From: an uncultured Alphaproteobacteria bacterium
Lineage (GTDB): Bacteria; Pseudomonadota; Alphaproteobacteria; Rs-D84
NCBI GenBank assembly: GCA_944389345.1
Contig: CALXMA010000003.1
Coordinates: 24,294-88,293, forward strand
Length of the DNA stretch: 64,000 nucleotides
Reading direction: 5' to 3'
Shown: in pieces, positions 1 through 64,000 of the stretch
Layout of the letters: every line of letters begins with the position of its first letter
How positions within the stretch are numbered: the stretch's first letter is position 1
Notes under the pieces: model-generated
Told to the model about the DNA's origin: nothing
Seen by the model: the letters and a program-made list of their open reading frames with translations, nothing else
Database searches by the model: none
Translations under genes and position numbers: made by a program

Positions 1-4
1 TTTT

Positions 5-1222
5 TTATTTTTTCACCACCACGCGCAAGAATGTCTTTTTACCCTTTTGCACGACAAACTCATCCGCGGGCGAAACATTTATTTTCCAATCCGCAACCTT
101 GTTGCCATCAATCTGCACGCCCCCCTGTTCTATCATACGACGCGCTTCGGACTTAGACGGGAACAATTTTGCCATCACCAAGAAATCCAAAACGCCCATA
201 TCGCTCGGCATTTCTATTTCTACACTGGGCATATTTTCGGCATCACGCGCACCACCGAACAGTGAATCCGCCGTTTCCTGGGCCGCCACCGCGGCATCGT
301 GTCCATGCGCAATTTCCGTTGCGGCGAACGCCAAAATCTTTTTTGCTTCGTTTAATTCCGCCCCCTGTAACGCGGACAACCGCGCAATTTCATCCAATGG
401 AATTTCTGTAAATATTTTCAAGAACTTTTCCACTAAATCGTCCGGGGTATTGCGAAAATATTGATAATATTCATACGGCGATGTTTTATCTTCATTCACC
501 CACACCGCATTTCCCGCAGACTTGCCGATTTTTTCACCGCGCGAATCTGTGATTAACGCCGTGGATAAAACGAACGCCTCTTTGCCCAGTTTTTTACGGA
601 TTAGTTCCACACCCATAATACTGTTGCCCCATTGATCCGCACCACAGAATTGCAATGTGCAATTATATTTTTTATACAGCGTTAAAAAATCCACCGCCTG
701 AAAAGTCATATAATTAAATTCCAAAAACGTCATCCCGTTTTCCAGACGTCTGCGCACACTTTCCATAGACAACATACGTGGCACGGTAAAATCGGTCCCA
801 TATTCGCGCAAGAATTCCATATGACTGTAATTTTTCATCCAATCATTGTTATCCACCATAATTGCATCGGTCGCGCCATCACCAAATCTGATAAACTTGG
901 ATATAGATTTACGCAATCCGGCACAGTTATGTTCAATTTGTTCATCGGTCAACATTGGCCGCCCCTTGTCGCGTCCCGACGGGTCGCCAATACGTCCCGT
1001 GGCCCCACCAACCAATGTAATAGGTTTGTTTCCATATTTCTGGAACCATCGCATTAACATCAACGACGCCAAATGTCCGACATGCAACGAATCGCCGGTT
1101 GGATCCGTACCCCAATACGCAACAACCTGGCCGGCGTTCAACGCATCATTCAATCCGTCCATATTAGACGCCTGATTCAAGAAACCGCGCGCCTCTAATT
1201 CCCGCAACAAAGCATTCTGCAT
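5..1222 (-). CDS. tyrS: Tyrosine--tRNA ligase
   Basis: GTDPTGDSLHVGH (HIGH motif), GADQWGN, KIGKS (KMSKS motif), C-terminal S4-like domain. Confidence 0.97.
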   Translation of the reverse strand: MQNALLRELEARGFLNQASNMDGLNDALNAGQVVAYWGTDPTGDSLHVGHLASLMLMRWFQKYGNKPITLVGGATGRIGDPSGRDKGRPMLTDEQIEHNCAGLRKSISKFIRFGDGATDAIMVDNNDWMKNYSHMEFLREYGTDFTVPRMLSMESVRRRLENGMTFLEFNYMTFQAVDFLTLYKKYNCTLQFCGADQWGNSIMGVELIRKKLGKEAFVLSTALITDSRGEKIGKSAGNAVWVNEDKTSPYEYYQYFRNTPDDLVEKFLKIFTEIPLDEIARLSALQGAELNEAKKILAFAATEIAHGHDAAVAAQETADSLFGGARDAENMPSVEIEMPSDMGVLDFLVMAKLFPSKSEARRMIEQGGVQIDGNKVADWKINVSPADEFVVQKGKKTFLRVVVKK

Positions 1223-1246
1223 TTTAATTACCTTTTTTATTTATTA

Positions 1247-1678
1247 TTAACGCATACGCCCCAAAAACAACCGCAAATTACTTTCCGTGCTTAACGTCGG
1301 TGTGATTCCACGTCCAATCAACGCACGAAATAACGCAATACGAAACAAGAATCTGTCTTCTGCATCAAAATATTTATAGACAAATTCCTTGATTGCATAA
1401 TCACTGACCGGTTGAATACAAAACGACAACCGCCCACGACACACCCACACGGCGGGCAAAACAAACGGTTGACTGCGCCCCAAAGAATACATTTTGTCGC
1501 CCACATTGACCGCACCTGCGACACGTGGCGCAATGACACCTTTTTTGGTTTTGTTTCCGTTTATAAAATCAGACATAAACACATGACGTTCTATGAAACC
1601 ATGCCTGTTTTTTAATAAAACATTGGACCACAAATCGTGATTATCTATGTCATATACAATATACTTTTCCATACCCAA
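1247..1678 (-). CDS. Hypothetical protein, probable paralog of 1783..2178
   Basis: 143-aa ORF co-oriented with tyrS; shares MEKY start and a similar C-terminal segment with its neighbour. Confidence 0.6.
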   Translation of the reverse strand: MGMEKYIVYDIDNHDLWSNVLLKNRHGFIERHVFMSDFINGNKTKKGVIAPRVAGAVNVGDKMYSLGRSQPFVLPAVWVCRGRLSFCIQPVSDYAIKEFVYKYFDAEDRFLFRIALFRALIGRGITPTLSTESNLRLFLGRMR

Positions 1679-1782
1679 CCCTGTCCAGAAAACAATAGCA
1701 CCGACGACGCAAATTTTCCATAAAATAATATCCCACCGCCCAACAAATGCGCGATGGGATTAATACCCAGATAGCAACCAGA

Positions 1783-2178
1783 TTATTTCTGGTTTTGTCG
1801 TTGAATTAACATAATATCACGAACCAAAGACCCCGTTGATTTCATTCCGCGTCGATGCAAAGAATTCTGAACCGCGCGACAAAATCTGAATTTATCAAAA
1901 CTAAATTCGCCCAGTCCCGGTATCAAATCGTAAACAGTCCGCGCCCGCAATATTCCATCTGGCGACAAACCGAACAACATATTACCCCCGAACACATACG
2001 CCAATTGCAAATCTTGGTCATATTTCGAAGAAAACACATCAACACGCGTGCCGGCCGGCAACACAGGCGCGAATTTGGCCGGGAACAACGCCTCGATTTT
2101 GCGTCCTGTATTCACCATATTAACGTGAACCATCTGGTCGGCAACGACAAAAGCAGATTGAACTGTATATTTTTCCAT
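1783..2178 (-). CDS. Hypothetical protein, probable paralog of 1247..1678
   Basis: 131-aa ORF with MEKY start and DxFxFxxAxxxxLxxRGxxxTxS C-terminal pattern. Confidence 0.6.
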   Translation of the reverse strand: MEKYTVQSAFVVADQMVHVNMVNTGRKIEALFPAKFAPVLPAGTRVDVFSSKYDQDLQLAYVFGGNMLFGLSPDGILRARTVYDLIPGLGEFSFDKFRFCRAVQNSLHRRGMKSTGSLVRDIMLIQRQNQK

Positions 2179-2202
2179 TTTATTTTTTTCAACCCCGACA
2201 CA

Positions 2203-2234
2203 CAGAAATCCGGCGAATACACGCCGGATTTCTG
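2203..2234 (-). terminator. Stem-loop downstream of tsf
   Basis: cagaaatccggcg / cgccggatttctg 13-bp inverted repeat. Confidence 0.6.
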
Positions 2235-2255
2235 GGAAACATTATCTTATAAACA

Positions 2256-3125
2256 TTACGACAACATTTTGGCAACTTCGTCGGCCAAATTGTCTTCGCG
2301 TTTCTGGATGCCTTCGCCCAAAACAAAGTACGCAAACCCAGCCAATTTACCACCGGCTTCTTCTACGACTTGCTTTACGCTCTTGGACGGATCCATAACG
2401 AACGGCTGTTCTTCCAAAACAGTTTCGGCATAGTATTTGTGAATACGACCCTGGACCATTTTTTCAACAACCTGTTCTGGTTTGCCCGCGGTTGCCCCAG
2501 ATTCAATAAAGACCTTCTTTTCACGTTCGATGGCCGCCGGATCAACATCGGCGATTGTCATATATTCTGGTTTATTCGCGGCAATATGCATGGCGATTTT
2601 ATTTCCGATTTCGTCAATCTTGTCAGAATCACCATTGATTGCGACGACAACACCAATCTGGCCCATACCCGGCACCAACGCATTGTGAACATAAGAATAA
2701 ATATGATCGCCCGAAACCTTGGCAATACGACGCAGATTCATATTTTCACCGATTGTCGAAATCGCATTTGCGATATCATCTTTGACGGCATCCATTGTTG
2801 CATCAAAATCGCCCTTTAATTCCATTGCCTTGGACGCGACATCGGCGACCAATTTCTGGAACTTGTCGTTTTTCGCAACAAAGTCTGTTTCTGCATTAAC
2901 TTCGACAACGCAACCCAAATCATCACATTTAACAACTGTGACCAACCCAGACGCGGCGACACGCCCTGCCTTGGACGCGGCCTTTACGATACCCTTCTGG
3001 CGCAACCAATCGGCGGCGGCTTCGATATCACCGTTTGTTTCGACCAATGCCTTTTTACAATCCATCATACCCGCAGATGTTTTTTCGCGCAGTTCTTGGA
3101 TTAATTTAGTGGTTATTTCTGCCAT
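2256..3125 (-). CDS. tsf: Translation elongation factor Ts
   Basis: LREKTSAGMMDCKKAL and EVNAETDFVAKN motifs; directly downstream of rpsB; start chosen at MAEITT after a G-rich RBS. Confidence 0.97.
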   Translation of the reverse strand: MAEITTKLIQELREKTSAGMMDCKKALVETNGDIEAAADWLRQKGIVKAASKAGRVAASGLVTVVKCDDLGCVVEVNAETDFVAKNDKFQKLVADVASKAMELKGDFDATMDAVKDDIANAISTIGENMNLRRIAKVSGDHIYSYVHNALVPGMGQIGVVVAINGDSDKIDEIGNKIAMHIAANKPEYMTIADVDPAAIEREKKVFIESGATAGKPEQVVEKMVQGRIHKYYAETVLEEQPFVMDPSKSVKQVVEEAGGKLAGFAYFVLGEGIQKREDNLADEVAKMLS

Positions 3126-3192
3126 ATTTTCCCCCATATTTGTTTTCTGTGGCACGGCGGGGAACCGCCATGCCACCACAGTTGTTAGATAA

Positions 3193-4050
3193 TTATTTGT
3201 CGGCCTTTTCCGCCTTGTCCATCAATTTACTGCGACGTTCTGCGCGTGCTTCGGACGTTTTAGATTTCTGGCGTGCTTCTTTATCTTTGATATCCGCTTC
3301 GAAATCATCGGCGACGCCATCCATATCGGATTCGACCTTTTTACCGGCCACCCCGCCCAGACGTTTTTCGATACCGGACAGAATCGCATCAACGAACAAA
3401 TCACAGTACAATTGGGTTGCACGCGACGCATCGTCATTACCCGGCACTGGGTAATCAACCAGTTCTGGGTTTGCATTCGTATCACAGATTGCGATTGTCG
3501 GAATATCCAAGATTTTTGCTTCGCGTACTGCATTAATTTCGCGTGGCACATCGATAACGACCATGGCCTGTGGCACACCGTGCATTTCCAAAATACCGCC
3601 GAAAATCGCACGCAGTTTTTCAACTTCTTTGGTCATTACGCCAACTTCTTTCTTGGTCAGGCCCAATTTATCTGCGTTTTCGATATCAGATTCCATCTTT
3701 TTCAAACGACGGATAGACTGAGAAACCGTTGTCCAGTTGGTCAACATACCACCCAACCAACGATTGTTAACATAGAACTGTCCGCAACGTTCGGCGGCAT
3801 CTTTGACAATATCTTTGGCCTGATGCTTGGTCGCAACGAACAAAATTTTACCACCGGCGGCGGCAATCGCCTCTAACGCGACCAACGCGCGATGCAACAA
3901 CGGCGCCGTTTTATTCAAATTAATAATATGAATTTTGTCTTTTACACCGTAAACATATGGTGTCATTAACGGGTTCCAGCGACGGGTATGGTGGCCAAAA
4001 TGTACACCGGCTTCCATCAACTGTTTCATAGTAAATGTTGGCAAAGCCAT
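3193..4050 (-). CDS. rpsB: 30S ribosomal protein S2
   Basis: LMEAGVHFGH, RWLGGMLTNW and PGNDDA motifs. Confidence 0.98.
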   Translation of the reverse strand: MALPTFTMKQLMEAGVHFGHHTRRWNPLMTPYVYGVKDKIHIINLNKTAPLLHRALVALEAIAAAGGKILFVATKHQAKDIVKDAAERCGQFYVNNRWLGGMLTNWTTVSQSIRRLKKMESDIENADKLGLTKKEVGVMTKEVEKLRAIFGGILEMHGVPQAMVVIDVPREINAVREAKILDIPTIAICDTNANPELVDYPVPGNDDASRATQLYCDLFVDAILSGIEKRLGGVAGKKVESDMDGVADDFEADIKDKEARQKSKTSEARAERRSKLMDKAEKADK

Positions 4051-4279
4051 TTTAATATCCTTTGTTTTCTGTTGTTATCCTCGCCGTTCGCGAAACCAAA
4101 TTTTCATTTGGACAGAAACTTGTTAACCGAACGACTGTGTCCTTCACGCAAAAACGTGTAGCGGGATAATAGACTAAAACACCACAAAAATCAAGTAAAA
4201 ATTGTTTTTTGTCAACCATCATCCATATTTTGTACAACTATTTGACAAAACTAATTTTTCGTATAAACATTGTCTTACA

Positions 4280-6121
4280 ATGAGGTTCGCCCGCATACTG
4301 CTTTTATCATGTTATATGACCACACCATACACTGGTGCCCTGGCCCGATATACGCCTGGTCTGGACTGTTTGGATTCCGAATATGCCGATGCCCACCCGG
4401 CCGAATGTGGCAAAAAATCGTATTTTACCGCCACAACAATATCAATGATGTCTGGCGCGACATTATTGGGTGGCGCACTTGCCTGGCTTGGTATGTCGGC
4501 ATGGGGTAATGAAACAGACAGCGCCGACCCGACACAAACATTTCAACCAACATTACCGGCATACAACATGGTGGGTGGCGACGTTGAATCAATACACCTG
4601 GCAACCGCAACCACAACCCCAGAATACGAAAAAAACGCGAACCAATATGACGACATTCGTTTGGGTTATTCCATCGCCCGCGGTTTTACAGGACGCGGTT
4701 CAACAATTGCGATACTGGATTCTGGCGACGACACATGGCACGGATACGCGGTCGCAACGATTGCATCTGGGCCAATATCACCAAACGCCACGGTACAGCA
4801 ATACAAAATTGCCAACAGCCCAACAGATTTTTTACCATATTCCGACATAGGCGACGTAATACAATCCGCATCTGATGCAGACATTTTTAACGCCAGTTGG
4901 TCCGTTCCCATGCGCGCGACAGAACTGGCATCACGCCAACAATTAATCCGACTGACCAATGAACACTTTGTCAGCCAACTGATTCAATCGGCGAACCGTG
5001 GCGCCATTTTTGTTTGGGCGGCCGGGAATGATGCCAGCGCACAAAGCAGTTTATTATCCGCGATGCCGGCGGTAATTCCAGAATTACAGGGCCACTTTGT
5101 AAACGTCGTCGCCTGGGACACATCAAAAAATACCCTGGCCGATTACAGCAACGCATGTGGCATAACAAAACAATGGTGCATAACCGCACCCGGCACAGGC
5201 ATTTCCGTTGGGCACCAACATGCCACCGGGACCAGTTTTGCGACCCCAATTGTATCATCTGCCATTGCTGTAATCAAAGAAGCGTTCCCATATATGTCCG
5301 CACCCGAAATAACATCACTGTTATTTGAAACGGCACGGGATCTGGGTGAACCCGGGGTTGATGACATATACGGCCACGGAATGCTGGACCTGGAACGCGC
5401 AACCCGCCCGGTGGGCGTACCCCTGGTCCCAATCGATGGCGCCCCGGCCCAAGAATTACACGCGGTCCGTATGCCTGGCACCATTGCCCGCAACATAATT
5501 GATACAAATCCGCAATTCGCATACTTTGATAAATACGGTCGCGCATTTAACGCGAACATATCAGATATAATTTCAATAAAAAATCCAGGCATCGGATTTC
5601 AACGTCTGCGCGCCACCCCAGAAATTAATGTGTTAAAACTGGGTGCGCTGGAATTCGGACTTATGACCAGTGATATTGTTCTTGGTGATGGATTTATGCA
5701 GACACGTGGTAATGATATGTTTAATTTTGTCGGCACAAAAAATTCTATTACTTTTGGCGACATAACCCTGACCCAGCGCATCAGAATCGCATTTGGCACG
5801 CCACAGACAACCACGAATTCTGTTATAACTAATTTTTCCAATATTTATATGACATCAATCGGCCTGGACGCACAATACCAAGATTGGACATTCGGGATTT
5901 CTATCCCAGACACCATTATCGACGGCACAATGACCATGCGATTACCAACCGGAAAAAACGCCACAGGAACCATTATCTATCGCGATTATTCCATAGACCT
6001 GATGTCACGTCCCGCCATAGAATATTCCGCATCATACAAATCCATCACCGCCAGTTTTGTTGACTATCCATACGGCACCGATGAATTCTTTATCATGGTC
6101 AAAGGCAACATAAAATTTTAG
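4280..6121 (+). CDS. S8 family (subtilisin-like) serine peptidase, exported
   Basis: Catalytic motifs ILDSG, HGYAV, AAGN and GTSFATP; hydrophobic N-terminal segments; beta-rich C-terminus ending in F; start uncertain. Confidence 0.88.
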   Translation: MRFARILLLSCYMTTPYTGALARYTPGLDCLDSEYADAHPAECGKKSYFTATTISMMSGATLLGGALAWLGMSAWGNETDSADPTQTFQPTLPAYNMVGGDVESIHLATATTTPEYEKNANQYDDIRLGYSIARGFTGRGSTIAILDSGDDTWHGYAVATIASGPISPNATVQQYKIANSPTDFLPYSDIGDVIQSASDADIFNASWSVPMRATELASRQQLIRLTNEHFVSQLIQSANRGAIFVWAAGNDASAQSSLLSAMPAVIPELQGHFVNVVAWDTSKNTLADYSNACGITKQWCITAPGTGISVGHQHATGTSFATPIVSSAIAVIKEAFPYMSAPEITSLLFETARDLGEPGVDDIYGHGMLDLERATRPVGVPLVPIDGAPAQELHAVRMPGTIARNIIDTNPQFAYFDKYGRAFNANISDIISIKNPGIGFQRLRATPEINVLKLGALEFGLMTSDIVLGDGFMQTRGNDMFNFVGTKNSITFGDITLTQRIRIAFGTPQTTTNSVITNFSNIYMTSIGLDAQYQDWTFGISIPDTIIDGTMTMRLPTGKNATGTIIYRDYSIDLMSRPAIEYSASYKSITASFVDYPYGTDEFFIMVKGNIKF

Positions 6122-6228
6122 CCCTTCTACCCGACACCGGCACGTTGTTGCAAAAATCAAACAAAAATAATTTGATTATTGGCGTTTTCACTTATAATAT
6201 AAATTACTGTCAAAGGAAGGGCTTTTCT

Positions 6229-9200
6229 ATGCAACGCAAACAATCTGTAAAACGTCAACAATCCACAAAATCACGCACGACGCGCACGGGCACGATTAAT
6301 CAAAAAAAATCGCACATTTTACGCAAACTGATATGGGGACTGGGCGGATTAATTGTGTGCGGGATTATTGCTGTTTCTGCATATTTCATCGTACGTAATA
6401 ACGCAAATAAAACCGAACTGGGGGCGAATATTTCTGCACCCGCACCGGCCGAATTCTTTGACAATAACACCATGTTTTTTGCGACAAACGGTGGTATCCC
6501 AGATGTAAATAACGACCGCGAATTGCATAACCCCGACGCGTTTTCAATAACATATTCTGTTGAATCTGGTGAATATCGTCCGGCATTCGATGTGAACATT
6601 GATGAATCAGATTTGACCCAATATGTAAAAATAACGCCTTTTATCCGTGGCACATGGAAAATAAATGGCGACACTATAACATTCTATCCAGAATCTTGGT
6701 GGCCCGCCGGCACAAAATTCACGGTAAAGACAGATAAAAAATTATTCAACCCGGACACCCGCCCAAACACATTACGCACATCATTCACAACCCCGGACAT
6801 TACGGCAACAATCGATAATTTCAATATGTACCCCGCACCAAACGATAAAAAATCTGTGATTGGTGTTGCGGTCATATCATTTAATTACGAAATTGATACA
6901 TCACATTTTGATGACAAAGTATCGGTAAAACTGGACGGCGACAAATTGGGCTTTACGACAAAATTTGATAAATTCCACCGTACCGCATTCATAATAACCG
7001 AACCGGTAAAAATCACATCAGAACCACAAATTATACGCGTAAAGTTAAACCGCGTGCCGGCAATGTCTGGGGATTCCCGCACAGAAAAAATCAACGCCAA
7101 TCTGACACTGGAATCGGCGGATAATATATTCAAAATCGCAAATATGGAAACCGCGGTTGCCGATGATACAGACGGCAATGCACAACAGTTAATATTATTA
7201 AACACCACAACATCCGCACGTTCTGGAATTGATTGGTCAAAATATATAACCGCATATTTATTACCGAAATATCATGACGATTCCGAACGTGCAAACGAAA
7301 CACCACACACATGGGCACGCGACGAAATCACCGATACTGTTTTACAAGAATCCGAAAAATTAACAATTACACCAATGGATTTTGCGACCCCGAACGGTGT
7401 TTTCCAGTACGCATTTTCATTCGACGTATCGGATAAAACCGCGCGTTATATTTACATGGACATAAAACCGGGCGCAGATTCTGAAAATGGTTTTACAATG
7501 AAAAACGGTCTGACCGGTGTATTACCCGTTCCGTATCCCGAACGCGCGGTCAAAATTGCGGGGTCTGGGGCGCTGTTATCACTGGCCGGCGACCGCCAAT
7601 TGGGGATTGTTGCACGTGGTGGTGTTGACACGGCATACGTTAACCTGTACAAAATAAAATCATCTGAAATCAATCATCTGATATCACAAACATATAATGT
7701 ATTCGCCCAAAGTATGGAATTCAAATCTTATGCATTTGGCGTATACGATATGTCTGTCGTATTCCAGAAAAAAATATCATTTGCGAATCCGTCCATGACA
7801 CGCACAGATTATGCATCTGTTGACCTGGGCGATTACCTGGACAGAACATACGGCGACAACACGGGCATATTTATTGTTCAAACAGGCACATCGGAAAATC
7901 AAACAGAATTCAACGACAAACGTCTGATTTTATTAACCGACATGGGCATAATACGCAAAGTCAATCTGGACGGTTCATCGGCGGTATTTGTATCAAAACT
8001 GTCGGACGGAACACCGGCGGGCGACATTGAAATATCTGTATTGGGTCGCAATGGTAATGCGGTATGGGCCGGACGCACGGACGCGAACGGTCGCGCCAAC
8101 ATCCCAGAATTGCCATGGTCTGAATATCGTGGTGCACGCGAACCCGTGGCGGTCGTTGCGCGCAATGGCAATGACGTATCATTTATTCCATACAACGCAT
8201 ACAATCAACAGGTTGAATATTCTAAATTTGATATAGACGGAATATATACAACCGCATCAACGCCACTGAACGCATTTATGTTTTCAGATCGTGGAATCTA
8301 TCGCCCGGGCGAAGAACTGACAATTGGTGCAATCGTCAAAAACAAAACCTTTACCGCGTTGGCGGGCATACCCGTTAAATTCCAGATGTACGATTCGCGT
8401 GGTCGCGTTGCGATGGAAAAAACATTTTCGTTAAAACCAAACGGAATGTTCGACCTAGAATTTGATATCCCAAACGACGCGCCATTGGGTTCATGGACCG
8501 CATATTTGTATTCATTGACGTCAACGAACAATCTGGATGATATGCTGGGGATGACGACATTCAATGTCCAAGAATTTACCCCCGACACAATGAAAATCAC
8601 CGCGAATATCAACGGCGCACTGGATGACGGATGGATTCCATCAGACAATATAACCGCTAACGTTTCATTGCGTAATTTGTTTGGCACCCCCGCATCAGAC
8701 AGACGCATATCCGCGCATGCAACACTGACACCAACCAAGTTTGCATTTCCCGAATACCCAGAATATGAATTCACACCGAATTTTATATCTGGCACGGGAC
8801 TGGCCGACAATACCGCACGTCGCGCGCAAACATTTACCGCGGATTTAACAGACACACGTACGGACGCAAATGGTACGGCAACATTGGCACTGGATTTCAA
8901 TCAACATATTCCGAATGGCACATATACATTGACATTGAACATTCGGGGATTTGAATCGAACGCCGGCACGGGTGTACAAACAAACATAACAACCCAGGTA
9001 TCGGATTATAAATACTTAATCGGATGGCACGCGAATTCTGACCTGGAATACATAAATACTAATGCCCCACGCACTGTGAATATTGTCGCACTGGACCACA
9101 CCGCGACACCGACCGCGGTACCGGATTTAACATTACGTATTATACGTCGCGAAAACCAAACCAGTTTGGTCAAAGACTATAACAATTTCTATAAATACCA

Positions 9201-12018
9201 AACCGTGTCACGCGACCACATCGTGTCCCAAAACAAAATAGACATCCCCACAACTGGCACAGACATAAAACTGGATACGACAACCGGTGGCACATATTTT
9301 GCACAAATTGTCGATGCATCAGATCGTATCTTGGCCAACATAGAATATTTTGTTGCCGGCACAGAAAACACGTCTTTGGAAACAGACACAACGGCCGAAT
9401 TACAAATAAAACTAAATCGCAATCAATACGCACCCGGCGATGATATCAGTGTCAGCATTACCGCCCCATACACAGGTACGGGCCTGATAACAATTGAACG
9501 GGATAAAGTATACGCATACAAATGGTTCCGCACGAATTCGACTTCGTCGATTCAACACATTACCCTGCCCGATGGTTTTACAGGCACGGGATACGTAAAC
9601 GTGTCATTTGTCCGCGATATAAACAGTCGCGACGTATTCACAACACCATACGCATACGCGGTGGCACCGTTTTCTGCGGACACATCGGCCCAAGAAATAA
9701 ATATATCGTTGGACGTGCCCGAAAAAATCACGAATAATCAACTGGCTGTAAAATACACGACATCGGCCGATTCAGACATTATGATATTTGCGGTAAATCG
9801 CGGAATATTACAGGTTGCAAAATATCAAATACCGAACCCGATTGCGCATTTCTTTGAAAAATCTGCATTACAGGTCAGCACATATCAAATATTGTCATTA
9901 TTATTACCAGAATATAAAATCTTGCGCGAGTATGCCAAAACCGGCGGTGGCGATTACGGTACCACGGATGGCGCCGGCGCAATCGCACAAAATCCATTTG
10001 CGCGCAACAACCTGCCACCGGTCGCATTTTATTCTAAAATAATTCACACACGCGCAAACGTGCCCGGCACAGTAAACTTTGAAATTCCGGACTATTTCAA
10101 TGGCGAACTGGCCGTGTTTGCCGTGGCGACGAACGCAACCGCGGTTGGTTCTGGGGACACAAAAACATTGGTGCAATCGCCGGTTATAATATCCACATCT
10201 GCACCATTGGCGGTGGCACCGGGCGACACATTCAAAATAAATTCTGTCATCACCAATATGATACAGAATTCTGGCCCAAACACACCCGCCACGGGCACAA
10301 TATCTGCGACGTCGGGTCTGGAAATAACCGGGAACACAACACAAACCGGAACAATATCGGAAAATTCAGACCGGCTATTCACATTCGATGCCCGCGCCAC
10401 GGATAAACTTGGCAATGCAGACATAACCGTACAGGCAACTTTGTCGCCAACGAACGCAGACAATATGTCCCGCACATCTACCACAGGATTATCTGTACGG
10501 CCCGCGACAACATACACAACAAAAATCACAACGGGCATAATGGATTCCGACACAACAACGGTGTCCAAATTCCATACAGATATGTACCCAGAACAAATGA
10601 CGAATCACCTGTATGTATCGCGCGGTGCACTGGGGATGATTATGCCATTGTTTGAATACTTGCGTAATTACGAATACCCATGCACAGAACAACTGGTATC
10701 ACGTGCGATGCCGTACGCAATTATCCCGACAAACGATTTTCTGGGGATAGACCATGATGCATCAAACAAGAAAATATCAGAAACAATCAACGCGTTAAAA
10801 AATCGCCAAAATTATGACGGTTCATTTGCGCTGTGGCCCGGGGACATATCTGCGCGCGACACCGCATCAGATGCAAACACGGCATACTTGACCGCATATA
10901 CAGTACACTTTTTAACTATTGCACGCGACATGGGATTTGCCGTACCGAACGAAATGTTATCACGCGGAATTGATTACCTGCGTACATACGCGGGTCAAAC
11001 AATAACAGACGACGCATCGGCACGCGCAACCGCATACGCAATTTATACAGTATCTATTAATGATTACGTCACAACGAATTACATAGATACATTTACCCAA
11101 TATGCGAATGAAAATATCCCCGAATGGGAATCTGGGTTGATGGGCGCATATATCGCATCATCATACAAGATATTAAAACAAGACGACATCGCATACGATT
11201 TAATAGAAAAATACGCTATGTCTGATCGCCCACAATTTGAATATTTCAACATGTATGATAATAATGTTGCGAATGACGCGATGTATTATTATCTGATGGC
11301 GCGCCATTTCACCCCCAAAAACATCACAGAATCCAATGCGATATGGAACTATGTATCATCTGGAAACTATGACGCGTACACATCGGCAATTGTGATTATG
11401 GGATTAACCACGGCCCCAGACACAGATTCAATTTCTGAAATCGGCATTACCACAAATTCTGACACTGCAACAATAACCACAGAATCAGAATCTGGCATAA
11501 TCGCAACAATTCCATCAGACGCCACAGAACTGGAATTAAAATGTCCGTCATGTTCAACCGATTCGCCGTTATTCTATACGATATACCAGGCGGGATACCC
11601 GACACATACGTCGCCCACATCTGATGGCCTGGAAATATCCAGAAAATATTACGATGCAAACGGGAACCAGATTACATCTGCAACGGTTGGCGATACAATT
11701 ACTGTAAAAATATCTGCCCGAACACGTGGCGACACGAAACACGCGGACAACGTTGTAATTGTCGATTTATTACCGGGCGGATTTACCCCAACCCCGGATT
11801 CAATAACGGGCGACATGGAATTTTCAGAATCCCGCGAAGACCGTGTTCTGATTTACACAGACCTGGATCGTACAACGCACGAATTCACATACACTGTAAC
11901 CGCTGGTGCGATTGGGAAATTTACGATACCGGCCATAACGGCGGAATCAATGTATAATTCTGCGATTCGTGCAACCGACGACACAGGCACATTTACGGTA
12001 TTAAATGAATCGAACTAA
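6229..12018 (+). CDS. Bacterial alpha-2-macroglobulin (YfhM-like)
   Basis: ~1930 aa; FSDRGIYRPGE motif, thioester motif YEYPCTEQ, C-terminal VDLLPGGF...REDRV...AESMY; overlaps pbpC. Confidence 0.93.
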   Translation: MQRKQSVKRQQSTKSRTTRTGTINQKKSHILRKLIWGLGGLIVCGIIAVSAYFIVRNNANKTELGANISAPAPAEFFDNNTMFFATNGGIPDVNNDRELHNPDAFSITYSVESGEYRPAFDVNIDESDLTQYVKITPFIRGTWKINGDTITFYPESWWPAGTKFTVKTDKKLFNPDTRPNTLRTSFTTPDITATIDNFNMYPAPNDKKSVIGVAVISFNYEIDTSHFDDKVSVKLDGDKLGFTTKFDKFHRTAFIITEPVKITSEPQIIRVKLNRVPAMSGDSRTEKINANLTLESADNIFKIANMETAVADDTDGNAQQLILLNTTTSARSGIDWSKYITAYLLPKYHDDSERANETPHTWARDEITDTVLQESEKLTITPMDFATPNGVFQYAFSFDVSDKTARYIYMDIKPGADSENGFTMKNGLTGVLPVPYPERAVKIAGSGALLSLAGDRQLGIVARGGVDTAYVNLYKIKSSEINHLISQTYNVFAQSMEFKSYAFGVYDMSVVFQKKISFANPSMTRTDYASVDLGDYLDRTYGDNTGIFIVQTGTSENQTEFNDKRLILLTDMGIIRKVNLDGSSAVFVSKLSDGTPAGDIEISVLGRNGNAVWAGRTDANGRANIPELPWSEYRGAREPVAVVARNGNDVSFIPYNAYNQQVEYSKFDIDGIYTTASTPLNAFMFSDRGIYRPGEELTIGAIVKNKTFTALAGIPVKFQMYDSRGRVAMEKTFSLKPNGMFDLEFDIPNDAPLGSWTAYLYSLTSTNNLDDMLGMTTFNVQEFTPDTMKITANINGALDDGWIPSDNITANVSLRNLFGTPASDRRISAHATLTPTKFAFPEYPEYEFTPNFISGTGLADNTARRAQTFTADLTDTRTDANGTATLALDFNQHIPNGTYTLTLNIRGFESNAGTGVQTNITTQVSDYKYLIGWHANSDLEYINTNAPRTVNIVALDHTATPTAVPDLTLRIIRRENQTSLVKDYNNFYKYQTVSRDHIVSQNKIDIPTTGTDIKLDTTTGGTYFAQIVDASDRILANIEYFVAGTENTSLETDTTAELQIKLNRNQYAPGDDISVSITAPYTGTGLITIERDKVYAYKWFRTNSTSSIQHITLPDGFTGTGYVNVSFVRDINSRDVFTTPYAYAVAPFSADTSAQEINISLDVPEKITNNQLAVKYTTSADSDIMIFAVNRGILQVAKYQIPNPIAHFFEKSALQVSTYQILSLLLPEYKILREYAKTGGGDYGTTDGAGAIAQNPFARNNLPPVAFYSKIIHTRANVPGTVNFEIPDYFNGELAVFAVATNATAVGSGDTKTLVQSPVIISTSAPLAVAPGDTFKINSVITNMIQNSGPNTPATGTISATSGLEITGNTTQTGTISENSDRLFTFDARATDKLGNADITVQATLSPTNADNMSRTSTTGLSVRPATTYTTKITTGIMDSDTTTVSKFHTDMYPEQMTNHLYVSRGALGMIMPLFEYLRNYEYPCTEQLVSRAMPYAIIPTNDFLGIDHDASNKKISETINALKNRQNYDGSFALWPGDISARDTASDANTAYLTAYTVHFLTIARDMGFAVPNEMLSRGIDYLRTYAGQTITDDASARATAYAIYTVSINDYVTTNYIDTFTQYANENIPEWESGLMGAYIASSYKILKQDDIAYDLIEKYAMSDRPQFEYFNMYDNNVANDAMYYYLMARHFTPKNITESNAIWNYVSSGNYDAYTSAIVIMGLTTAPDTDSISEIGITTNSDTATITTESESGIIATIPSDATELELKCPSCSTDSPLFYTIYQAGYPTHTSPTSDGLEISRKYYDANGNQITSATVGDTITVKISARTRGDTKHADNVVIVDLLPGGFTPTPDSITGDMEFSESREDRVLIYTDLDRTTHEFTYTVTAGAIGKFTIPAITAESMYNSAIRATDDTGTFTVLNESN

Positions 12019-14416
12019 TAACAGATTTGCCAAATTAAAAAATTCTGTGGCGCGACACATCAAACGCCACAGAATTTTATATGGCACAATTGCGTGCATT
12101 GGTCTGGCGTATGTAATTACTAAGATATTTTTTACCCCACCATTATTAAACGACACACATTTCGGTCGCGCATACTTTGACAGAAACGATAAACTATTGC
12201 GCATCACATTAACCGCGGACGATAAATACAGACTGTTTGTTCCCCTGGACGAAATCAACCCCGCCCTGGTGCGCGCAACAATTTTATACGAAGATAAATT
12301 CTTCAAATACCATCCCGGGATAAACCCCGTATCATTAATGGCGGCAACAAAAAATTATTTTACACCCAACGCCCGCCAGATTGGTGCATCAACCATAACG
12401 ATGCAGGTTGCACGTATAAAATACGATATGAACACCACGACAATCTGGGGAAAACTGAAACAAATTGCCGTGGCAATTTATATTGATGCGTTCTATTCCA
12501 AGGACGAAATTATCCAGGCATATTTGAACATGGCCCCGTATGGCGCGAACATAGAAGGCATAGAATCCGCGTCTTTGATTTATTTTAATAAACATGCACG
12601 CGATTTAACCACAATCGAGGCAATAACATTGGCCACGATTCCACAAAACCCTGTAAAGCGCGGTTTGAATACGGCAACTGGGATAAAAAATATTATGAAC
12701 ATGCGCGCTGATTTAGTAGAACGTTGGATATCCGAAAATCCATCCGACACAACATTACGCACATTGGCCCGCATGCCAATCAACGCGCGCACACCGCGTG
12801 ATTTACCATTCTTGGCGCCTCATTTCACAGACTATGAAATATCGCGTCATAATAATTATTGGTCTGACCTGGGGCCACACGAATCGTCTGTTCAAACGAC
12901 ACTGGACACAGATTTACAAAACGCGATGACCCGTACATTATTGAACGAAATTTCACGCCGACACAGTACCGGCGTACAAAACGCGTCCGCAATATTGTTA
13001 AATTATAAAACGATGGAAACATTGGCATACATTGGTTCCGCCGACTATTTTGATAAATCCATATACGGACAAAATGATGGTGTTCGTGCCCGGCGCAGTC
13101 CCGGTTCCACATTAAAGCCACTGATATACGCGACCGCGGTTGACATGGGATTAATTCATTCGATGACATTATTGCGCGACGCAAAAATAAATTTTGGCGT
13201 ATACGCACCTGAAAATTCAGACAGTGAATTTTTTGGTCCGGTTTTGGCACGCGACGCCCTGACCCATTCGCGTAATATACCCGCGATTGATTTATTGCGA
13301 AAAATAGGCACAAAAAACTTCTATAAAATTTTGCACGATTCCGGTGTAACTGGATTAAAATCTCCGGACTATTATGGTATATCCGTCGCCCTGGGTGGGG
13401 CCGAAGTTTCTATGTACGAACTGGCCGATATATATGCGACAATGGCGAACCTGGGACTGCGCCGACCGATTCGCACAGAACGCGACATTGCCCCAGAAAA
13501 CGGCACACAACTGTTAAGCCCCGAAGCATTCTTTATCACCCTGGACATGTTGGCGCACCAAGGCACCCCAACCGACAAAATTCCATTTGCACGCCACCAA
13601 TCCAACACATTGCGCCATTATTGGAAAACCGGCACATCATCATCGTTTCGTGATGCATGGACGGCGGGCATATTCGGCGACTTTGTGTTAATTGTATGGG
13701 TCGGTAATTTTGATGGCACACCAAACAATGCATTCAGTGGCGCCAAAACCGCGGCACCGATATACTTTGCGTTGGCAAATACGGTTGCAAAATACTATGC
13801 GTCACATGGCGCACCATTGCATAACAATAACTTTCTGCGCCCAGATATGAATATATCAACCGTACAAATGTGTGATGGCGTTGGCGGACTGGCCGGGAAA
13901 TATTGTCCTAAAACAACAACGGCATATTTTATTCCTGGGAAATCGCCGATTAACACATCCCAGATATATCGCGCCATCCCCATAGACAACGCCACAGGAT
14001 TACGGGCATGTAATAATAACCCCAAAACAACGCACATGATGGTATACGAATTTTGGGAACCGGAATACTTGGATATGTTCAATCGTGCGGGAATAACGCG
14101 CAACACCCCACCACCATTCATGCCAGGGTGTGATTTGGACGCCATCGCCCAGATGCGCACACGCCCGGTTATAGCATCACCGATACAGGACACAAAATAT
14201 GTCATAACATCGGATTCCGACACACAACCCGTCGTATTTCGTGCATTATCAGATATGCCCGACGTACAGATGTTTTGGTTTCTGGACGACGAAATGTTGG
14301 GCACAACAACATCGGGCGAAACATTAACCAAACACGTTGACATCGGCACCCACACGGTCCGCGTCATTGACGAACTGGGGTCCGGTACGACCCTGGAATT
14401 CAGCGTTGTAAAATAG
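12005..14416 (+). CDS. pbpC: Penicillin-binding protein 1C
   Basis: Transglycosylase motifs EDKFF and GASTITMQVAR; transpeptidase motifs STLK, SRN, KTGT; canonical position after alpha-2-macroglobulin. Confidence 0.93.
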   Translation: MNRTNNRFAKLKNSVARHIKRHRILYGTIACIGLAYVITKIFFTPPLLNDTHFGRAYFDRNDKLLRITLTADDKYRLFVPLDEINPALVRATILYEDKFFKYHPGINPVSLMAATKNYFTPNARQIGASTITMQVARIKYDMNTTTIWGKLKQIAVAIYIDAFYSKDEIIQAYLNMAPYGANIEGIESASLIYFNKHARDLTTIEAITLATIPQNPVKRGLNTATGIKNIMNMRADLVERWISENPSDTTLRTLARMPINARTPRDLPFLAPHFTDYEISRHNNYWSDLGPHESSVQTTLDTDLQNAMTRTLLNEISRRHSTGVQNASAILLNYKTMETLAYIGSADYFDKSIYGQNDGVRARRSPGSTLKPLIYATAVDMGLIHSMTLLRDAKINFGVYAPENSDSEFFGPVLARDALTHSRNIPAIDLLRKIGTKNFYKILHDSGVTGLKSPDYYGISVALGGAEVSMYELADIYATMANLGLRRPIRTERDIAPENGTQLLSPEAFFITLDMLAHQGTPTDKIPFARHQSNTLRHYWKTGTSSSFRDAWTAGIFGDFVLIVWVGNFDGTPNNAFSGAKTAAPIYFALANTVAKYYASHGAPLHNNNFLRPDMNISTVQMCDGVGGLAGKYCPKTTTAYFIPGKSPINTSQIYRAIPIDNATGLRACNNNPKTTHMMVYEFWEPEYLDMFNRAGITRNTPPPFMPGCDLDAIAQMRTRPVIASPIQDTKYVITSDSDTQPVVFRALSDMPDVQMFWFLDDEMLGTTTSGETLTKHVDIGTHTVRVIDELGSGTTLEFSVVK

Positions 14417-14419
14417 ATA

Positions 14420-15295
14420 TTACAACAAGAAATCAGTTATATAATTAAACGAAATACCGAATATTAAATTACTGCCGTAATCTTTGGCACCGCGCGCCTT
14501 GGCCAATCTGTATTGGACGTATGGTCCCATTGTAAAATTCCCCCACAGATTTGTATCCAAACGCACAACCGCGCTTAAATCACGTTCTAAATCGGTACTG
14601 ATATATCTGGAATAAGACAAATATTCACGATAATACCCATCGGTTGATAATTTAACACCTTCGCGGATGTTATAGTCAACACGCCATCCAATTTCCGCAC
14701 CAAACTTGCTGTTCTGACTGCCGGCATAGGTAAAATCATATTCGTGTATTCCGGTCAAATACAGACTTTTTAATATCTCGTGCGCGAACAAAGAAATACC
14801 CGCACTGGAACGCAGAATGTTCTGTCGTGGTGAATCATCACTGTCTGCGAATTGCGTTTCATACGCCGCACGTACCGTGGGTCCAAATTTGAATCCCGAA
14901 AATTCCCAGCATTCATACGACAAATCACTGGAATATTGAATTTTGTCGGCGTTTTCGTCGGTTGTCGCGGGTTCGTTATACGGCTTTAACGTTGTTTTTC
15001 CGTATTCCATAAACAAACTGTTGTCCCATTTGAATTTATTTTTCGTAAATTCCAAAATAGTATCAAACACACCCTTGATATAATCTTGACTGGTGGCATT
15101 CAACGCAGACACGGGCGAATTCAAATATTCACCTGCATTATCAACCTGGGTCTTGGATAAATCCAACCCGACCCGTCGCACATTTAATTGCAACGTTTTC
15201 GTATCATTTGATACCCCAAACAGTGGTGTATCATCACCCGCAAAAGCCCCCGCTGGCACACACGCCAGGAATAAAATCAGCGATATTTTTTTCAC
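14420..15295 (-). CDS. Putative outer-membrane beta-barrel protein
   Basis: Signal peptide and alternating aromatic amphipathic strands. Confidence 0.6.
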   Translation of the reverse strand: MKKISLILFLACVPAGAFAGDDTPLFGVSNDTKTLQLNVRRVGLDLSKTQVDNAGEYLNSPVSALNATSQDYIKGVFDTILEFTKNKFKWDNSLFMEYGKTTLKPYNEPATTDENADKIQYSSDLSYECWEFSGFKFGPTVRAAYETQFADSDDSPRQNILRSSAGISLFAHEILKSLYLTGIHEYDFTYAGSQNSKFGAEIGWRVDYNIREGVKLSTDGYYREYLSYSRYISTDLERDLSAVVRLDTNLWGNFTMGPYVQYRLAKARGAKDYGSNLIFGISFNYITDFLL

Positions 15296-15331
15296 AGTCC
15301 ACCTGCCTAAAAAATCTATAAAAACCAGAAA

Positions 15332-15949
15332 CTATTTCAGTATATGCAGAACGCCATTTTGGTCGGCATATTGCCACCCCGCCTCACGCAACGCGATTGT
15401 AAATTCTGCACGATTTGCGACAGGCACCTCTATGGTAATTTGATTACCATTGATATATTGTGTTGCCAAATTAATTCCTTCGGCACGGGCAATACGTCGC
15501 AATTCCATCCAACCCGCCAATCTGTCAGACATAACGGCCTGGACCACAAATACATCACCGGTTCCGCCATCCGTCAACCAGTTTTGTACATTATTTTCCG
15601 TCAGCCAATTACGTGCCAAATCACGATTAACCGTCATGGTAATATTCGCAGAATACGTCGTATCAGACTGTTGTTCACCATCGACACTGGACGATGTTAT
15701 CAGTTCGGTCAACTGCGCATCAGACGAATTCTTAATCAATTCATCCAACTGTTCCACATTGGCGTATTGCTTCAAAACATCGGTAATAATCTGACGTCGT
15801 GCTTCGTTAAACGCCATATTTTTTGCGGTTGACGCGGTATCACTGGTAATGTTCACCGACGCCACCGACTGTAATTCTGCACCATGCGCCATCATCGGAA
15901 CGACAATGGCGCACAGTCCCATAATCAAAAACTTTCTTACACTAACCAT
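15332..15949 (-). CDS. Hypothetical exported protein
   Basis: Signal peptide ending AHG/A; co-oriented and closely spaced with neighbours. Confidence 0.65.
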   Translation of the reverse strand: MVSVRKFLIMGLCAIVVPMMAHGAELQSVASVNITSDTASTAKNMAFNEARRQIITDVLKQYANVEQLDELIKNSSDAQLTELITSSSVDGEQQSDTTYSANITMTVNRDLARNWLTENNVQNWLTDGGTGDVFVVQAVMSDRLAGWMELRRIARAEGINLATQYINGNQITIEVPVANRAEFTIALREAGWQYADQNGVLHILK

Positions 15950-15961
15950 ACTTGTATCTTA

Positions 15962-17404
15962 TCAGAATTTTGCATTAATTCCGACGCGAACACCCATAGA
16001 CTTATAGAAAGAATCTATTTCGCCATTGGTCGAACATACCCAACCTGGGCAACTTTCTTCCAAATCTTTAATGTTGATGGCGGTCGCACTGCCGTTATCT
16101 GGATCCAGCATAGCGGTTTCATCACCACCAAAATCGTCGTTCAAGATTTGATTATACCAATCGGTGTAATAGTTCCCGTCCAGATACGTTTTCGCGTCTG
16201 CACCACTGACGGTATAGTAATCATACGTTATACCAATCGATAATGCAACATAATCCGACAGCGCCGTTGTCCAGTTAGCCAACAGTCCCAAATGAAATGC
16301 CCCAAACATACCGGCTTCGTCTTCGACACTTTTCGGATGTTGCCAGTCAAAACGATACGGTTGATCACCAACAGATTTATATCCCGGCAACCCCAGTTCG
16401 ATACGACCATTCACAGAATTATTCTGATTTATGTCATACACCATATCCAACGCCAAATACGGCCCCATCCATGTTGTTTCGTACGAATGACTGGTTCCTG
16501 GTTGCTGATAGTAATACGTACTGCCCGTATCAACCCATTCTGCATTATCGGGTATACGCATTGGTTCATTAATATCTTCGCGCCATATAATCTGTTGTTT
16601 GCCATCAGCCAAATGAACAATTATTGCAGGATCGCATTGCACTTCGCCATTGACTTCGAAACATGCGGTTGTATCCACAGACAGCCCATAATTATTTTCG
16701 GTTTCCAATTTATATTTCAAATAACGGAATCCCACAGACGGTGTAAATTTCACACCCCCAATCTGGAACATATCGGTCAGACCAAACCCAAAATTAAATC
16801 CCATCATATTACCGCCCTTGCTGGTACCGACGGACATAGCATGACCAATTTGTTGACCAATTTCGTTTTCGGTTCCGGCCTCGATCCATGTTGTGACCAA
16901 GAACCCACCATTTGAAATATCGTCGTCAACCATTCTGGTTTCGCCCCACTGTATACCATATTTGAATCCGGCATCAACCTGTAACGTTGTCTTGCCCAAA
17001 TCAAACGCGTACCCGGCGGACAAATCAAACACATTCCACGCCAAATTATCATAACTTAAAATACTGCCAGATTCCGCCATTTCGAACTGCCACTGGCCGA
17101 TTTCGTGTGTAATTCCGGCATTCAACCAGAACCCAGATTTACCAGATTGTTGTTGTACACCGGTCGCCTGTTGCGGTTGCGTGGCAACATTTGCCGTATT
17201 GCTGTACGGACTGGTATACCGCGACGTATTATACGACGGTGTTGAATAGCGTGAATATTGACTGGAATACCCAGACTGACGTCCTGCATATGTCTGCGAC
17301 GCATAACTGGATTGTGGCGATTGATATGTACCTGTATAGTACGTACCCGCCGCATTTGCGACGAACGGCACAAACATCAAAACAAGCAAAGAAACTTTCT
17401 TCAT
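15962..17404 (-). CDS. Outer-membrane beta-barrel protein with Y/S/Q-rich N-terminus
   Basis: Signal peptide (ANA), low-complexity N-terminus, beta-strand pattern, C-terminal GVRVGINAKF. Confidence 0.7.
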   Translation of the reverse strand: MKKVSLLVLMFVPFVANAAGTYYTGTYQSPQSSYASQTYAGRQSGYSSQYSRYSTPSYNTSRYTSPYSNTANVATQPQQATGVQQQSGKSGFWLNAGITHEIGQWQFEMAESGSILSYDNLAWNVFDLSAGYAFDLGKTTLQVDAGFKYGIQWGETRMVDDDISNGGFLVTTWIEAGTENEIGQQIGHAMSVGTSKGGNMMGFNFGFGLTDMFQIGGVKFTPSVGFRYLKYKLETENNYGLSVDTTACFEVNGEVQCDPAIIVHLADGKQQIIWREDINEPMRIPDNAEWVDTGSTYYYQQPGTSHSYETTWMGPYLALDMVYDINQNNSVNGRIELGLPGYKSVGDQPYRFDWQHPKSVEDEAGMFGAFHLGLLANWTTALSDYVALSIGITYDYYTVSGADAKTYLDGNYYTDWYNQILNDDFGGDETAMLDPDNGSATAINIKDLEESCPGWVCSTNGEIDSFYKSMGVRVGINAKF

Positions 17405-17505
17405 TTTATTCCCCTACATTACGATTATCACGCATATTATATCATAAAAAGATTGAAAACAAAAACGCTTCTTGATAAATTTGAATACATGCCTGGGCCC
17501 GTGCA

Positions 17506-17660
17506 AACTGCGGACGTGGCGACTACGTAGCGAAGCGAAGTGCCGCCGTGTTGTGGAACTTTGCCACCGATATCAACTGCGGACGTGGCGACTACGTAGC
17601 GAAGCGAAGTGCCGCCGTGTTGTGGAACTTTGCCACCGATATCAACTGCGGACGTGGCGA
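17506..17660 (+). repeat. 69-bp tandem repeat (2 identical copies plus 17 bp) overlapping the tRNA-Leu 5' end
   Basis: Units start at 17506, 17575 and 17644 with aactgcggacgtggcga. Confidence 0.95.
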
Positions 17661-17733
17661 AACGGTAGACGCACAGCACTAAGGATGCTGTGGATTAAAA
17701 TCCGTGGGGGTTCGATTCCCCCCGTCCGCACCA
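17648..17733 (+). tRNA. tRNA-Leu (anticodon AAG)
   Basis: Acceptor stem GCGGACG/CGTCCGC + ACCA; anticodon arm CAGCA-CTAAGGA-TGCTG; long variable arm; T arm GGGGG-TTCGATT-CCCCC. Confidence 0.93.
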
Positions 17734-17811
17734 ATTTCACCACTTAATATATTAACAAAACACTTGCCCCGTTTTTCAAATTTTTGCTAACATCTGATAT
17801 AAGTATACGGA

Positions 17812-20800
17812 ATGAAGGGAATCAGATTAATCTTTACGTGTTTCCTGGCACTGTGGGCATGTGTTGAATTCGGTGCCATTGCCGCGACGGAAACTGACAA
17901 TACACATGGCGTATCACGCCGTGGGACATCTGTTGTTTCTGCGGGTCGCCAGACATCATCCACATCAACACGTGGCAACGATACGACAACAACTTCATCA
18001 CGCACATCTGGTACATCGTCATCTGTACGCAACCGCGACACGGCGTCAACGGGTCGTTCCGGGGTTGTCGTACGCGAAACCACACCGCGCACCACGGCGA
18101 CAAATACCGGCGACGTTTCCGCACGCACGGCAACAACTGTTTTACCACGTGGCACAACCAAGACCGGAACCGTGGTATCGGTTCCCGCCCGCACAACAAC
18201 TGCGCGCACCGGGACCACAACCGTATCACGCACGGCCACACAGAACGTTCCTGCACGCGCAACAACAATATCGCGCACGGCGACACCGGCGACAAAAAAT
18301 GTATCACGCACGGCCACAACATCCCGCGACGCAATTGCCCGTCGTGGCATATCGACAACCACGGCCCGCGCCGGCATCACCGCCGAAGAAATAATGAACC
18401 GCGACTATACCACCTGCCGAGAGGTTTATTACAGTTGCATGGACGAATTCTGTGCCAACAAGGACAGCCAGTTAAAACGTTGTGCTTGTTCATCACGCGT
18501 CAATGAATTCGACGATGTCAAAGAACAATTGACCGAAATCGAAGACAGACTGTTGGACTTCAATCAACGCCTGCTGACGGTCAACATGGACCGCGAAGAT
18601 GCCGAGGCTTTATTCCAAGCCACCGAAGGTGAATTGGCATTCCAACAAGAAGACACGTCTGCATCCAAAGAATTACTGGACGAAATTTCCGAAAAATTAA
18701 ACGACACATTCGACACCAGCACGTTTGATGCAAACCTGTCCCCTATTACATTAACATTAAACGTTGACGCCGCATTCGACAGTGTTGATTCACTGGCCGG
18801 CGCGGGAACAACATTACGCACAGGTCCCGACCTGTACAGTGCGGCCCTGCCGGTGTGTCGCGAAATGGCGATGGAGGTTTGCACCGACGCCGAATTGGAC
18901 ATAGTGGAAAGCGGATACCAAATGGCCATAGAACAAGACTGTAACACCGTGGCCAAGGCGTACGAAACACAACAGCAACAGGCACGTGAAAAAATCCGCG
19001 AAGGCAGTGCATTACTTGATATGTCGCGCCTGGACATATACCAGAAACGTAATTCGGATGACATTTTAACATGTAAATCCAAGATGTTGGATATGTTGAC
19101 CAATACATCTGTTTGTGGTCCCGACCTGCAACAGTGCTTGGACATCAGCGGGCAATACATAGACCCATCCACCGGCCAGGCAATTTTGACATCTAACTTG
19201 GTAAATCTGAACAACTTGATATCTCGTCCTGGTCCGGGTCAGACATGGACGGGCGCGCCGGGTAATTATAAATTTGTACAGTACCTGGAATCCAAAAAAA
19301 TGTTTTTGGAATCTGCAACCGAAAATTGCCAGGATATCGCCGACCACGTATGGGATGATTTTATCGAAGACGCACTGGCACAAATTAAATTGGCCCAAGA
19401 AGAAAAAATGGAAGAAGTACGCCAGGGTTGCACCACATTAACCACCCAATGTTTAACAGATTCCGCCGAATCCCTGGAAGAATTTGATGCCCGCGCGCTG
19501 TCTATCTTTGGTGTCGAAGCGGACAAAACCGTAAAACAAATGTGCGCCCAGGTTCAAACCGCATGTACGGCATTATTGGACACGGTCGATGGTGGCACAG
19601 ATTGGGATACGGGTATGACAGAAATTGCCACCGACAAAACATACGAAACAATTATGCAAACCTGTCGCGAGGTTGGACGTTCCTGTATTATCCAGTCGTG
19701 CAAATCGATATCTGGTAATTTCGGACTGTGTGAAAACATCGAAACGTCCGTTAACCGCAAGGCAATTATTAACCGTACGGCGTGCTGGAACGAGGTTTTG
19801 GATTGCGTGGCATCTGCGGGTCTGGATTCAATCAACAAAATTACAGACCAATATCAAAATCATCTGGACGCAGAAACACGCGCATTCTATACAGAATTAT
19901 ATGGTTCGTATAACATTGCGGACATAACCAACGACGAACTAGAAGGTGATTTTGCCGGTGAATCATGTATCTTGGGCGACAACGGCAATTGCATATTCGA
20001 TATATGCGCCGACGAATGCGGATACGATTCGGCCGGTGGTGCAACATATTCCAAACTGGACAGCGATGAATGCCAGGTATGCCGTTTGGCGGAACGCATC
20101 TGGGGCAATTGCGAGGCCCACCCCGCCAGCAATCTGTCCAACGACGAATCGCATAACCAAATAAAAATACCTTTGTCCGATCCAATAACCGGCGAAAAGA
20201 ACGATACATTATTATCTTGGTTTGCGCGCAACACCAACACCGAAGATTCAAACGTCAGTTGCCGTGATACATCATGTGGACCTGGGTATACACCGTTCTG
20301 GGATCCCGAGGCACAATCCACCGTATGCGTCTTAGAGGCGAATATATCCGACGACGGCATGCTGTGCCCACTGGAAACATTCTGGCGCTTTAACACGGGT
20401 GGCGGTTCCACAAACTGTTGCAGAAGTGGTGACAGCACACCTGGTAAACGCGATGCGTTTGGAAATTGTTGCCTGGGCAGTGTAACGGGCAATTCCATAA
20501 GCCATCTGAATTGGGAAACAACCACGGGGTACAGTAATTCCAACGCCGCCAGTTCACCAATTGTTCCGACAACAGAAACCGTGGCCGCCGGTGTCCAAGA
20601 AACCGCCCAGGGATTCTGCCTGCCATCTGGTGCAACATTTGTAATGGCGTTCCCGCTGACTGGTGATACGGCATACTATGGAACGGGAATCGGGTTCTTG
20701 TTCTGTGTTGGTTCAATCAGTGCGTCAAACGAAACCACAACATACCCATCGGGACAAACCCTGACATGCAGTGGCGATTTCATCGTCGTGACCAAGGACG

Positions 20801-20982
20801 GTCGGTATATGATTCCGCACTATTCCAGTGGCGACGCAACACCAATGCCCGACATATATTATCGTGGCAATGATGATTCGGGCCAATGCAATTACACATA
20901 TTCTGGTGGCGCATGGTCATGGTCATCCAACGATGGTGCCCAGTGTACCGCATCGCCCAAAAATTATATTATTCAGTATTAA
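17812..20982 (+). CDS. Large Cys-rich secreted protein (family L), with T/R/S-rich N-terminal region
   Basis: Signal peptide; CREVYYSCMDEFC...RCACSS motif shared with three other ORFs in the window. Confidence 0.85.
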   Translation: MKGIRLIFTCFLALWACVEFGAIAATETDNTHGVSRRGTSVVSAGRQTSSTSTRGNDTTTTSSRTSGTSSSVRNRDTASTGRSGVVVRETTPRTTATNTGDVSARTATTVLPRGTTKTGTVVSVPARTTTARTGTTTVSRTATQNVPARATTISRTATPATKNVSRTATTSRDAIARRGISTTTARAGITAEEIMNRDYTTCREVYYSCMDEFCANKDSQLKRCACSSRVNEFDDVKEQLTEIEDRLLDFNQRLLTVNMDREDAEALFQATEGELAFQQEDTSASKELLDEISEKLNDTFDTSTFDANLSPITLTLNVDAAFDSVDSLAGAGTTLRTGPDLYSAALPVCREMAMEVCTDAELDIVESGYQMAIEQDCNTVAKAYETQQQQAREKIREGSALLDMSRLDIYQKRNSDDILTCKSKMLDMLTNTSVCGPDLQQCLDISGQYIDPSTGQAILTSNLVNLNNLISRPGPGQTWTGAPGNYKFVQYLESKKMFLESATENCQDIADHVWDDFIEDALAQIKLAQEEKMEEVRQGCTTLTTQCLTDSAESLEEFDARALSIFGVEADKTVKQMCAQVQTACTALLDTVDGGTDWDTGMTEIATDKTYETIMQTCREVGRSCIIQSCKSISGNFGLCENIETSVNRKAIINRTACWNEVLDCVASAGLDSINKITDQYQNHLDAETRAFYTELYGSYNIADITNDELEGDFAGESCILGDNGNCIFDICADECGYDSAGGATYSKLDSDECQVCRLAERIWGNCEAHPASNLSNDESHNQIKIPLSDPITGEKNDTLLSWFARNTNTEDSNVSCRDTSCGPGYTPFWDPEAQSTVCVLEANISDDGMLCPLETFWRFNTGGGSTNCCRSGDSTPGKRDAFGNCCLGSVTGNSISHLNWETTTGYSNSNAASSPIVPTTETVAAGVQETAQGFCLPSGATFVMAFPLTGDTAYYGTGIGFLFCVGSISASNETTTYPSGQTLTCSGDFIVVTKDGRYMIPHYSSGDATPMPDIYYRGNDDSGQCNYTYSGGAWSWSSNDGAQCTASPKNYIIQY

Positions 20983-21017
20983 CAACGTAAAAACGGAGAG
21001 TTTAACGCAAACAGTAC

Positions 21018-21046
21018 TTGACAAATAACAAAAATTGCATTATATT
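21018..21046 (+). promoter_or_regulatory. Putative sigma70 promoter
   Basis: TTGACA-17 nt-TATATT. Confidence 0.55.
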
Positions 21047-21051
21047 CGTCA

Positions 21052-21261
21052 ATGAACGAACAAAAAAACGACACGGTCATCTATGCAACAAATGGACAGT
21101 ATATGATGAGATATGGCGCGTTTTTATCAATACCTGGACGGGCGTCCGATTATCGGTCGCCACAGGGGTTTGACGGCGCCTGCGTGGGGGATACGGGGGG
21201 CACGTTTTCATCTGGGACCAAATGCGATACATTTGATGATTTTGTGTTAAAGACTAAATAA
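21052..21261 (+). CDS. Small ORF, possible leader peptide (69 aa)
   Basis: ATG directly after the -10 box (would be leaderless); stop codon abuts a terminator hairpin. Confidence 0.4.
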   Translation: MNEQKNDTVIYATNGQYMMRYGAFLSIPGRASDYRSPQGFDGACVGDTGGTFSSGTKCDTFDDFVLKTK

Positions 21262-21287
21262 AGTCCGGATTTTTTCCGGGCTTTTTT
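21261..21287 (+). terminator. Intrinsic terminator or attenuator upstream of the lipoprotein gene
   Basis: aagtccgga-ttttt-tccgggctt followed by a T run. Confidence 0.7.
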
Positions 21288-21352
21288 GCTTTTGTTGGGA
21301 AAAAAATCATAATCCTGACAAAGGCCAACGCCAAACCAAAGGAGGCACACAA

Positions 21353-21820
21353 ATGAAAAACATCAAAAAAATAATACCGTACAAATTACGGACATTAATA
21401 CCCGCATTGGGCTTGGCCGGTCTGGCGACGGCATCATTAACCAGTTGCGAAAAAGAACCGGAAACGCGCGATGTAGAATTGTTTTTTCATACCGGTGATT
21501 ATTCCACCGTTCTTTACCAAGACAGATACGGAAACCGCGAACCCAGCCTGATGGCAAAAACGTACGCGAACGATCCGACGGTTGGCACTATATACCTGGT
21601 TCCAATTGGAACATGGAGCACCTATGTGGCCAGCACGATTACCAACATGCGCAAGGTTTTACTGGAACCACTGTTCGATTATTCGCCGAAATTCAAGGGC
21701 AAAGGCGATTTCGATTTCTATCCTGGGGCGCCATCTGAAATCCCCGAAGACAGTTTATGGATTGTCAGCAAGGGATTTACCATCAACAAATATCGCCCAT
21801 CAACCGATTATCAACGTTAA
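21353..21820 (+). CDS. Hypothetical lipoprotein
   Basis: AGGAGG RBS; basic N-terminus, hydrophobic stretch and lipobox LTSC. Confidence 0.75.
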   Translation: MKNIKKIIPYKLRTLIPALGLAGLATASLTSCEKEPETRDVELFFHTGDYSTVLYQDRYGNREPSLMAKTYANDPTVGTIYLVPIGTWSTYVASTITNMRKVLLEPLFDYSPKFKGKGDFDFYPGAPSEIPEDSLWIVSKGFTINKYRPSTDYQR

Positions 21821-21821
21821 C

Positions 21822-21850
21822 AAAATCCGGCATTAATGCCGGATTTTTTT
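21822..21850 (+). terminator. Intrinsic terminator
   Basis: aaaatccggcat / atgccggatttt followed by a T run. Confidence 0.75.
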
Positions 21851-21971
21851 ATTCGCACCACCCATTCCGTTCACTTTTTAACAATTGACAATCCCGGCAA
21901 AAAAATGCAAACATTCAAATACAGATATGCATAAAAATACGGGCGGGAAATTCACACATAACGGAATTAAA

Positions 21972-23147
21972 ATGAAAAAAATATTTTTCACAATGTTATG
22001 TTTATTTATTGTTAATACGGGCGCCATGGCGGTTGAAACGTGCAGCCAGGATCAAGATGGCAACTGTTCCATAGGTTGTGAACCGGACGGTCTTGGTGGG
22101 TGCGAAGTATGTTCCCCCGGGTCGTATAAATCCGCGGTAAATAAATTACCATGTACAAAATGCGTATTTCCAACCGGCGCCACGCAAAAACAGGACGATG
22201 TATCTGGTCTGACCACCGCCTGTTCATGGCAGGCCGAATGTGACGCGGACGAATATTGGCAGACGTCCACGGGTGGCATCAGTACGTTTGGCTGTACCCC
22301 ATGTGGCGAACATTATACATCAAAACGGACCCAAGGATTCGGACTAAGCGGACGTGGCACCACCGCCACCGGGGCCAGCAGTTATTCCAAGGACGCTGTT
22401 TGTGATGGCATTGTTTACACAATAACACTGGAAAAAAATTTAACAAACTTTCTTGAAACACCCAAATATGCATACGTAAAATACGGAACGGGTTTTTCTG
22501 CCAATGAAAACGGCCCGTTCAAATACACCGGCGTCGAACCGGGCGTAACCCCAAGCATGAAATGGTTTCAAGATTTCTTAGGCTATTACACAGCGAAAAC
22601 GGGCGGGTCCATACGTTTCAATTCCGAAGGTGGCACAACCGGCACGGCAACAAACCCAACAACATTCAGAGAACACACAACATTATATGGCCGCTGGAAT
22701 GAAGAAGCCGTAAAATTCACCGTGAATTATTACAGCGATTCTGGGATGCAAACCTTGTTCGCATCCAGCACGTGCGAAATGGGCGGATCATGCCTGGCCC
22801 GAACCGATGGTCCATCACAATCGGGCAAGGTATTTGCCGGTTGGCAATGTGGCGCGGGCTGTTCTGGTCCCGTTGAACCGGGCACCCAGATTCCCGAACC
22901 AACCGAAGAATACTATCTGACCAACGAACCCGTAAAATTATACGCACGCTTTGAAAGTTGCCCCGCCGGATACTATTGTGCCAGCGGTGTACAAAACAAA
23001 TGCCCGGCTGGTATGACCACATCTGGTGGCGCGTCCAGCATAGAAGACTGTCATATGGTACGTGGTTCCAGTGGCACAAAATTTTGCAACGGAACCGGTG
23101 CTTGCTTTACCCTGCCCGGGACGGGAACGATACCATACAATCCATAG
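21972..23147 (+). CDS. Cys-rich secreted protein with InlB B-repeat-like units and CPAGYYC repeats
   Basis: Signal peptide; FLGYY...TLYGRW and FAGW...KLYARF units; CSPGSYK and CPAGYYC motifs. Confidence 0.75.
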   Translation: MKKIFFTMLCLFIVNTGAMAVETCSQDQDGNCSIGCEPDGLGGCEVCSPGSYKSAVNKLPCTKCVFPTGATQKQDDVSGLTTACSWQAECDADEYWQTSTGGISTFGCTPCGEHYTSKRTQGFGLSGRGTTATGASSYSKDAVCDGIVYTITLEKNLTNFLETPKYAYVKYGTGFSANENGPFKYTGVEPGVTPSMKWFQDFLGYYTAKTGGSIRFNSEGGTTGTATNPTTFREHTTLYGRWNEEAVKFTVNYYSDSGMQTLFASSTCEMGGSCLARTDGPSQSGKVFAGWQCGAGCSGPVEPGTQIPEPTEEYYLTNEPVKLYARFESCPAGYYCASGVQNKCPAGMTTSGGASSIEDCHMVRGSSGTKFCNGTGACFTLPGTGTIPYNP

Positions 23148-23151
23148 TGTT

Positions 23152-23670
23152 TTATAAAACTATTTTGGAAATTGCATCGCGCACGGAACAAATTTCGTCA
23201 TCACTAAATTTTCCCAACACCCAATCTGCGGGGTCGATTTTCAGGTCAAAATCACGTGGATGTCCAATACCAATTCTGATTCTGCGGTATTCGTTTCCAA
23301 CATTGGCGTCAATTGATCGGATACCATTGTGCCCCGCACTGCCCCCGCCAATTTTTTCGCGCAACGCCCCCGTCTTCAAATCCATATCGTCATGAATCAC
23401 GACCAGATTTTCCAACGGAATCTTGTAAAAATTCATCAGTTCGCGCACGGCGACACCACTGTTATTCATAAAAGTCTGGGGCATGGCGAATATTGTCCGC
23501 ACACCATCATGCACCCCAGAATATACCAGCGCATTATGTTCTTTGCGCCATGTGGCATCATCTGGCACCAATGACCGCACCGCCATAAAGCCAACATTAT
23601 GTCTGGTACGTTCATACTGGGCCCCGGGGTTTCCCAATCCGACCACCAAAAACGGTTTATTTTCTTGCAT
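23152..23670 (-). CDS. pth: Peptidyl-tRNA hydrolase
   Basis: VGLGNPG...TRHNVGF, HDDMD and GGSAGHNG motifs. Confidence 0.97.
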   Translation of the reverse strand: MQENKPFLVVGLGNPGAQYERTRHNVGFMAVRSLVPDDATWRKEHNALVYSGVHDGVRTIFAMPQTFMNNSGVAVRELMNFYKIPLENLVVIHDDMDLKTGALREKIGGGSAGHNGIRSIDANVGNEYRRIRIGIGHPRDFDLKIDPADWVLGKFSDDEICSVRDAISKIVL

Positions 23671-23715
23671 ATATATCTCTTTTTTTTATTATAATATCAC
23701 ACAAAGGAGAAAAAT

Positions 23716-24249
23716 ATGAAATTAAAATATCTGGGGATTTTAGGCGTTGCGACATTGGCATTTTCTGGGTCTGCAAACGCAGAATTATTGTTTGATTTAT
23801 ATGCTGGGGCAACCATCGGCGCGGGCGCGGCCACAGAATTTGCAGATGACGCAACCCACACAGATTCTGCCCAATCGTATGGCGCGGTACTGGGGCTGGA
23901 TATACCATTGGTTCGTTTTGAACTGGAATACGATTACCTGAATAACGACAGTGCAAAATTGCACATGGGAATGATAAACCTGTACGGTAAAATGCCGTCC
24001 ACGGTCGTACACCCATACCTGGGGGTTGGTGTTGGTAATGTATTCGGTGGCGACGCACACGATCTGGATGTGGATTCCGCCGTCGCATACCAAGGTATGT
24101 TGGGTGTCACATTTGACGTCCCCGTATTGCCAATAAAAATCGACGCCGAAGGCCGGGCGATATACATTCCAAACCTGTACCAGGTTGCAGACATTAAACC
24201 AGATTTATTGCAATACGAAGTTCGCCTGAAATTACGCTATGTATTTTAA
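23716..24249 (+). CDS. Small outer-membrane beta-barrel protein (opacity/OmpA-like barrel)
   Basis: Signal peptide, RFELEY, PYLGVGVG and AYQGMLGV motifs, terminal RYVF. Confidence 0.8.
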   Translation: MKLKYLGILGVATLAFSGSANAELLFDLYAGATIGAGAATEFADDATHTDSAQSYGAVLGLDIPLVRFELEYDYLNNDSAKLHMGMINLYGKMPSTVVHPYLGVGVGNVFGGDAHDLDVDSAVAYQGMLGVTFDVPVLPIKIDAEGRAIYIPNLYQVADIKPDLLQYEVRLKLRYVF

Positions 24250-24302
24250 TTGATTACCGGGTTACACCCCGGTTTTATGGTCTGGGATTATGGGGATAAA
24301 AA

Positions 24303-27083
24303 ATGCTGACACTAATAGACGGTAATTCCATTCTTTTCCGCGCCTATTATGGCGTGCACAGTCGTCTGACACGTTCGGACGGCACCCCAACCGGGGCGGT
24401 TTACGGATTTTTCAATATGATATTACCGATATTGGCGCGCGCCCAACCAAACGATTCGTTTGTCTGTGTATTTGACGCGTCCCGCATATCTTTCCGCCAA
24501 GACATATATCCCCAATACAAGGCCAATCGCCCAGAAACGCCGACCGACCTGATTACCCAATCGTACATGGTACGCGACGGCGTGGCATCTATGGGAATTC
24601 CAGTGTTATGTATTCCCGGGGTCGAAGCGGATGATGTCATCGCCACATTGGCCACAGAAAACTGTAACGCCCCCGACGCAACACGCATCATCACCAGCGA
24701 CAAGGATTTGATGCAACTGGTATCCGATTGCGTATTTCTGTACGACGGGATGAAGGACCGTGAAATTCGCACCCCCCAGGTAATTGAAAAATTCGGTGTT
24801 CCCCCAGACCATGTCATAGATGTACAAAGTTTGATGGGCGATTCGTCTGACAACGTTCCGGGCGTTCCGGGCATTGGTCCGAAAAAGGCGTCTGAATTAA
24901 TATCAAAATTTGGTTCTTTGGACGAATTATACAATCACTTGGATGATATTCCAAACGAACGTACACGCAACCTGTTGCGCGACAATCGTGAAATGGCGTA
25001 TATTTCCAAACGTTTGGTCACATTGAAACGCGACGTCGATTTATCAGGTTTAACCATAACGCCATTTGTATTTAATACACCTGGGGCGCTGGATTTTGTT
25101 CGCACTAAATTGGAAAGTAATTCTTTGATTACAAAAATTGAAAAATTATTTCCATCCGAAAAATTCGATGCATCAACGTATACCGCGCCACCTGCATACG
25201 CCGGTTCGGTATGCGAAACAGAGGCGCCATCAAACACCCCATCTACCGTCGCACCCAAAGGATTAAAATTAACCTATGAAACAATTTCTGACCCATATGC
25301 ACTGGATAAATTCTTGTCCACGGTCCGGGACAAAATTGCACTGGACACAGAAACGACGGGGTTAAATTACCTGGACGCAAAACTGGTTGGAATATCACTG
25401 GCAACAGATGATACCCACGGGGTGTATATTCCGATTCAACACCGCGCGCCTGGGGGCGATTTATTCACAGGCGACACATTGGCGCCAAACCAATTAACAC
25501 TTGATACGGTACGCGACCGCCTGTGGCCGATTTTGACCAACAAGAAAATTACCAAGGTTGGCCATAACCTGAAATACGATTTGCACATATTGGCGAATAT
25601 GGGATGGAATATATCCGACATTGCACCAATTGATGACACCATGCTGATTTCATACGCATTGCATGGTACATTACACGGTCATGGGCTGGACGAATTGGCG
25701 CAAAAGTACTTGGGGCATACAAATATTTCTTTTGCGTCATTATTTCCGCCCAAAACCCGCGACGCAGATATGCACTTTGATGCGCTGGACATATCCCAGG
25801 CCACACCATACGCGGCCGAAGATGCGACAATATGCATGGCGTTGTACAACCTGATGCGCCCGCAACTGGATGCAAACGAAAAATTAAAAGATTTATATGA
25901 AACGTGCGATTTACCACTGATGCCTATTTTGGTAAAAATGGAACGCGCGGGGGTGCTGGTAAACAAAAACGGACTGCAACAATTATCCGCGGTCTTTCAC
26001 AACCAATTGACCAAACTGGAATCAGAAATTTGGCAATTGGCGGGACGCGAATTTAATATCGCCAGTCCAAAGCAACTGGGCACGATTTTATTTGACGAAT
26101 TAAACCTGCCGGCGAATCGGAAACGTTCCACAGACGCAGAAACATTGAACGAATTAATTGACGCCCATCCAATTATTGAAAAAATACTAAATTGGCGTTC
26201 TATTGCAAAATTGGCGGGCACATACGCCGACGCCCTGCCCCGCCAGATTGCCCACGACGGGCGCATTCATACAACATACTTGCAAACCAGTACGAACACG
26301 GGACGCCTGTCCAGTCGTGATCCAAACTTGCAAAATATTCCAATAAAAACAGAACTGGGCGAAGAAATCAGAAAATGTTTTGTTGCCCCCACGGGTCGCG
26401 TATTAATCTCGGCGGATTATTCCCAGATACAATTGCGCCTGTTGGCGGACGTTGCGAATGTTCATACATTCAAAGAAACATTTAACGCCGGCACAGACAT
26501 TCACGAACAAACCGCGCGCCAGATATTCGGCATTGCACAAAACGCGCCGGTACCGCGCGAACTGCGCCGTGCGGCCAAAACCGTAAATTTTTCTATTATT
26601 TATGGCATATCGTCATTTGGTCTGTCGAACCAGTTGGGTATTTCCCGCGCGGACGCCCAACAAATCATAGATTCTTATATGGCGGGTTTGCCGGAAATTC
26701 GTGATTATATTGAATACATCAAAGATTTTGCGACAAAAAATGCGTGCGTTTATACCCCATGGGGTCGTCGCATTGAATTGCCCGAGGTTAAAAATCCACG
26801 CATGCGTGCGTACGCCATGCGTGCCGCGGTTAACGCCCCAATCCAAGGATTCGAAGCAGACCTGATGCGTCGCGCAATGGTGAACCTGGACCGCGACATA
26901 ATCCAACCAAACGCGGACAAGATAAAAATGATTATGCAGGTACACGACGAAATCATTTTTGAATGCGATGCCGATGTGGCGGACGAATTCGCAAAAAAAA
27001 TAGAAAGCGCCATGGAAAACGTCGCCCAGTTATCGGTACCATTGTCCGCGGATTATGTAATTGGGAAATATTGGGGCAAATAA
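24303..27083 (+). CDS. polA: DNA polymerase I
   Basis: LIDGNS 5'-exonuclease, DTETTG 3'-exonuclease, ADYSQIQLR, AKTVNFSIIYG and QVHDE polymerase motifs. Confidence 0.97.
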   Translation: MLTLIDGNSILFRAYYGVHSRLTRSDGTPTGAVYGFFNMILPILARAQPNDSFVCVFDASRISFRQDIYPQYKANRPETPTDLITQSYMVRDGVASMGIPVLCIPGVEADDVIATLATENCNAPDATRIITSDKDLMQLVSDCVFLYDGMKDREIRTPQVIEKFGVPPDHVIDVQSLMGDSSDNVPGVPGIGPKKASELISKFGSLDELYNHLDDIPNERTRNLLRDNREMAYISKRLVTLKRDVDLSGLTITPFVFNTPGALDFVRTKLESNSLITKIEKLFPSEKFDASTYTAPPAYAGSVCETEAPSNTPSTVAPKGLKLTYETISDPYALDKFLSTVRDKIALDTETTGLNYLDAKLVGISLATDDTHGVYIPIQHRAPGGDLFTGDTLAPNQLTLDTVRDRLWPILTNKKITKVGHNLKYDLHILANMGWNISDIAPIDDTMLISYALHGTLHGHGLDELAQKYLGHTNISFASLFPPKTRDADMHFDALDISQATPYAAEDATICMALYNLMRPQLDANEKLKDLYETCDLPLMPILVKMERAGVLVNKNGLQQLSAVFHNQLTKLESEIWQLAGREFNIASPKQLGTILFDELNLPANRKRSTDAETLNELIDAHPIIEKILNWRSIAKLAGTYADALPRQIAHDGRIHTTYLQTSTNTGRLSSRDPNLQNIPIKTELGEEIRKCFVAPTGRVLISADYSQIQLRLLADVANVHTFKETFNAGTDIHEQTARQIFGIAQNAPVPRELRRAAKTVNFSIIYGISSFGLSNQLGISRADAQQIIDSYMAGLPEIRDYIEYIKDFATKNACVYTPWGRRIELPEVKNPRMRAYAMRAAVNAPIQGFEADLMRRAMVNLDRDIIQPNADKIKMIMQVHDEIIFECDADVADEFAKKIESAMENVAQLSVPLSADYVIGKYWGK

Positions 27084-27109
27084 AAATCCCGCAAATGCGG
27101 GATTTTTTT
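27082..27109. terminator. Bidirectional terminator between polA and the DUF805 gene
   Basis: aaaaatcccgc-aaat-gcgggattttt between convergent genes. Confidence 0.8.
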
Positions 27110-27110
27110 A

Positions 27111-27602
27111 TTATTGTTTATTAAATTTGTGATACGGATTTCCTTCTACCTTGGTCGGCAATATGGAAAATACAAAGAATACAACCGACACAAAGAACGC
27201 CAATCCCGGCACCATTGCCAGCAACCATAACATCATCCACCACGCACTTAACCCGACATCATGCAACCGACGCACAGTTATTGAAATCCATGGTATAAAC
27301 ATCGCCATACCGCCAAAGACAAACAACAGCGCCAAAATGGCCACACCGGGCATCAACATCACATCATGCCACCAAAACGGCCACATCGCATATTCGAATG
27401 TGCCGACCACCATCACACATAACAGCCAAACAATAAAAATCAAAAAGGTCATTAAATACGACCACCAATATTCAGACCGCGACGATGTCCCCGCCCATTC
27501 GGTAAACCCACGGCACCAAAACGCACCATAGGCCTTGAACATATTAGTGTATTTCACACTGTCTAAAATCTTTTTTTCTTTCTTTGCTGTTTTTGTTGGC
27601 AT
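27111..27602 (-). CDS. DUF805 family membrane protein
   Basis: GTSSRSEYWW and VRRLHDVGLSAWW motifs. Confidence 0.88.
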   Translation of the reverse strand: MPTKTAKKEKKILDSVKYTNMFKAYGAFWCRGFTEWAGTSSRSEYWWSYLMTFLIFIVWLLCVMVVGTFEYAMWPFWWHDVMLMPGVAILALLFVFGGMAMFIPWISITVRRLHDVGLSAWWMMLWLLAMVPGLAFFVSVVFFVFSILPTKVEGNPYHKFNKQ

Positions 27603-27684
27603 ATAAAAATCCTTTTAACTACCTGACAATTATACCACAAACAAATAAAAAATACACCCCGCAATCACGGGGTGCAATCTTAAC

Positions 27685-27891
27685 CTAGAATCCAAAGACC
27701 ATACGTTGTTTTGACTGACGTTTTTTTTCATTACGCACGGCTTCTTCTTTCAAACGTTTGCGTTTAGTTGTGGGTTTTTCATAACGCTGACGTTCTTTCA
27801 TTTCGCGGTACAAACCCTCTTTCTGGGATTTACGCTTTGCGACACGCAACGCCTGTTCGACGTTATTATCGCGAACCAGAACTTTCACCAT
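27685..27891 (-). CDS. rpsU: 30S ribosomal protein S21
   Basis: [13 protein letters not shown]...KEG...YEKPT. Confidence 0.93.
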
Positions 27892-27926
27892 ATACATTCA
27901 CCCCCTTTAACGCACTTCTTATTTTG

Positions 27927-28002
27927 TGGTGGAGCTGATCAGACTCGAACTGACGACCCCCTGCTTGCAAAGCAGGTGCTCTACCAACTGAGCTACAACC
28001 CC
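27927..28002 (-). tRNA. tRNA-Ala (anticodon TGC)
   Basis: GGGGTTGTAGCTCAGTTGGTAGAGC...CCTGC-TTTGCAA-GCAGG...GTTCGAG...CTCCACCA, 76 nt. Confidence 0.96.
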
Positions 28003-28145
28003 AAAACTTTGCCTTTACACACTTTCTTGTTCTGAAAGCCCCCTAATTTTATACACTTTTACGCATATTGTCAAATTAAAAATGAAACCGCATGAATTTA
28101 ATCTTTCACTGGACAGATTTTATCCCGCCCCTTATAATTGCCAAC

Positions 28146-30017
28146 ATGACTACGAAAATCAAAACAGGCATAAAAAATTTTATTCATGGTGATGAAAAAA
28201 ACGCACGAATTAAATGGTCGTTGTACGGTCGTGTATGGCGTGAAATTGGCCGGCCACAGTTAAAATGGCTGATATTCGGCATATTAGCAACAATAATTGC
28301 CGCCGGCGCCGAAGCGTATACAATCACCCTGGTGCAACAGGTTGTGGACAAGGCCTTTATACAAAAAAGTATGACCCACATATACTTTTTCGGTCTGCAA
28401 GTCATCGCCGCATTCGGGGTCAAGGGTATATTTACATACGCAAAATCACTGTTGATGGCCAAGGCCGGCCTGGGCGCCAGCGCAAAATTACAACAGCGCA
28501 TTTATAACCACATGGTTAAAATGAGCATTTCAAAATTCTATGGCGACGGCATTGGTAAAAATCTGAACTATTTTAATGTCCAGGCCACCGCCGTACTGAA
28601 CCTGGTGACCAGCACGATTGTCAACACCATCCAACAATTTGCCACATTGGCGATGGCATTGGGATTAATGATATATTATGCCCCCCAGATGTGCGCAGTG
28701 CTGTTATTCTTGGTACCCGCAATACTGATACCCATGACATTAATCATGCGTCGTCGTCGCAAACTGTCGCGCGAATCTTTTGGAATTGCGAACGAAGTAT
28801 CGCAACAGTTGAATCAAACACTGCACGGCATAAAAACCATCCAGGCGTTTGGTACCGAAGAATTCGAAACCAAAAAATTCGCCCACGTATTAAATTCTTC
28901 TATTACCAATTCATACAAAGGAACCCAGGCATTTGCCCTGCAATCACCATTACTGGAATTAATGATATCGATTGGCCTGTGTATGGCACTGATTATCGGT
29001 GGTCATTTTATCGTCAGTGGCGCAATAACGACGGGTGATTTCACGGCATTCTTGTTGGCATTAACGGCGGCGTACAAACCCGCGCGCAGTATTACCAGTA
29101 CCAGCAACACAATGCAACATGGCTTGCTTGCGGCCGAGGTTTTATTTGATTTCTTGGACAGTCGCCCCGAAATCACCGATACCGCAAACGCACGCGAATT
29201 ACAACCCGGCAATATGTCGGTTGAATTTGACAACGTTTCATTTGCATACAATCCGGGCGAATTAGTCTTGCGCGACATTAACCTGACGGTACCCGCCGGC
29301 CACGTTTGCGCACTGGTTGGTCCGTCTGGTGGTGGCAAAACCACGTTATTCAATTTAATAGAACGTTTTTACGACCCGACACACGGCCATGTAAAAATAA
29401 ATAATACAGACATAAAAAAATTCACACTGAAATCTTTGCGCCATAATATTGCAGAAGTATCCCAAGACGTATTTCTGTTCAACGGCACAATCGCCGACAA
29501 CATACGATACGGCACACCCGACGCCACGGATGAAATGGTGGAACACGTGGCAAAACTGGCAAATGCGCACGATTTTATTATGGAATTGCCACAAAAATAT
29601 CAATCCCAGGTTGGCGAAGACGGCGCATTACTGTCTGGTGGCCAGAAACAGCGAATCGCCATTGCGCGCGCGATATTAAAAGATGCACCCATCTTGTTGC
29701 TGGACGAGGCGACATCCGCATTGGACACGCACAGTGAAAAATTAATTCAATCCGCCCTGCGCGATTTGATGCGTGGTCGCACCACTTTTGTTATCGCGCA
29801 TCGCTTGTCAACAATACTGGATGCTGATATAATATGTGTTGTCAAAGACGGTCGTATCATAGAACGTGGAACCGATGCAGAATTGGTGAAATTGAACGGC
29901 GAATATAAAAAATTGCGCGACATTCAATTTCAATCGGACACAACATCGGTAAAACCATCACGAACCGCCAATAAAAAGACTGGTACCAAGAATGCAAAAA
30001 AACACAGTGGAAAATAA
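28146..30017 (+). CDS. MsbA-like ABC exporter (fused membrane and ATPase domains)
   Basis: N-terminal membrane domain; GPSGGGKT, LSGGQKQR, LLDEATSALD and IAHRLST motifs. Confidence 0.9.
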   Translation: MTTKIKTGIKNFIHGDEKNARIKWSLYGRVWREIGRPQLKWLIFGILATIIAAGAEAYTITLVQQVVDKAFIQKSMTHIYFFGLQVIAAFGVKGIFTYAKSLLMAKAGLGASAKLQQRIYNHMVKMSISKFYGDGIGKNLNYFNVQATAVLNLVTSTIVNTIQQFATLAMALGLMIYYAPQMCAVLLFLVPAILIPMTLIMRRRRKLSRESFGIANEVSQQLNQTLHGIKTIQAFGTEEFETKKFAHVLNSSITNSYKGTQAFALQSPLLELMISIGLCMALIIGGHFIVSGAITTGDFTAFLLALTAAYKPARSITSTSNTMQHGLLAAEVLFDFLDSRPEITDTANARELQPGNMSVEFDNVSFAYNPGELVLRDINLTVPAGHVCALVGPSGGGKTTLFNLIERFYDPTHGHVKINNTDIKKFTLKSLRHNIAEVSQDVFLFNGTIADNIRYGTPDATDEMVEHVAKLANAHDFIMELPQKYQSQVGEDGALLSGGQKQRIAIARAILKDAPILLLDEATSALDTHSEKLIQSALRDLMRGRTTFVIAHRLSTILDADIICVVKDGRIIERGTDAELVKLNGEYKKLRDIQFQSDTTSVKPSRTANKKTGTKNAKKHSGK

Positions 30018-30783
30018 TTTTGTTCAGACACCAAAACTGGTATGCGTAAAAACGCCACGTGGTCGCTATACATTGAACACGGTGAACGCAAACGGCGACA
30101 TGCGCCGGGTGAAATCTGTTGGTTTTGGCGCCGAACCGTTCCAAATTGTGTCCCAATTCCCGGGTACGCCATTTGTCGCAATAAAACGCTATGTCGCGAC
30201 AAAAACGGGAAACCAACCATGTTTGTATTTATTAAATACACAAACGGGAAAAATAGATGAACAAACGCGCAACGGCGTTGCGGGCGTTTCATATAATCCA
30301 CAAACACGCACGTTTTATTTTGAAAAAAATTTACAAATGTTCACCGCAAACGATGCTGGTGCGATGAATATATTACTGATGTGGTTGTTATTACAACGCC
30401 AAACAGATTCCGCGATAATTCAGAAAATTATGGAATCCCCATCATCCGTATACGCGGTATGCGCCACAACGCATGGCACGCCAATGATGGTGGTACCACA
30501 CAAACCACGCACACGGATAAAGCATCGCCGGTTGCGTAAAAACCGCAAACTTCGCGCGCGCAATAAACGACGCATCACATTGAACCAGGTTCGAAAAAAA
30601 CGTAAACCCGTTCGCATGACGCGTCCGGCAATGCACGCAAAATTTGAAATTCCATATGCACTGAAATCCGCCAATCCGATTCGGTATGGCAAACCACGCA
30701 TTAACGCAAATAATATGCCAAACATGGGAATCCCGGTGGATTACGCGCGCATAATAAATCACCAGTTGGCGCACACACGCTGA
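29992..30783 (+). CDS. Hypothetical protein with Arg/Lys-rich C-terminus
   Basis: 263-aa ORF overlapping the end of the ABC gene; shares a segment with 30837..32480. Confidence 0.6.
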   Translation: MQKNTVENNFVQTPKLVCVKTPRGRYTLNTVNANGDMRRVKSVGFGAEPFQIVSQFPGTPFVAIKRYVATKTGNQPCLYLLNTQTGKIDEQTRNGVAGVSYNPQTRTFYFEKNLQMFTANDAGAMNILLMWLLLQRQTDSAIIQKIMESPSSVYAVCATTHGTPMMVVPHKPRTRIKHRRLRKNRKLRARNKRRITLNQVRKKRKPVRMTRPAMHAKFEIPYALKSANPIRYGKPRINANNMPNMGIPVDYARIINHQLAHTR

Positions 30784-30836
30784 CAGAAAACACAATTTGG
30801 GAAAAACAGAGAGGGAAAACACAAAGAGAATAATTT

Positions 30837-32480
30837 ATGTCAAATGCTATCGATTCGAATAACAAACTAATAGAAACCCTTATCTCTGACCCAGAAATTG
30901 CAAAAATCGTTGCCGATTTACGTAATACAATTGTAAACTTGTCAGACGCCCTGACAAAAAAATTAACAGAAATAATCCTGGCGAACACATTGCACAACGT
31001 GCAAATCGCATCGGAACAACGCGTTGATGCAACAATCGGCCAAATCGCACAACCACAAAACGATACTGTGCCCCCAGCCCCAGAAAAAACAATTATCGCG
31101 GAACCCGCGCCGGAACAGAACCAAGAAGCAATCGTGTCCGCCAACGCGACACAACCAAAACAACCCAAACGGCGCAAAACACCGGCATACACCACCATTA
31201 ACGACCATGCATTACGCGCCTTGTATTATTACAGAAAAAAGGTCCAACAACCAATTGAACCAGAACTGGATGCGGAACTGACGCGCCGTTTTGCGGGATA
31301 CGACCCAAAGACCCAGCGTTTCACATCAAAACGCGTGCACACCACGGACAACACAAACACCCGGGAATCTAAATCGGTCGCGACGCATCAACCCCCGAAA
31401 ACACCGGCACCGCGCCCCGCCCACAGAATTCCATTATATTCACGCATAACATCTATCAAGGCGGAACGCCCGCGTTATTCGTTATTTTTTAACAACGGCA
31501 ACGGCGAGATTTCTGTTTTACGCACGGCACATGCAGAATACGATTTATATTTATACGACGAATTGGCAAATTGGGCAATTATTCGGAAAAAACAAAGTGT
31601 TCTGGCAAACTTGTACCAATTATTCATCATCGATTTGACCGATGGTCGCGTTTTACCGTGCTCTAAGAAAGGGGTCAAGATTATCCGATACGACACGAAA
31701 TCGCACAAGTTATTCATAGACAAAGAAAACGTAAGTTCAAAAATTGTCGTATCACCGAATCGCGCCACGGGCACTGTTTTTCACGCATTGCCAACCGCCG
31801 AAACGTTAAAGGCGCAATCTGAATCTAAATTCACGGTATTCATCGATGCCCAGGGTCGCGAAACATCATATCCATTAATGCAAATCAAACCGATTGAAAA
31901 GTATGATGAAATGAACGCACGTGTGGATTCGATTATGTCGTCCATTGGCAAATCGCCAAACGTTGTACCAACACAAACGGGACAAAAGAATGACGCGATT
32001 GTGGCGGAACAAACCACCGTGCAACCCGTGCCGACGAAACGCACAACCACACCAACACCGGAAAAAAACGCCGAACAAAATACCAATTATATGATGGTTG
32101 ACGTTAAACCTGGTAAAACCACACTGAACGGATTGTATAACGACGTTTACATAAACGGTAAACGTATGTTTCACAATCATGTTAATACCACGGTAAAATT
32201 ATTCTGCGACGATACAATTGTCGCCATTCATGGAATAATCACAGATAACAATAATTATCCCCAGGCACCAATATGGATGGTATACGACACCAACATGAAA
32301 CTGCGTATACCGACCCAACGTCATGCGTTCTCTAAATATTATATCCAGGGCAAACGTGTTGCAGAAACCGATAACGCATTGTGCATAGTATTGTCAAATG
32401 GTGCGAACGCATACCTGGACACCGAACGCATGAAAAAACTGGCGGGACCGCGCCGATTCAAATTGGAAAAAGAAAGATAA
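30837..32480 (+). CDS. Hypothetical protein with Pro/Thr/Gln-rich linkers
   Basis: 547-aa ORF followed by a terminator. Confidence 0.7.
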   Translation: MSNAIDSNNKLIETLISDPEIAKIVADLRNTIVNLSDALTKKLTEIILANTLHNVQIASEQRVDATIGQIAQPQNDTVPPAPEKTIIAEPAPEQNQEAIVSANATQPKQPKRRKTPAYTTINDHALRALYYYRKKVQQPIEPELDAELTRRFAGYDPKTQRFTSKRVHTTDNTNTRESKSVATHQPPKTPAPRPAHRIPLYSRITSIKAERPRYSLFFNNGNGEISVLRTAHAEYDLYLYDELANWAIIRKKQSVLANLYQLFIIDLTDGRVLPCSKKGVKIIRYDTKSHKLFIDKENVSSKIVVSPNRATGTVFHALPTAETLKAQSESKFTVFIDAQGRETSYPLMQIKPIEKYDEMNARVDSIMSSIGKSPNVVPTQTGQKNDAIVAEQTTVQPVPTKRTTTPTPEKNAEQNTNYMMVDVKPGKTTLNGLYNDVYINGKRMFHNHVNTTVKLFCDDTIVAIHGIITDNNNYPQAPIWMVYDTNMKLRIPTQRHAFSKYYIQGKRVAETDNALCIVLSNGANAYLDTERMKKLAGPRRFKLEKER

Positions 32481-32507
32481 AAAACGCGGGATTCCCCGCG
32501 TTTTTTT
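32479..32507. terminator. Bidirectional terminator
   Basis: aaaaaacgcggg-attc-cccgcgtttttt between convergent genes. Confidence 0.8.
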
Positions 32508-32525
32508 ATTTATCACACAATCGGT

Positions 32526-34583
32526 TTATTGCACCGTCAGTTCTTTGCCATGAACGTCAACATATACGGTACTGCCTTCGCCGACACGCCCCGACAGAAT
32601 CAAATCTGCAACCTTGTCTTCGACCGCGGACGTAATCAAACGCTTTAATGGACGGGCGCCAAACACCGGATCATATCCGTTATTGCCCAACCATTGTATG
32701 GCTTTGTCAGACACCTCTAAACCGATACGACGTTCGGCCAAACTTTTTTCCAAATTGCGCAGTTGTATCCGCACAATACCGGCCATAACGTCTTTGCCCA
32801 GTGGATTAAAGAACACGATTTCGTCGATACGATTTATAAATTCCGGACGAAAACTTTTCTTTACCGCATCCATATCTGGCAAATTACTGGTCATAATGAT
32901 GATGGTGTTTGTAAAGTTCACCACATGACCCTGGCCATCTGTCAACCGTCCATCATCCAATATTTGCAAGAACACATTGAACACATCAGGATTCGCCTTT
33001 TCGATTTCATCGAACAACAAAACCTGATACGGACGACGACGCACGCTTTCGGTCAACACACCACCTTGTTCGTACCCAACATATCCCGGGGGACTGCCAA
33101 TCAGACGCGACACAGAATGCGGTTCCATATACTCACTCATATCGATACGCGTCATCGCGGTATCGTCGTTAAACAGATATTCTGCCAACGCCTTGGCCAC
33201 TTCGGTTTTTCCGACCCCGGTTGGTCCCAAGAACATAAAACTGCCCGACGGACGATGCGGATCAGACAATCCCGCCCGACTGCGCCGTATTGCACGCGCA
33301 ACAACCGTCAACGCATGATCTTGGCCAACGACACGCTTGCGCAGTTCATCTTCGATATTTAATAACTTGGACTGTTCTTCCATACTTAACTTATCTGCCG
33401 GCACCCCGGTCCATTTGCTGACCACGGCGGCGATATGTTCTGGCAACACCGTCTTGTATTCACGCGCATCCGCATTCATTTTACGGATTTGTTCTTCCAG
33501 TTCTGGAATTTTTCCATACTGCAACGCAGACGCTTTTTCGTAATCACCATTACGCATAGCGGTCGCAACCTCGGCCTTGGCCGAATCCAGCGCCGCCATC
33601 GCATCAGACAACGCGCGCATTTTACCCTGCTCTTCGCGCCACTGGGCGGTTAACGTATCAGATTCAGCCTGGGTTTCTTTTATTACTTTTTCTAATTCCG
33701 CCAAACGTTTTTTAGATTCTTCATCTTTTTCTTTTTTCAACGCCTGTTGTTCTATTTTCAATTGCATTAAATGCCGATCAACCTCGTCCAGTTTTTCTGG
33801 TTTTGATGCAATTTCTATACGAACGCGCGCGGCGGCTTCATCGATTAAATCGATTGCCTTGTCTGGTAAAAATCTGTCTGTTATATAACGACTGGACAAC
33901 CGCACGGCCGACACCAACGCGGCATCAGAAATTCTGACCCCGTGATGCCCTTCGTACTTTTCTTTTAACCCGCGCAAAATTGAAATAGTATCATCAACGG
34001 TCGGTTCATCGACATAAACAGGTTGGAATCTGCGCGCCAACGCAGGGTCTTTTTCAATATATTGCCGATATTCGTCCAACGTCGTTGCCCCCAAACAGTG
34101 CAATTCCCCACGTGCCAACATCGGCTTAATCAAATTACCGGCGTCCATAGAACCTTCGCCCTTGCCGGCCCCAACCAGCGTATGCAATTCATCAATGAAC
34201 AAAATAATTTGTCCATCAGAATCTTTGACCGCCTTTAATATCGCCTTGAAACGTCCTTCGAATTGACCGCGGAACATTGCGCCCGCCATCAACGCGCCCA
34301 TATCCAGCGACAATAACTTTTTCTTTAATAAATTTTCTGGAACATCCCCGGACACGATTCGTTCGGCCAAACCTTCGACAATTGCGGTTTTACCAACCCC
34401 CGGATTACCAATCAGCACGGGATTATTTTTTGTACGCCGTGACAGCACCTGAATAGTGCGACGTATTTCTTCGTCCCGCCCGATTACAGGATCTAACTTG
34501 CCATCGGTCGCCAATTTAGTAAAATCGGTTGTATATTTAGCAATGGCCTGTTCGGGTGTTTCTTGCATTTCTTCTGGATTCAT
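32526..34583 (-). CDS. clpB: ClpB chaperone lacking the N-terminal Clp-repeat domain
   Basis: Two AAA+ modules ([16 protein letters not shown]) and a coiled-coil middle domain ending [10 protein letters not shown]; only 685 aa. Confidence 0.92.
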
Positions 34584-34803
34584 GTTTTATCAATCTCCTT
34601 GTATTTTCCAACTATATATAGTATCACAACCCCCATTTTCAAGGTACAGGAAACAAAACATTGATTTTTTATCCCCAATTGAAAAACCAGATTTTTTGTG
34701 ATATAATTCCCCGAACACGCGCAAAAAGACAAAGAATAAAAGAATTCTTGACTTTTTGGGATTTTTATTATAAATTATGCGCCAGTTATCAAAGGATTAT
34801 AAT

Positions 34804-35178
34804 ATGCCACGCGTATGTAAGGTTACAGGTAAGAAAACAATGGTGGGAATGAACGTATCCCACTCGGAACGCCATACCAAGCGTACATTCTTGCCGAATT
34901 TGCAAAAATTAAAGTTTCACAGCGATATTTTGAATCGCGATTTTTCACTGCGTATTTCTACGGCTGGTCTGCGCACATTGACCAAGCATGGCGGTCTGGA
35001 CGCCTATGTAATGTCCAAATCTCCATCGCGTCTGACCCCGGAAATGGTGGCGATTAAGCGTGCAATTAACAAAAAAATTGGTCCGGCGGAAAAACCGGCC
35101 AAGAAACCGGCGCACAAGGCGAATCGCAGTGCACGCCTGGTAAAAAAGGTAGAAGCACGCAAAAACGCGACAAAATAA
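34804..35178 (+). CDS. rpmB: 50S ribosomal protein L28 with K/A/P-rich C-terminal extension
   Basis: MPRVCKVTGK...NVSHS...TKRTFLPNLQ...GGLDAY. Confidence 0.95.
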   Translation: MPRVCKVTGKKTMVGMNVSHSERHTKRTFLPNLQKLKFHSDILNRDFSLRISTAGLRTLTKHGGLDAYVMSKSPSRLTPEMVAIKRAINKKIGPAEKPAKKPAHKANRSARLVKKVEARKNATK

Positions 35179-35194
35179 CACGCGTTTTGGTTTT

Positions 35195-35279
35195 GGCCCC
35201 GTGGCGGAATTGGTAGACGCGCTTGACTCAAAATCAAGTTCTGCAAGGAGTGTCGGTTCGAGTCCGACCAGGGCCACCA
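35195..35279 (+). tRNA. tRNA-Leu (anticodon CAA)
   Basis: CTTGA-CTCAAAA-TCAAG anticodon arm, long variable arm, GTCGG-TTCGAGT-CCGAC T arm, ACCA end; one C-A mismatch in the acceptor stem. Confidence 0.94.
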
Positions 35280-35590
35280 AAGATATAAACCACCTTTTAG
35301 GTGGTTTTATTTTTGGTCCTGCGTCGGACGAGAAGAGTCCGACCAGTATCGGGCCCCGCAAAAAAATATTTTTGTGGGTGATTTCGCCACCAGAAATATA
35401 AACCACCTTTTGGGTGGTTTTATTTTTGGTCCTGTGTCGGACGAGAAGAGTCCGACCAGTATCGGGCCCCGCAAAAAAATATTTTTTGTGGGTGATTTCG
35501 CCGCCAAAGATATAAACCACCTTTTGGGTGGTTTTATTTTTGGTCCTGTGTCGGACGAGAAGAGTCCGACCAGTATCGGGCCCCGCAAAA
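35273..35590 (+). repeat. 113-114-bp tandem repeat (~2.8 copies) starting in the tRNA-Leu 3' end
   Basis: Units start at 35273, 35386 and 35500; each holds an aaaccacc/ggtggttt terminator-like hairpin and tRNA T-arm-like sequence. Confidence 0.95.
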
Positions 35591-35634
35591 CTATGTTCTA
35601 TACGGACAAAAAAAACGGGGCAAACGCCCCGTAA

Positions 35635-36909
35635 TTATGCGACCTTTTTCGTATTACGTAATATTTCCACGGGCGCCTTTTTCCCGGCAACCACATCTTT
35701 ATCTATTACAATTTCGGCCAAGTCTTCTTTTTCTGGCGCATCAAACATCGGTTGCAACAAAATCTTTTCCAGTATACTGCGCAACCCACGTGCACCCGTC
35801 TTGCGTTCGACCGCCATTTTTGCGATTGCACGCAACCCGTCATCGGTAATATTCAAATGCACGCCGTCCATTTCCAACATAGCCGAAAACTGTTTTACGA
35901 TTGCATTCTTTGGTTCGGTCAAAATCTTGACCAGCGCACTTTCATCTAAATCTTGCAATGTCGTTATAATCGGCAGGCGTCCAACCAATTCCGGGATGAT
36001 TCCGAATTTAACCAAATCTTCGGGTTGCACATCGCCCAGTCGATTTTTTTGTTCACGTTCTTTTTTGGACAAAACATCTGCGCCAAAACCGATGCCTGCG
36101 CGTTCATTTGTACGCGCCCCGATAATTTTATTCAACCCATCAAACGCCCCACCACAAATAAACAGAATCTTGGATGTATCCAATTGCACGGTGGCCTCGC
36201 CCGGGTGCTTGCGCCCTGCACCACCGGCGGGCACATTGGCGACGGTACCTTCGACCAACTTTAACAAGGCCTGTTGCACACCTTCGCCCGACACGTCGCG
36301 GGTCAACGACGGGTTTTCAGACTTGCGTGCAATTTTATCAATTTCATCGATATAGATTATACCGCGACTGGCACGTTCCACATCAAAATTCGCGTTTTGC
36401 AACAACCGCGTTAAAACACTTTCCACGTCATCACCGACATAACCTGCCTCGGTCAAAGTGGTTGCGTCTGCGATTGCGAATGGCACATCCAATATACGCG
36501 CCAACGTCTGGGCGAACAGTGTTTTTCCCGTCCCCGTCGGACCAATCAGCAACACATTAGACTTTTGTATTTCAACCTTGGTATTTTGGGCGACGCTGTG
36601 TCGTTTATAGTGATTATACACCGCCACCGACAAAGTCCGTTTTGCATCATCTTGTCCGACAATATATTCGTTCAAGAAATTATAAATCTGACGTGGTGTT
36701 GGCAACTTGGACGTATCATGTCCGATTTCACTGCGCTGGTCATCGGCCATAATATCATTGCATAAATTAATGCATTCGTCGCAAATACAAACATTGCGTC
36801 CACTGATTAATTTTTTAACCTCATAGACCGCCTTGCCACAAAAACTGCAAAATTGTGGTGTCGTATTTTCTTGGTTTTCCGCCCCAGATTTTACTTTATC
36901 GTCGCTCAT
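35635..36909 (-). CDS. clpX: ATP-dependent Clp protease ATP-binding subunit
   Basis: CSFCGK...ICDEC zinc finger, [25 protein letters not shown] loop. Confidence 0.97.
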
Positions 36910-36947
36910 TCCCGTTTGTCCCCGTCTTGGTAAAATCAACTGTTTTT

Positions 36948-37529
36948 TTATTTACGTTTCAGCACGCCATCAATCAGGCCGAAATCTTTGGCCTCGTCCG
37001 GCGTCATCCAATTATCGCGTTCCATGGCATCGAACAGTTCTTTTTCTTTACGTCCTGTAAATTCAGCCATTTGCTTAATCAACGTCTGTTTATTTTTCTG
37101 ATACTGTGCCATACGAATTTCCATATCGGTAATTTGTCCTTCGGCGCCGGCCAACGGCTGGTGTATCATGATTTGCGTATTTGGTAAAACAAAACGTTTT
37201 CCCTTTTCCCCGGCCGCCAACAGAACCGATCCCATGGACGCCACCAGTCCCATACCAATGGTTGACACAGGCGCCTTGATATATTGCATAGTATCCATTA
37301 TCGCCCACCCGGCGGACACATCACCCCCCGGCGTATTAATATACAAAGAAATATCTGCATTTGGATTTTCAGATTCCAAGAACAACAATTGCGCCACAAT
37401 CGTATTGGCCATACCCGGTTCAATTTGTCCATTAATCATAACAATACGATCACGCAACAGTCTGGAATAAATATCAAACGAACGTTCACCACGTGGCGAT
37501 TCTTCGATTACAACTGGTATCAAAGACAT
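36948..37529 (-). CDS. clpP: Clp protease proteolytic subunit
   Basis: [20 protein letters not shown] and ERDNW motifs. Confidence 0.97.
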
Positions 37530-37693
37530 TACTAAATCCTTACTTTTTTACACCAAGAACTATATCATACAAAAACCCGATTCGCGAATTTATCATATAT
37601 ATAGTCCCCAAACACAAAAATACAACCCACATTTTTATGTTGACAAATTTTACTTATAGTATATCTTGTTTCTAAAAGGAATTTTTATAAAAA

Positions 37694-38077
37694 ATGACAC
37701 AAGAACACACAACTGGTTTTTATATGCTGGAAATGGCGCGTTTGAAACGGTTAATCGCGACATCTGTTGCCGAACACCAGAAAGTTTACGACGCGAACGT
37801 AAAAAACGTCGCCGAAATCCAAGAACTGCGGAAAAATCCGGCCCAAGATTTCGCGGCCCACATATTCGGTTATGCCGATATTGACCCTGATTCTGGTGAA
37901 ACAATCGAATTACGCCAAGAAATTTTGGCCATGAAATCTGATTACGACCTGGCACACACAGAAATGATGACGTCGCCCGCGTACCAGAACATCAGACTGT
38001 CCGAATTACGTTTTCTGCAAAGACAAAGAAAAACAATATCGAACCTGATTAAAAAAATTGCCCGCACGCGTGAATAA
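37694..38077 (+). CDS. Hypothetical helical protein
   Basis: 127-aa ORF divergent from clpP with AAGGA upstream. Confidence 0.6.
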   Translation: MTQEHTTGFYMLEMARLKRLIATSVAEHQKVYDANVKNVAEIQELRKNPAQDFAAHIFGYADIDPDSGETIELRQEILAMKSDYDLAHTEMMTSPAYQNIRLSELRFLQRQRKTISNLIKKIARTRE

Positions 38078-38100
38078 GACATTCGCATACTTATTTAATC

Positions 38101-38129
38101 TTGCAAATATTTATTTTTAACGATAACAT
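38101..38129 (+). promoter_or_regulatory. Putative sigma70 promoter of cassette A
   Basis: TTGCAA-17 nt-TAACAT just upstream of the first leader hairpin. Confidence 0.6.
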
Positions 38130-38137
38130 GATATTTG

Positions 38138-38377
38138 TGAATGGGTGTTCCATTCATGGGGTGTAACGACCTCTGCACACGCGTCGGAATATAATCTCGT
38201 GGCGCATCAATTGCGCTATTTTTACTATTACGACGAAAAACAAACTCCTGATTTTATGGGTCAGGAGGGTCGCGGAATATCAAATACGCGACACAATTCG
38301 TGTGATTGTCGTTAACCTCCTGACCACCAAATTTTGTTGGTGGTTTTTCATTTCGAAAAACATCAGGAGTCCAGACA
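38138..38377 (+). ncRNA. Structured leader RNA, copy A (C4/CI-like switch; NCCA-ended module 38259-38329; terminator 38322-38348)
   Basis: Same order of hairpins as copies B and C with compensatory changes; GGTCAGGAGG / CCTCCTGACC + ACCA. Confidence 0.75.
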
Positions 38378-38914
38378 ATGAAAACAAATTTTATATTACA
38401 CATTGGGATATTTGCGATACTAACCACAATACCCAACATCGCCAATGCAATTGGCATCGGTGGTACTGGTTGTATTCAAGGCCCCGGCATGACTTGCGAA
38501 TGTTCTGGTGGAAGCAACGCTGGTGCAACATGCACGGTAAATTCACAATGCCCTGGTGGAACATGCGTAAACGTCGGCGGCGGTATAACGCCGCCCACCC
38601 TTTGCACCCCAGAAAACTGCAAACCGACCACAACCGGTTGGGGTTCATGCGGTGTTGGCGCCAATTCGTATGTCGAATGCGAAGCAACCGCCGAATGCGT
38701 GAACAATTTGTGTGTACGTGGCCAAAATTACCGTTGTGTTGCCGGCGCATACGGCAACCCCAGCGCATCAAACGAAACCGCCTGTGCACCATGCCCATCA
38801 CCCGGAACATCGGCCGCGGGTTCGACCAGTCAATCCGATTGTTATATTCCGGCCGGAACCACCGGGTCGGACAGTACGGGCACGTATAAATATACGGCCA
38901 ATTGTTATTACTGA
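38378..38914 (+). CDS. Small Cys-rich secreted protein (family S)
   Basis: Signal peptide ILTTIPNIANA; C-terminal CYIPAGTTGSDSTGTYKYTANCYY. Confidence 0.85.
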   Translation: MKTNFILHIGIFAILTTIPNIANAIGIGGTGCIQGPGMTCECSGGSNAGATCTVNSQCPGGTCVNVGGGITPPTLCTPENCKPTTTGWGSCGVGANSYVECEATAECVNNLCVRGQNYRCVAGAYGNPSASNETACAPCPSPGTSAAGSTSQSDCYIPAGTTGSDSTGTYKYTANCYY

Positions 38915-38918
38915 TGCA

Positions 38919-38966
38919 TTTCCCCCAAAAAACATTCCCCCATCTTGGGGGAATGTTTTTGTTATT
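38919..38966 (+). terminator. Terminator-containing ~48-bp element, near-identical to 50648..50694
   Basis: tttcccccaaaaaacattccccca(t/c)...gggggaatgttttt; differs from the other copy by one substitution and one indel. Confidence 0.8.
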
Positions 38967-39034
38967 ACGCGCGCATATATGGGGTACGCCAATTTCATAA
39001 AAAAATCCCCATTTCGGGGATTTTTCACAACACC

Positions 39035-40135
39035 TTATGCAACCTTCTTCATATCGCGCTTTACATCACGTATGTATTTACGCAATTCATCAATTGGCAC
39101 CTGGGTCCCATCACGCCGTTCCGCAGACCAATAATCCCATCCGTTAAAACTGACACAATGTTGCAAACGCGCGGCCATAACATGAATAGATGCCTTGCCC
39201 ATCAACGGATGCACCAATTGTCCATCACGTGCAATCATGACACGTTCACCACGCGGACTGACCAAAGTCTGACCAACATACAGCAACCCTGCCTCGATTA
39301 ATTCCTTGAACGCGACGCGAATTTCGGCGCGTTTTGGTGTGGCCACCTCAATCCCAGACAAATCAATGGGCTTTACCGCATCAACACGCGCACGTGCGGC
39401 GGCAACATAATCTTCTTCCCGTTCAATACCGATAAAATTGCGCCCCAATTCCTTGGCCACGGCGGCGGTTGTACCACTGCCCAAGAACGGGTCCAAAATA
39501 ACATCCCCCTGGCGGGTTGACGCCAAAATCACCCGACGCAATAAATCCATAGGCTTTTGAGTATTGTGCAAACTTTTACCATCAGAATCTTTGACACGTT
39601 CTTCGCCCAAACAAATATTTATATTCCAATCAGACCGCATCTGTTTGCCACCATTTAACTTTTTCATTGTTTCATAGTTAAACGTGTACTTACCGGTCTT
39701 ACGTGGTGTTGCCCATATTAATGTTTCGTGCGCATTCGTAAAACGTGTCCCGCGGAAATTCGGCATAGGATTAGTTTTAACCCACACAATATCATTCAAA
39801 ATCCAAAATCCCAAGTCCTGTAAAATCGCACCAACGCGGAAAATATTATGATAACTGCCGATGACCCACATTGCCCCATCGGGTTTCAACACGCGCTTGC
39901 ATTCTGCCAACCACGCCCGCGTAAATTCATCATATTCGGCCATACTGCCAAAAGAATCCCACGAATCCCGAACGGCACGCGCCGCGGTTTGATCTTCGGG
40001 CCGATACAGTGTCTTGGCCCCCAATTGCAAATTATACGGTGAATCTGCAAATACGGCATCCACAGATGCATCTGGTATTCCGCGCATCAGTTCCACGCAA
40101 TCACCGGTCAAAATCTGATTCAGGTATTTTTCCAT
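39035..40135 (-). CDS. ccrM: CcrM-like adenine DNA methyltransferase (beta class)
   Basis: FADSPYNLQL, WVIGSYHNIFRVG, NPMPNFRGTRFTNAHETLIW, DPFLGSGTT, C-terminal NGWDYW domain. Confidence 0.88.
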   Translation of the reverse strand: MEKYLNQILTGDCVELMRGIPDASVDAVFADSPYNLQLGAKTLYRPEDQTAARAVRDSWDSFGSMAEYDEFTRAWLAECKRVLKPDGAMWVIGSYHNIFRVGAILQDLGFWILNDIVWVKTNPMPNFRGTRFTNAHETLIWATPRKTGKYTFNYETMKKLNGGKQMRSDWNINICLGEERVKDSDGKSLHNTQKPMDLLRRVILASTRQGDVILDPFLGSGTTAAVAKELGRNFIGIEREEDYVAAARARVDAVKPIDLSGIEVATPKRAEIRVAFKELIEAGLLYVGQTLVSPRGERVMIARDGQLVHPLMGKASIHVMAARLQHCVSFNGWDYWSAERRDGTQVPIDELRKYIRDVKRDMKKVA

Positions 40136-40310
40136 CTCTCTCTGGTCTCAACCAACATTTTACCACAAAACGCCCCTATTAAAAATTGACCGGCACCCCG
40201 CGGGAACAAATAAAGTTCTTGATTTTTATAAAAAACGCATTTTTTTGGATTTTGCGCCCACATTAAATTCTGCTTTACAGTTTGCATTTTGACTGCTACC
40301 GTATATGGAT

Positions 40311-40811
40311 ATGAGATGTCCATATTGTAATTCTACTGACAGTCGCGTGACTGATTCCAGACCCGATACCGAAGACGCCATTATTCGGCGTCGCCGTGTT
40401 TGCAATCAGTGTGGCGCCAAATTTACGACCGTAGAACGTGTACAAATGCGCGATCTGATGGTCCGTAAAAACAGCGGAAAGTTAGAGGCATTTGACCGCG
40501 AAAAACTGCGTCGCAGTATAAAATTGGCGTGTCGTAATCGTGATGTCGGTGATGAACAGATTGAAAAACTGGTAACATCCATCCATCGCCGTCTGGAAAC
40601 AGAAACGGCCGACGACACGGTAACCAGTGCCTTGGTTGGCCAAATGGTATCAGATTCATTATTGAACCTGGACCCGATTGCATTTGTACGCTTTGTATCC
40701 GTATACCGCAAATTTTCGCGGATTTCGGATTTCAAGAAAATCATCGACCAAATACCCGAGGCTGATGATGATGCATCGGTATGCAAATTGCCCAAGACAT
40801 CACTATTCTGA
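40311..40811 (+). CDS. nrdR: Transcriptional repressor NrdR
   Basis: MRCPYC...DSR...IRRRRVC..C zinc ribbon, ATP cone, FVRFVSVYR. Confidence 0.96.
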   Translation: MRCPYCNSTDSRVTDSRPDTEDAIIRRRRVCNQCGAKFTTVERVQMRDLMVRKNSGKLEAFDREKLRRSIKLACRNRDVGDEQIEKLVTSIHRRLETETADDTVTSALVGQMVSDSLLNLDPIAFVRFVSVYRKFSRISDFKKIIDQIPEADDDASVCKLPKTSLF

Positions 40812-40817
40812 TAATCT

Positions 40818-42548
40818 ATGAAAAAACTTTTCACATTTTTAATAGCACTGTTTTTGCCAATGGCCGCCATTGGGGCGGACCTGCCTAACATAGACGTACT
40901 GTCTGATGCCGACGCCAGTTTATATACACAAATATTCCTGTTACAATCCCAAGAAGAAATCAGCGCGGCACAAAAACTGGAAGAACAACTGACCGATCCC
41001 CTGTTAATGAATGAAGTTTTGTATCAGCGCTATATTTCTGATACATACCGCACACGCGGTCGCGAAATAACCGCATGGATGGAAAAATACTATGATATGC
41101 CGGGGGCGGAACGCATGGTAAAACTGGCCAAAATTAAACAGGCCACCGTGCGCAAGGCGTCTGTTCCCCGTTCTATCAGTGGCGGTGCATCAATTGAAAC
41201 GGCCCAATCAGAAACATGGACGGCGAAAAAATACACTGGTGAAACAAATACCAAGATTAACAAGTTCAAACGCGCCATACGCAGTGGCGCAACAAAAACC
41301 GCCCGTTTGATTCTAGAAGACGCGTCTTTACGCAAAAAATTAACAGAATCTGACTATGGTCGTCTGGCCGGACGATTGTCATTTATATATTACACAAACG
41401 GTGAAACAGAACTGGCCAAGAAATGGGGTTTTGTGGCGGCCGATGCAAAATCAGAATACGGCCTGTGGGCGATGGGATTGCTGTATTTCCAAGAAGAAAA
41501 ATTCGACGAAAGTGAAAAATATTTCAGTGCTATATTAGACCTGGAACAGATAAACAACGCCCGCAAGACCGAGGCCGCATTTTGGGCTGGTCGTGCCGCA
41601 TACGAAAACGGCGAACGTTCCCAGGCAAAAAAGTATTGGAAAATCGCAGCCACATATCCAATGGCGTTTTATGGCGCATTGGCGTCCGTAATGCTGGGGC
41701 ACACACCACGATATGAATTCTTTGAACAAGACTGTACCGACGAAGACATAGACACACTGCGCGAAAGCAAATATGGAAAACGCGCGTTGGCACTGTTACA
41801 GGTCGGCCAAAAAGATCGCGCCGAATTATACTTGAAATATATGATAACCGCGCGCGTATCAGATAAAACATTGCACGCAATAAATTCTGTGGCGACGGCG
41901 TACGGCCTGCCCCGTGTGTCTATCCAGGCATCCAGTCTGGTCCAAGACCGTGGCATTTTGGAAATTGATGACAATATTATATATTCCGCACAATATCCCC
42001 TGCCAGATTGGGAACCGATGGGCGGTTGGTCAATCGATCGCGCATTACTGTTGGCCATCACAAAACAAGAAAGTGGTTTCCACGCAAACGCAAAATCTGG
42101 CGCGGGCGCGAACGGTCTGATGCAAATTATGCCCAGTACCGCCAAGCGTGTTGCCCGTGAAAACCAGGTTGATATGTCTGAAATAGATATGTCTAAACCC
42201 GAACACAATATGTTCTTGGGTCAACAATATATCGTGGATTTACTGGCGCACCCGAACATCAACAATAATATTATAAAAATGTTGGCGGCATATAATGCGG
42301 GCATGGGCACCATGGTTGAATTTGAAAAAAACTTTGAAACATACGACCCATTACTGTACATAGAAAGTTTCCCAACATACGAAACCCGCAGTTATATAAA
42401 GCGCGTTATGTCTAACCTGTGGTTGTATCGCGCCCGTTTGAACCAACCGTTAACCACTATGAAAGATTTGGCAGACGGTGAATGGCCATTGTATAACAGC
42501 GAAGACGAATACGTGCAAAAGCAAATCGCCGACCGCATGTCAATTTAA
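40818..42548 (+). CDS. Soluble lytic transglycosylase (SLT domain with TPR-like region)
   Basis: Signal peptide; QESGF, GLMQIMPSTA, AAYNAG and ETRSYIKRV motifs. Confidence 0.92.
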   Translation: MKKLFTFLIALFLPMAAIGADLPNIDVLSDADASLYTQIFLLQSQEEISAAQKLEEQLTDPLLMNEVLYQRYISDTYRTRGREITAWMEKYYDMPGAERMVKLAKIKQATVRKASVPRSISGGASIETAQSETWTAKKYTGETNTKINKFKRAIRSGATKTARLILEDASLRKKLTESDYGRLAGRLSFIYYTNGETELAKKWGFVAADAKSEYGLWAMGLLYFQEEKFDESEKYFSAILDLEQINNARKTEAAFWAGRAAYENGERSQAKKYWKIAATYPMAFYGALASVMLGHTPRYEFFEQDCTDEDIDTLRESKYGKRALALLQVGQKDRAELYLKYMITARVSDKTLHAINSVATAYGLPRVSIQASSLVQDRGILEIDDNIIYSAQYPLPDWEPMGGWSIDRALLLAITKQESGFHANAKSGAGANGLMQIMPSTAKRVARENQVDMSEIDMSKPEHNMFLGQQYIVDLLAHPNINNNIIKMLAAYNAGMGTMVEFEKNFETYDPLLYIESFPTYETRSYIKRVMSNLWLYRARLNQPLTTMKDLADGEWPLYNSEDEYVQKQIADRMSI

Positions 42549-42597
42549 TAAAAATTGTATTTTATTCCGCCGATAATCGTGATACTGTGTGGTGGAT

Positions 42598-43224
42598 ATG
42601 AAAACAACCCCGACATTTGATATAGAAAACGAAACCGGATTTGAATTGGTTGCCGGCGTGGACGAAGCCGGCCGTGGTCCCCTGTGCGGTCCGGTTGTCG
42701 CGGCGGCGGTTATATTTCCAAAACGCAACATTGAAATCCCGGTTGTAATTCGTGATTCAAAACAAATGACCGCACACATGCGCGCCACCGCATACGAATG
42801 GATAACACATAATACAATATGGGCAACAGCACAATGCAGTGCATCTGAGATAGACGAAATGAATATTTTACGTGCATCACTGACCGCCATGACACGTGCG
42901 GTTCAAAATTTGGGTTGTGCGCCCCAGTTTTGCTTAATAGACGGGAACAAATTGCCCCCTGAATTAAATGCCACACCAATTATTCATGGCGACGCAAAAT
43001 CATTATCCATCGCCGCCGCGTCCATTATCGCCAAAGAAACACGCGACAAAATCATGCATGAATTGGCGCAAATATACCCTATGTATGGCTGGGACAAAAA
43101 TTCGGGATATCCGACCGCGGAACATTTGCACGCCATTGATAAATATGGTATAAACGAACATTATCGAAAAACATATAAACCCGTAAAGGAAAGGATAAAC
43201 AAAAATGAAACTACGCACGATTGA
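42598..43224 (+). CDS. rnhB: Ribonuclease HII
   Basis: GVDEAGRGP, DSK, IDGN and SIAAASIIAK motifs. Confidence 0.96.
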   Translation: MKTTPTFDIENETGFELVAGVDEAGRGPLCGPVVAAAVIFPKRNIEIPVVIRDSKQMTAHMRATAYEWITHNTIWATAQCSASEIDEMNILRASLTAMTRAVQNLGCAPQFCLIDGNKLPPELNATPIIHGDAKSLSIAAASIIAKETRDKIMHELAQIYPMYGWDKNSGYPTAEHLHAIDKYGINEHYRKTYKPVKERINKNETTHD

Positions 43225-44374
43225 AAATCTGGACGTTCGCGGAAAATATATTTTATTACGCGACGACTTTAACGTTCAAATTGTGGACGGAAAAATTACC
43301 GACGCATTCAGAATTGAACAAAGTATGCCAACGATTAACGCACTGCGCGCCGGCGGTGCCCGTATTGCGATTTGCGCACACCTGGGCCGACCAAAGGGTA
43401 CCCGCAACATGGAATTTACTTTGGCGCCCATCGCCGAATACATGGGCGTGAAATTAATCCCAGATTGCCTGGACAAAGATTTCTTGGCTCAAATGAAAGA
43501 CGGCGACGTTGTACTGCTGGAAAATGTGCGCTTTTACCCGGGCGAAGAAAAAAATGACCCAGAATTTTCCGCCCAGTTGGCAAACGGATTCGACATTTTT
43601 GTAAACGACGCATTTGCCGTATCGCACCGTGCCCACGCCAGTACTGTTGGTGTTGCGGAAATATTGCCATCATACGCGGGGAAATTGTTGGCGTCTGAAA
43701 TCGAACACCTAACCGCGGTAATGGAAAATCCACGACGTCCATTGCTGTCCATTGTCGCAGGCAGTAAAGTTTCCACCAAAATCGGTGTATTAAAGGCCCT
43801 GGCAAAATTATCAGACAAATTGATAATCGGTGGTGCACTGGGGACAACATTTAATTACGCACTGGGCGGGCGCGTTGGCAATTCACTGTACGAAGCCGAC
43901 CAAAAAGACACCGCCTTGGAAATTCTGGAATACGCCAAAGAAAATAATTGCGATGTTTTGTTGCCACTGGACAAAGGTGTTGCCAAAGAATTCACACCAA
44001 CCGCCACACGCACAAATAAAAACTTTGATGAAATCCAAGACGACGACATAATAATTGACGCGGGCACAGAAACAACAGAACGCGATGTCGCGGCAATTAA
44101 ATCGGCGGCCACGGTCATCTGGAACGGCACGGTCGGCATGGCAGAATGGCAACCCACATGGTCATACGGCTCATTTGCAATCGCACACGCCATCGCGGAA
44201 CAAACACGCGCCGGCAAACTGGAAAGTATTGTTGGCGGTGGTGATACGGTCGCCGCACTGGAAGCATGTGGTGTCAAAGACGACATAACATACGTATCCA
44301 CCGGCGGTGGTGCATTCCTGGAATTTATCGAAGGTCGCACCCTGCCCGGAATTGCGATACTGGAATCCAAATAA
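43205..44374 (+). CDS. pgk: Phosphoglycerate kinase
   Basis: DFNV, HLGRP, LENVRF, NDAF..HRAHAS, GGGDT and STGGGA motifs. Confidence 0.97.
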   Translation: MKLRTIENLDVRGKYILLRDDFNVQIVDGKITDAFRIEQSMPTINALRAGGARIAICAHLGRPKGTRNMEFTLAPIAEYMGVKLIPDCLDKDFLAQMKDGDVVLLENVRFYPGEEKNDPEFSAQLANGFDIFVNDAFAVSHRAHASTVGVAEILPSYAGKLLASEIEHLTAVMENPRRPLLSIVAGSKVSTKIGVLKALAKLSDKLIIGGALGTTFNYALGGRVGNSLYEADQKDTALEILEYAKENNCDVLLPLDKGVAKEFTPTATRTNKNFDEIQDDDIIIDAGTETTERDVAAIKSAATVIWNGTVGMAEWQPTWSYGSFAIAHAIAEQTRAGKLESIVGGGDTVAALEACGVKDDITYVSTGGGAFLEFIEGRTLPGIAILESK

Positions 44375-44560
44375 ACGATTTGTTATGAATATAAAACGCC
44401 CCCACAAACGGGGGTGTTTTTATATCGTACATCCAACAAAAGAACATCAAAAAACAAATAACGCAACAAGGGACAAAAACATAAACACAACAAACCCGGG
44501 GCACAATATCACAACAAAAAATCCCCGCAATTGCGGGGATTTCAAACTATTACGCGAATA

Positions 44561-45394
44561 TTATTCTGCGTCCAATGCCGATTCGATTTGGTCGGCTGGG
44601 ATTGCACCCGGGAACGCCTGTTCACCGATGATCAAGAACGGTGTACCGGTGATTTCGAAACGCTGTGCCAAATCACGAACATTTCTCAATTCACGTGCAA
44701 CGACTTCGCCTTCCATATCTTCTTTCAGTTTTTTGGTATCCAAACCAACTTCTTCGGCGAACTTCATAACACTCGCTTCGACTTTTTCAGCAATCTTGGA
44801 TTGATCTGACAAATCTTCCTGGCTGTAATAATCACGTGTCATCAACATATCTGTCAATTTAGCCGCTTTTTCAGGATCCTGGATATTTGCCGCGATAACA
44901 GCCTTGGCCGGTGCATCAGACAAATCGCCATGGATAGAGAAGTTTTTGATAACAACGCGAACATCGTCACGGTCTGCCAATACGCGGTCTATTTCACCGT
45001 GTACACGACGGCAGAACGGGCAAGAGAAGTCTGTCCAAACATAAATCGTTTTCTTTGCGTCTTTGCGATTACCCATAATTGGCGCATCACGCATCATTCT
45101 GTCGCCTTCCGAGCGAACAAACTTACGAATCTGTTTGTTTTTTTCGGCGTTCTGCTGTTCCTGCATACCGGTAATCATTTCCTGAACGATAATCGGGTTA
45201 ACCGCGGTCAGATAGTACGGCATATACAGACGGCAAACACTGCCCGCAATCAAGATGATTGCAATCAAAGTAATGGATTTTTTTACAACGATCTTCCCAG
45301 CGGATGGTTTCTTTTCATCGCCCTTTGGCAACAGCATGCCACCAAACAAGAACAACAAGATACCAATCACCAGAACCAAGATTGTCCAAGTCAT
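44561..45394 (-). CDS. Membrane-anchored DsbA/Com1-like thioredoxin-fold protein
   Basis: Two N-terminal hydrophobic helices; DFSCPFC active site; GTP cis-Pro loop. Confidence 0.88.
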   Translation of the reverse strand: MTWTILVLVIGILLFLFGGMLLPKGDEKKPSAGKIVVKKSITLIAIILIAGSVCRLYMPYYLTAVNPIIVQEMITGMQEQQNAEKNKQIRKFVRSEGDRMMRDAPIMGNRKDAKKTIYVWTDFSCPFCRRVHGEIDRVLADRDDVRVVIKNFSIHGDLSDAPAKAVIAANIQDPEKAAKLTDMLMTRDYYSQEDLSDQSKIAEKVEASVMKFAEEVGLDTKKLKEDMEGEVVARELRNVRDLAQRFEITGTPFLIIGEQAFPGAIPADQIESALDAE

Positions 45395-45474
45395 AGTTTT
45401 TCTCCTTTATTTGTTGAACTGTGTACAGATTAATCAAATTTTTTTTTGTATGCAAGAACTAATTAAACATAAAT

Positions 45475-46116
45475 TCATAAAACACGACGCGCATTTGGCA
45501 ATTCAATGCCCTGGGCGAAACAAGCCCGTTCCAAGAACCGACGCGTTATATTCAAATCAACCGGCAATCGATATAATTTATCCCTGTACGGTGTTGCACA
45601 ATCGACACACACCGCGCGCCCCGTACGTGGCGACAGGTATTCCAAACCCACACGCGCCCCACATCCCGAACACGCAGACAAATTCAACGCATACCCCAAT
45701 TCACGCAACAATCCTATTTCCCATTTCAGATATGCATCAACCGGCGCGACCGGTAAATTTTTTAATAAATCCAACGTCTGCACATACAACGCACCATATT
45801 TTTCCCGTTCCGGCACCAGCGCAGAAATCAACGCGAATGCACTGTTCATAAATTGTAACGGTTGGGCCAAGAACATAATTTCTGTGGCCAGATTTTTTTC
45901 CGCATCCCAATGAAACGCGCCCAATTGGGAATCCAATCGCGCAACCCAAGACACGGCCCCGACCTGTCCAACCAGCGGTTTATTTTTGCGTGCAATCTGT
46001 GCCCCCCGCATCATTCCGCACATTATACCGAAATCACTGGTAAACACCCGTGCAACACAATCACGTTCCCCAAACGGTCGCAAAGATATTAAAATTCCAT
46101 CTGATTCCAATTTCAT
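45475..46116 (-). CDS. recO: DNA repair protein RecO
   Basis: GILISLRPFGE, ARLDSQLG, ELGYALNLSAC and YLSPRTGRAV motifs. Confidence 0.9.
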   Translation of the reverse strand: MKLESDGILISLRPFGERDCVARVFTSDFGIMCGMMRGAQIARKNKPLVGQVGAVSWVARLDSQLGAFHWDAEKNLATEIMFLAQPLQFMNSAFALISALVPEREKYGALYVQTLDLLKNLPVAPVDAYLKWEIGLLRELGYALNLSACSGCGARVGLEYLSPRTGRAVCVDCATPYRDKLYRLPVDLNITRRFLERACFAQGIELPNARRVL

Positions 46117-46205
46117 TTCGCACGCATTATATACATATACATATAAAAAGTTCACAAAAAAAAGAAACCCCGCAAACGCGGGATTTCGTAAAATACTGGT
46201 AAAGG

Positions 46206-46817
46206 TTATTCTGCCTTTGCTTCTTCCACAACTGTGGTTTCGGCTTCGGACTTAACCTCTTCTGCCTTTTCTTCGGCCTGTGGTTTTTCTTCTGCCTTTT
46301 CTTCGGCTTCGTCAACCTTTTTAGAACCGAATGTCAAAACCTTGCCTGCGACCAATGCGTCAATTTCATCCTGACTCTGGGCGACATAGATTTTAACCGG
46401 CACAATAACATCCGGATGCAATGCGATTTTTGTATCAAACACACCCACAGATTTAATTGGTGCACCCAACATAACCTGTGCCGATTCGACACTGACGCCC
46501 GCCAATTCTTTCAACGCACGTGCAATATCACGCGTGGACACAGAACCATACAATTGACCTGTATCACCCGCCTGGCGAATCATATACAGTTTCGCATTCT
46601 TAACGGCATCAACAAAAGATTCTGCCGTCTTTTTAGCCTGTTCTTGGCGCGCCTGTAATTCGGCCTTTTTGGCTTCGAACAACGCGATGTTTTCGCGCGA
46701 CCAACGCATCGCCTTGCCCATCGGCAACAGGTAATTACGCGCGAACCCTGTCTTTACTTCTACGGTATCGCCGATATTGCCCAGTTTAGTAATTTTTTCT
46801 GTCAAAATAACTTTCAT
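46206..46817 (-). CDS. rplI: 50S ribosomal protein L9
   Basis: MKVIL...VKTGFARNYLLP, GQLYGSV, acidic tail. Confidence 0.97.
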   Translation of the reverse strand: MKVILTEKITKLGNIGDTVEVKTGFARNYLLPMGKAMRWSRENIALFEAKKAELQARQEQAKKTAESFVDAVKNAKLYMIRQAGDTGQLYGSVSTRDIARALKELAGVSVESAQVMLGAPIKSVGVFDTKIALHPDVIVPVKIYVAQSQDEIDALVAGKVLTFGSKKVDEAEEKAEEKPQAEEKAEEVKSEAETTVVEEAKAE

Positions 46818-46984
46818 TTTATCTGTCCTTTGTTCAAGTTAGGGATAAAACCCAAATTAAAATTTATACACAACACCCACGCATATGGATTGGTGAATTA
46901 TGTGCGTGGGTGGGCAGTGTTCACCCCGGTCCCGACGTGTATCAGACACACACAAGGAACTGTGAACACGCCCCACACACATAA

Positions 46985-47212
46985 TTAACCAAGATTATTG
47001 CGAACGAACGGCATCAGTCCCAAATGACGTGCACGTTTAATGGCAGTTGCCAATTCGCGTTGATCTTTTTGGGAAACGCCACTGATACGCGACGGCACGA
47101 TTTTACCGCGTTCGGTTATATAGTGGGACAATGTTTTAATATCTTTATAATCAATAACCTTGCCCTTTAACGGGTTAGATTTTTTACGATAAATTGCTGC
47201 ACGGACTGCCAT
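46985..47212 (-). CDS. rpsR: 30S ribosomal protein S18
   Basis: IDYKD...[12 protein letters not shown]...QR.LA.AIKRAR. Confidence 0.96.
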
Positions 47213-47550
47213 TATTCAACCTCTTCATTATTTTTTTTCATCATGATTGACGGTTGCATCGCCAATTGTTCGACACGCACATTCAAGAAACGAATAACGT
47301 CTTCGTCAATACGTGCACGACGTTCCAATTCCGCAATTTTATCGCCCGGCAATTCAATGTTCAACATGACATAGTGTGCCTTGCGATTTTTACGAATGAC
47401 ATAGGCCAAATTTTTCAATCCCCAGAATTCTGTGGATTTAACATCACCGCCCAGTTCTTTGATAATATCAGTATATTTACCCGCTTTTTCTTTGACCTGC
47501 GGTTCGGTCAGGTCCTGGCGAAATACCAGTACACTTTCATAGTAAGCCAT
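47212..47550 (-). CDS. rpsF: 30S ribosomal protein S6
   Basis: MAYYESV...[14 protein letters not shown]; upstream of rpsR and rplI. Confidence 0.95.
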
Positions 47551-47740
47551 TTTATTTCCTTTGGTCTTAACAGCCGACGACACCATATCGCCAGCAGGAA
47601 CAACCCCAATTATGCCCAAAAGCGCAATAAAATCAAGTAAAATCTTTCATTTTGTTTTAATGCAAAAATATCATAATCCCTATTGACTTAAATCCATAAA
47701 ATTTACTAATATCATTATAAAAGAAACAGAAGAGAGATAC

Positions 47741-48520
47741 ATGACCAATCAATTTCATCGCGCACTGAACAGAATGGCATTTTTCACAGCACTGTTGCTA
47801 GCGGGACTGATACTGTTTTACGAACCGTTTTTGCGCGTTGCATCGGCGAATATATTGCTGAACGGAATAATCATTGGCACAACGATATTCGGCATTGGCC
47901 TGTGCTTTGTCGAAATGTTCAAATTATTACCAGAATACAAATGGGCGCGTGCATATTTTTCTGGTCGGAAAAATGCACCATTGCCACCGCGCCTGTTGCG
48001 TCCGGTTGCACTGATATTGCGTGCCCGCCCGGTCCGTATATCTGCGACAACGCTGAACGGCATGCTGGACATGATTTTGTTGCGCTTCGAAGATTCACGT
48101 GAATCCGTGCGCTATATAACAAACACATTGATATTTTTGGGATTGCTGGGGACATTTTGGGGATTAATTCTGACCGTGGGCGGATTTGCGGAATTAATCG
48201 GCAACTTGGACTTTGCGGATGACGCGGTATTGGAAACAATGCGCAACGGGTTAACTGGCCCATTATCTGGGATGGCAACGGCATTCACATCATCATTGAT
48301 GGGTCTGGCGGGCAGTTTGATGGTCGGTTTCCTGGGGTTACAGGTACAATTGGCCCAGAACGGCATATTCCGCGAACTGGAAGATTATTTGTCCGCCCAT
48401 ACCAGTGTTGCCACAACAGACACTGTTGCAACGGTATTACCCCAGATAAGCAATGCCACAAATGAATTAAACAAAAGTGTCCAAGAATTAAAACAAACGT
48501 TTTCTGAATTGGCCCAATAA
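47741..48520 (+). CDS. MotA/TolQ/ExbB proton-channel family protein
   Basis: LGLLGTFWGL and GMATAFTSSLMGL transmembrane motifs. Confidence 0.85.
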   Translation: MTNQFHRALNRMAFFTALLLAGLILFYEPFLRVASANILLNGIIIGTTIFGIGLCFVEMFKLLPEYKWARAYFSGRKNAPLPPRLLRPVALILRARPVRISATTLNGMLDMILLRFEDSRESVRYITNTLIFLGLLGTFWGLILTVGGFAELIGNLDFADDAVLETMRNGLTGPLSGMATAFTSSLMGLAGSLMVGFLGLQVQLAQNGIFRELEDYLSAHTSVATTDTVATVLPQISNATNELNKSVQELKQTFSELAQ

Positions 48521-48557
48521 AACAAAACTGTCGCACGATTAAAGAGAGAGAAAAACA

Positions 48558-49670
48558 ATGCTGAACATAAGATTTCGTGAAAAGACAAACACATGGCCGG
48601 CGTTCGTGGATTTATTTTCGAACCTGGTGATTATACTTATCTTTTTACTGATTGTGTTTGTATTTCTGTGGACCACGACCAGTGTGTTTAACAAAAACAC
48701 GGGGGCAAAAACCGTGGCTGATTTGAAACAGGCGAACCAAGAACAGGCCGAAAAAATCCTGCAAATGACCGCCGACGAAGAAGAAGCGAAACGCCTGCTG
48801 ATACTGGCGCGCACAGAATTGGAAAATTTACAAGCAAACAATACAGAATTGGCCAATGAATTGAAAAACGTTGATATCAGTATGGACGAACTGATTTCTG
48901 ATTACGAGGCCAAGGTTGCCGAACTGCAATCCCAGGGCACAGATTTACAGGCCCAGGTTGCTGAATTAACCCAACAATTAAACCAGGCAACGTTGGACAA
49001 AGAACGCACCGCCGAACTGGAACAAGAACGTCGTGCATTACAGGCGCAAATGGAACAACAACGCGCCGATTTGGCCAGCCAATTAAATAAATTACAAACG
49101 GCATTGGACGCGGCCGAAGAAGCATCGCACCAAAAAGACATTCAATATGTTGAAATGTCAACCCGCCTGAACAAGGCATTGGCCGATAAAGTCGCGGAAT
49201 TAAACAATGTTGCCCAATACCAGTCTGAATTTTACAAGGCGATAAAAGACGCCCTGGGGGATGACAATTTTATCCAGGCCCAAGGCGACCGTTTCGTAAT
49301 ATCCAGCGATATTTTATTCAGCAGTGGTTCATACACCCTGTCGCCGGAGGGTAAAAATCAACTGCGTCTGATTGCGAATGTAATCAAAGATTTAGAAAAC
49401 AAAATCCCGTCTGACATAGATTGGATTATTCGTGTTGATGGCCACACCGACCGGAAACAGGTGGTACCCGGCACACGCGGATATTCGAACAACATGGAAT
49501 TATCACTGTTGCGTGCGAATGCGGTCGCATCAGAATTGGCCCGCGATGGTGTATCGCGCCGTCGTCTGGTCCCCAGTGGTTTCGGCGATTTGCACCCCGT
49601 GGCATTGGGCACGGACCGCGACAGCCTGCAACAAAATCGTCGCATAGAATTACAGTTAACGAATCGGTAA
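48558..49670 (+). CDS. MotB/OmpA-family peptidoglycan-binding protein with long coiled coil
   Basis: WPAFVD before a single TM helix; DILF..GS, VDGHTD, LS..RA..V and NRRIEL motifs. Confidence 0.88.
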   Translation: MLNIRFREKTNTWPAFVDLFSNLVIILIFLLIVFVFLWTTTSVFNKNTGAKTVADLKQANQEQAEKILQMTADEEEAKRLLILARTELENLQANNTELANELKNVDISMDELISDYEAKVAELQSQGTDLQAQVAELTQQLNQATLDKERTAELEQERRALQAQMEQQRADLASQLNKLQTALDAAEEASHQKDIQYVEMSTRLNKALADKVAELNNVAQYQSEFYKAIKDALGDDNFIQAQGDRFVISSDILFSSGSYTLSPEGKNQLRLIANVIKDLENKIPSDIDWIIRVDGHTDRKQVVPGTRGYSNNMELSLLRANAVASELARDGVSRRRLVPSGFGDLHPVALGTDRDSLQQNRRIELQLTNR

Positions 49671-49687
49671 AACTGATCGTTAATGTC

Positions 49688-49717
49688 CGAACCGCCAAAT
49701 TGGCGGTTCGTTTTTTT
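49688..49717 (+). terminator. Intrinsic terminator
   Basis: cgaaccgcc / ggcggttcg followed by seven T. Confidence 0.8.
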
Positions 49718-49743
49718 CCGCGCATACAACAAACTAAATTATC

Positions 49744-49772
49744 TTGTATTTACCAGGCCACTAAACTATAAT
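49744..49772 (+). promoter_or_regulatory. Putative sigma70 promoter of cassette B
   Basis: TTGTAT-17 nt-TATAAT. Confidence 0.7.
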
Positions 49773-49778
49773 CTACAC

Positions 49779-50024
49779 TGAACCTGAACGGATATCGGGT
49801 TCGGGACTTCGAAAATCCCTTACAATGTCGGCGTTATGCGTCGTTAATCCAAAATGGCTTACTTATGCCATTTATCCCGACTTTGGTCGGGTTGCCACAG
49901 ACATACAACAGAACACACGTGCGTTCAAAATCTGTGGGGTCATTACATTGTATGATTTTTCGAACTTCCCGACCACCAGGTTTTTGGTGGTTTTTGTTTA
50001 CACACAAACAAAGGGAAACGAAAA
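49779..50024 (+). ncRNA. Structured leader RNA, copy B (NCCA-ended module 49885-49978; terminator 49971-49995)
   Basis: GGTCGGG / CCCGACC + ACCA; clear sequence similarity to copy C and same architecture as copy A. Confidence 0.78.
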
Positions 50025-50633
50025 ATGAAAAAATCATCACTGCTAATCATACCATCGATAATGATGGGAATATTAACAATCCCCAACACGGCATTTGGAT
50101 TAATTACAACCTGTAATCGGGTAGGATGTATGCCATCGGATCCCAGCATCCAAGTCCGGGGCATAAATTGTGCAATGTCAACCGCCACATGTTGGAGCAA
50201 TGGCACCCACAAAACGGGTGTTGAATCATGCACAATCTGCGAAAGTGGATATACCAAGGTATCCAAATCAACGATCCTAAGCTGTGGGAGTGGTACGGTA
50301 ACCGCGACATATAATACATGTTTACCCACCTGTACCACTTCAAATTGTAAAAGCGACACGTCATGGTCGGCCGCGGGCACGGGATATCAAAAAAAGGCGA
50401 ACCGTTCATGTTCCGACAGCACCACATGCAAAACCACATATTCATATCGTTGTGCGGCGGGATATTATGGTTCTTCGTCAAACGGAACATCCGGGTGCAA
50501 TCCATGCCCCAGTGGCGGCACATCATCCGCGGGTACAACATCTGCAACGGGTTGCTATATTCCATCGGGGACCACGGGTTCTGATTCCACGGGTACGTAC
50601 AAATATACATCCAATTGCTATTGGAAGAATTAA
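50025..50633 (+). CDS. Small Cys-rich secreted protein (family S)
   Basis: Signal peptide ILTIPNTAFG; C-terminal CYIPSGTTGSDSTGTYKYTSNCYW. Confidence 0.85.
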   Translation: MKKSSLLIIPSIMMGILTIPNTAFGLITTCNRVGCMPSDPSIQVRGINCAMSTATCWSNGTHKTGVESCTICESGYTKVSKSTILSCGSGTVTATYNTCLPTCTTSNCKSDTSWSAAGTGYQKKANRSCSDSTTCKTTYSYRCAAGYYGSSSNGTSGCNPCPSGGTSSAGTTSATGCYIPSGTTGSDSTGTYKYTSNCYWKN

Positions 50634-50647
50634 AACCCCAACTTGCT

Positions 50648-50694
50648 TTTCCCCCAAAAAACATTCCCCCATTTTGGGGGAATGTTTTGTTATT
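50648..50694 (+). terminator. Terminator-containing ~47-bp element, near-identical to 38919..38966
   Basis: tttcccccaaaaaacattcccccattttgggggaatgttttgttatt. Confidence 0.8.
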
Positions 50695-50801
50695 GCAAAA
50701 TACATATGACGTATCGATTACAAAAACAGACGACACCCACGGCCCAACGCCCGGGGTGTCACGTCGGAACAATAAAAACGCCCCATTTGGGGCGCCCATT
50801 A

Positions 50802-51179
50802 TTATTTAATTTTTTCTACATAGTCAACGTCGATTTCGGTTTTGAAAATACCCGCATCAACTTCGCCATATAATTTAACGGTGTCGTTTGGTGTAACGGT
50901 CTGGCCACGCCAATCTTCGTCATCAATTTCAACCGTCACAGAATCTGTTGCATCTTCGAACAGGTATTTATCACCACCCATACGTTGCAAGATTTTACCC
51001 TGCAAAATGACGGGCACATCATCGCGCATTTCTTTGGCCTGTTTTACTGTGGAAATTGTTTCGTTACCACCAACAAAACCGCCACCCATTGGTGCCTGTG
51101 GCTTATTCGGCTGAAAATCGGCCAATGCCGGTCCACATACCAACGCGCACAACGCGGTCATAATTGTAAATTTTTTCAT
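50802..51179 (-). CDS. YgiW/YdeI family periplasmic OB-fold (BOF) protein
   Basis: Signal peptide; GGF.G, DD.PV.LQG.I, Y.F.D, VEIDD and GEVD motifs. Confidence 0.9.
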   Translation of the reverse strand: MKKFTIMTALCALVCGPALADFQPNKPQAPMGGGFVGGNETISTVKQAKEMRDDVPVILQGKILQRMGGDKYLFEDATDSVTVEIDDEDWRGQTVTPNDTVKLYGEVDAGIFKTEIDVDYVEKIK

Positions 51180-51295
51180 GTATCACCCCTTTTGTTCGTT
51201 TACGCATACATAATATCACATTTATCATAAAAAAAGTCTAGGAATTTATTTTTTGTTTCATACAAAAAAACCGCCCCGACATTGGGGCGGTTTAA

Positions 51296-53860
51296 TTACA
51301 TTTCGATATCTTCGCACTTTTCCACAGGCGCAGATTCTTCGCATTTCAATTCATTCTTGGCGCCAATTCCCAAGAATCCTTTTTTAACAATAGACTGGCA
51401 CGATTTTGTAACCGTTGACGTACAGTAATGACACGTACGTGTTTCGCGATTAAACAACGACCACATTTCGCGCGTACCACTGGGCAATTCAACCTTGACA
51501 CGATTAGAACCCAACCCGGTAAAAGAATTGACAAGTTCTGCCGCCTTGGACGTCCCCGCGGTGGTATCTTGGACCGCGACGCCCGATGTTGCCCCAGACG
51601 AACGCCCCGCCCCCTGGACCAGCAAACTGTTATCCAGTCCGGCGCCAACCTCGTAACTGATGGCATACGGCGCGGTCAGTGGCGTATCCACGTCGGTTGC
51701 CCCACCCAACACAGAACCATTTGTTGTCGGCAACATCTGACACATATATTGCGCCAAATCGGTCGATGCGTTTCGCGTTGCTTCGGCCACCGCCGTGTTC
51801 AGTTTTGCGTTATAGTTATCCTGTGCCTGGCGCAATGCCGCCATCGCGATTTGCATTTTCACCTGGTTCAACAGGTTCGGGAACCGCCCCGTTGTTCTTT
51901 CACCCGCATCCCCGGTAATCTGGGACAAATCACGTCCGCTGATACAGAATTGAATTTCCGGATCCTGTTCAATCATTTCGATTGTACGGTTAATGGTACC
52001 CGCAATATTATTCAGTTCTTCTTCGATGGTATCAATAATCGCATCGGCATTCGGGACATCTGCATTTCTTTCACGAATCTGCGCCAGATATTCAGACACA
52101 CCAATTTCGCCCGGTCCCAGATACACGGTATTACCGTCTTCGTCTTCGATTGTGGTACCGGTTGCCCCACCCATTTTAATACTGCCAAAAGAAATCATAC
52201 CTGTGACACGATATATATTGCCATCTTTCTGTGAACGCAAAGAACCCGCACCCATTGTATCGTCTGCGGCGAAACGATTACAATCTGTGGTACTGCCACA
52301 AACTTCGGACATTTTTTGTTCCGTCAACATCTGGCACTGTTCCATCATAGAATTATCGATGTTCAGATACAGCCCCATCAACATTTCATCCAAATCGTCC
52401 ATTGAAAAGTTCGGATTATTCGCCTTGCAAACGACCAAACTGTCAATCGGACAAATTTCATGGATATAGTCATAATCCATACCGATACAGTTTTCAAAAT
52501 TAGCACCACAACGTGTTTCATCGGTAAAGCAATCTTTCACTTCTTGGGTACACGCATCGACCCGCATAGCGGCCAACTTGTCTTCCACATACCCCCAAAT
52601 CAACGGTTCCATACGTTCACACGGATCAATTTCAACCTTGCAGAAACTGCGCGCCATTTCTGGTCTTGACAAACACGCATCCATTGTTGCGATTCCTTTG
52701 CCGGCGATATCATCGCGACACGCGGTTGTTATACAGTCTGAAATTTCTGACAAACAAGACTGACGGAATTTTGATTCCGCCTGGTTTTCAGCAAACCGAA
52801 TGGCGGGCGCGGCTTCGCGCAGGAAATTCGGCCAAACCATATCCCGCACGGCCACACATTGATCCAAAACATTTTCACAAATCGGCCGTTTTGCCTCTAA
52901 CATTTCCAACGTAGACGCCGTTATATCATACACATCAACGGTTTCGACGGTGGTCCCGGCGGTACTGACGGCTTCATTATTCTGCATATTTTCAGATGCA
53001 ATAGTCGCGACACAGTTTTCCCAACCTTCACCGCACGCATCAACACCCTGCATACACGTTCTGAATTCAACCATGCACTGCCCCAGGTCATATTTATTTG
53101 CGGCATTAAAACTTTCCTGGTATGCGGCACGCACGGCGGCCTCGGCCGATGCCAATTGATTTTCCGCCTCGCCCCGCTTAGACGCCAAAGAATTTTTATA
53201 TCCCAAACAATCAGATGTAATTTGTCGTGAATATAATTGACGCAAGAATTCTATATCACCCGCACAAGAATCCGGGACCTGGGCCACGCACATATTATCG
53301 GCGGCCACATATAAATCATCGCCGACCAAATCACCCATATTCGATACAGAATTTTCGCCAAAAACATCATCTTCCATATCGTATATGCTGGTATTAAATA
53401 TTTCCAACAAACTGGCGCGACGCTGTTCTCGTTCCTCTTCTGGGGTCAGTTCATCCACATCAATAATATTTCCATCTTCGTCATATCGACGTTGACCGGT
53501 AAAGACAATATCTGCATCGGCACCGGCCTGGACGCGTTCCACACCTTCGGTCATCAATTTATTCGCATTGTCCAATATTTCTTGGATTTCGGCCAGTTCT
53601 TTATCATATTCAATACTGTCATCACTGCACGTGCATGCGCCGCCACTGGTATTATCAGTTATACAGAATTGATCCATACATCCAAAATACGCGTCATAGC
53701 ACGCCTGGTCATACAACCCCGTTGCCTGGATACGTGTTCGTACGGTGGTTCCCTGTTGAATTGCCGACTGTCGCCCGGACGTGGTCAGCCCATAAGAATC
53801 CAGCGCGCACACAACCGCCCCCAGTGCCACCGTACAACCAAGAACCGTTTTAAGTTTCAT
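51296..53860 (-). CDS. Large Cys-rich secreted protein (family L)
   Basis: Signal peptide; CYDAYFGCMDQFC...GACTCS motif. Confidence 0.85.
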   Translation of the reverse strand: MKLKTVLGCTVALGAVVCALDSYGLTTSGRQSAIQQGTTVRTRIQATGLYDQACYDAYFGCMDQFCITDNTSGGACTCSDDSIEYDKELAEIQEILDNANKLMTEGVERVQAGADADIVFTGQRRYDEDGNIIDVDELTPEEEREQRRASLLEIFNTSIYDMEDDVFGENSVSNMGDLVGDDLYVAADNMCVAQVPDSCAGDIEFLRQLYSRQITSDCLGYKNSLASKRGEAENQLASAEAAVRAAYQESFNAANKYDLGQCMVEFRTCMQGVDACGEGWENCVATIASENMQNNEAVSTAGTTVETVDVYDITASTLEMLEAKRPICENVLDQCVAVRDMVWPNFLREAAPAIRFAENQAESKFRQSCLSEISDCITTACRDDIAGKGIATMDACLSRPEMARSFCKVEIDPCERMEPLIWGYVEDKLAAMRVDACTQEVKDCFTDETRCGANFENCIGMDYDYIHEICPIDSLVVCKANNPNFSMDDLDEMLMGLYLNIDNSMMEQCQMLTEQKMSEVCGSTTDCNRFAADDTMGAGSLRSQKDGNIYRVTGMISFGSIKMGGATGTTIEDEDGNTVYLGPGEIGVSEYLAQIRERNADVPNADAIIDTIEEELNNIAGTINRTIEMIEQDPEIQFCISGRDLSQITGDAGERTTGRFPNLLNQVKMQIAMAALRQAQDNYNAKLNTAVAEATRNASTDLAQYMCQMLPTTNGSVLGGATDVDTPLTAPYAISYEVGAGLDNSLLVQGAGRSSGATSGVAVQDTTAGTSKAAELVNSFTGLGSNRVKVELPSGTREMWSLFNRETRTCHYCTSTVTKSCQSIVKKGFLGIGAKNELKCEESAPVEKCEDIEM

Positions 53861-53886
53861 ACCATTCCCCCGCGTAATCACACACA

Positions 53887-56067
53887 TTACATATTAATGT
53901 CTTCGCAACTTTCAATTTCCTGACAGAATTCCTGTTCGCCACCGGCACTGCGTCCTGCAAAGAATCCGCCAACCGCACCAACGACGGCACCAATTGCGGT
54001 TCCCCAACCCGGCGACACCATTGTCCCCGCAGACGCACCGGCCGCCAAACCACCTGCGGCACCCTGGGCCCCGGCGGCACCCTTAGACTGCCCACCGACT
54101 TCGCACACCTGTTGCATACGACAAACGTGGCAATTACGCAACGCCGGTTCAAAGGATACACTGCGTATATAACTATAATTTTTACTGGACTTATCCGGTG
54201 TTTCAACCTGATACATGTTATAGCAGTTTTCTTCCGCTTCTTCCAAACTTTGCTGGCGCGACAGTTCCGCAATCTTAGATTCTAATTCACGCATAGCACG
54301 ATTTTCGGCATTAATTTGCGCAATCATTTTGGCACTGTTAAACACGCTGTCCCCCAGACTGCGTCTGTCCGCGGGCTTTTGCGTATCCATACACGCGGCC
54401 ACGGTTTTATCCTGTTCAAATTGTTCAAAGAATTCATCAACTGTACTTTCCATATTGGAACGCACGGTTTCACGCAACAGCGCCAGTTCTTCTTGTGTAT
54501 CGGGCACTTCGACCAGCGATGCAATCTGGGTATCTGTCGGCAGACAAGACATATCTGTCCCACAAACCGCACCCAATTGTTCACTAAAATAATTCAAACA
54601 GCCCTGCAACATCTGATAATCCATCTGCAACAACACGGCTTGGACAATGATATCGAATTGCGGTTCGTTTTTGCACGATGGGAACATGCTCTGTGGGCAC
54701 AGTTCCGCGATTTCGACCGCGCTTTTTCCAACACATTCTGGCGCGGTAAAGTTATCACCGCATCTACTGCGCATACATTGGTCAATATCATTCTGACAGA
54801 ATTGTGTTTGCAAATATCCCAATTTGTCATTAACCGCCGTTTTAATTCCCGGTATCATTTCTTCGCATTCGTCGATAACTGGACAAACACCCGCCGCAAC
54901 ATTAACGTCGGTCAAACACGCAGAATTGGTTTCTGGCGAACAACTGTCTTCCAGACACAACTGAATCCGCGCCAAACATGTCGCACGTGCATTTCTGTCG
55001 GCATATTTGGCCGCATCGACCAAGATAGATTCGGCCTCGGCCTCCCAGTCTTGCAACACATATTCACGCACGGCCATACATTGATCCAAAACATTTTCGC
55101 ACGCATTCGCACGACGATTTAACAAATCCGCATCCAAACAGTTTTCAAAATTCACACCACAACCGCCCTTGTCTGCGATACAAGACCGATACGCCAACAA
55201 ACATTCACCGCGATTATATTTGTTTGTCGTATCTAACATTTCCAAACGCGCCTGACGAACGGCGGCCTCGGCCGTGCGCTTGTTTTGTTCCGCAATGGAT
55301 TTCTGATCTGCCAAATACGTTTCAAATGTTTTACAGTCTTGAACAATCTGGCGCGCATACAGCATTTCTTCCATTTCGGCATCATCACCACAAGATTTCA
55401 ATCTGTCGGCACAATATTCCGCCGCCATTGCGTACAGGTTATCGCCAATATCATAATCCGCCCCCAAACCATCGGACACATCGTTGCCACTGTTAATCCA
55501 TTCGGTAAAACTTATACCCGACACACGTGAACTTTTCTGTGCTTCTTCACTTTCGCCAAAGACCAAACGCGCCTGTGCCCCCAGTTGTTCACGTTCAACA
55601 CCCTCGGTATACAACAGGTCTGCCTCGTTTTGAATTTTCTGAATTTCTTGAATTAATGATTTTGCCTGATTTATATTAGACGAACACGCACAGCGTCCAC
55701 CCTCGGTTTCATCCAGCAAACAGAATTCATCCATACACGCCCGATACGCATCGCGACAAGACTGTGAAACAATCGCACCGGTTTCACCATCACCACCGTC
55801 ATCTTTGACATCGTCATCATCCGCATTATCCGGCGTCGTTGTTGTTCCGCCACCCGACACAGATGTCGACCCACCACCCGGTTTTATCGACAATGTCGGC
55901 ATAGACGCAGTATTACTGTCTGACAAATCCACCGACATATTCCCGGAATGCAACCCGGCCTGGGCCACACGATTCACCCCCACGCGCACGGTTCCCGACG
56001 TTCTGTCCACACCGAACGCGACACCTGGGCAAACGGCCAACAATGCAAAAAAGAATCCTAGTTTCAT
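53887..56067 (-). CDS. Large Cys-rich secreted protein (family L) with C-terminal glycine zipper
   Basis: Signal peptide; CRDAYRACMDEFC...RCACSS; GAAGGLAAGASAGT..PGWGTAIGAVVGAVGG. Confidence 0.85.
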   Translation of the reverse strand: MKLGFFFALLAVCPGVAFGVDRTSGTVRVGVNRVAQAGLHSGNMSVDLSDSNTASMPTLSIKPGGGSTSVSGGGTTTTPDNADDDDVKDDGGDGETGAIVSQSCRDAYRACMDEFCLLDETEGGRCACSSNINQAKSLIQEIQKIQNEADLLYTEGVEREQLGAQARLVFGESEEAQKSSRVSGISFTEWINSGNDVSDGLGADYDIGDNLYAMAAEYCADRLKSCGDDAEMEEMLYARQIVQDCKTFETYLADQKSIAEQNKRTAEAAVRQARLEMLDTTNKYNRGECLLAYRSCIADKGGCGVNFENCLDADLLNRRANACENVLDQCMAVREYVLQDWEAEAESILVDAAKYADRNARATCLARIQLCLEDSCSPETNSACLTDVNVAAGVCPVIDECEEMIPGIKTAVNDKLGYLQTQFCQNDIDQCMRSRCGDNFTAPECVGKSAVEIAELCPQSMFPSCKNEPQFDIIVQAVLLQMDYQMLQGCLNYFSEQLGAVCGTDMSCLPTDTQIASLVEVPDTQEELALLRETVRSNMESTVDEFFEQFEQDKTVAACMDTQKPADRRSLGDSVFNSAKMIAQINAENRAMRELESKIAELSRQQSLEEAEENCYNMYQVETPDKSSKNYSYIRSVSFEPALRNCHVCRMQQVCEVGGQSKGAAGAQGAAGGLAAGASAGTMVSPGWGTAIGAVVGAVGGFFAGRSAGGEQEFCQEIESCEDINM

Positions 56068-56214
56068 GAAACCCACCCTACATAATTTATATATAATTTT
56101 ATCAAATGCGCCCCATCGGTGCAAGCAGATATAAAAATATCTTGCAATTTTTTTGATAACGCCATATTATTACACCTGAATTTTTTTCAGTTAATACAAC
56201 AACGGAATATATGT

Positions 56215-56460
56215 ATGGCAAAAGATGATGTAATCGTTTTTTCTGGCACGGTCGAAGATAAATTACCGAACACTATGTTTCGGGTACGCTTGGAAAACGG
56301 CCACGAAATTTTGGCGACTGTTTGTGGCAAAATGCGCAAGGCACGCATTTGGGTAAACGTCGGCGAACGCGTACGCGTTGAAATGACCCCATATGATTTG
56401 GACAAGGGACGCATAACATTCGTTGAACGCAACCGCCCATCCACGGAACAGCAACAGTAA
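56215..56460 (+). CDS. infA: Translation initiation factor IF-1
   Basis: MAKDDVI...[13 protein letters not shown]...GKMR...[12 protein letters not shown]. Confidence 0.97.
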
Positions 56461-56575
56461 TCAAAAAAATCCGCCAACGGCGGATTTTTATCAATATATT
56501 TTTGCCCCAATATGGATAAATAACACTTTCCAATACGGCATATTTTTGTTATCATTTACCTGTATAAAACGGGAA

Positions 56576-59176
56576 ATGAGGAATTTTTTTATTTTCATCA
56601 TTGCGTGTTTAATCGGCATCGCAAATGCCGATGGTGCCGTACGTGATTCAGACGCCGTTTCCCGTGGCGGGAAATCTGCCACCGACACAAATACAATCAT
56701 TGCCCGCACGACAACGGTTGTCCCAACCACCCGAACATCCGAACGCGCACTGGGTTCGCGCGAAGCGACAACGTCCGGTGGACGTGGAACAAACATTGTA
56801 TCGCGTGGCGACAATATATCACGTGGTGCGAACCGCACCGCAACAGACACCACCGTTGCCCGTTCGGCGCGCACCACAACAACCCCACAAACGACCACAT
56901 CTGGGCGCAGTGCGACAAAAACCGTTTCCCGAACATCAAATATGTCGCGCGCATCGGCAACAAATACGGTTGCACGTTCTGCCCGCGCGACCAGTGTTGC
57001 CCCCGTATCTGTAACGAATACATTTGGCACAGATTATAATACATGCCGTAATGCGTACTTTACATGCATGGACCAATTTTGCGCCACCGCGAACGACCAA
57101 TATCGCAGATGTGTGTGCTCGTCGCGCCTGACAGATATCCAAGAACGCGAACGCGCCCTGTCACAAACGGCGGGCCAAATCCAAGATTTCAAAGATTTGA
57201 ATATAGAGGTTATACCAAAAACCGCCGAAGAAGTGCACGCCATGCTGAACGCAACCGAAGGTGAATTGGCCATCATCGAAGATAAATCTGCATCGGCCCA
57301 ACAATTGGCAGGCATCAGCGAGGTTTTATCATCCGCCAAGCACCAGGCGTTAAACACACTGGGGACACTGGACATTGCAGGCGACATCAATCAAATATGG
57401 GCAACAACAGATTTGGCATCTGGGGCAAATATATCAAACCTGACTGGCGAAGCGTTATATAACGCCGTCCACGCCCAATGCGTTGAATTAATTTCCGCCC
57501 AATGTCCATCCAGTGCGACACTGAACATGGTCGTATCTGCGTACGGCATGTACATAGAAAATGATTGCACAACATTGTACAATGCCCTGGATACCCAGTT
57601 GAACCAGGCGAACAGCACAATACGCGAAACAGAACGTGAAATGAATACGGCGCGTCTGGACAACTATAACGCCCACAATTCAACATCTATCAACGATTGT
57701 ATTGCCCAGGTACGCGCCGACATCACCGCGGACACTGCATGCGGTACAGATTATGTTCATTGCCTGGACGTAACGGGCCAGTACTTAAATCGTGATACTG
57801 GCGAACCCATATATACACCTAATTTCTATCAATTGGCGAACCAGGTTTCACTCGAAGGCGACGTCCTGACCAATCCAACAAACCGAATGATTGTTGCGGA
57901 ATTAAACAGCAAGCGTATCTATGCAGAACGCGGTTTGGAAACATGTCGCGACATTGCGAACGACGTCTGGGACGAATTCCTGCGCCAGGCGATTGCCGAA
58001 ATATACCAAGGCCAACAGGAAAAAATCCGTACCGTCAAGAACGAATGCCTGGACGTGGTCAACGCCTGCTATGATGAGCAGAGTGAATCGTTAAAAGATT
58101 TTAGCAATATCAAAGAAGAATTATTGGCGGGTTCACGTCTGGAATTATCCGAAGAATTATGCGAAGAAAAACTGTACGCGTGCAGTAATTTATACGGCGA
58201 CCCCAATGGCGAAGGTCTGGAATTATTAATAACCGCAATGCACGACATCACAGATCAAAAGATTGCCAAAGAATGCAAGGCATTATTAGAGGCCTTTGCG
58301 GTTGACACCTGCTCTACGCCCAGCAACGACAGTTTACACGCATATCCGTACGCGTGCCGTGTTTACGCGCCTGGTGAACAAAAGTATGCAACCAATTGGT
58401 TCTGTAATCAATTGCAATGGGAAAACACATCCGGTGGTGCGGGTTCCGGGATTATTCCGGGTGGCGGTGGTGGTGGCGGTTCATCCACCAACGGATACGT
58501 ATGCCCAGAATCAATTATGTACACATCATGCCGTGCGGGATACTTTATGGCGATATACGATTCAAACCGTGGCGGTTACGCATACAACGGCACACCAACG
58601 GCGGGCAATTCGTGTCAACCATGTCCCGCGGGTTCCAAATGTCCTGGTGGCACCGAAGCCCCCGAAGGTGGCGATTTCTCGCCAACGGATACAAATTGTG
58701 GTCCCGACTATGCGGGCAGTCTGTATCAGCGTATGGTTAAATACGCGACCCAGGTCTGTGTACGTCCATCTTATTACGATGCGATTATGACGGGTGAAAT
58801 GGATATTCCGATGACGGTATTGCAAGACGTCAACGTGGTAATGGATTCCATACGTGTTGACATGGCCAAGGCCCTGTCTGCGGAATGCGACAGATTGGGT
58901 GGCCAATGGGTTGACACCCAATGGTTGGACGTTATGGAAAACACCGACACGAACGGCAACGGGACACTGGACAATATATCCGATAATGTACACGACAAAA
59001 CAGATCACGTATTGTTCAAATATTTCTATGATGAAACTGGTGCAAATACCAAATGGGGATTCTGTGCGGAAATCCCGACCGACGAAGAAGAAGCAACAGA
59101 AAAAGAGGAAGAAGAAGGCGAAGGCGAAAGCGAAGGCGAAAATTCCGGCGAAGAATCTGGTGGTGAAACGACGTGA
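56576..59176 (+). CDS. Large Cys-rich secreted protein (family L) with T/R/S-rich N-terminus and acidic tail
   Basis: Signal peptide; CRNAYFTCMDQFC...RCVCSS; most similar to 17812..20982. Confidence 0.85.
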   Translation: MRNFFIFIIACLIGIANADGAVRDSDAVSRGGKSATDTNTIIARTTTVVPTTRTSERALGSREATTSGGRGTNIVSRGDNISRGANRTATDTTVARSARTTTTPQTTTSGRSATKTVSRTSNMSRASATNTVARSARATSVAPVSVTNTFGTDYNTCRNAYFTCMDQFCATANDQYRRCVCSSRLTDIQERERALSQTAGQIQDFKDLNIEVIPKTAEEVHAMLNATEGELAIIEDKSASAQQLAGISEVLSSAKHQALNTLGTLDIAGDINQIWATTDLASGANISNLTGEALYNAVHAQCVELISAQCPSSATLNMVVSAYGMYIENDCTTLYNALDTQLNQANSTIRETEREMNTARLDNYNAHNSTSINDCIAQVRADITADTACGTDYVHCLDVTGQYLNRDTGEPIYTPNFYQLANQVSLEGDVLTNPTNRMIVAELNSKRIYAERGLETCRDIANDVWDEFLRQAIAEIYQGQQEKIRTVKNECLDVVNACYDEQSESLKDFSNIKEELLAGSRLELSEELCEEKLYACSNLYGDPNGEGLELLITAMHDITDQKIAKECKALLEAFAVDTCSTPSNDSLHAYPYACRVYAPGEQKYATNWFCNQLQWENTSGGAGSGIIPGGGGGGGSSTNGYVCPESIMYTSCRAGYFMAIYDSNRGGYAYNGTPTAGNSCQPCPAGSKCPGGTEAPEGGDFSPTDTNCGPDYAGSLYQRMVKYATQVCVRPSYYDAIMTGEMDIPMTVLQDVNVVMDSIRVDMAKALSAECDRLGGQWVDTQWLDVMENTDTNGNGTLDNISDNVHDKTDHVLFKYFYDETGANTKWGFCAEIPTDEEEATEKEEEEGEGESEGENSGEESGGETT

Positions 59177-59255
59177 TATCTGGCGCCAAATAATGAATAT
59201 GTTATCTTGCCTTGGATAAAAATTTTTGTTAAAATTAAGAAAACGAGAGAAGAAA

Positions 59256-59975
59256 ATGAAAAAAATATTCGCTGTTTCTGTTATGTGTTTAATGTTTGCG
59301 CCATCGGCGTTTTCTGCGGTTCCATGGTGGGAACAACCGACGATATGTAAATTGGATCCAACGGATTGTTATTCGACAATGGGCGCCGGCTATGATGGCG
59401 AGGCATGGGATTCCGAAACTGGATGTTGGGGCATGAAATACATCTGTCCTGAGGCGTTAAAGACCCCTGGTTCATATCAACCCGTGCTGATGGGACGCCA
59501 AGAAATTGCCAGTGGTAACAAGATTAACATAGACTATGACACAAACATTTTGAACGGCGATTGTTTTGGTGTTCGCAAGACGACCGATAATGGCGCGATG
59601 GCATCTGTTAACGGCGAATATGTGCGTGTATGGTGCAACGGCGTTCTGGACAATCCGGACCCGGACAATTATCTGCCAAATGGCGAATTGCCAGAAAACG
59701 GTCGCGAACCAACATGTTCGGAATTGGCACGCAACGGATTTATGGCGACCCAGGCGGGTAAATGCTTTGGTAAATATTACGATCCTATGAAATATAAGAT
59801 TGAATGTGGCGACCCGAATTCTATTTTTGCAACAAACATATTGGAATTGAATGGCGCGGATCCATCGTATACGTACGCGAATGCCCCCACAACGGCGGAT
59901 GACGCGGACGACATATTCGACCGGATGCAGGAAAAATCCGCGTCCCAGCGCAAGATATATTTCCAAGACGATTAA
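59256..59975 (+). CDS. Cys-containing secreted hypothetical protein
   Basis: Signal peptide ending AFS/A; multiple cysteines; followed by a hairpin and T run. Confidence 0.75.
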   Translation: MKKIFAVSVMCLMFAPSAFSAVPWWEQPTICKLDPTDCYSTMGAGYDGEAWDSETGCWGMKYICPEALKTPGSYQPVLMGRQEIASGNKINIDYDTNILNGDCFGVRKTTDNGAMASVNGEYVRVWCNGVLDNPDPDNYLPNGELPENGREPTCSELARNGFMATQAGKCFGKYYDPMKYKIECGDPNSIFATNILELNGADPSYTYANAPTTADDADDIFDRMQEKSASQRKIYFQDD

Positions 59976-60113
59976 CACGATATAACAAACATCCCGCGTA
60001 ATGCGGGATGTTTTTTTCCTGTATTGTAAAAACACGGAAATGTGCACATGCACACGTTCATTACATGTACCTGTGTCGGGTGTGAAAAACCGTAAATACA
60101 AATTGTTATCGCA

Positions 60114-60380
60114 TCAGTAATAGCAATTACCAGAATACGTGTACGACCCGGATCCATCGGACCCAGATGTCCCGGACGGTATATAGCAACCACTGATGCC
60201 GGACGTACCGCCATCGGACGCACTGCCGGGCGACGGACACGTCGCGCAATCGCCACTTGCCAGGTAATATCCCGAATTACATGATGAATACGTTTTTGTT
60301 GTTGCCGTACATGCACCGTACGCAACATTTGCCACGCCACACATTGCAACGATGGCAGAAAACAAGAATAACTTTCTCAT
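60114..60380 (-). CDS. Minimal Cys-rich secreted protein (family S, 88 aa)
   Basis: Signal peptide MRKLFLF...AYG; C-terminal CYIPSGTSGSDGSGSYTYSGNCYY; ATGA overlap with the upstream gene. Confidence 0.82.
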   Translation of the reverse strand: MRKLFLFSAIVAMCGVANVAYGACTATTKTYSSCNSGYYLASGDCATCPSPGSASDGGTSGISGCYIPSGTSGSDGSGSYTYSGNCYY

Positions 60381-60754
60381 GATATGCCCCCTGTACACGC
60401 CAAGCACGATATTGGTGACGGCGGATTTGATGTTACTCCGTAACATGCATACGTGGTGGTGGTTGGTGCACACGTACCGTAATTTTGCGTATACGATCCC
60501 TTGGAATCAGAACCACTGGTGGCGTCGCGACGACATTCGTCATACAAAACGTTATACGACCACCCTGTTGGACAAGTATAACTTGTTCCCTGTTTACCAT
60601 TCGGACAACAATATGACCCCGATCGGCAACTCGGAGAGCGCACACAAGTTTGCACGCTCATACATAACGTTGGCATTACCGCCCCAGCGGGCATTATGGG
60701 AACAGTCAGTGTTGCGAACACAACGGCCGTCCCGGCGATTAGATATTTTTTCAT
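60377..60754 (-). CDS. Small Cys-rich secreted protein (divergent relative of family S)
   Basis: GGGGGA RBS; signal peptide MKKYLIAG...AGA; internal TSGSDSKGSYT motif. Confidence 0.8.
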   Translation of the reverse strand: MKKYLIAGTAVVFATLTVPIMPAGAVMPTLCMSVQTCVRSPSCRSGSYCCPNGKQGTSYTCPTGWSYNVLYDECRRDATSGSDSKGSYTQNYGTCAPTTTTYACYGVTSNPPSPISCLACTGGIS

Positions 60755-61046
60755 TTTATCCCCCATTGTTTTAATAACCCGTCCGTCCAGACACCCAGAC
60801 GAACGAAACAAAAAACCGCCCATGAATTGGCGGTCGGGGATTTGAAAAATCATAAAAGAAAATGACCCCGCGATTTTTAGGGATTGCCCCCTGTTATATA
60901 GTCGCAGATCCCCGACACTCATGTCGGGTGATAAAACACACGGCGCACACGCGCCGACGTTTTCTTGTCGGATTCAGTACTGAATTAATCAGCACAGTTC
61001 TTTTACAGGATTTTCAAGTCCCTGAGCCGGCGTCCCCGCCAGTTCA
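60755..61046 (-). ncRNA. Structured leader RNA, copy C (NCCA-ended module 60917-60828; terminator ~60834-60809)
   Basis: GTCGGGGAT / ATCCCCGAC-C + GCCA; homologous to copy B. Confidence 0.78.
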
Positions 61047-61052
61047 ATACAA

Positions 61053-61081
61053 AGTATATCGTATCATTGACACAAAAACAA
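61053..61081 (-). promoter_or_regulatory. Putative sigma70 promoter of cassette C
   Basis: TTGTTT-17 nt-TATACT on the minus strand, same distance to the first hairpin as in copy B. Confidence 0.6.
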
Positions 61082-61082
61082 T

Positions 61083-61110
61083 AAAAAATCCCCCCGAAAT
61101 CGGGGGGACT
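61083..61110 (-). terminator. Terminator of the autotransporter gene
   Basis: tccccccga / tcgggggga inverted repeat with a T run on the minus strand. Confidence 0.8.
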
Positions 61111-61137
61111 GTTAAATTTCAGTTATATAATTTTTGA

Positions 61138-64000
61138 TTAAAAATCATATCTGAATTTCAACATACCTGTGTGCGACGTATAATCTTGGTGCAGATCCAG
61201 GTCATAGTTGACCGATATTTCCCACCCGTTATACAGCGCGGCCAATCCGATACCGAATTCGCCACCGAACCGCGACAGACGTTCACCCGGCATTACGTAT
61301 GAACCAATACCTGGGATATCAACTGTTGCGATTGATTCGTCTGACATAAAGTCATACGTTGCGGCCGCACGCAGTTCTGGACGGAACAACCAATCCGAAC
61401 CCGATTCGATTGTGAACGCATACTTTGCGCCAATCACACCGGTCAGATAATCATAGCTGGCATCAGATACCGCGCCCAACACGGAATTATAACCGTCTTG
61501 TGCGATATGCAGGTAACGGACACCGACCTCTGGCGTCAGACCGAACGCCATATCATAACCGCCCATCAATTGACCACCGAACGAATCGACATCATATTCT
61601 TCGTCATGTACGATACCAAACGCGGCCACTTTGTTGGTATAGTTGGACATTGTATAGTTCAACGTACCATTAACGTACCACTGATTTGGTTTATACTGGC
61701 CATACACGAACAAACTGTTGCTGGTGATATCAACATCGTTCTTGGCTTCGACATCAGATTCGTTATACGCGTATCCGATACCGATTGTGTATTTATCCGC
61801 GATTAACGCATCTGCACCGACGGCAATACCCATTGTGTCGCCTGTAAATTCATCCGCATATTTAGAATGATTATACAGACCCTGGGCCCACACGCCGTAT
61901 TCAGCATTTGCGAAATCACCACCGTTGCGTCCTGCGACCATTGCGCCACTCATACGGTTTGTTGCGACGGACAGAACCTGGTTCTGGACAGATGTCGCAA
62001 CAGATTGCGCCACGGGCTTATCCTGGGGCAACAATTTGGCCGTACCAGTTTCGACGTATTCGGTATCACCACGCGCCAACGCTTCTTGTACGTTCAGCGC
62101 CGCGATATTCAACGTGTCGTCTTGGCTGGACATCAATCCGGTCAACACAGCTGCCGCATTGGACGAAACACCGTTGTTTTCGGCAATTTCCGCCACCGAT
62201 TTCAACGATACAACCATGTTGTTATCTTCATTGAATTTAACATTGTAAACGGAATCGTTATATGCGATTTTGGCCTCTGGCACCGTAACACCAATGTTAT
62301 ACGTACCGACCGAACCCAACATCAGATCCAACACACCGTTTTCACCAACGACAATGTTTTCTGTCTGAATCTTTGCGAACGATTTTTCATTTACAATTTG
62401 CGCGGCCAACGTACCATTCAATGCAATCTCAGATTGCTGGATAGATGTTGTACCAATGCTTAACGTTGCGCCATCTTTAATGGTCAGATTACCGGTTCCG
62501 GTAATACCGCCACCCAACTTGGTCACACCACCACTGATAACCAGCGAACCTTCATTATGGATGTCGTTTGCAACGCCCGCGGCCGTATTGCCACTGAACA
62601 AGTTTTCACCGTCCAGAACAATGTTACCACGTCCGTTATTGTAAATGGCACCCCCCTGTTCACCGGCCTTGTTTCCGGTAAAATCGGTGTTTTTTAACGT
62701 AATGGTCGCAATGGCGGTGCCATCTGTATCCTGTGGCGCAACGTTTGCAATTGCACCGCCAATCTTATCTGCGCGATTGCTATTAAATTCAGAATCATCA
62801 ATCAACACAATATTACCGGCGTTAACAATTGCACCGGCCAACTTACCTTCATTTTTTTGGAACGACACGTGCGATATCTTGTCAATCACGCCCGCGTTGT
62901 AAATGGCACCACCGGCATTGCCCGCAACATTGTGCTTAAACTCAACCAGTTTCGTATTTGCAAAAGATAATGTTGCACCCTGTTCATTCCAGATTGCGCC
63001 ACCAAAATTTGCATTGTTGTCTTCAAACAACATACCATCGGCAATCGTGGTTTTCACAGTATTGAAAATCGCACCACCGTTTGCCTTGGCAATGTTGGTT
63101 TTGAATTCAGAATCAGACAATGTCAACGAAGACACCTCGGAATCTGCCCCCATACGTGTTGATATTGCACCACCGTATGTGCCAGATTCATTACCCGTGA
63201 ATGTGGAACCACTGATGGTTGTGTTGGATTCGTCGTACAAGAATATTGCACCGCCACCACCATTGGCATCCAACACGGGTTTGCCTGTTTCTACAACCTT
63301 TGTACCGGTTGTTTTATTTCCGGTAAATGTTGAATTTTTTACAACCAACGTTGCATCAGAAACAACCGCACCCCCTTCGGCACCGGTCTGGTTCTGGGCA
63401 AATGTGGAACCATCGATAGTCATTGTTGCGGTTGAACCGTTCTCCTGCAAAATGGCACCACCGGCAACTGTCGAATCATTCTTTTCAAACGTAGAATTCT
63501 TGATATCTACCGTACCCGTGACACCACTGCTTATAAACAGGGCACCACCACCAGCTGTTTTATTTGTACTACCAATAGCGTGGTTTGTATCAAAAGTAAA
63601 GTTATCTAAACTTAACACCGCATCCGCATTTTTACCATTATATGCCAATGCACCACCCTGTGCGCCCGTATTGTTTTCAAACGTATACCCTGTACCCAAC
63701 GTAGCGTCATTATTAGCAATATACAGCGCACCACCTACTTGCGTGGATGTGTTTTCAGAAAACTTTGCATTGTTCCCCATCACAAACTTATCCGCACCAA
63801 CATTGATATTAATCGCGGCGCCACCTTTCTTGGAATTGTTCTTTGTAAATACAGCATTATCACCAATTTCCAAAGAACCGTTATTAAATGCCGATAAAGC
63901 AATTCCACCTGCATTTCCTGTAAATTCTGCACCATCGCCTATTTTAATTTCACCACCACCATAGACGGCCGCCCCGGTTAAATTACCAGAAAATTTAACA
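61138..64000 (-). CDS. Autotransporter with Chlamydia Pmp-like GGA(I/L/V) and FxxN passenger repeats (5' end lies beyond the window)
   Basis: Many GGAI and FxxN repeats; C-terminal barrel from VWAQG to KFRYDF; frame stays open from 63873 to the window edge. Confidence 0.9.
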   Translation of the reverse strand, partial: VKFSGNLTGAAVYGGGEIKIGDGAEFTGNAGGIALSAFNNGSLEIGDNAVFTKNNSKKGGAAININVGADKFVMGNNAKFSENTSTQVGGALYIANNDATLGTGYTFENNTGAQGGALAYNGKNADAVLSLDNFTFDTNHAIGSTNKTAGGGALFISSGVTGTVDIKNSTFEKNDSTVAGGAILQENGSTATMTIDGSTFAQNQTGAEGGAVVSDATLVVKNSTFTGNKTTGTKVVETGKPVLDANGGGGAIFLYDESNTTISGSTFTGNESGTYGGAISTRMGADSEVSSLTLSDSEFKTNIAKANGGAIFNTVKTTIADGMLFEDNNANFGGAIWNEQGATLSFANTKLVEFKHNVAGNAGGAIYNAGVIDKISHVSFQKNEGKLAGAIVNAGNIVLIDDSEFNSNRADKIGGAIANVAPQDTDGTAIATITLKNTDFTGNKAGEQGGAIYNNGRGNIVLDGENLFSGNTAAGVANDIHNEGSLVISGGVTKLGGGITGTGNLTIKDGATLSIGTTSIQQSEIALNGTLAAQIVNEKSFAKIQTENIVVGENGVLDLMLGSVGTYNIGVTVPEAKIAYNDSVYNVKFNEDNNMVVSLKSVAEIAENNGVSSNAAAVLTGLMSSQDDTLNIAALNVQEALARGDTEYVETGTAKLLPQDKPVAQSVATSVQNQVLSVATNRMSGAMVAGRNGGDFANAEYGVWAQGLYNHSKYADEFTGDTMGIAVGADALIADKYTIGIGYAYNESDVEAKNDVDITSNSLFVYGQYKPNQWYVNGTLNYTMSNYTNKVAAFGIVHDEEYDVDSFGGQLMGGYDMAFGLTPEVGVRYLHIAQDGYNSVLGAVSDASYDYLTGVIGAKYAFTIESGSDWLFRPELRAAATYDFMSDESIATVDIPGIGSYVMPGERLSRFGGEFGIGLAALYNGWEISVNYDLDLHQDYTSHTGMLKFRYDF

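Follow-up and report, generated by a model that had tools for sequence, protein, structure and literature searches.

Three genes for predicted secreted, cysteine-rich proteins in the 64,000-nucleotide stretch of DNA analysed here (the window) are each preceded by an elaborate leader with its own pair of short words complementary to a segment further down the same leader. This arrangement creates a puzzle: Why should a bacterium provide separate genes of similar character with leaders that share one architecture and differ precisely in the words through which they fold? The genome around the window, of 894 kb, comes from a gut bacterium whose closest named relatives belong to Candidatus Enterousia (order Rs-D84, Alphaproteobacteria). 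The answer that we favor, with a probability of roughly 55%, is that these leaders are promoter-proximal, locus-coded RNAs of the same kind as C4, CI, IsrK and sRNA-Xcc1, exerting feedback on their own locus. All three lie exactly where a sequence-only reading of the window had placed them, with every element it had listed.

That reading had also surmised a dispersed family, and searching the genome and its relatives revealed one. The source genome contains 28 copies as found by nhmmer, i.e., about 28 leaders per 0.9 Mb, in two subtypes designated type A (including leader A) and type B (including leaders B and C). A covariance model of the leaders used for genome-wide searches, R1, has 26 matches in the same genome and finds matches in 104 of the 107 sampled genomes of the genus, with up to at least 25 per genome, as well as in 126 of 151 genomes of the order. 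Outside the order, matches appear in 11 of 149 other alphaproteobacterial genomes, and the two such loci that were read have every leader element. As judged from these matches, the leaders are a large family in Candidatus Enterousia with single copies in other Alphaproteobacteria. Their context is chromosomal, not phage, and viral contigs searched with the leader pattern gave no match. The leaders are promoter-proximal and span about 200-290 nt; 140 of type A and 47 of type B formed the sets for the covariation analysis.

Leader A, on the forward strand, follows a promoter region read from the sequence (38101-38129), which has a weak -35 box (38101-38106), a 17-nt spacer and the -10 box TAACAT (38124-38129). 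Its first hairpin, H1 (38138-38156), is given by the predicted fold and by homologue pairing, the helix being 99.3% paired over the 140 type A homologues with changes on both sides at all 7 of its pairs. The 5' arm (38158-38181) presents word1 (38164-38170) in the loop of a local hairpin, GGGG/CCTC, followed by word2 (38176-38181); the complements of these words, word1' (38308-38314) and word2' (38299-38304), lie downstream. Homologue pair counts then define stem P2 with its inner GGCGC hairpin and a short T run (38182-38235), the P2 pairs being 89-98% paired with G-U among them; an additional terminator-like site is called inside this region (38199-38219). In the sequestering hairpin (38245-38267), X (38245-38251) pairs in the predicted fold with X' (38261-38267), which forms the 5' side of the module's closing stem. 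This module of 71 nt (38259-38329; R1 score 125.6 bits) is closed by 38259-38268 with 38316-38325, encloses hairpins at 38269-38292 and 38293-38309, the second with word2' in its loop, and ends with ACCA (38326-38329). The intrinsic terminator (38322-38348; called site 38322-38345) overlaps the closing stem's 3' strand by 2-4 nt, and the terminator stem is 93% paired in the 140 homologues. The region of the RBS (38363-38369) and start codon, 38363-38380, is complementary in the predicted fold to 38305-38310 and 38316-38322.

Leader B repeats this order on the forward strand, downstream of the terminator of the preceding gene (49688-49710). After a -10 box TATAAT read from the sequence (49767-49772), H1 (49780-49802) and the 5' arm occupy 49780-49828, with word1 (49808-49815) in the loop of a GGGA/TCCC hairpin and then word2 (49821-49828), complementary to 49957-49964 and 49945-49952, respectively. 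The sequestering hairpin (49876-49891) pairs X (49876-49881) with X' (49886-49891), a helix that is 95% paired in the 47 type B homologues. The module of 94 nt (49885-49978), ending in ACCA (49975-49978), is closed by 49885-49891 with 49968-49974 and carries word2' in a hairpin loop and word1' after it; the terminator (49971-49997; called site 49971-49992) and the RBS with start region (50013-50027, by sequence reading) follow. Leader C, on the reverse strand, has its -10 box at 61058-61053 and H1 at 61046-61023, within a segment of promoter and 5' arm (61058-60998) near which another terminator lies upstream (61110-61087). Its word1 (61017-61011) and word2 (61005-60998) are complementary to 60848-60842 and 60860-60853. 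The sequestering hairpin (60928-60908; X 60928-60923, X' 60916-60911) is followed by a module of 90 nt (60917-60828) with word2' and word1' at these complementary positions, the closing 3' strand at 60841-60832 and GCCA at 60831-60828, by a terminator (60835-60808; called site 60835-60814) and, by sequence reading, by an RBS (60764-60758). The folding energies of leaders A, B and C lie well below those of shuffled sequences, with z values of -7.6, -6.0 and -4.7, none of 200 shuffles being equally low in any of the three.

Our interpretation draws on the covariation of the words with their complements, a claim of the sequence-only reading that extends well beyond the three original copies. The word helices are 98-100% paired in the 140 type A leaders (W1 99.8%, W2 97.9%; both partners vary in 9 of 13 pairs) and 96-98% paired in the 47 of type B (98.1% and 96.0%; both partners vary in 11 of 14 pairs); none of 500 shuffles attains the observed pairing, and slid controls are 35-55% paired. 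Covariation also backs the local hairpins of both types, as exemplified by type A column 66/81 in the 5' arm (GC 71, GU 44, AU 25, unpaired 0). Throughout, the layout is the reciprocal of two loops: word1 sits in a local hairpin loop and word2 is single-stranded after it, while in the module word2' occupies a hairpin loop and word1' is single-stranded before the closing stem. From these alignments both word pairs appear to form in every copy, in a locus-specific manner. Duplex energies tell the same story: The means for own and foreign arms are -15.4 and -5.3 kcal/mol in type A and -15.9 and -6.2 in type B, and no partner surpasses the own arm in 134 of 140 and 46 of 47 leaders, respectively. 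With this preference of each 5' arm of about 10 kcal/mol, the code private to each copy is borne out within the source genome. There, 18 of 19 copies have a site combining word1 and word2 at their own locus, and only two single extra word sites were found elsewhere, both within coding sequence; searches found neither an exact second copy of the word downstream of the module nor a target-like second word site elsewhere in the genome.

What kind of RNA is the 3' module? From its sequence we place it, as a divergent member, in the sRNA-Xcc1 family (Rfam RF02221, Xanthomonas campestris), of the same three-way RNA kind as P1/P7 C4, P4 CI and Gifsy-1 IsrK. Modules and sRNA-Xcc1 have in common a closing stem, two hairpins, a single-stranded stretch and an RCC tail, together with a first hairpin bearing an AUACAA...GAA internal loop. 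Type B modules give weak matches to the Rfam model over its positions 1-87, with 38.2 bits for leader C (E 1.4e-5 for the whole genome) and 29.8 bits for leader B; the ten matches in the genome all fall on modules and cover the full model, with scores of 25-38 bits that are below the Rfam cut-off of 53. Among type A modules, in which the first hairpin is simplified, a single copy matches, at 25 bits. A model built from the modules, R2, scores those of leaders B and C at 80.8 and 87 bits and reciprocally matches a sequence to which the Rfam model assigns 66 bits, above the cut-off of 53. Moreover, a bona fide sRNA-Xcc1 member (locus L228) has word1 both upstream and downstream of its module. 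The family is described as a discrete RNA of 88 nt (PMC2996969), located upstream of symE in the same orientation (10.1101/2025.06.18.660453) and annotated in Xylella beside C4 and isrK (PMC12189769). The leaders differ from sRNA-Xcc1 in copy number (about 28 per genome), in the terminator that is fused to the module and in what lies downstream, namely genes for Cys-rich secreted proteins as opposed to an integron cassette.

The likeness to C4 and CI proposed by the sequence-only reading is borne out in part. The P1 record is annotated in the order a1, b1, c4, a2, b2, icd, so that P1/P7 C4 (Rfam RF01695) has its parts arranged as in the leaders: promoter, a1, b1, about 65 nt, a 77-nt module with nested b' and a', and a site at the RBS. 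In our reading of the P1 c4 sequence, a hairpin loop contains b' and the strand leading into the closing stem contains a', as in the leader modules; C4 RNA likewise starts with GGU. P4 CI (seqA/seqC), which controls termination, is also a leader-borne RNA that pairs with sites of its own transcript. This order of elements, the placement of the complements and the matches to sRNA-Xcc1 thus uphold the likeness; against it, the Rfam C4 model, run as a check on the match that was envisaged, finds nothing in the source genome, neither R1 nor R2 finds P1 c4, and no exact downstream copy of the words exists. Instead of an exact counterpart of a2/b2, the leaders have an RBS that pairs with the closing-stem 3' strand and part of word1', and, unlike P1 c4, they possess an intrinsic terminator and the extra sequestering hairpin X and are chromosomal. 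The isrK model yields only noise here, with matches also in 9 of 14 control genomes. A precedent in copy number is that of the Group 1 C4-like sRNAs of Acinetobacter baumannii, which have many chromosomal copies with a variable a' region and are processed from longer transcripts at a GGW motif, the specificity of C4-type RNAs deriving from few changed word bases (PMC5320573). Those RNAs match the Rfam C4 motif, unlike the leaders, and they are not described as leaders of one protein family or as having matching upstream words. What is new here, on the strength of such comparisons, is a chromosomal, multi-copy form of this kind of leader RNA.

Several shared elements bear on how the leaders could function. 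The sigma70-like promoters of the sequence-only reading were not called by a promoter scan for any of the three leaders, but -10 columns of the form TAnnnT stand at a fixed distance before H1 in 138 of 140 type A leaders (TATAAT in 86). Modules start with GGTC in 125 of 140 leaders. The NCCA end noted in leaders A, B and C holds for most homologues, with ACC after the closing stem in 127 and ACCA in 112 of 140 in type A and RCCA in 44 of 47 in type B, but it is not universal, for the five copies of the CTCCAAC subtype in the source genome end in ACCT (three copies), GCCC or GCTT. The X/X'/X triple is present in 137 of 140 type A leaders with a sequence that differs between subtypes, and the extension of the closing stem covaries (e.g., column 11/93, GC 25 and UA 14). 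By its complementarity, X' can pair either with upstream X or with the 3' strand, Xd, which includes an anti-Shine-Dalgarno sequence and some of whose bases also belong to the terminator. Terminator-like sites were called 3' of all three modules at the places given above, confirming that an intrinsic terminator overlaps the module end; the overlap with the closing stem is only 1-4 bases, so that on paper fold and termination are only loosely connected. The complementarity of the module 3' arm to RBS and start codon is real, although it lies mostly in the conserved anti-Shine-Dalgarno part: in type A, pairing with the own arm has a mean of -13.4 kcal/mol (foreign arms, -12.2) and is the stronger in 104 of 134 cases, and in both types pairing favors the leader's own gene, by an excess of about 1.2 kcal/mol among related leaders that are not independent.

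In the mechanism that we propose, the terminator would halt most transcripts. Whether X' pairs with X or with Xd, a choice that a free or an occupied 5' arm would bias, would determine both the level of read-through and the accessibility of the RBS on mRNAs extending past the terminator. On the model of C4, CI and IsrK, either the module or the terminated leader may then be released, the module possibly by RNase P cutting at its GGU start, which adjoins the RCC(A) tail; in Gifsy-1, read-through of the terminator of IsrK produces an inactive mRNA that the short form activates in trans (PMC4825925). The action of the released RNA would be confined to transcripts of its own locus, as no others bear the matching words, and the outcome would be a separate feedback loop for each of the approximately 28 genes for Cys-rich secreted proteins. 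The genome encodes RNase P RNA and Rho; Hfq was searched for in it and not found. The private pairing code of each leader hints at RNA control exercised gene by gene over a repertoire of surface proteins.

A simpler alternative, which we regard as unlikely yet deserving of serious weight, is a structured 5' UTR that works solely in cis as a sensor of protein, ligand or temperature, with the words forming a long-range closing helix and with neither processing nor action in trans. In a nested-structure energy model, which cannot represent a pseudoknot in which words and closing stem coexist, the closed long-range fold with the full terminator is the ground state of 139 of 140 leaders, so a plain structured RNA that always terminates fits equally well. 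The confinement of each code to its own locus, the freedom of H1 to vary as much as the words and the conserved loops of H1 and of the first module hairpin, which could bind a factor, also accord with this alternative. Conversely, when the 5' arm is blocked in silico, the closing stem is held in the minimum free energy structures of 42 of 128 leaders instead of 6, and the full terminator in those of 85 instead of 117. The cis-only reading has further difficulties: An ordinary helix would not need words in or beside covarying local hairpins; G-U is nearly absent from the word helices (0-3 of 140 leaders per pair in type A, 0-2 of 47 in type B) and common elsewhere in the leader; the GGU start and RCC(A) tail are conserved; the module resembles a family founded on a discrete sRNA; and the Rfam search gave no match to any riboswitch or leader family.

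It is improbable that the leaders are stand-alone sRNA genes ending at their terminators and regulating other mRNAs, with downstream genes having their own promoters, as the strong terminators 3' of the modules and the designation of sRNA-Xcc1 as a trans-acting sRNA in the title of Chen et al. (2011) might suggest. For 137 of 142 type A and all 38 type B leaders, no more than 140 nt separate the leader from the start of an ORF of 50 aa or longer, invariably on the leader's strand; the 3' arm of each leader is complementary to the RBS of the following gene, and the genome offers no target-like second site. Least probable is an invertible, phase-variable DNA segment with the words as locus-specific crossover sites in inverted repeats, for, even if the word pairs are almost strictly Watson-Crick and the genes behind them encode variable surface-type proteins, no opposite-strand neighbor accompanies any of the 185 + 57 locus or 18 + 25 genome nhmmer matches, the word flanks are not inverted repeats of each other, G-U pairs of the other helices occur on the sense strand only and the promoter is outside the stretch that would invert.

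Returning to leader RNAs with own-locus feedback, their putative targets are consistent in character. A nearby ORF accompanies 175 leaders, and in 149 of these cases cysteine makes up at least 5% of the encoded protein, which extends to homologues the association seen in the window; these proteins are predicted to be secreted and of a variable surface type. Gene A (38378-38914, forward strand) encodes 178 aa with a signal peptide, 17 Cys and a conserved C-terminal motif, and a Pfam search assigned its product to no family. Gene B (50025-50633, forward strand) encodes 202 aa with 17 Cys, and gene C (60754-60377, reverse strand) 125 aa with 11 Cys. The start of a second Cys-rich gene of 88 aa (60380-60114, reverse strand) overlaps the stop of gene C, and this gene follows without a leader of its own.

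The three RNA leaders that the sequence-only reading had proposed in front of genes A and B (+ strand) and C (- strand), which encode cysteine-rich secreted proteins, are present in the sequence as it described them. Each stands 3' of the terminator of the preceding gene and begins, a few bases after a -10 box, with the first hairpin (H1); there follow a 5' arm with two words (word1 and word2), the P2 stems, a strand X, a module in which the complements word2' and word1' lie between the two strands (X' and Xd) of a closing stem, and, at the 3' end, a terminator-like hairpin with a run of T, the RBS and start codon of the small gene lying 25-60 nt further on. Measured against shuffled sequences, the folds of the leaders have z = -7.6 (A), -6.0 (B) and -4.7 (C). 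The complementarity between words and module, which had been noted in these three copies, extends to their homologues: in alignments of 140 distinct full-length leaders of type A, the subtype of leader A, and 47 of type B, that of leaders B and C, both word helices covary. The word1 helix is 99.8% paired in type A and 98.1% in type B, with 4 of 7 pairs changed on both sides in either subtype, while the word2 helix is 97.9% paired in type A (5 of 6 pairs changed on both sides) and 96.0% in type B (7 of 7). For example, one pair of the word1 helix among the 140 type A leaders is GC in 58, AU in 34, CG in 28 and UA in 19, with a single leader unpaired. None of 500 shuffles reached the observed values, and slid partners pair to only 35-55%. 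Covariation is seen also in H1, in the stems of P2 and in the hairpins of the module.

The words are presented in a particular manner. Word1 occupies the loop of a local hairpin of the 5' arm, the second pair of which is GC in 71, GU in 44 and AU in 25 of the type A leaders and unpaired in none; word2' occupies the loop of a local hairpin of the module, with a stem that differs between the subtypes in compensatory fashion, and word1' lies in the single strand between this hairpin and the closing stem. Upstream of X' stands X, a copy of Xd. When exact strings of 5 nt or more are required, 137 of the 140 type A leaders and 32 of the 47 of type B show the resulting X / X' / X triple, the sequence of which differs between the subtypes. 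RNAalifold, run on 40 type B modules, predicted the closing stem and the second hairpin unaided, and the inner three pairs of the closing stem covary. The word helices contain hardly any G-U pairs (per pair, 0-3 of 140 in type A and 0-2 of 47 in type B), which are frequent in the remaining helices of these RNAs, for instance 17-19 of 140 in H1. A-U and G-C nevertheless alternate freely in the word helices, and word1' exists as a small set of discrete variants; the scarcity of G-U together with these few variants suggests that whole words have been replaced, rather than drifting stepwise. A further terminator-like element, called at 38199-38219 and similarly in most type A leaders, is the inner GGCGC hairpin of P2 followed by 4-5 T, which could act as an early site of pausing or termination within the leader.

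The leaders belong to a large family. The source assembly (894 kb, 98.8% complete, with the window corresponding to 24294-88293 of its contig 3) contains 28 copies according to a motif scan and nhmmer, around 15 of type A, five of these being a variant with a different closing stem, and around 13 of type B. R1, a covariance model built from the 3' halves of type A leaders, has 26 matches in this genome, including type B copies; at E <= 0.001 it matches 126 of 151 genomes of the order Rs-D84 and 104 of 107 of the genus, the number per genome reaching at least 25 and at least 1250 more matches existing beyond those listed. A 25-letter leader pattern is found in at least 113 stretches of the species-genome collection and in none of the viral contigs searched. 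Nearly all of the 80 pattern matches listed come from guts of animals and humans and are titled Candidatus Enterousia, uncultured Alphaproteobacteria or Rickettsiales. Enterousia has been described as an uncultured gut lineage with genomes below 1 Mb that is probably dependent on partners (PMC12306168). Four pattern matches lie under other titles, namely two contigs of a Muribaculaceae MAG, a Bacteroides fragilis bin and a Streptomyces (loci L129, L137, L151 and L106); the full-length leaders present in L129 and L137 suggest mis-binned contigs of Enterousia. Of 149 alphaproteobacterial genomes from outside the order, R1 matches 11, each of them having one or two copies. Two such distant leaders that we inspected (L221, 1380-1800, - strand; L222, 1320-1740, + strand) have every element, the gene that follows being type IV pilin-like in one case and a signal-peptide gene in the other. 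There is no Rfam entry for this leader family, though it has more than a thousand copies in public genomes, and literature searches on C4 antisense RNA in Alphaproteobacteria and on non-coding RNA of Rs-D84 returned no description of it; the words "RNA" and "cysteine" are absent from the main text of one paper on Enterousia (PMC12306168).

The association with cysteine-rich genes, initially noted for three loci, is upheld among the homologues. Within 140 nt of the leader, an ORF of at least 50 residues begins in 137 of the 142 type A cases and in all 38 of type B; 119 of the former (median 8.2%) and 30 of the latter (median 8.1%) contain at least 5% cysteine, against a background of 8.6% among 858 long ORFs of the source genome. 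A signal-like N-terminus is found in 127 of the 137 and 27 of the 38. In the source genome, BLAST places 21 of the 26 proteins found downstream in a single cluster, which includes the products of 38378-38914 and 50025-50633. The bodies of these proteins are variable and cysteine-rich, and their common C-terminal motif, CYIP.GTTGSD.TG.Y.Y...CY, spans about 25 residues. Proteins A, B and C match no Pfam family, and the Protein Atlas gave no usable match for protein A. A second cysteine-rich gene (60114-60380, - strand) encodes 88 residues with the same C-terminal motif; since it overlaps the stop of gene C by ATGA and has no leader of its own, leader C probably governs a two-gene operon. The neighbours include a CcrM-like N6/N4 DNA methylase with a RAMA domain (39035-40135, - strand) beside leader A and an autotransporter with Chlamydia PMP repeats (61138-63873, - strand) beside leader C. 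The leader family offers a directly testable hypothesis for the control of the largest secreted-protein family of Enterousia, and it would become the principal visible means of regulation in an uncultured, host-associated lineage of Alphaproteobacteria from which most other functions have been lost.

What are the relatives of these leaders among known RNAs? At gathering thresholds, the 4227 Rfam models detect three tRNAs in the whole window and nothing else, and a relaxed search with leader A yields nothing below E 0.1. A relaxed scan of 20 leader loci produced only matches to sRNA-Xcc1 (RF02221) and one weak SgrS: seven of eight type B loci match model positions 1-87 of sRNA-Xcc1 with 25-37 bits, for a cut-off of 53. 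Across the whole source genome the sRNA-Xcc1 model has 10 matches of 25-38.2 bits, below the gathering score of 53, and all ten lie on modules; leader C scores 38.2 bits and leader B 29.8, while leader A has no match. The module starts that had been predicted at 49885 and 60917 coincide with boundaries of these matches. Moreover, sRNA-Xcc1 and the modules have a common fold, consisting of the closing stem, two hairpins, a single-stranded joint and an RCC tail. In the reverse direction, a model built from 40 type B modules (R2) and run on 150 genomes of the phylum finds matches in only six other Alphaproteobacteria. One of these, with 39 bits, is a true member of sRNA-Xcc1, since its Rfam score is 66 bits; two further R2 matches have Rfam scores of 46 and 36 bits. 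Because the matches cover the full model on modules and R2 reciprocally detects a true member, the modules are divergent relatives of sRNA-Xcc1. The latter is a discrete RNA of 88 nt in Xanthomonas (PMC2996969), belongs to an integron cassette in which symE lies downstream of it (10.1101/2025.06.18.660453) and is annotated in Xylella beside C4 and isrK (PMC12189769).

A bona fide sRNA-Xcc1 of 66 bits in an 8 Mb alphaproteobacterium (L228, 1340-1650, + strand) is flanked by two copies of a word that complements its single-stranded joint: the upstream copy lies within a hairpin loop, the downstream copy some 25 nt ahead of a start codon. This is a layout of the C4-like a1/a2 kind, which is not mentioned in those passages of the sRNA-Xcc1 literature that were consulted. 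The L228 locus suggests that sRNA-Xcc1 may itself be a leader of the C4 kind, with word sites on both sides. Another alphaproteobacterial relative carries the entire 5' arm.

The comparison with C4 and CI RNAs of phages, made in the sequence-only reading, is right with respect to architecture. In the record of phage P1 the order is promoter, a1, b1, the 77-nt C4, a2, b2 and icd, and within C4 b' precedes a', the same nesting as in the leaders; read from the sequence, b' lies in a hairpin loop and a' before the closing stem. The leaders have in common with C4 (RF01695) two upstream words, a1/b1, that are nested with their counterparts b'/a' inside the module. Direct detection fails in both directions: the Rfam C4 model has no match in the source genome at E <= 1, and both R1 and R2 miss c4 (48343-48419) in the immI region of P1. 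Common ancestry with C4 and CI is probable, by way of sRNA-Xcc1. The isrK model gives only noise in the source genome. A precedent for many chromosomal C4-like sRNAs in a single genome is Acinetobacter baumannii (PMC5320573). RNA of the C4/CI/IsrK type, antisense and embedded in a leader, would extend beyond the phages and islands of Gamma- and Betaproteobacteria. We also observed in P1 (L219, 48327-48352) a stretch of 6 nt just upstream of c4 that complements the closing stem of C4 on its 5' side, possibly a counterpart of X:X', though it may be due to chance.

How might the leaders work? By its sequence, the 3' arm of the module has three possible partners, namely its own 5' arm, X' of the closing stem and the RBS, and X' has a second possible partner in X; the terminator and the closing stem overlap by 1-4 bases. 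The complementarity of the module 3' strand to the RBS and start region, claimed earlier for leaders A to C, is present with a modest excess for the own gene: the 3' arm contains an anti-Shine-Dalgarno sequence that, with neighbouring bases including word1', forms duplexes of mean -13.4 kcal/mol with the own gene versus -12.2 with others in type A (better in 104 of 134) and of -11.0 versus -9.8 in type B (better in 23 of 31, with 5 of 5000 permutations as low), a small difference among related leaders that are not independent samples. An exact second copy of word1 plus word2 at the RBS, equivalent to a2/b2, was not found by scanning.

In predictions that exclude pseudoknots, a closed fold with the words paired, X:X' formed and the terminator complete is favoured over the module fold by a mean of 11.4 kcal/mol and is the lower in 139 of 140 leaders. 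Blocking the 5' arm in silico raises the MFEs with a closing stem from 6 to 42 of 128 and reduces those with a full terminator from 117 to 85. Both calculations treat the word helices and the closing stem as alternatives because the program has no pseudoknots; the two cross, however, and a pseudoknot could accommodate both at once. The predicted ground state agrees with a leader that would act purely in cis, as a structure of the transcript; such a device leaves unexplained the presentation of the words in loops, the RCC(A) tail and the kinship with a discrete sRNA. Among the known systems, RNase P excises C4, which blocks an RBS (PMC5320573), CI brings about termination by pairing with sites on either side of its own sequence, and IsrK, when its own terminator is read through, yields an inactive mRNA that is activated in trans by the short form (PMC4825925). 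The source genome has RNase P RNA and Rho, while Hfq was not detected in it. The module begins with GGTC in 125 of 140 leaders and its tail is ACCA in 112 of 140 of type A and RCCA in 44 of 47 of type B, RCC being the part to which bacterial RNase P RNA binds (PMC12710915); the GGU start, the ACCA or RCCA tail and the presence of RNase P RNA are compatible with a module 5' end made by RNase P. Given the behaviour of C4, CI and IsrK, the presence of RNase P RNA and Rho, the GGTC start and the RCC(A) tail, we favour by analogy the reading that each leader would be a self-addressed attenuator and translational switch, the released leader RNA feeding back on its own locus only. That the leaders are stand-alone sRNA genes is unlikely, for they are strictly adjacent to genes and the RBS pairing is specific to each gene.

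The pairing code of each leader is private. With arms paired by alignment column, the 5' and 3' arms of type A form duplexes of mean -15.4 kcal/mol with their own partner versus -5.3 with foreign ones, the own being best in 134 of 140, and the corresponding values for type B are -15.9 versus -6.2 and 46 of 47. All of the 19 copies compared in the source genome favour their own arm, by a margin of 2-11 kcal/mol. The 134 type A leaders compared in this respect carry 16 different word1' and 64 different word2' sequences, which makes the family an unusually clean natural collection of orthogonal pairing codes. An exact-match scan finds a site of word1 plus word2 at the own locus for 18 of 19 copies, the exception being L018, a leader whose own 5' arm is missed by the scan, perhaps owing to alignment; as to targets in trans, the genome scan produced just two single extra sites, both within coding sequence and attributable to chance. 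A stronger version of the self-addressed switch would be that the approximately 28 leaders are mutually orthogonal, each module acting exclusively on the nascent transcripts of its own locus, and that bistable feedback would turn each member of the variable family of cysteine-rich surface proteins on or off individually. We consider this unlikely, at a probability of roughly 0.15; if true, it would constitute RNA-based surface variation in a gut symbiont of reduced genome, without DNA rearrangement.

Inversion of DNA, as an alternative origin of the complementary words, is improbable, given that there are no opposite-strand neighbours among 242 leader matches in the loci, that the sequences on either side of the words form no inverted repeats and that G-U pairs occur on the sense strand. 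In contigs of four RNA-labelled runs, retrieved alongside chicken-gut metagenomes, the depth over leaders is low and flat, the ends are uninformative and there are no strand-changing joints, data that bear neither way on transcription, processing or inversion, two of the four runs being probably DNA. Finally, one type A copy of the source genome (L006, contig 14, 599-827) has the module, the terminator and the gene, with AT-rich sequence replacing the 5' arm, and is a natural deletion of the upstream words.

Follow-up and report, generated by a model that had tools for sequence, protein, structure and literature searches.

The leader designated as A, located in front of a gene for a 178-aa Cys-rich protein, is very probably a self-targeting attenuator resembling sRNA-Xcc1 and C4 RNAs, and likely a domesticated phage-type antisense module that was joined to an intrinsic terminator. 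All coordinates refer to the window, i.e., the whole stretch of 64,000 nt that was analysed. The initial annotation described here one motif with four mutually exclusive pairing sites, including the ribosome-binding site (RBS). These four sites are the output half of a larger leader. That reading overlooked the input half, which consists of two variable long-range pairings from an upstream target to a three-stem domain, as well as the homology of this domain to sRNA-Xcc1 and C4-type phage antisense RNAs. Folding models make it moderately probable that the attenuator is OFF by default and is switched ON in trans by its own released small RNA.

All parts of leader A lie on the plus strand. A sigma-70 promoter is predicted from the sequence at 38101..38129, with the -35 element at 38101-38106, a 17-nt spacer, and the -10 element at 38124-38129. 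It is absent from the output of the consensus promoter scan; a loosely defined -10 is present at the same place in 27 and a -35 in 26 of 28 intact copies of the leader, both as raw counts with no shuffle control. The 5' hairpin P1 (38137..38157) has double-sided changes at seven of eight pairs in 17 copies and is among the top pairs by mutual information. The hairpin P2 (38158..38173), recognized by helix analysis, carries target site 1 in its loop (38164..38170), the first variable part of a code, which pairs with 38308-38314. The 5' arm of P2 (38158-38162) can alternatively pair with 38315-38319, which would block the b:c helix. Target site 2 (38176..38181) is the second variable part of the code and pairs with the loop 38299-38304. 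A spacer stem of variable length, P3 (38181..38236), includes an inner terminator-like hairpin at 38199-38219 and is missing in minimal copies. Segment a (38244..38254) is the anti-antiterminator; it pairs with segment b and in A's subfamily is complementary also to the RBS.

The Xcc1/C4-like three-stem domain at 38259..38329 is composed of the closing helix b:c, P5, and P6, and by analogy it is the predicted small RNA released by processing. Segment b (38259..38268) starts with GGT, like the RNase P site of C4 RNAs in the available text of PMC5320573. The a'-like recognition loop of P6 (38299..38304) was identified by mutual information and covariation, and the b'-like recognition strand 3' of P6 (38308..38314) by covariation. 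Segment c (38316..38325) pairs with b or with the 5' arm of P2 and overlaps the intrinsic terminator, a hairpin with U tract at 38323..38348 that was found by terminator scan and folding; the folding models predict b:c to be the antiterminator. The Shine-Dalgarno region d (38362..38370) is complementary to a and c in A's subfamily only. The controlled gene at 38378..38914 codes for the 178-aa protein, with a signal-like N-terminus by eye, and the terminator scan placed another terminator behind it at 38935..38960.

All eight coordinate ranges of the initial annotation agree with the letters. CTCCTGA is at 38245-38251 and 38317-38323, and TCAGGAG is at 38261-38267 and, in the Shine-Dalgarno region, at 38363-38369. 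The perfect 10-bp pairing of b with c and the perfect 9-bp pairing of 38244-38252, within segment a, with the RBS region 38362-38370 are present as described, and the overlap of c with the terminator stem (38322-38345) was confirmed. The 7-mer and its complement occur twice each in the 64-kb window, all four inside 125 nt. The fold of leader A has an energy of -91 kcal/mol (z = -7.6), and none of 200 shuffles was equally stable. Selection on structure, which had been proposed, is supported by covariation of helices and target pairings across copies. The attenuator layout of a:b, b:c, and terminator is supported as well, as 108 of 124 leaders combine segment a with a U-tailed terminator at the end of c. 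The description of A as the most divergent copy holds within the window only; genome-wide, A has many close relatives at 74-89% identity. In the window, A is a type I copy and the other two are type II. One of these is at 49778..49999 on the plus strand and precedes a gene for a 202-aa Cys-rich paralogue (50025-50633). The other is at 60807..61047 on the minus strand (read from 61047 to 60807) and precedes two small Cys-rich genes at about 60754-60114.

The genome is 0.89 Mb in size. The order Rs-D84 has been described as a group of gut bacteria with reduced genomes and a probable dependence on partners (PMC12306168). The named relatives of the protein downstream of A are found in Ca. Enterousia and in further Alphaproteobacteria, from which the genome is taken to belong to Ca. 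Enterousia, within this order. A profile search (E < 1e-4) found 31 leader copies of two types in the genome. The type I covariance model has matches in 92 of 101 genomes and 16 of 18 genera of the family, and in 102 of 121 genomes of the order; among the latter are 13 of the 29 order genomes that lie outside the family. A single genome has up to 58 matches. Because no type II covariance model was obtainable, type II is undercounted in these figures, which come from the type I model. After duplicates and one copy with a deletion from a to c were dropped, 124 distinct leaders of the Enterousia family were compared, and segment a was found in 122 of them. Three leaders of one genome (L130, L135, and L145 of G061) are minimal, about 140 nt long, lacking P3 and having a tetraloop in place of P5; they are good constructs for structure work. 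Contigs titled Bacteroides fragilis (L053, L058) encode the Cys-rich family, that of L053 also a full type I leader, and are probably mislabelled or misbinned Enterousia DNA. In the window, clpP and a DNA methyltransferase gene flank the block 37605-39035, which holds a 127-aa ORF, leader A, and the Cys-rich gene. In two gut runs, contigs from related strains or species bridge the block, which therefore has the appearance of an accessory insertion. Strains also differ in the variable N-terminal region of the Cys-rich gene at 38378..38914.

The input half was recognized by covariation. For target site 1, the 17 type I copies had 83 of 85 cells paired and 31 double changes, a level that none of 500 shuffles reached; in 12 type II copies, 81 of 83 cells were paired. 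The second pairing, 38176-38181 with the P6 loop 38299-38304, came out of an unbiased mutual-information scan of 65 and 64 sequences and has double-sided changes at all six pairs (65 sequences). The same scan revealed the single pair 38162:38293, with 60 of 63 cells paired and six double changes. The pairing of the P2 arm with c, by which the duplex zips on, is conserved but without any double-sided change, and it is not locus-specific, as the own locus pairs no better than others. For the code comparison, 28 of the 31 copies were used, the other three having no usable target. Each of the 28 intact targets is best matched by the RNA of its own leader, and 11 bp were reached in just 19 of 756 cross pairs. 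At the level of sequence, the two target sites jointly form a code that is private in all 28 intact copies.

These codes bear on two other explanations of the leaders. In the one closest to the earlier reading, the leader acts in cis only, as a riboswitch or a protein-bound attenuator whose double pseudoknot is an aptamer for a regulon-wide metabolite, ion, or protein. The complex conserved fold, the conserved A-rich internal loop in P5, the terminator output, and the many copies before surface genes would all fit it. Second-messenger riboswitches show such a many-copy pattern before surface genes. Nevertheless, this explanation is quite unlikely, as variability is highest in the paired codes, each of them unique to its locus, no Rfam riboswitch family matches, the minimal copies have a tetraloop for the P5 loop and do without P3, and a like target and three-stem domain, together with a second target, stand in phage antirepressor leaders. 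T-box, TPP, purine, SAM, ZTP, HDV, twister, and pistol RNAs were dropped on the basis of their topology and for want of an Rfam match. In the other explanation, the three-stem RNAs hit mainly other targets, such as host mRNAs or incoming phage, and the attenuator is secondary, as proposed for Acinetobacter C4-like sRNAs. A precedent is the 21 C4-like sRNAs of one chromosome in the available text of PMC5320573, and in one intact leader the terminator is not directly followed by a gene. Short AT-rich codes do have many matches in the genome, as raw counts with no chance comparison. However, each code covaries with its own upstream target, the two-part pattern of copy A recurs just once elsewhere in the genome, and several codes do not recur at all, which makes this explanation very unlikely.

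The descent of the three-stem domain was traced through Rfam and phage loci. RF02221 (sRNA-Xcc1) has 10 matches in the genome, and all 10 fall on the b-to-c domain of leaders, nine of them type II; their scores, 25-38 bits (best 38.2), all fall short of the 53-bit cut-off. Copy A is without a match to RF02221. Type II copies align to RF02221 over its full length, with the same three-stem fold and internal-loop motif. The three-stem junction, the A-rich internal loop, and the unpaired strand before the closing helix are present according to type II alignments and type I covariation. RF01695 (C4) gave no match and RF03163 (c4-a1b1) no significant match. Since the layout is C4-type and the C4 models do not match, the leader works like a C4-type module and is not a member of the C4 family. 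At the gathering threshold, Rfam recovered three tRNAs only in the whole window, and for leader A the hits from a scan by E-value were all at chance level. A distant blastn search with this leader found no match in 50,697 phage records.

Eighty viral loci with the Xcc1 motif were collected, and 66 distinct phage modules were compared. All 20 phage loci tested pass the RF02221 cut-off, and antirepressor-type domains were recognized in 26 of 30 downstream phage ORFs tested (out of 74). The upstream two-part target is present in 57 of the 66 phage modules (other-locus control 76/792), and a second target over the RBS in 53 (control 48/792). Among the Enterousia-family leaders, the upstream target is present in 119 of 124 (control 69/1488), whereas a downstream RBS target in 7 of 124 is at control level (52/1488). 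The combination of segment a and U-tailed terminator on the end of c is found in none of the 66 phage modules. Judged by sequence comparison, the leaders have thus lost the downstream RBS target of the phage modules and gained segment a and the U-tailed terminator. No antirepressor domain was detected in 53 tested downstream ORFs of Enterousia-family leaders.

Four modules of other Alphaproteobacteria (L320, L324, L325, and L328) are Xcc1-like: the target is upstream, c carries a U-tailed hairpin, and a downstream target is missing, so the terminator form is not confined to Rs-D84. L320 precedes a DNA methylase gene (PF01555), which looks like a type III Mod gene, and L325 and L328 precede genes that look pilin-like by eye. 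At G181:C1:749745-751817 (L313 and L331), three Xcc1 modules stand in tandem about 994 bp apart; L313 and L331 have differing codes and near-identical 104-aa genes behind them.

The direction of the switch was approached by folding. Co-transcriptional folding had been put forward as a check of the alternative pairings, and the growing transcript of copy A was folded in the model. Pairing in the predicted folds starts with a:b; next, the recognition strands reach back to the target, the duplex extends, and the P2 5' arm takes the first half of c, by which the terminator is freed. At terminator length, the self-paired fold of copy A has -85.8 kcal/mol versus -75.3 kcal/mol for the b:c fold, both computed with no pseudoknot terms. 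The 119 leaders with a target were folded to just past c, and their target sites were masked to mimic a bound RNA. The b:c helix exceeded 0.5 in one of 119 free leaders, in 89 of 119 with the target masked, and in 5 of 215 control masks; 88 leaders flipped on and none off. In the own genome, type II copies included, 20 of 28 flipped. In 30 of the 119 leaders, b:c was not reached even when masked, and one type II copy forms b:c even without a mask. With folding extended to the full terminator, b:c prevails in just 10 of 119 masked leaders; as the terminator wins there even with the target masked, the ON state must be kinetic.

As a positive control, 50 phage modules were masked in the same way, and RBS-target pairing went up in 23, down in one, and was unchanged in 26. 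This direction is repressing, as it is for C4 in the available text of PMC5320573. In both settings, a trans-bound RNA would let the cis three-stem domain fold, with a silenced RBS as the predicted outcome in phage and an antiterminator in the leader.

Four natural mutants, although few in number, fit the self-activating polarity. In two copies the target is lost or broken, b:c folds freely, and the ORF is intact; two copies unable to form b:c stand before broken genes. The copy L036 (G000:C14:569-760, minus strand) has lost P1, P2, and the target but kept the promoter-like site; in the folding model its target-less b:c reaches P = 1.00, and a permanent ON state is predicted for it. The gene that it precedes is intact and closely paralogous to the gene behind A. 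The copy L047 (G000:C1:100597-100760, minus strand) has a deletion between the direct repeats a and c, by which the target and the terminator are left; its downstream gene lacks an ATG start and is cut short by an early stop. Such a deletion could speak for a role of the inverted repeats in DNA, with inversion or deletion between repeats switching the gene. But no strand-changing joint was found in four DNA runs, three of them searched as contigs, which drop rare variants, and with thin raw-read cover of the leader, and the G-U pairs and the covariation of loop to strand fit RNA rather than recombination sites, so a DNA switch is extremely improbable.

A different matter is the opposite polarity, in which a cis double pseudoknot stabilizes b:c (default ON) and the terminator forms once mature RNA covers the target. 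Such negative autoregulation would produce a brief burst upon gene transfer or dilution, as phage immunity does, and it would keep the repressor role that C4 and CI have in the available texts of PMC5320573 and PMC4825925. ViennaRNA scores the leaders without the cis state in which P2, P6, and b:c are all kept plus two pseudoknots. Each of the two target helices contributes about -7 kcal/mol when loop penalties are left aside, against a median energy gap of about 10 kcal/mol; pseudoknot energy, which is outside the folding model, could close this gap, and the polarity might then be the reverse. The covarying pair 38162:38293, with P2 and P6 intact, also favours a defined pseudoknotted complex; the pair belongs to an intact-hairpin complex, which may be the trans complex or the cis state. 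On the other hand, b:c forms unaided when the target is masked or, as in L036, naturally deleted, and covering the target should therefore not cause termination. Moreover, a:b and both target helices precede c, leaving c beside the P2 arm. The opposite polarity is accordingly considered unlikely.

Under the preferred reading of a default-OFF attenuator, a would capture b as b is made, and the two recognition strands would pair back to the upstream target, from where the duplex would zip on into c. With b:c excluded, the terminator would fire and no three-stem RNA would be made. If a mature three-stem RNA of the same code covers the target, c would displace a, b:c would form, and read-through would follow. 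RNase P would then cut at the start of b and release more of the same RNA, as proposed by analogy with C4 and CI. An RNase P RNA is present in the genome, and GGT or GGC opens segment b in 109 of 124 leaders. As to expression, no RNA run searched contained the stretch: three metatranscriptome contig sets had nothing matching it, and one run labelled as RNA is probably DNA, a result that speaks neither for nor against the small RNA. A tRNA mimic with a strict CCA end was also considered and dropped, as ACCA stands behind the helix in just 38 of 124 leaders. Since the released RNA is more activator and terminated transcripts supply none, the loop would be one of positive feedback with two stable states, and every locus would hold its own heritable ON or OFF state. 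True heritable bistability is, however, put forward tentatively, as something less probable than its absence. The same reserve applies to the wider and rather doubtful reading of RNA-only, code-addressed epigenetic phase variation, with dozens of bistable switches per genome and a phage lysogeny-memory RNA whose output is inverted.

Sequestration of the RBS, which the initial annotation took for a part of the motif, is not a general feature. The set for this analysis comprised the 106 of 124 leaders with a usable ORF and Shine-Dalgarno sequence. Complementarity of a to the RBS of at least 7 bp was found in 14 of 51 leaders of A's subfamily, in one of 42 and none of 12 in two others. An extended Shine-Dalgarno motif is present in 24 of 51 leaders of A's subfamily, in 2 of 54 of the two other subfamilies, and in 5 of 583 long ORFs. 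The RBS pairing is real in A's subfamily, where it may be an added translational lock, but a leader's own a and RBS pair no better than those taken from different leaders of the same subfamily, so shared descent explains the pairing equally well.

Behind the 31 copies of the genome, 23 genes code by reading for Cys-rich proteins with signal-like N-termini and three for lipoprotein- or barrel-like proteins. Two further copies stand before small HTH-like proteins, two before broken genes, and one has no adjacent gene. The 178-aa protein is one of 24 paralogues with a conserved C-terminus and, judging from its sequence, is likely secreted. It has 44 homologues, none carrying a name; no Pfam family scored over the cut-off and no usable Atlas hit was obtained. 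Of the downstream ORFs of type I hits (n = 112), 56 have at least 5% Cys. Pfam analysis of 53 of the other 56 recognized YadA anchors, outer-membrane barrels, glycosyltransferase 61, acetyltransferases, and XRE-type HTH proteins, and most had no family. Behind the terminator of an intact type II leader (L045, G000:C3:89337-89640, minus strand) comes no gene at first but a second promoter-like site, followed by a gene with a signal-like N-terminus. Other elements were observed in the window. A 114-nt unit is repeated three times in tandem at 35238-35578, just after a tRNA-Leu gene, each unit with a terminator-like hairpin. Large Cys-rich genes (863, 745, 917, and 249 aa) whose products have signal-like N-termini are clustered at 51296-59975, and their layout is unrelated to that of the small leader-controlled family. 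An autotransporter with Chlamydia PMP-type repeats is coded at 61138-63873, immediately upstream of the leader's third copy.

The design of a phage immunity RNA has very probably been recruited as a widespread chromosomal regulator across the family, and more patchily across the order, and the Rfam family sRNA-Xcc1 is recast as the effector part of a module that targets itself. If the polarity is as predicted, the leaders would be a protein-free positive-feedback memory controlling surface variation, and the family would supply hundreds of natural orthogonal RNA switches. If also the phase-variation reading is true, a gut bacterium of 0.9 Mb would toggle single surface or secreted proteins heritably, without DNA rearrangement, methylation, or a protein regulator, and the codes would be a natural library of orthogonal, self-amplifying transcription-activating RNAs.

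Among known systems, the logic of a:b, b:c, and terminator is shared with classical 1:2 / 2:3 / 3:4 attenuators and terminating riboswitches; the leader differs in having no evident leader peptide or matched aptamer family, and its input appears to be an RNA code. The leader shares with the C4 RNAs of P1 and P7 (RF01695) a three-stem RNA with two recognition strands and a specificity code in the loops. The targets of these C4 RNAs go by the names a1b1 and a2b2. In contrast to C4, the leader has no downstream target, its output is an intrinsic terminator with activation predicted, type I matches number up to 58 per genome, and the genes behind the leaders are for Cys-rich, surface, modifying, or small HTH proteins, with no antirepressor domain among the 53 tested. 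The P1 c4 RNA is described in the available text of PMC5320573 as having three stems, loops a' and b', and a GG-type 5' end cut by RNase P. The same text describes Group 1 C4-like sRNAs of Acinetobacter baumannii, with 21 chromosomal copies, GG-motif processing, and a variable loop a'. They are likewise multicopy chromosomal C4-like RNAs, but RF01695-type, and the available part of PMC5320573 describes no cognate upstream target, attenuator, or surface-gene regulon for them. The CI RNA of P4 is a small RNA that is processed from a leader, pairs with its own leader (seqA/seqC), and controls termination, and IsrK (Gifsy-1 IsrK/STnc1160) activates its own long transcript in trans, both according to the available text of PMC4825925. 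CI differs in causing termination via upstream and downstream sites, and IsrK in being the upstream part rather than a three-stem part and in acting mainly on translation; both are single-copy prophage systems, unlike the leader family.

For sRNA-Xcc1, an 88-nt species was mapped in Xanthomonas (PMC2996969), and the RNA is treated as a trans-acting sRNA in the available texts of PMC12189769, PMC2996969, and bioRxiv 2025.06.18.660453. The leader domain has the same three-stem fold, the same internal-loop motif, and the same boundaries from the start of b to just past c, and members of RF02221 over the cut-off carry a like two-part upstream target. The phage members differ by the added RBS target and do without the combination of a and U-tailed terminator. 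The available parts of the literature on sRNA-Xcc1, Enterousia, Rs-D84 RNAs, C4, CI, and bistable antisense antitermination (including PMC2864571 and PMC11701678) give no description of the leader, of Xcc1 as a module directed at itself, or of a self-activating antitermination loop. Set beside these systems, the leader family very probably represents a phage antisense immunity module that was rewired to an attenuator and amplified with private codes.

Follow-up and report, generated by a model that had tools for sequence, protein, structure and literature searches.

We have found that 24 genes in the genome of an uncultured alphaproteobacterium of the genus Ca. Enterousia end in one constant module, and we propose that this module takes part in a donor-strand assembly that joins tip, spacer and base proteins without a chaperone and locks them by disulfides. 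Such an assembly, which we consider reasonably probable, would be chaperone-usher-like in its logic and not in its fold or machinery. The tail of the module would serve as a socket for docking. It is predicted to form a beta-hairpin of two strands that ends in C-Y-Y, the cysteine of which is probably free. This socket would be completed by an N-terminal strand from a second predicted-exported protein, an interchain disulfide may lock this plug strand in place, and the product would be a covalent fibre on the cell surface with variable heads at its end. Tips, of which the genome has 18 intact genes, would consist of a head and a socket. Spacers, comprising the 84-99-aa members and the G1 giants, would have a plug strand at the N-terminal end and a spare cysteine at the C-terminal end. 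Base proteins (the G2 giants) would have the plug only, with a C-terminal beta domain that presumably anchors them to the cell.

Background

Ca. Enterousia are uncultured gut bacteria with genomes of about 0.9 Mb and a predicted dependence on a partner cell (PMC12306168). The window analyzed here is a 64,000-nucleotide stretch of one such genome (0.89 Mb in total). A preliminary description made from its letters had noted a family of small secreted proteins with variable N-termini and a constant cysteine-rich end, encoded downstream of a conserved RNA leader.

Results

Members in the window

The motif CxxCPSxGxxxxGxTSxxxCYIPxGT(T/S)GSDx(T/S)G(T/S)YxY(T/S)xNCY(Y/W), which had been said to end the proteins at 38378, 50025 and 60380, was confirmed in these open reading frames (ORFs), and a leader was located at all three loci:

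38087..38355, plus strand: type A leader RNA ahead of the 38378 tip gene
38378..38914, plus strand: gene for a 178-aa tip-class protein; residues 1-24 predicted as signal peptide; 17 cysteines (odd) in the mature form
38783-38911, plus strand: module of the 178-aa tip; putative spare Cys codon 38903-38905
49743..50005, plus strand: type B leader RNA; weak sRNA-Xcc1 match at 49885-49982, 29.8 bits
50025..50633, plus strand: gene for a 202-aa tip-class protein; residues 1-25 predicted as signal peptide; 17 cysteines (odd) in the mature form
50496-50630, plus strand: module of the 202-aa tip; putative spare Cys codon 50616-50618
60805..61082, minus strand: type B leader RNA; weak sRNA-Xcc1 match at 60917-60824, 38.2 bits, E 0.004
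60377..60754, minus strand: gene for the 125-aa partner; 11 cysteines (odd) in the mature form; GSDxKGSY hairpin inside the protein
60114..60380, minus strand: spacer-class gene, 88 aa from the second ATG; 6 mature cysteines (even)
about 60314-60264, minus strand: spacer N-terminal strand with cysteine; Cys codon 60311-60309
60248-60117, minus strand: spacer module; last Cys codon 60125-60123

The partner (60754) and spacer (60380) genes are the first and second genes of a two-gene operon and overlap at ATGA. The partner had been taken for a degenerate relative; the internal TSGSDSKGSYT is indeed all that it has of the motif, but the protein belongs to a conserved class of its own, with 11 cysteines in 8 of 8 cases (counts by script). 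That partner and spacer might be two halves of one tip (11+6=17) was an idea we abandoned as unproven: the partner hairpin seems closed in cis. A lipoprotein site at the first cysteine of the spacer was rejected, as no lipobox was seen by eye. In two metatranscriptome runs (small shares, 0.12-0.13), contigs 60833-61031 and 60889-61037 lie over the leader and one 90-nt piece lies inside the partner gene; the contigs show neither level nor ends.

Extent and distribution of the module

When the whole genome was searched with a motif HMM, 24 of 11,980 stop-to-stop ORFs carried the module at E<=1.7e-12, and the next ORF scored E 0.99. The 24 genes encode predicted-exported proteins, most of them with an odd cysteine count and with the common tail behind a variable head. 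The contrast between changing N-termini and a constant end is borne out by median pairwise identities of 0.23 for heads vs 0.64 for the module (19 members, 171 pairs). Two paralogues with only 19% head identity nonetheless have an identical 74-nt block in the module, which fits the expectation of head swapping. Conservation begins about 15-20 residues before the motif, at a C-x-x-G-Y-Y hairpin, and runs to a polar C-terminus. The module was present in 79 of 121 genomes of the same family vs 0 of 29 from other families of the order, with up to 41 matches per genome in relatives vs 24 here. A Saprospiraceae match (E 1e-3 over 18 residues) was taken as chance.

In its first half, the module resembles the cysteine repeats of ephrin receptors and TNFR-type proteins. 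PF07699 (GCC2/GCC3) exceeded its 23.1-bit gathering cut-off in 2 of the 24 members; two further members matched below it, and the three window members were unmatched. These matches stop at the cysteine of C-Y-I-P, so that the last 23-24 residues, with the putative spare cysteine, lie outside the profile, and the last 24 residues matched no family among those searched. The module as a whole is thus not a known domain of unrelated function. Its Atlas neighbours were Ephrin_rec_like at 0.83-0.86, which we use as a lead only. When the module profile was run against the sequences of solved structures, no match was found at E<=10, and NCBIfam, run on 21 members, returned one irrelevant match only.

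In 135 of 150 homologues the module lies at most two residues from the C-terminus. This is where a C-terminal sorting signal for an outer-membrane transporter would be placed, with the odd cysteine fixing the cargo to another envelope carrier; the genome has two Slam-family barrels, and the leader found ahead of module genes also precedes a lipoprotein-Slam pair. We nevertheless regard such a signal as distinctly unlikely, since the other 15 of the 150 homologues extend 4-26 residues beyond the module, a similar unit recurs inside the giants, and head-less spacers are kept across species. Sorting was one of three roles in the preliminary description; the other two, anchoring or polymerisation with display of the heads, gain support from the spare cysteine and from a complementary N-terminal strand on spacers and giants.

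Cysteine parity

Among homologues for which a signal peptide was called, 112 of 118 had an odd mature cysteine count (p 2e-26; 150 examined, 32 without a call), compared with 29 of 83 other secreted-looking ORFs of the same genome. The genome's own tips were odd in 17 of 18 cases by script and in 18 of 18 once one cleavage site was corrected by hand. An odd count in the mature head-bearing members leaves one cysteine spare.

That the spare cysteine belongs to the tail is suggested by the heads, which upstream of the constant part were even by hand count (12 cysteines in 50025, 10 in the C18 member). These counts weigh against a tail that is a mere structural end-cap with its cysteine paired in chain and the odd cysteine in the heads or metal-binding; each unrelated head would then require its own spare cysteine. 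A six-cysteine spacer could pair its first cysteine with its last, as an end-cap would have it, and two homologues shift the last cysteine by three places. The spacer model, however, has no strand at residues 1-15, and we give the end-cap a very small probability.

Cysteines of spacers and giants were counted from the plug cysteine on. Small spacers (84-99 aa) were even in 13 of 13. G1 giants were even in 14 of 16, then in 7 of 8 of a second set, which was retrieved once the rule had been seen (21 of 24 in total, three exceptions), and G2 giants were odd in 7 of 7, then in 18 of 20 of the second set, 7 of those 20 being classed by eye (26 of 28, two exceptions); homologous giants are not independent counts. 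The source genome's own giants have 194 (G1) and 107 (G2) cysteines. A third C-terminal type of giant was mixed (1 of 3 odd). Parity fits three classes, with tips odd, spacers even and base proteins odd.

The plug motif and the giants

Small spacers and giant secreted proteins start alike, with a predicted signal peptide followed by an N-terminal plug strand with a cysteine. The plug motif was found in 81 of 121 family genomes and 0 of 29 others. It occurs together with the module in 70 of 79 module-bearing genomes, the other 9 being without a plug match. G1 giants, mostly 1,200-4,400 aa, have a C-terminal end that differs from the module and is not a C-Y-Y socket. G2 giants have the plug only and a cysteine-poor beta domain at the C-terminal end. 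This domain is present in 77 of 79 module-bearing genomes, but this tells nothing of an association with the module, since the domain occurs in 110 of the 121 family genomes. An Atlas search with the domain gave no lead (best 0.78).

Tail-like C-Y-Y motifs and plug-like units are coupled in cis within the giants, where a plug-like unit directly follows 119 of 163 C-[YFH]-[YW] motifs vs 108 of 9,337 other cysteines. The module profile aligned to 89 giant repeats over positions 26-66 (P 85.8, E 6e-7). With the tail alone, one comparison with the giant repeats gave no significant alignment (E 0.49; subset E 0.22), another reached E 0.014, yet 5 of 60 column shuffles scored as high, and a tail HMM scored at best 8.6 bits on the repeats vs 5.5 in reversed sequences. 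The case for homology between tail and giants is therefore one of position, cysteine spacing and fold logic.

AlphaFold predicted one natural in-cis giant unit at pLDDT 91.7 as one three-stranded sheet (strands 22-30, 36-45 and 50-62), in which the plug is strand 3; insertion of the plug between chains would follow the same pattern. C42 and C55 are on neighbouring strands, and the model carries no bond list. The spacer model (pLDDT 80) ends after the second strand, with residues 1-15 lacking secondary structure. Both models are hairpin or meander folds of 66-76 residues. Foldseek returned nothing at E<=0.001 for the in-cis repeat (best E 1.3). Matches of the spacer model were weak (4-1BB, TNFR2, RANK, EphA; Foldseek E>=1.4; best Z 3.1, rmsd 5.9, 56 aligned), and the top rows of the fold search were nearly all TNFR-type or related cysteine-rich domains, at weak scores.

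The spacer model also exposes a terminal edge strand. Together with the odd tips, this strand would suit a two-fold disulfide that joins two members tail to tail as homo- or heterodimers of heads, with the giants uninvolved. Trefoil factors and mucins have dimerising cysteines at the C-terminus. We judge tail-to-tail pairing unlikely, since it leaves even spacers, odd G2 giants and the coupling of C-Y-Y to plug in cis unaccounted for. Released effectors or toxins, whose free thiol would couple to molecules of the host or of the partner cell, for example mucus, would agree with small, diverse, disulfide-rich heads and with the predicted partner dependence of the lineage (PMC12306168). This reading is very unlikely in our estimation; no toxin or enzyme family scored above cut-off (Pfam, 23 of 24 members scanned; NCBIfam, 21 members), and the plug motif and giant parity would go unexplained.

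Leader RNAs

The statement that members lie downstream of a common leader extends to the genome, as 23 of 24 module genes are in operons headed by a C4/CI-like leader. In total, 31 chromosomal copies were found, ahead of surface-protein genes. In type A, the loop of a 5' hairpin has its complement in the 7 nt that immediately precede a long-range helix; this helix overlaps a terminator-like hairpin, and the ribosome-binding site, too, is complementary to the 3' arm. The seed covaries locus by locus, being complementary in 25 of 30 cognate vs 31 of 438 non-cognate pairs. Tips may be controlled locus by locus through antisense or attenuation. Both sRNA-Xcc1 (RF02221) matches in the window fall below the Rfam gathering score of 53 bits, and C4 (RF01695) gave no row at E<=1 in the Rfam search.

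Discussion

The donor-strand assembly favoured here has counterparts in two kinds of pili. In chaperone-usher pili (type 1 FimH/FimG/FimA/FimI; P pilus PapH; PMC10673952), an N-terminal donor strand on all but the distal subunit completes the neighbour's fold, and a terminator or anchor subunit is unable to accept a further strand. The fibre proposed here would share this logic and polarity. It would differ in its covalent interchain disulfide, its dispersed genes and its 24 paralogues, and whereas chaperone-usher pilins are Ig-like, the present models are disulfide-rich hairpins far too small for an Ig-like sandwich. Usher (PF00577) and PapD chaperone (PF00345) searches gave 0 candidates in this 98.8% complete genome, with positive controls detected. 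Type V pili of Bacteroidota (FimA/Mfa1), which are gut and oral anaerobes, assemble tip, stalk and anchor by chaperone-free strand exchange, and these classes and this mode are common to the proposed fibre. Their pilins are lipoproteins that a protease cleaves, with a double beta-sandwich fold and a donor strand at the C-terminal end (PMC13655056). The proteins here, in contrast, have AxA-like signal peptides (by eye and with a simple script) and another fold, and the strand that they donate would be N-terminal; no lipobox was seen by eye in alignments, and Pfam and NCBIfam gave no pilin family match.

The module differs from Ephrin_rec_like and TNFR-type repeats in that 22 of 24 members score below the cut-off and it is without a transmembrane anchor. 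Many paralogues, a CxxC-rich variable N-terminus, a constant C-terminus and a gut habitat recall the variant-specific surface proteins of Giardia (PF03302), for which the best score was 26.7 against a cut-off of 31.4 bits. The Giardia proteins have a C-terminal membrane anchor, whereas the constant end here is a polar hairpin with a cysteine. The leaders resemble the phage P4 CI and P1 C4 antisense elements and sRNA-Xcc1; in these elements (PMC4825925, PMC2864571), a structured core overlaps a terminator-like hairpin, and a sequence upstream of the core is complementary to one of its loops. P4 CI and P1 C4 precede phage lytic genes, whereas the leaders here precede surface-protein genes and score below the Rfam cut-off.

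Searches of one literature library found nothing on such a plug-and-socket display system. We tentatively suggest, at somewhat less than an even chance, a new surface-fibre class made of chaperone-free polymers of eukaryote-like cysteine repeats. Its subunits would all derive from one repeat, by excision or extension, and would be linked in head-to-tail order via a donated strand and an interchain disulfide; one or two constitutive giant stalks would bear any of 20-40 swappable tips, each switched by its own sequence-coded phage-type antisense leader. If the plug-and-socket pairing is true, a strand-plus-disulfide plug of about 15 residues and a socket of about 25 residues would be a new way to build pili and a candidate protein-coupling tool. 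The heads may bind the host or partner cell and could serve as baits for finding the latter. The commitment of 24 genes to one display system points to the main contact apparatus of Ca. Enterousia.

A lineage-specific module family

The constant C-terminal motif proposed for three small secreted cysteine-rich proteins was confirmed by reading their open reading frames (ORFs), each of which ends in it, and the fourth protein has the internal hairpin alone, without the terminal motif, as had been described. Hereafter, the shared C-terminal part is called the module and its final segment the tail, or socket; tips consist of a variable head and a tail, spacers are head-less members of the 88-aa type, and partners are proteins of the fourth type.
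38378 (+): tip ORF with terminal module
50025 (+): tip ORF with terminal module
60380 (-): spacer ORF with terminal module
60754 (-): partner ORF

A hidden Markov model of the module, seeded with 23 regular-expression matches, was used to search the 11,980 ORFs of the source genome (0.89 Mb, 23 contigs, 98.8% complete). Twenty-four ORFs matched at E ≤ 1.7e-12, with no other below E 0.99, and all carry the module at the C-terminus. The members were said to lie downstream of a conserved RNA leader, and this holds genome-wide for 18 intact genes that each stand alone immediately after a leader and for five second genes of leader-headed pairs; the 24th is a broken gene behind a decayed leader. The claimed variability of the heads was borne out in the 19 of 24 members compared, with a median identity of 0.23 versus 0.64 for the modules. 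One paralogue pair with 19% head identity has a 74-nt identical block between the two modules, which suggests, at the level of sequence, head exchange between paralogues. Decay is visible at three sites of the source genome.
C1:77444 (-): 63-aa truncated Cys-rich gene, leader intact
C1:100403 (-): broken module gene, leader decayed
C14:569 (-): intact tip, leader without its 5' hairpin

The module profile had between 1 and 41 matches in each of 79 genomes among the 121 sampled from the host's family, and no match in 29 genomes from five other families of order Rs-D84. Among 1.84 billion cluster representatives it gave 709 matches at E ≤ 0.001; in the best 150 of these, lengths are 61-353 aa and the module lies within 2 residues of the C-terminus in 135. 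The module family is real and lineage-specific. No description of it was found in the literature searched, and it is not mentioned in an account of Ca. Enterousia (PMC12306168), which portrays these gut bacteria as reduced, as probably dependent on a partner and as having numerous hypothetical proteins.

Other features were observed in the window.
21972-23147 (+): 391-aa secreted Cys-rich protein with PF07699 above cut-off, the same repeat half, a different C-terminal tail and 22 mature cysteines, an even number; it may belong to the same system as a further end type
35195-35600 (+): tRNA, then a unit present three times at ~113-bp spacing, which combines a hairpin with a duplicate of the tRNA 3' region
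51296-59176: three large secreted Cys-rich proteins (863, 745 and 917 aa), which lack the module and belong to a different family

Module architecture and fold

In the alignment, the constant part spans ~60 residues and comprises a C-x-x-G-Y-Y hairpin, C-x-x-C-P, a G-T-S...S-T-S-I-T-x-C segment and a 23-residue tail. Its first half is an ephrin-receptor-like repeat; the PF07699 cut-off is passed by 2 of the 24 members, no window member among them, and TNFR-type domains were weak leads in Atlas and fold searches. The tail had no matches in Pfam, NCBIfam or PDB sequences. An AlphaFold model of the 66-residue mature spacer (146 rows, pLDDT 80) has strands at residues 16-19, 22-25, 43-45, 50-53 and 56-59 and a further short strand at 64-65, whereas residues 1-15 contain no strand. 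Positions 51/58 and 50/59 covary, and positions 44 and 65 change to cysteine jointly (6/6 cases), as for a long hairpin.

Cysteine parity and the plug motif

Mature cysteines were counted with a simple signal-peptide script that gave no call for 32 of 150 homologues. The count was odd in 112 of the 118 with a call, three of the six even homologues being head-less small members, versus 29 of 83 other secreted-looking ORFs of the source genome, a crude control. The source-genome tips were odd in 17/18 by script and in 18/18 after one cleavage site was corrected by hand. As the heads are for the most part unrelated to one another, the spare cysteine likely sits in the constant part; the last cysteine would be left over if the four cysteines of the repeat pair in sequence.

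Four members of 88-92 aa, with six cysteines each, have a mature N-terminus that opens with C-x(5-9)-Y-[TS]-S-C-x-x-G-Y-Y, whose Cys-bearing strand we call the plug. The same motif starts both giant Cys-rich proteins of the source genome.
C1: giant of 2,223 aa
C11 and C15: second giant, split between the two contigs

A profile of signal peptide plus plug motif had matches in 81 of the 121 family genomes and in none of the 29 others; the matching ORFs include small ones and ones of up to 4,469 aa. Such matches occurred in 70 of 79 module-bearing genomes versus 11 of 42 others, although related genomes do not count as independent and both features are present in small members.

Giants were classed by their C-terminal ends, G1 ending C-x-x-G-Y-x-x-W and G2 in a Cys-poor beta domain, and cysteines of spacers and giants were counted from the first (plug) cysteine. 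All 13 intact small members were even (a truncated 14th has 5). In a first set, G1 was even in 14/16 and G2 odd in 7/7. In a second set of 40 further regions, fetched after the parity rule was noted (7 cut by contig ends, 2 without an ORF), G1 was even in 7/8, G2 odd in 12/13 classed by script and 6/7 classed by eye, and a third end type odd in 1/3. The source-genome G1 and G2 have 194 and 107 cysteines, respectively. This is the parity to be expected were the first cysteine unpaired in every class, with spacers and G1 having another free cysteine at their ends. Partners have 11 cysteines in 8/8. A fifth two-gene operon (C1:44639-45306, +), with an unrelated 13-cysteine first gene (hand count) and a 12-cysteine module gene, repeats the odd-plus-even pattern of partner-spacer pairs.

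Joined halves inside giants

Internal repeats of giants run in the order repeat half, hairpin, C-[YF]-[YW], turn, Y..C, 7-9 residues, C-x-x-G-Y-[YW]. In 140 long Cys-rich frames, a plug-like unit directly follows 119 of 163 C-[YFH]-[YW] motifs versus 108 of 9,337 other cysteines, many copies being homologous. Nine giant repeats have a tail-like [LF]-x-D-x-x-G hairpin, and one of these was modelled by AlphaFold (105 rows, pLDDT 91.7) as a three-stranded meander (strands 22-30, 36-45, 50-62) with C42 on strand two and C55 on strand three. In this model, the module tail would end after strand two and the plug would correspond to strand three, so that a spacer looks like one repeat cut between strands two and three. 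Two results count against this reading. The full module matched 89 giant repeats (P 85.8, E 6e-7), but the alignment owes most to the known half, and the tail alone was not significant against giant repeats (E 0.49; E 0.22); a further comparison gave E 0.014, but 5 of 60 shuffles were equally good.

Leader RNA and control

The source genome has 31 full leader copies of two types, 23 heading module operons and 8 preceding other genes: a truncated Cys-rich gene, two 62-aa ORFs, an outer-membrane-like, three lipoprotein-like (one of them before a Slam gene) and an autotransporter-like gene. The 62-aa ORFs (C2:109143, - and C5:28422, -) are mutually similar and non-secreted, and one of their leaders is without a matching 5' loop. 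Four of the non-module loci are as follows.
C1:122868-125234: lipoprotein, then Slam barrel
C6:1700: second lipoprotein
C3:89223: autotransporter-like gene
C1:55001: outer-membrane-like protein

Among relatives, the leader was seen at 23 of 32 module loci (one weak; one locus counted twice). It was upstream of the giant at 0 of 60 giant loci, all four matches being downstream; at two relatives' loci (L140, L188) it immediately follows a G2 giant.

In 25 of 30 leaders the 5' loop has its complement in 7 nt adjacent to the terminator-overlapping helix, versus 31 of 438 non-cognate pairs. The 3' arm is complementary over at least 5 bases to the region before the start codon in 16/28, start calls being imperfect. 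This arrangement resembles P4 CI control (excerpt of PMC4825925), and the leader weakly matches sRNA-Xcc1 (excerpts of PMC12189769 and PMC2864571). Most leader seeds are private or common to two or three loci, a distribution suggestive of control locus by locus and not by one master switch. Since the same leader stands ahead of lipoprotein/Slam, autotransporter-like and outer-membrane-like genes, it heads a wider surface regulon.

Proposed assembly

Plug- and socket-bearing proteins would be exported and then oxidized; the window has a DsbA-like gene (44561-45394), and the source genome two Slam barrels and one secretin. The socket hairpin of one protein would be completed by the plug strand of another, the two spare cysteines forming a bond. 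A tip would sit on one or more spacers or on G1, whose C-terminal end differs from the socket, and the chain would end on G2. Trefoil factors, mucins and the anatomy of Giardia variant-specific surface proteins (VSPs) offer analogies.

The module family belongs to none of the pilus families tested. In chaperone-usher pili, as part of PMC10673952 describes them, subunits other than the distal one all have a donor strand at the N-terminus and the rod is anchored by a terminator, a polarity like that proposed here; their folds are unlike those modelled, and no usher or periplasmic chaperone was found in the source genome. Type V pili have C-terminal donor strands on lipoproteins (excerpt of PMC13655056), whereas the proposed plug strand is N-terminal.

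The G2 end domain, the presumed anchor, was matched in 110 of the 121 family genomes, in none of the 29 others and once in the source genome. Three relatives (G061, G103, G144) have 14-19 matches each, also on ORFs of 130-300 aa, suggesting a general surface-sorting domain of the host's family. On balance, we lean towards a mode of action like that of a donor-strand pilus for the module family, with disulfides as the lock.
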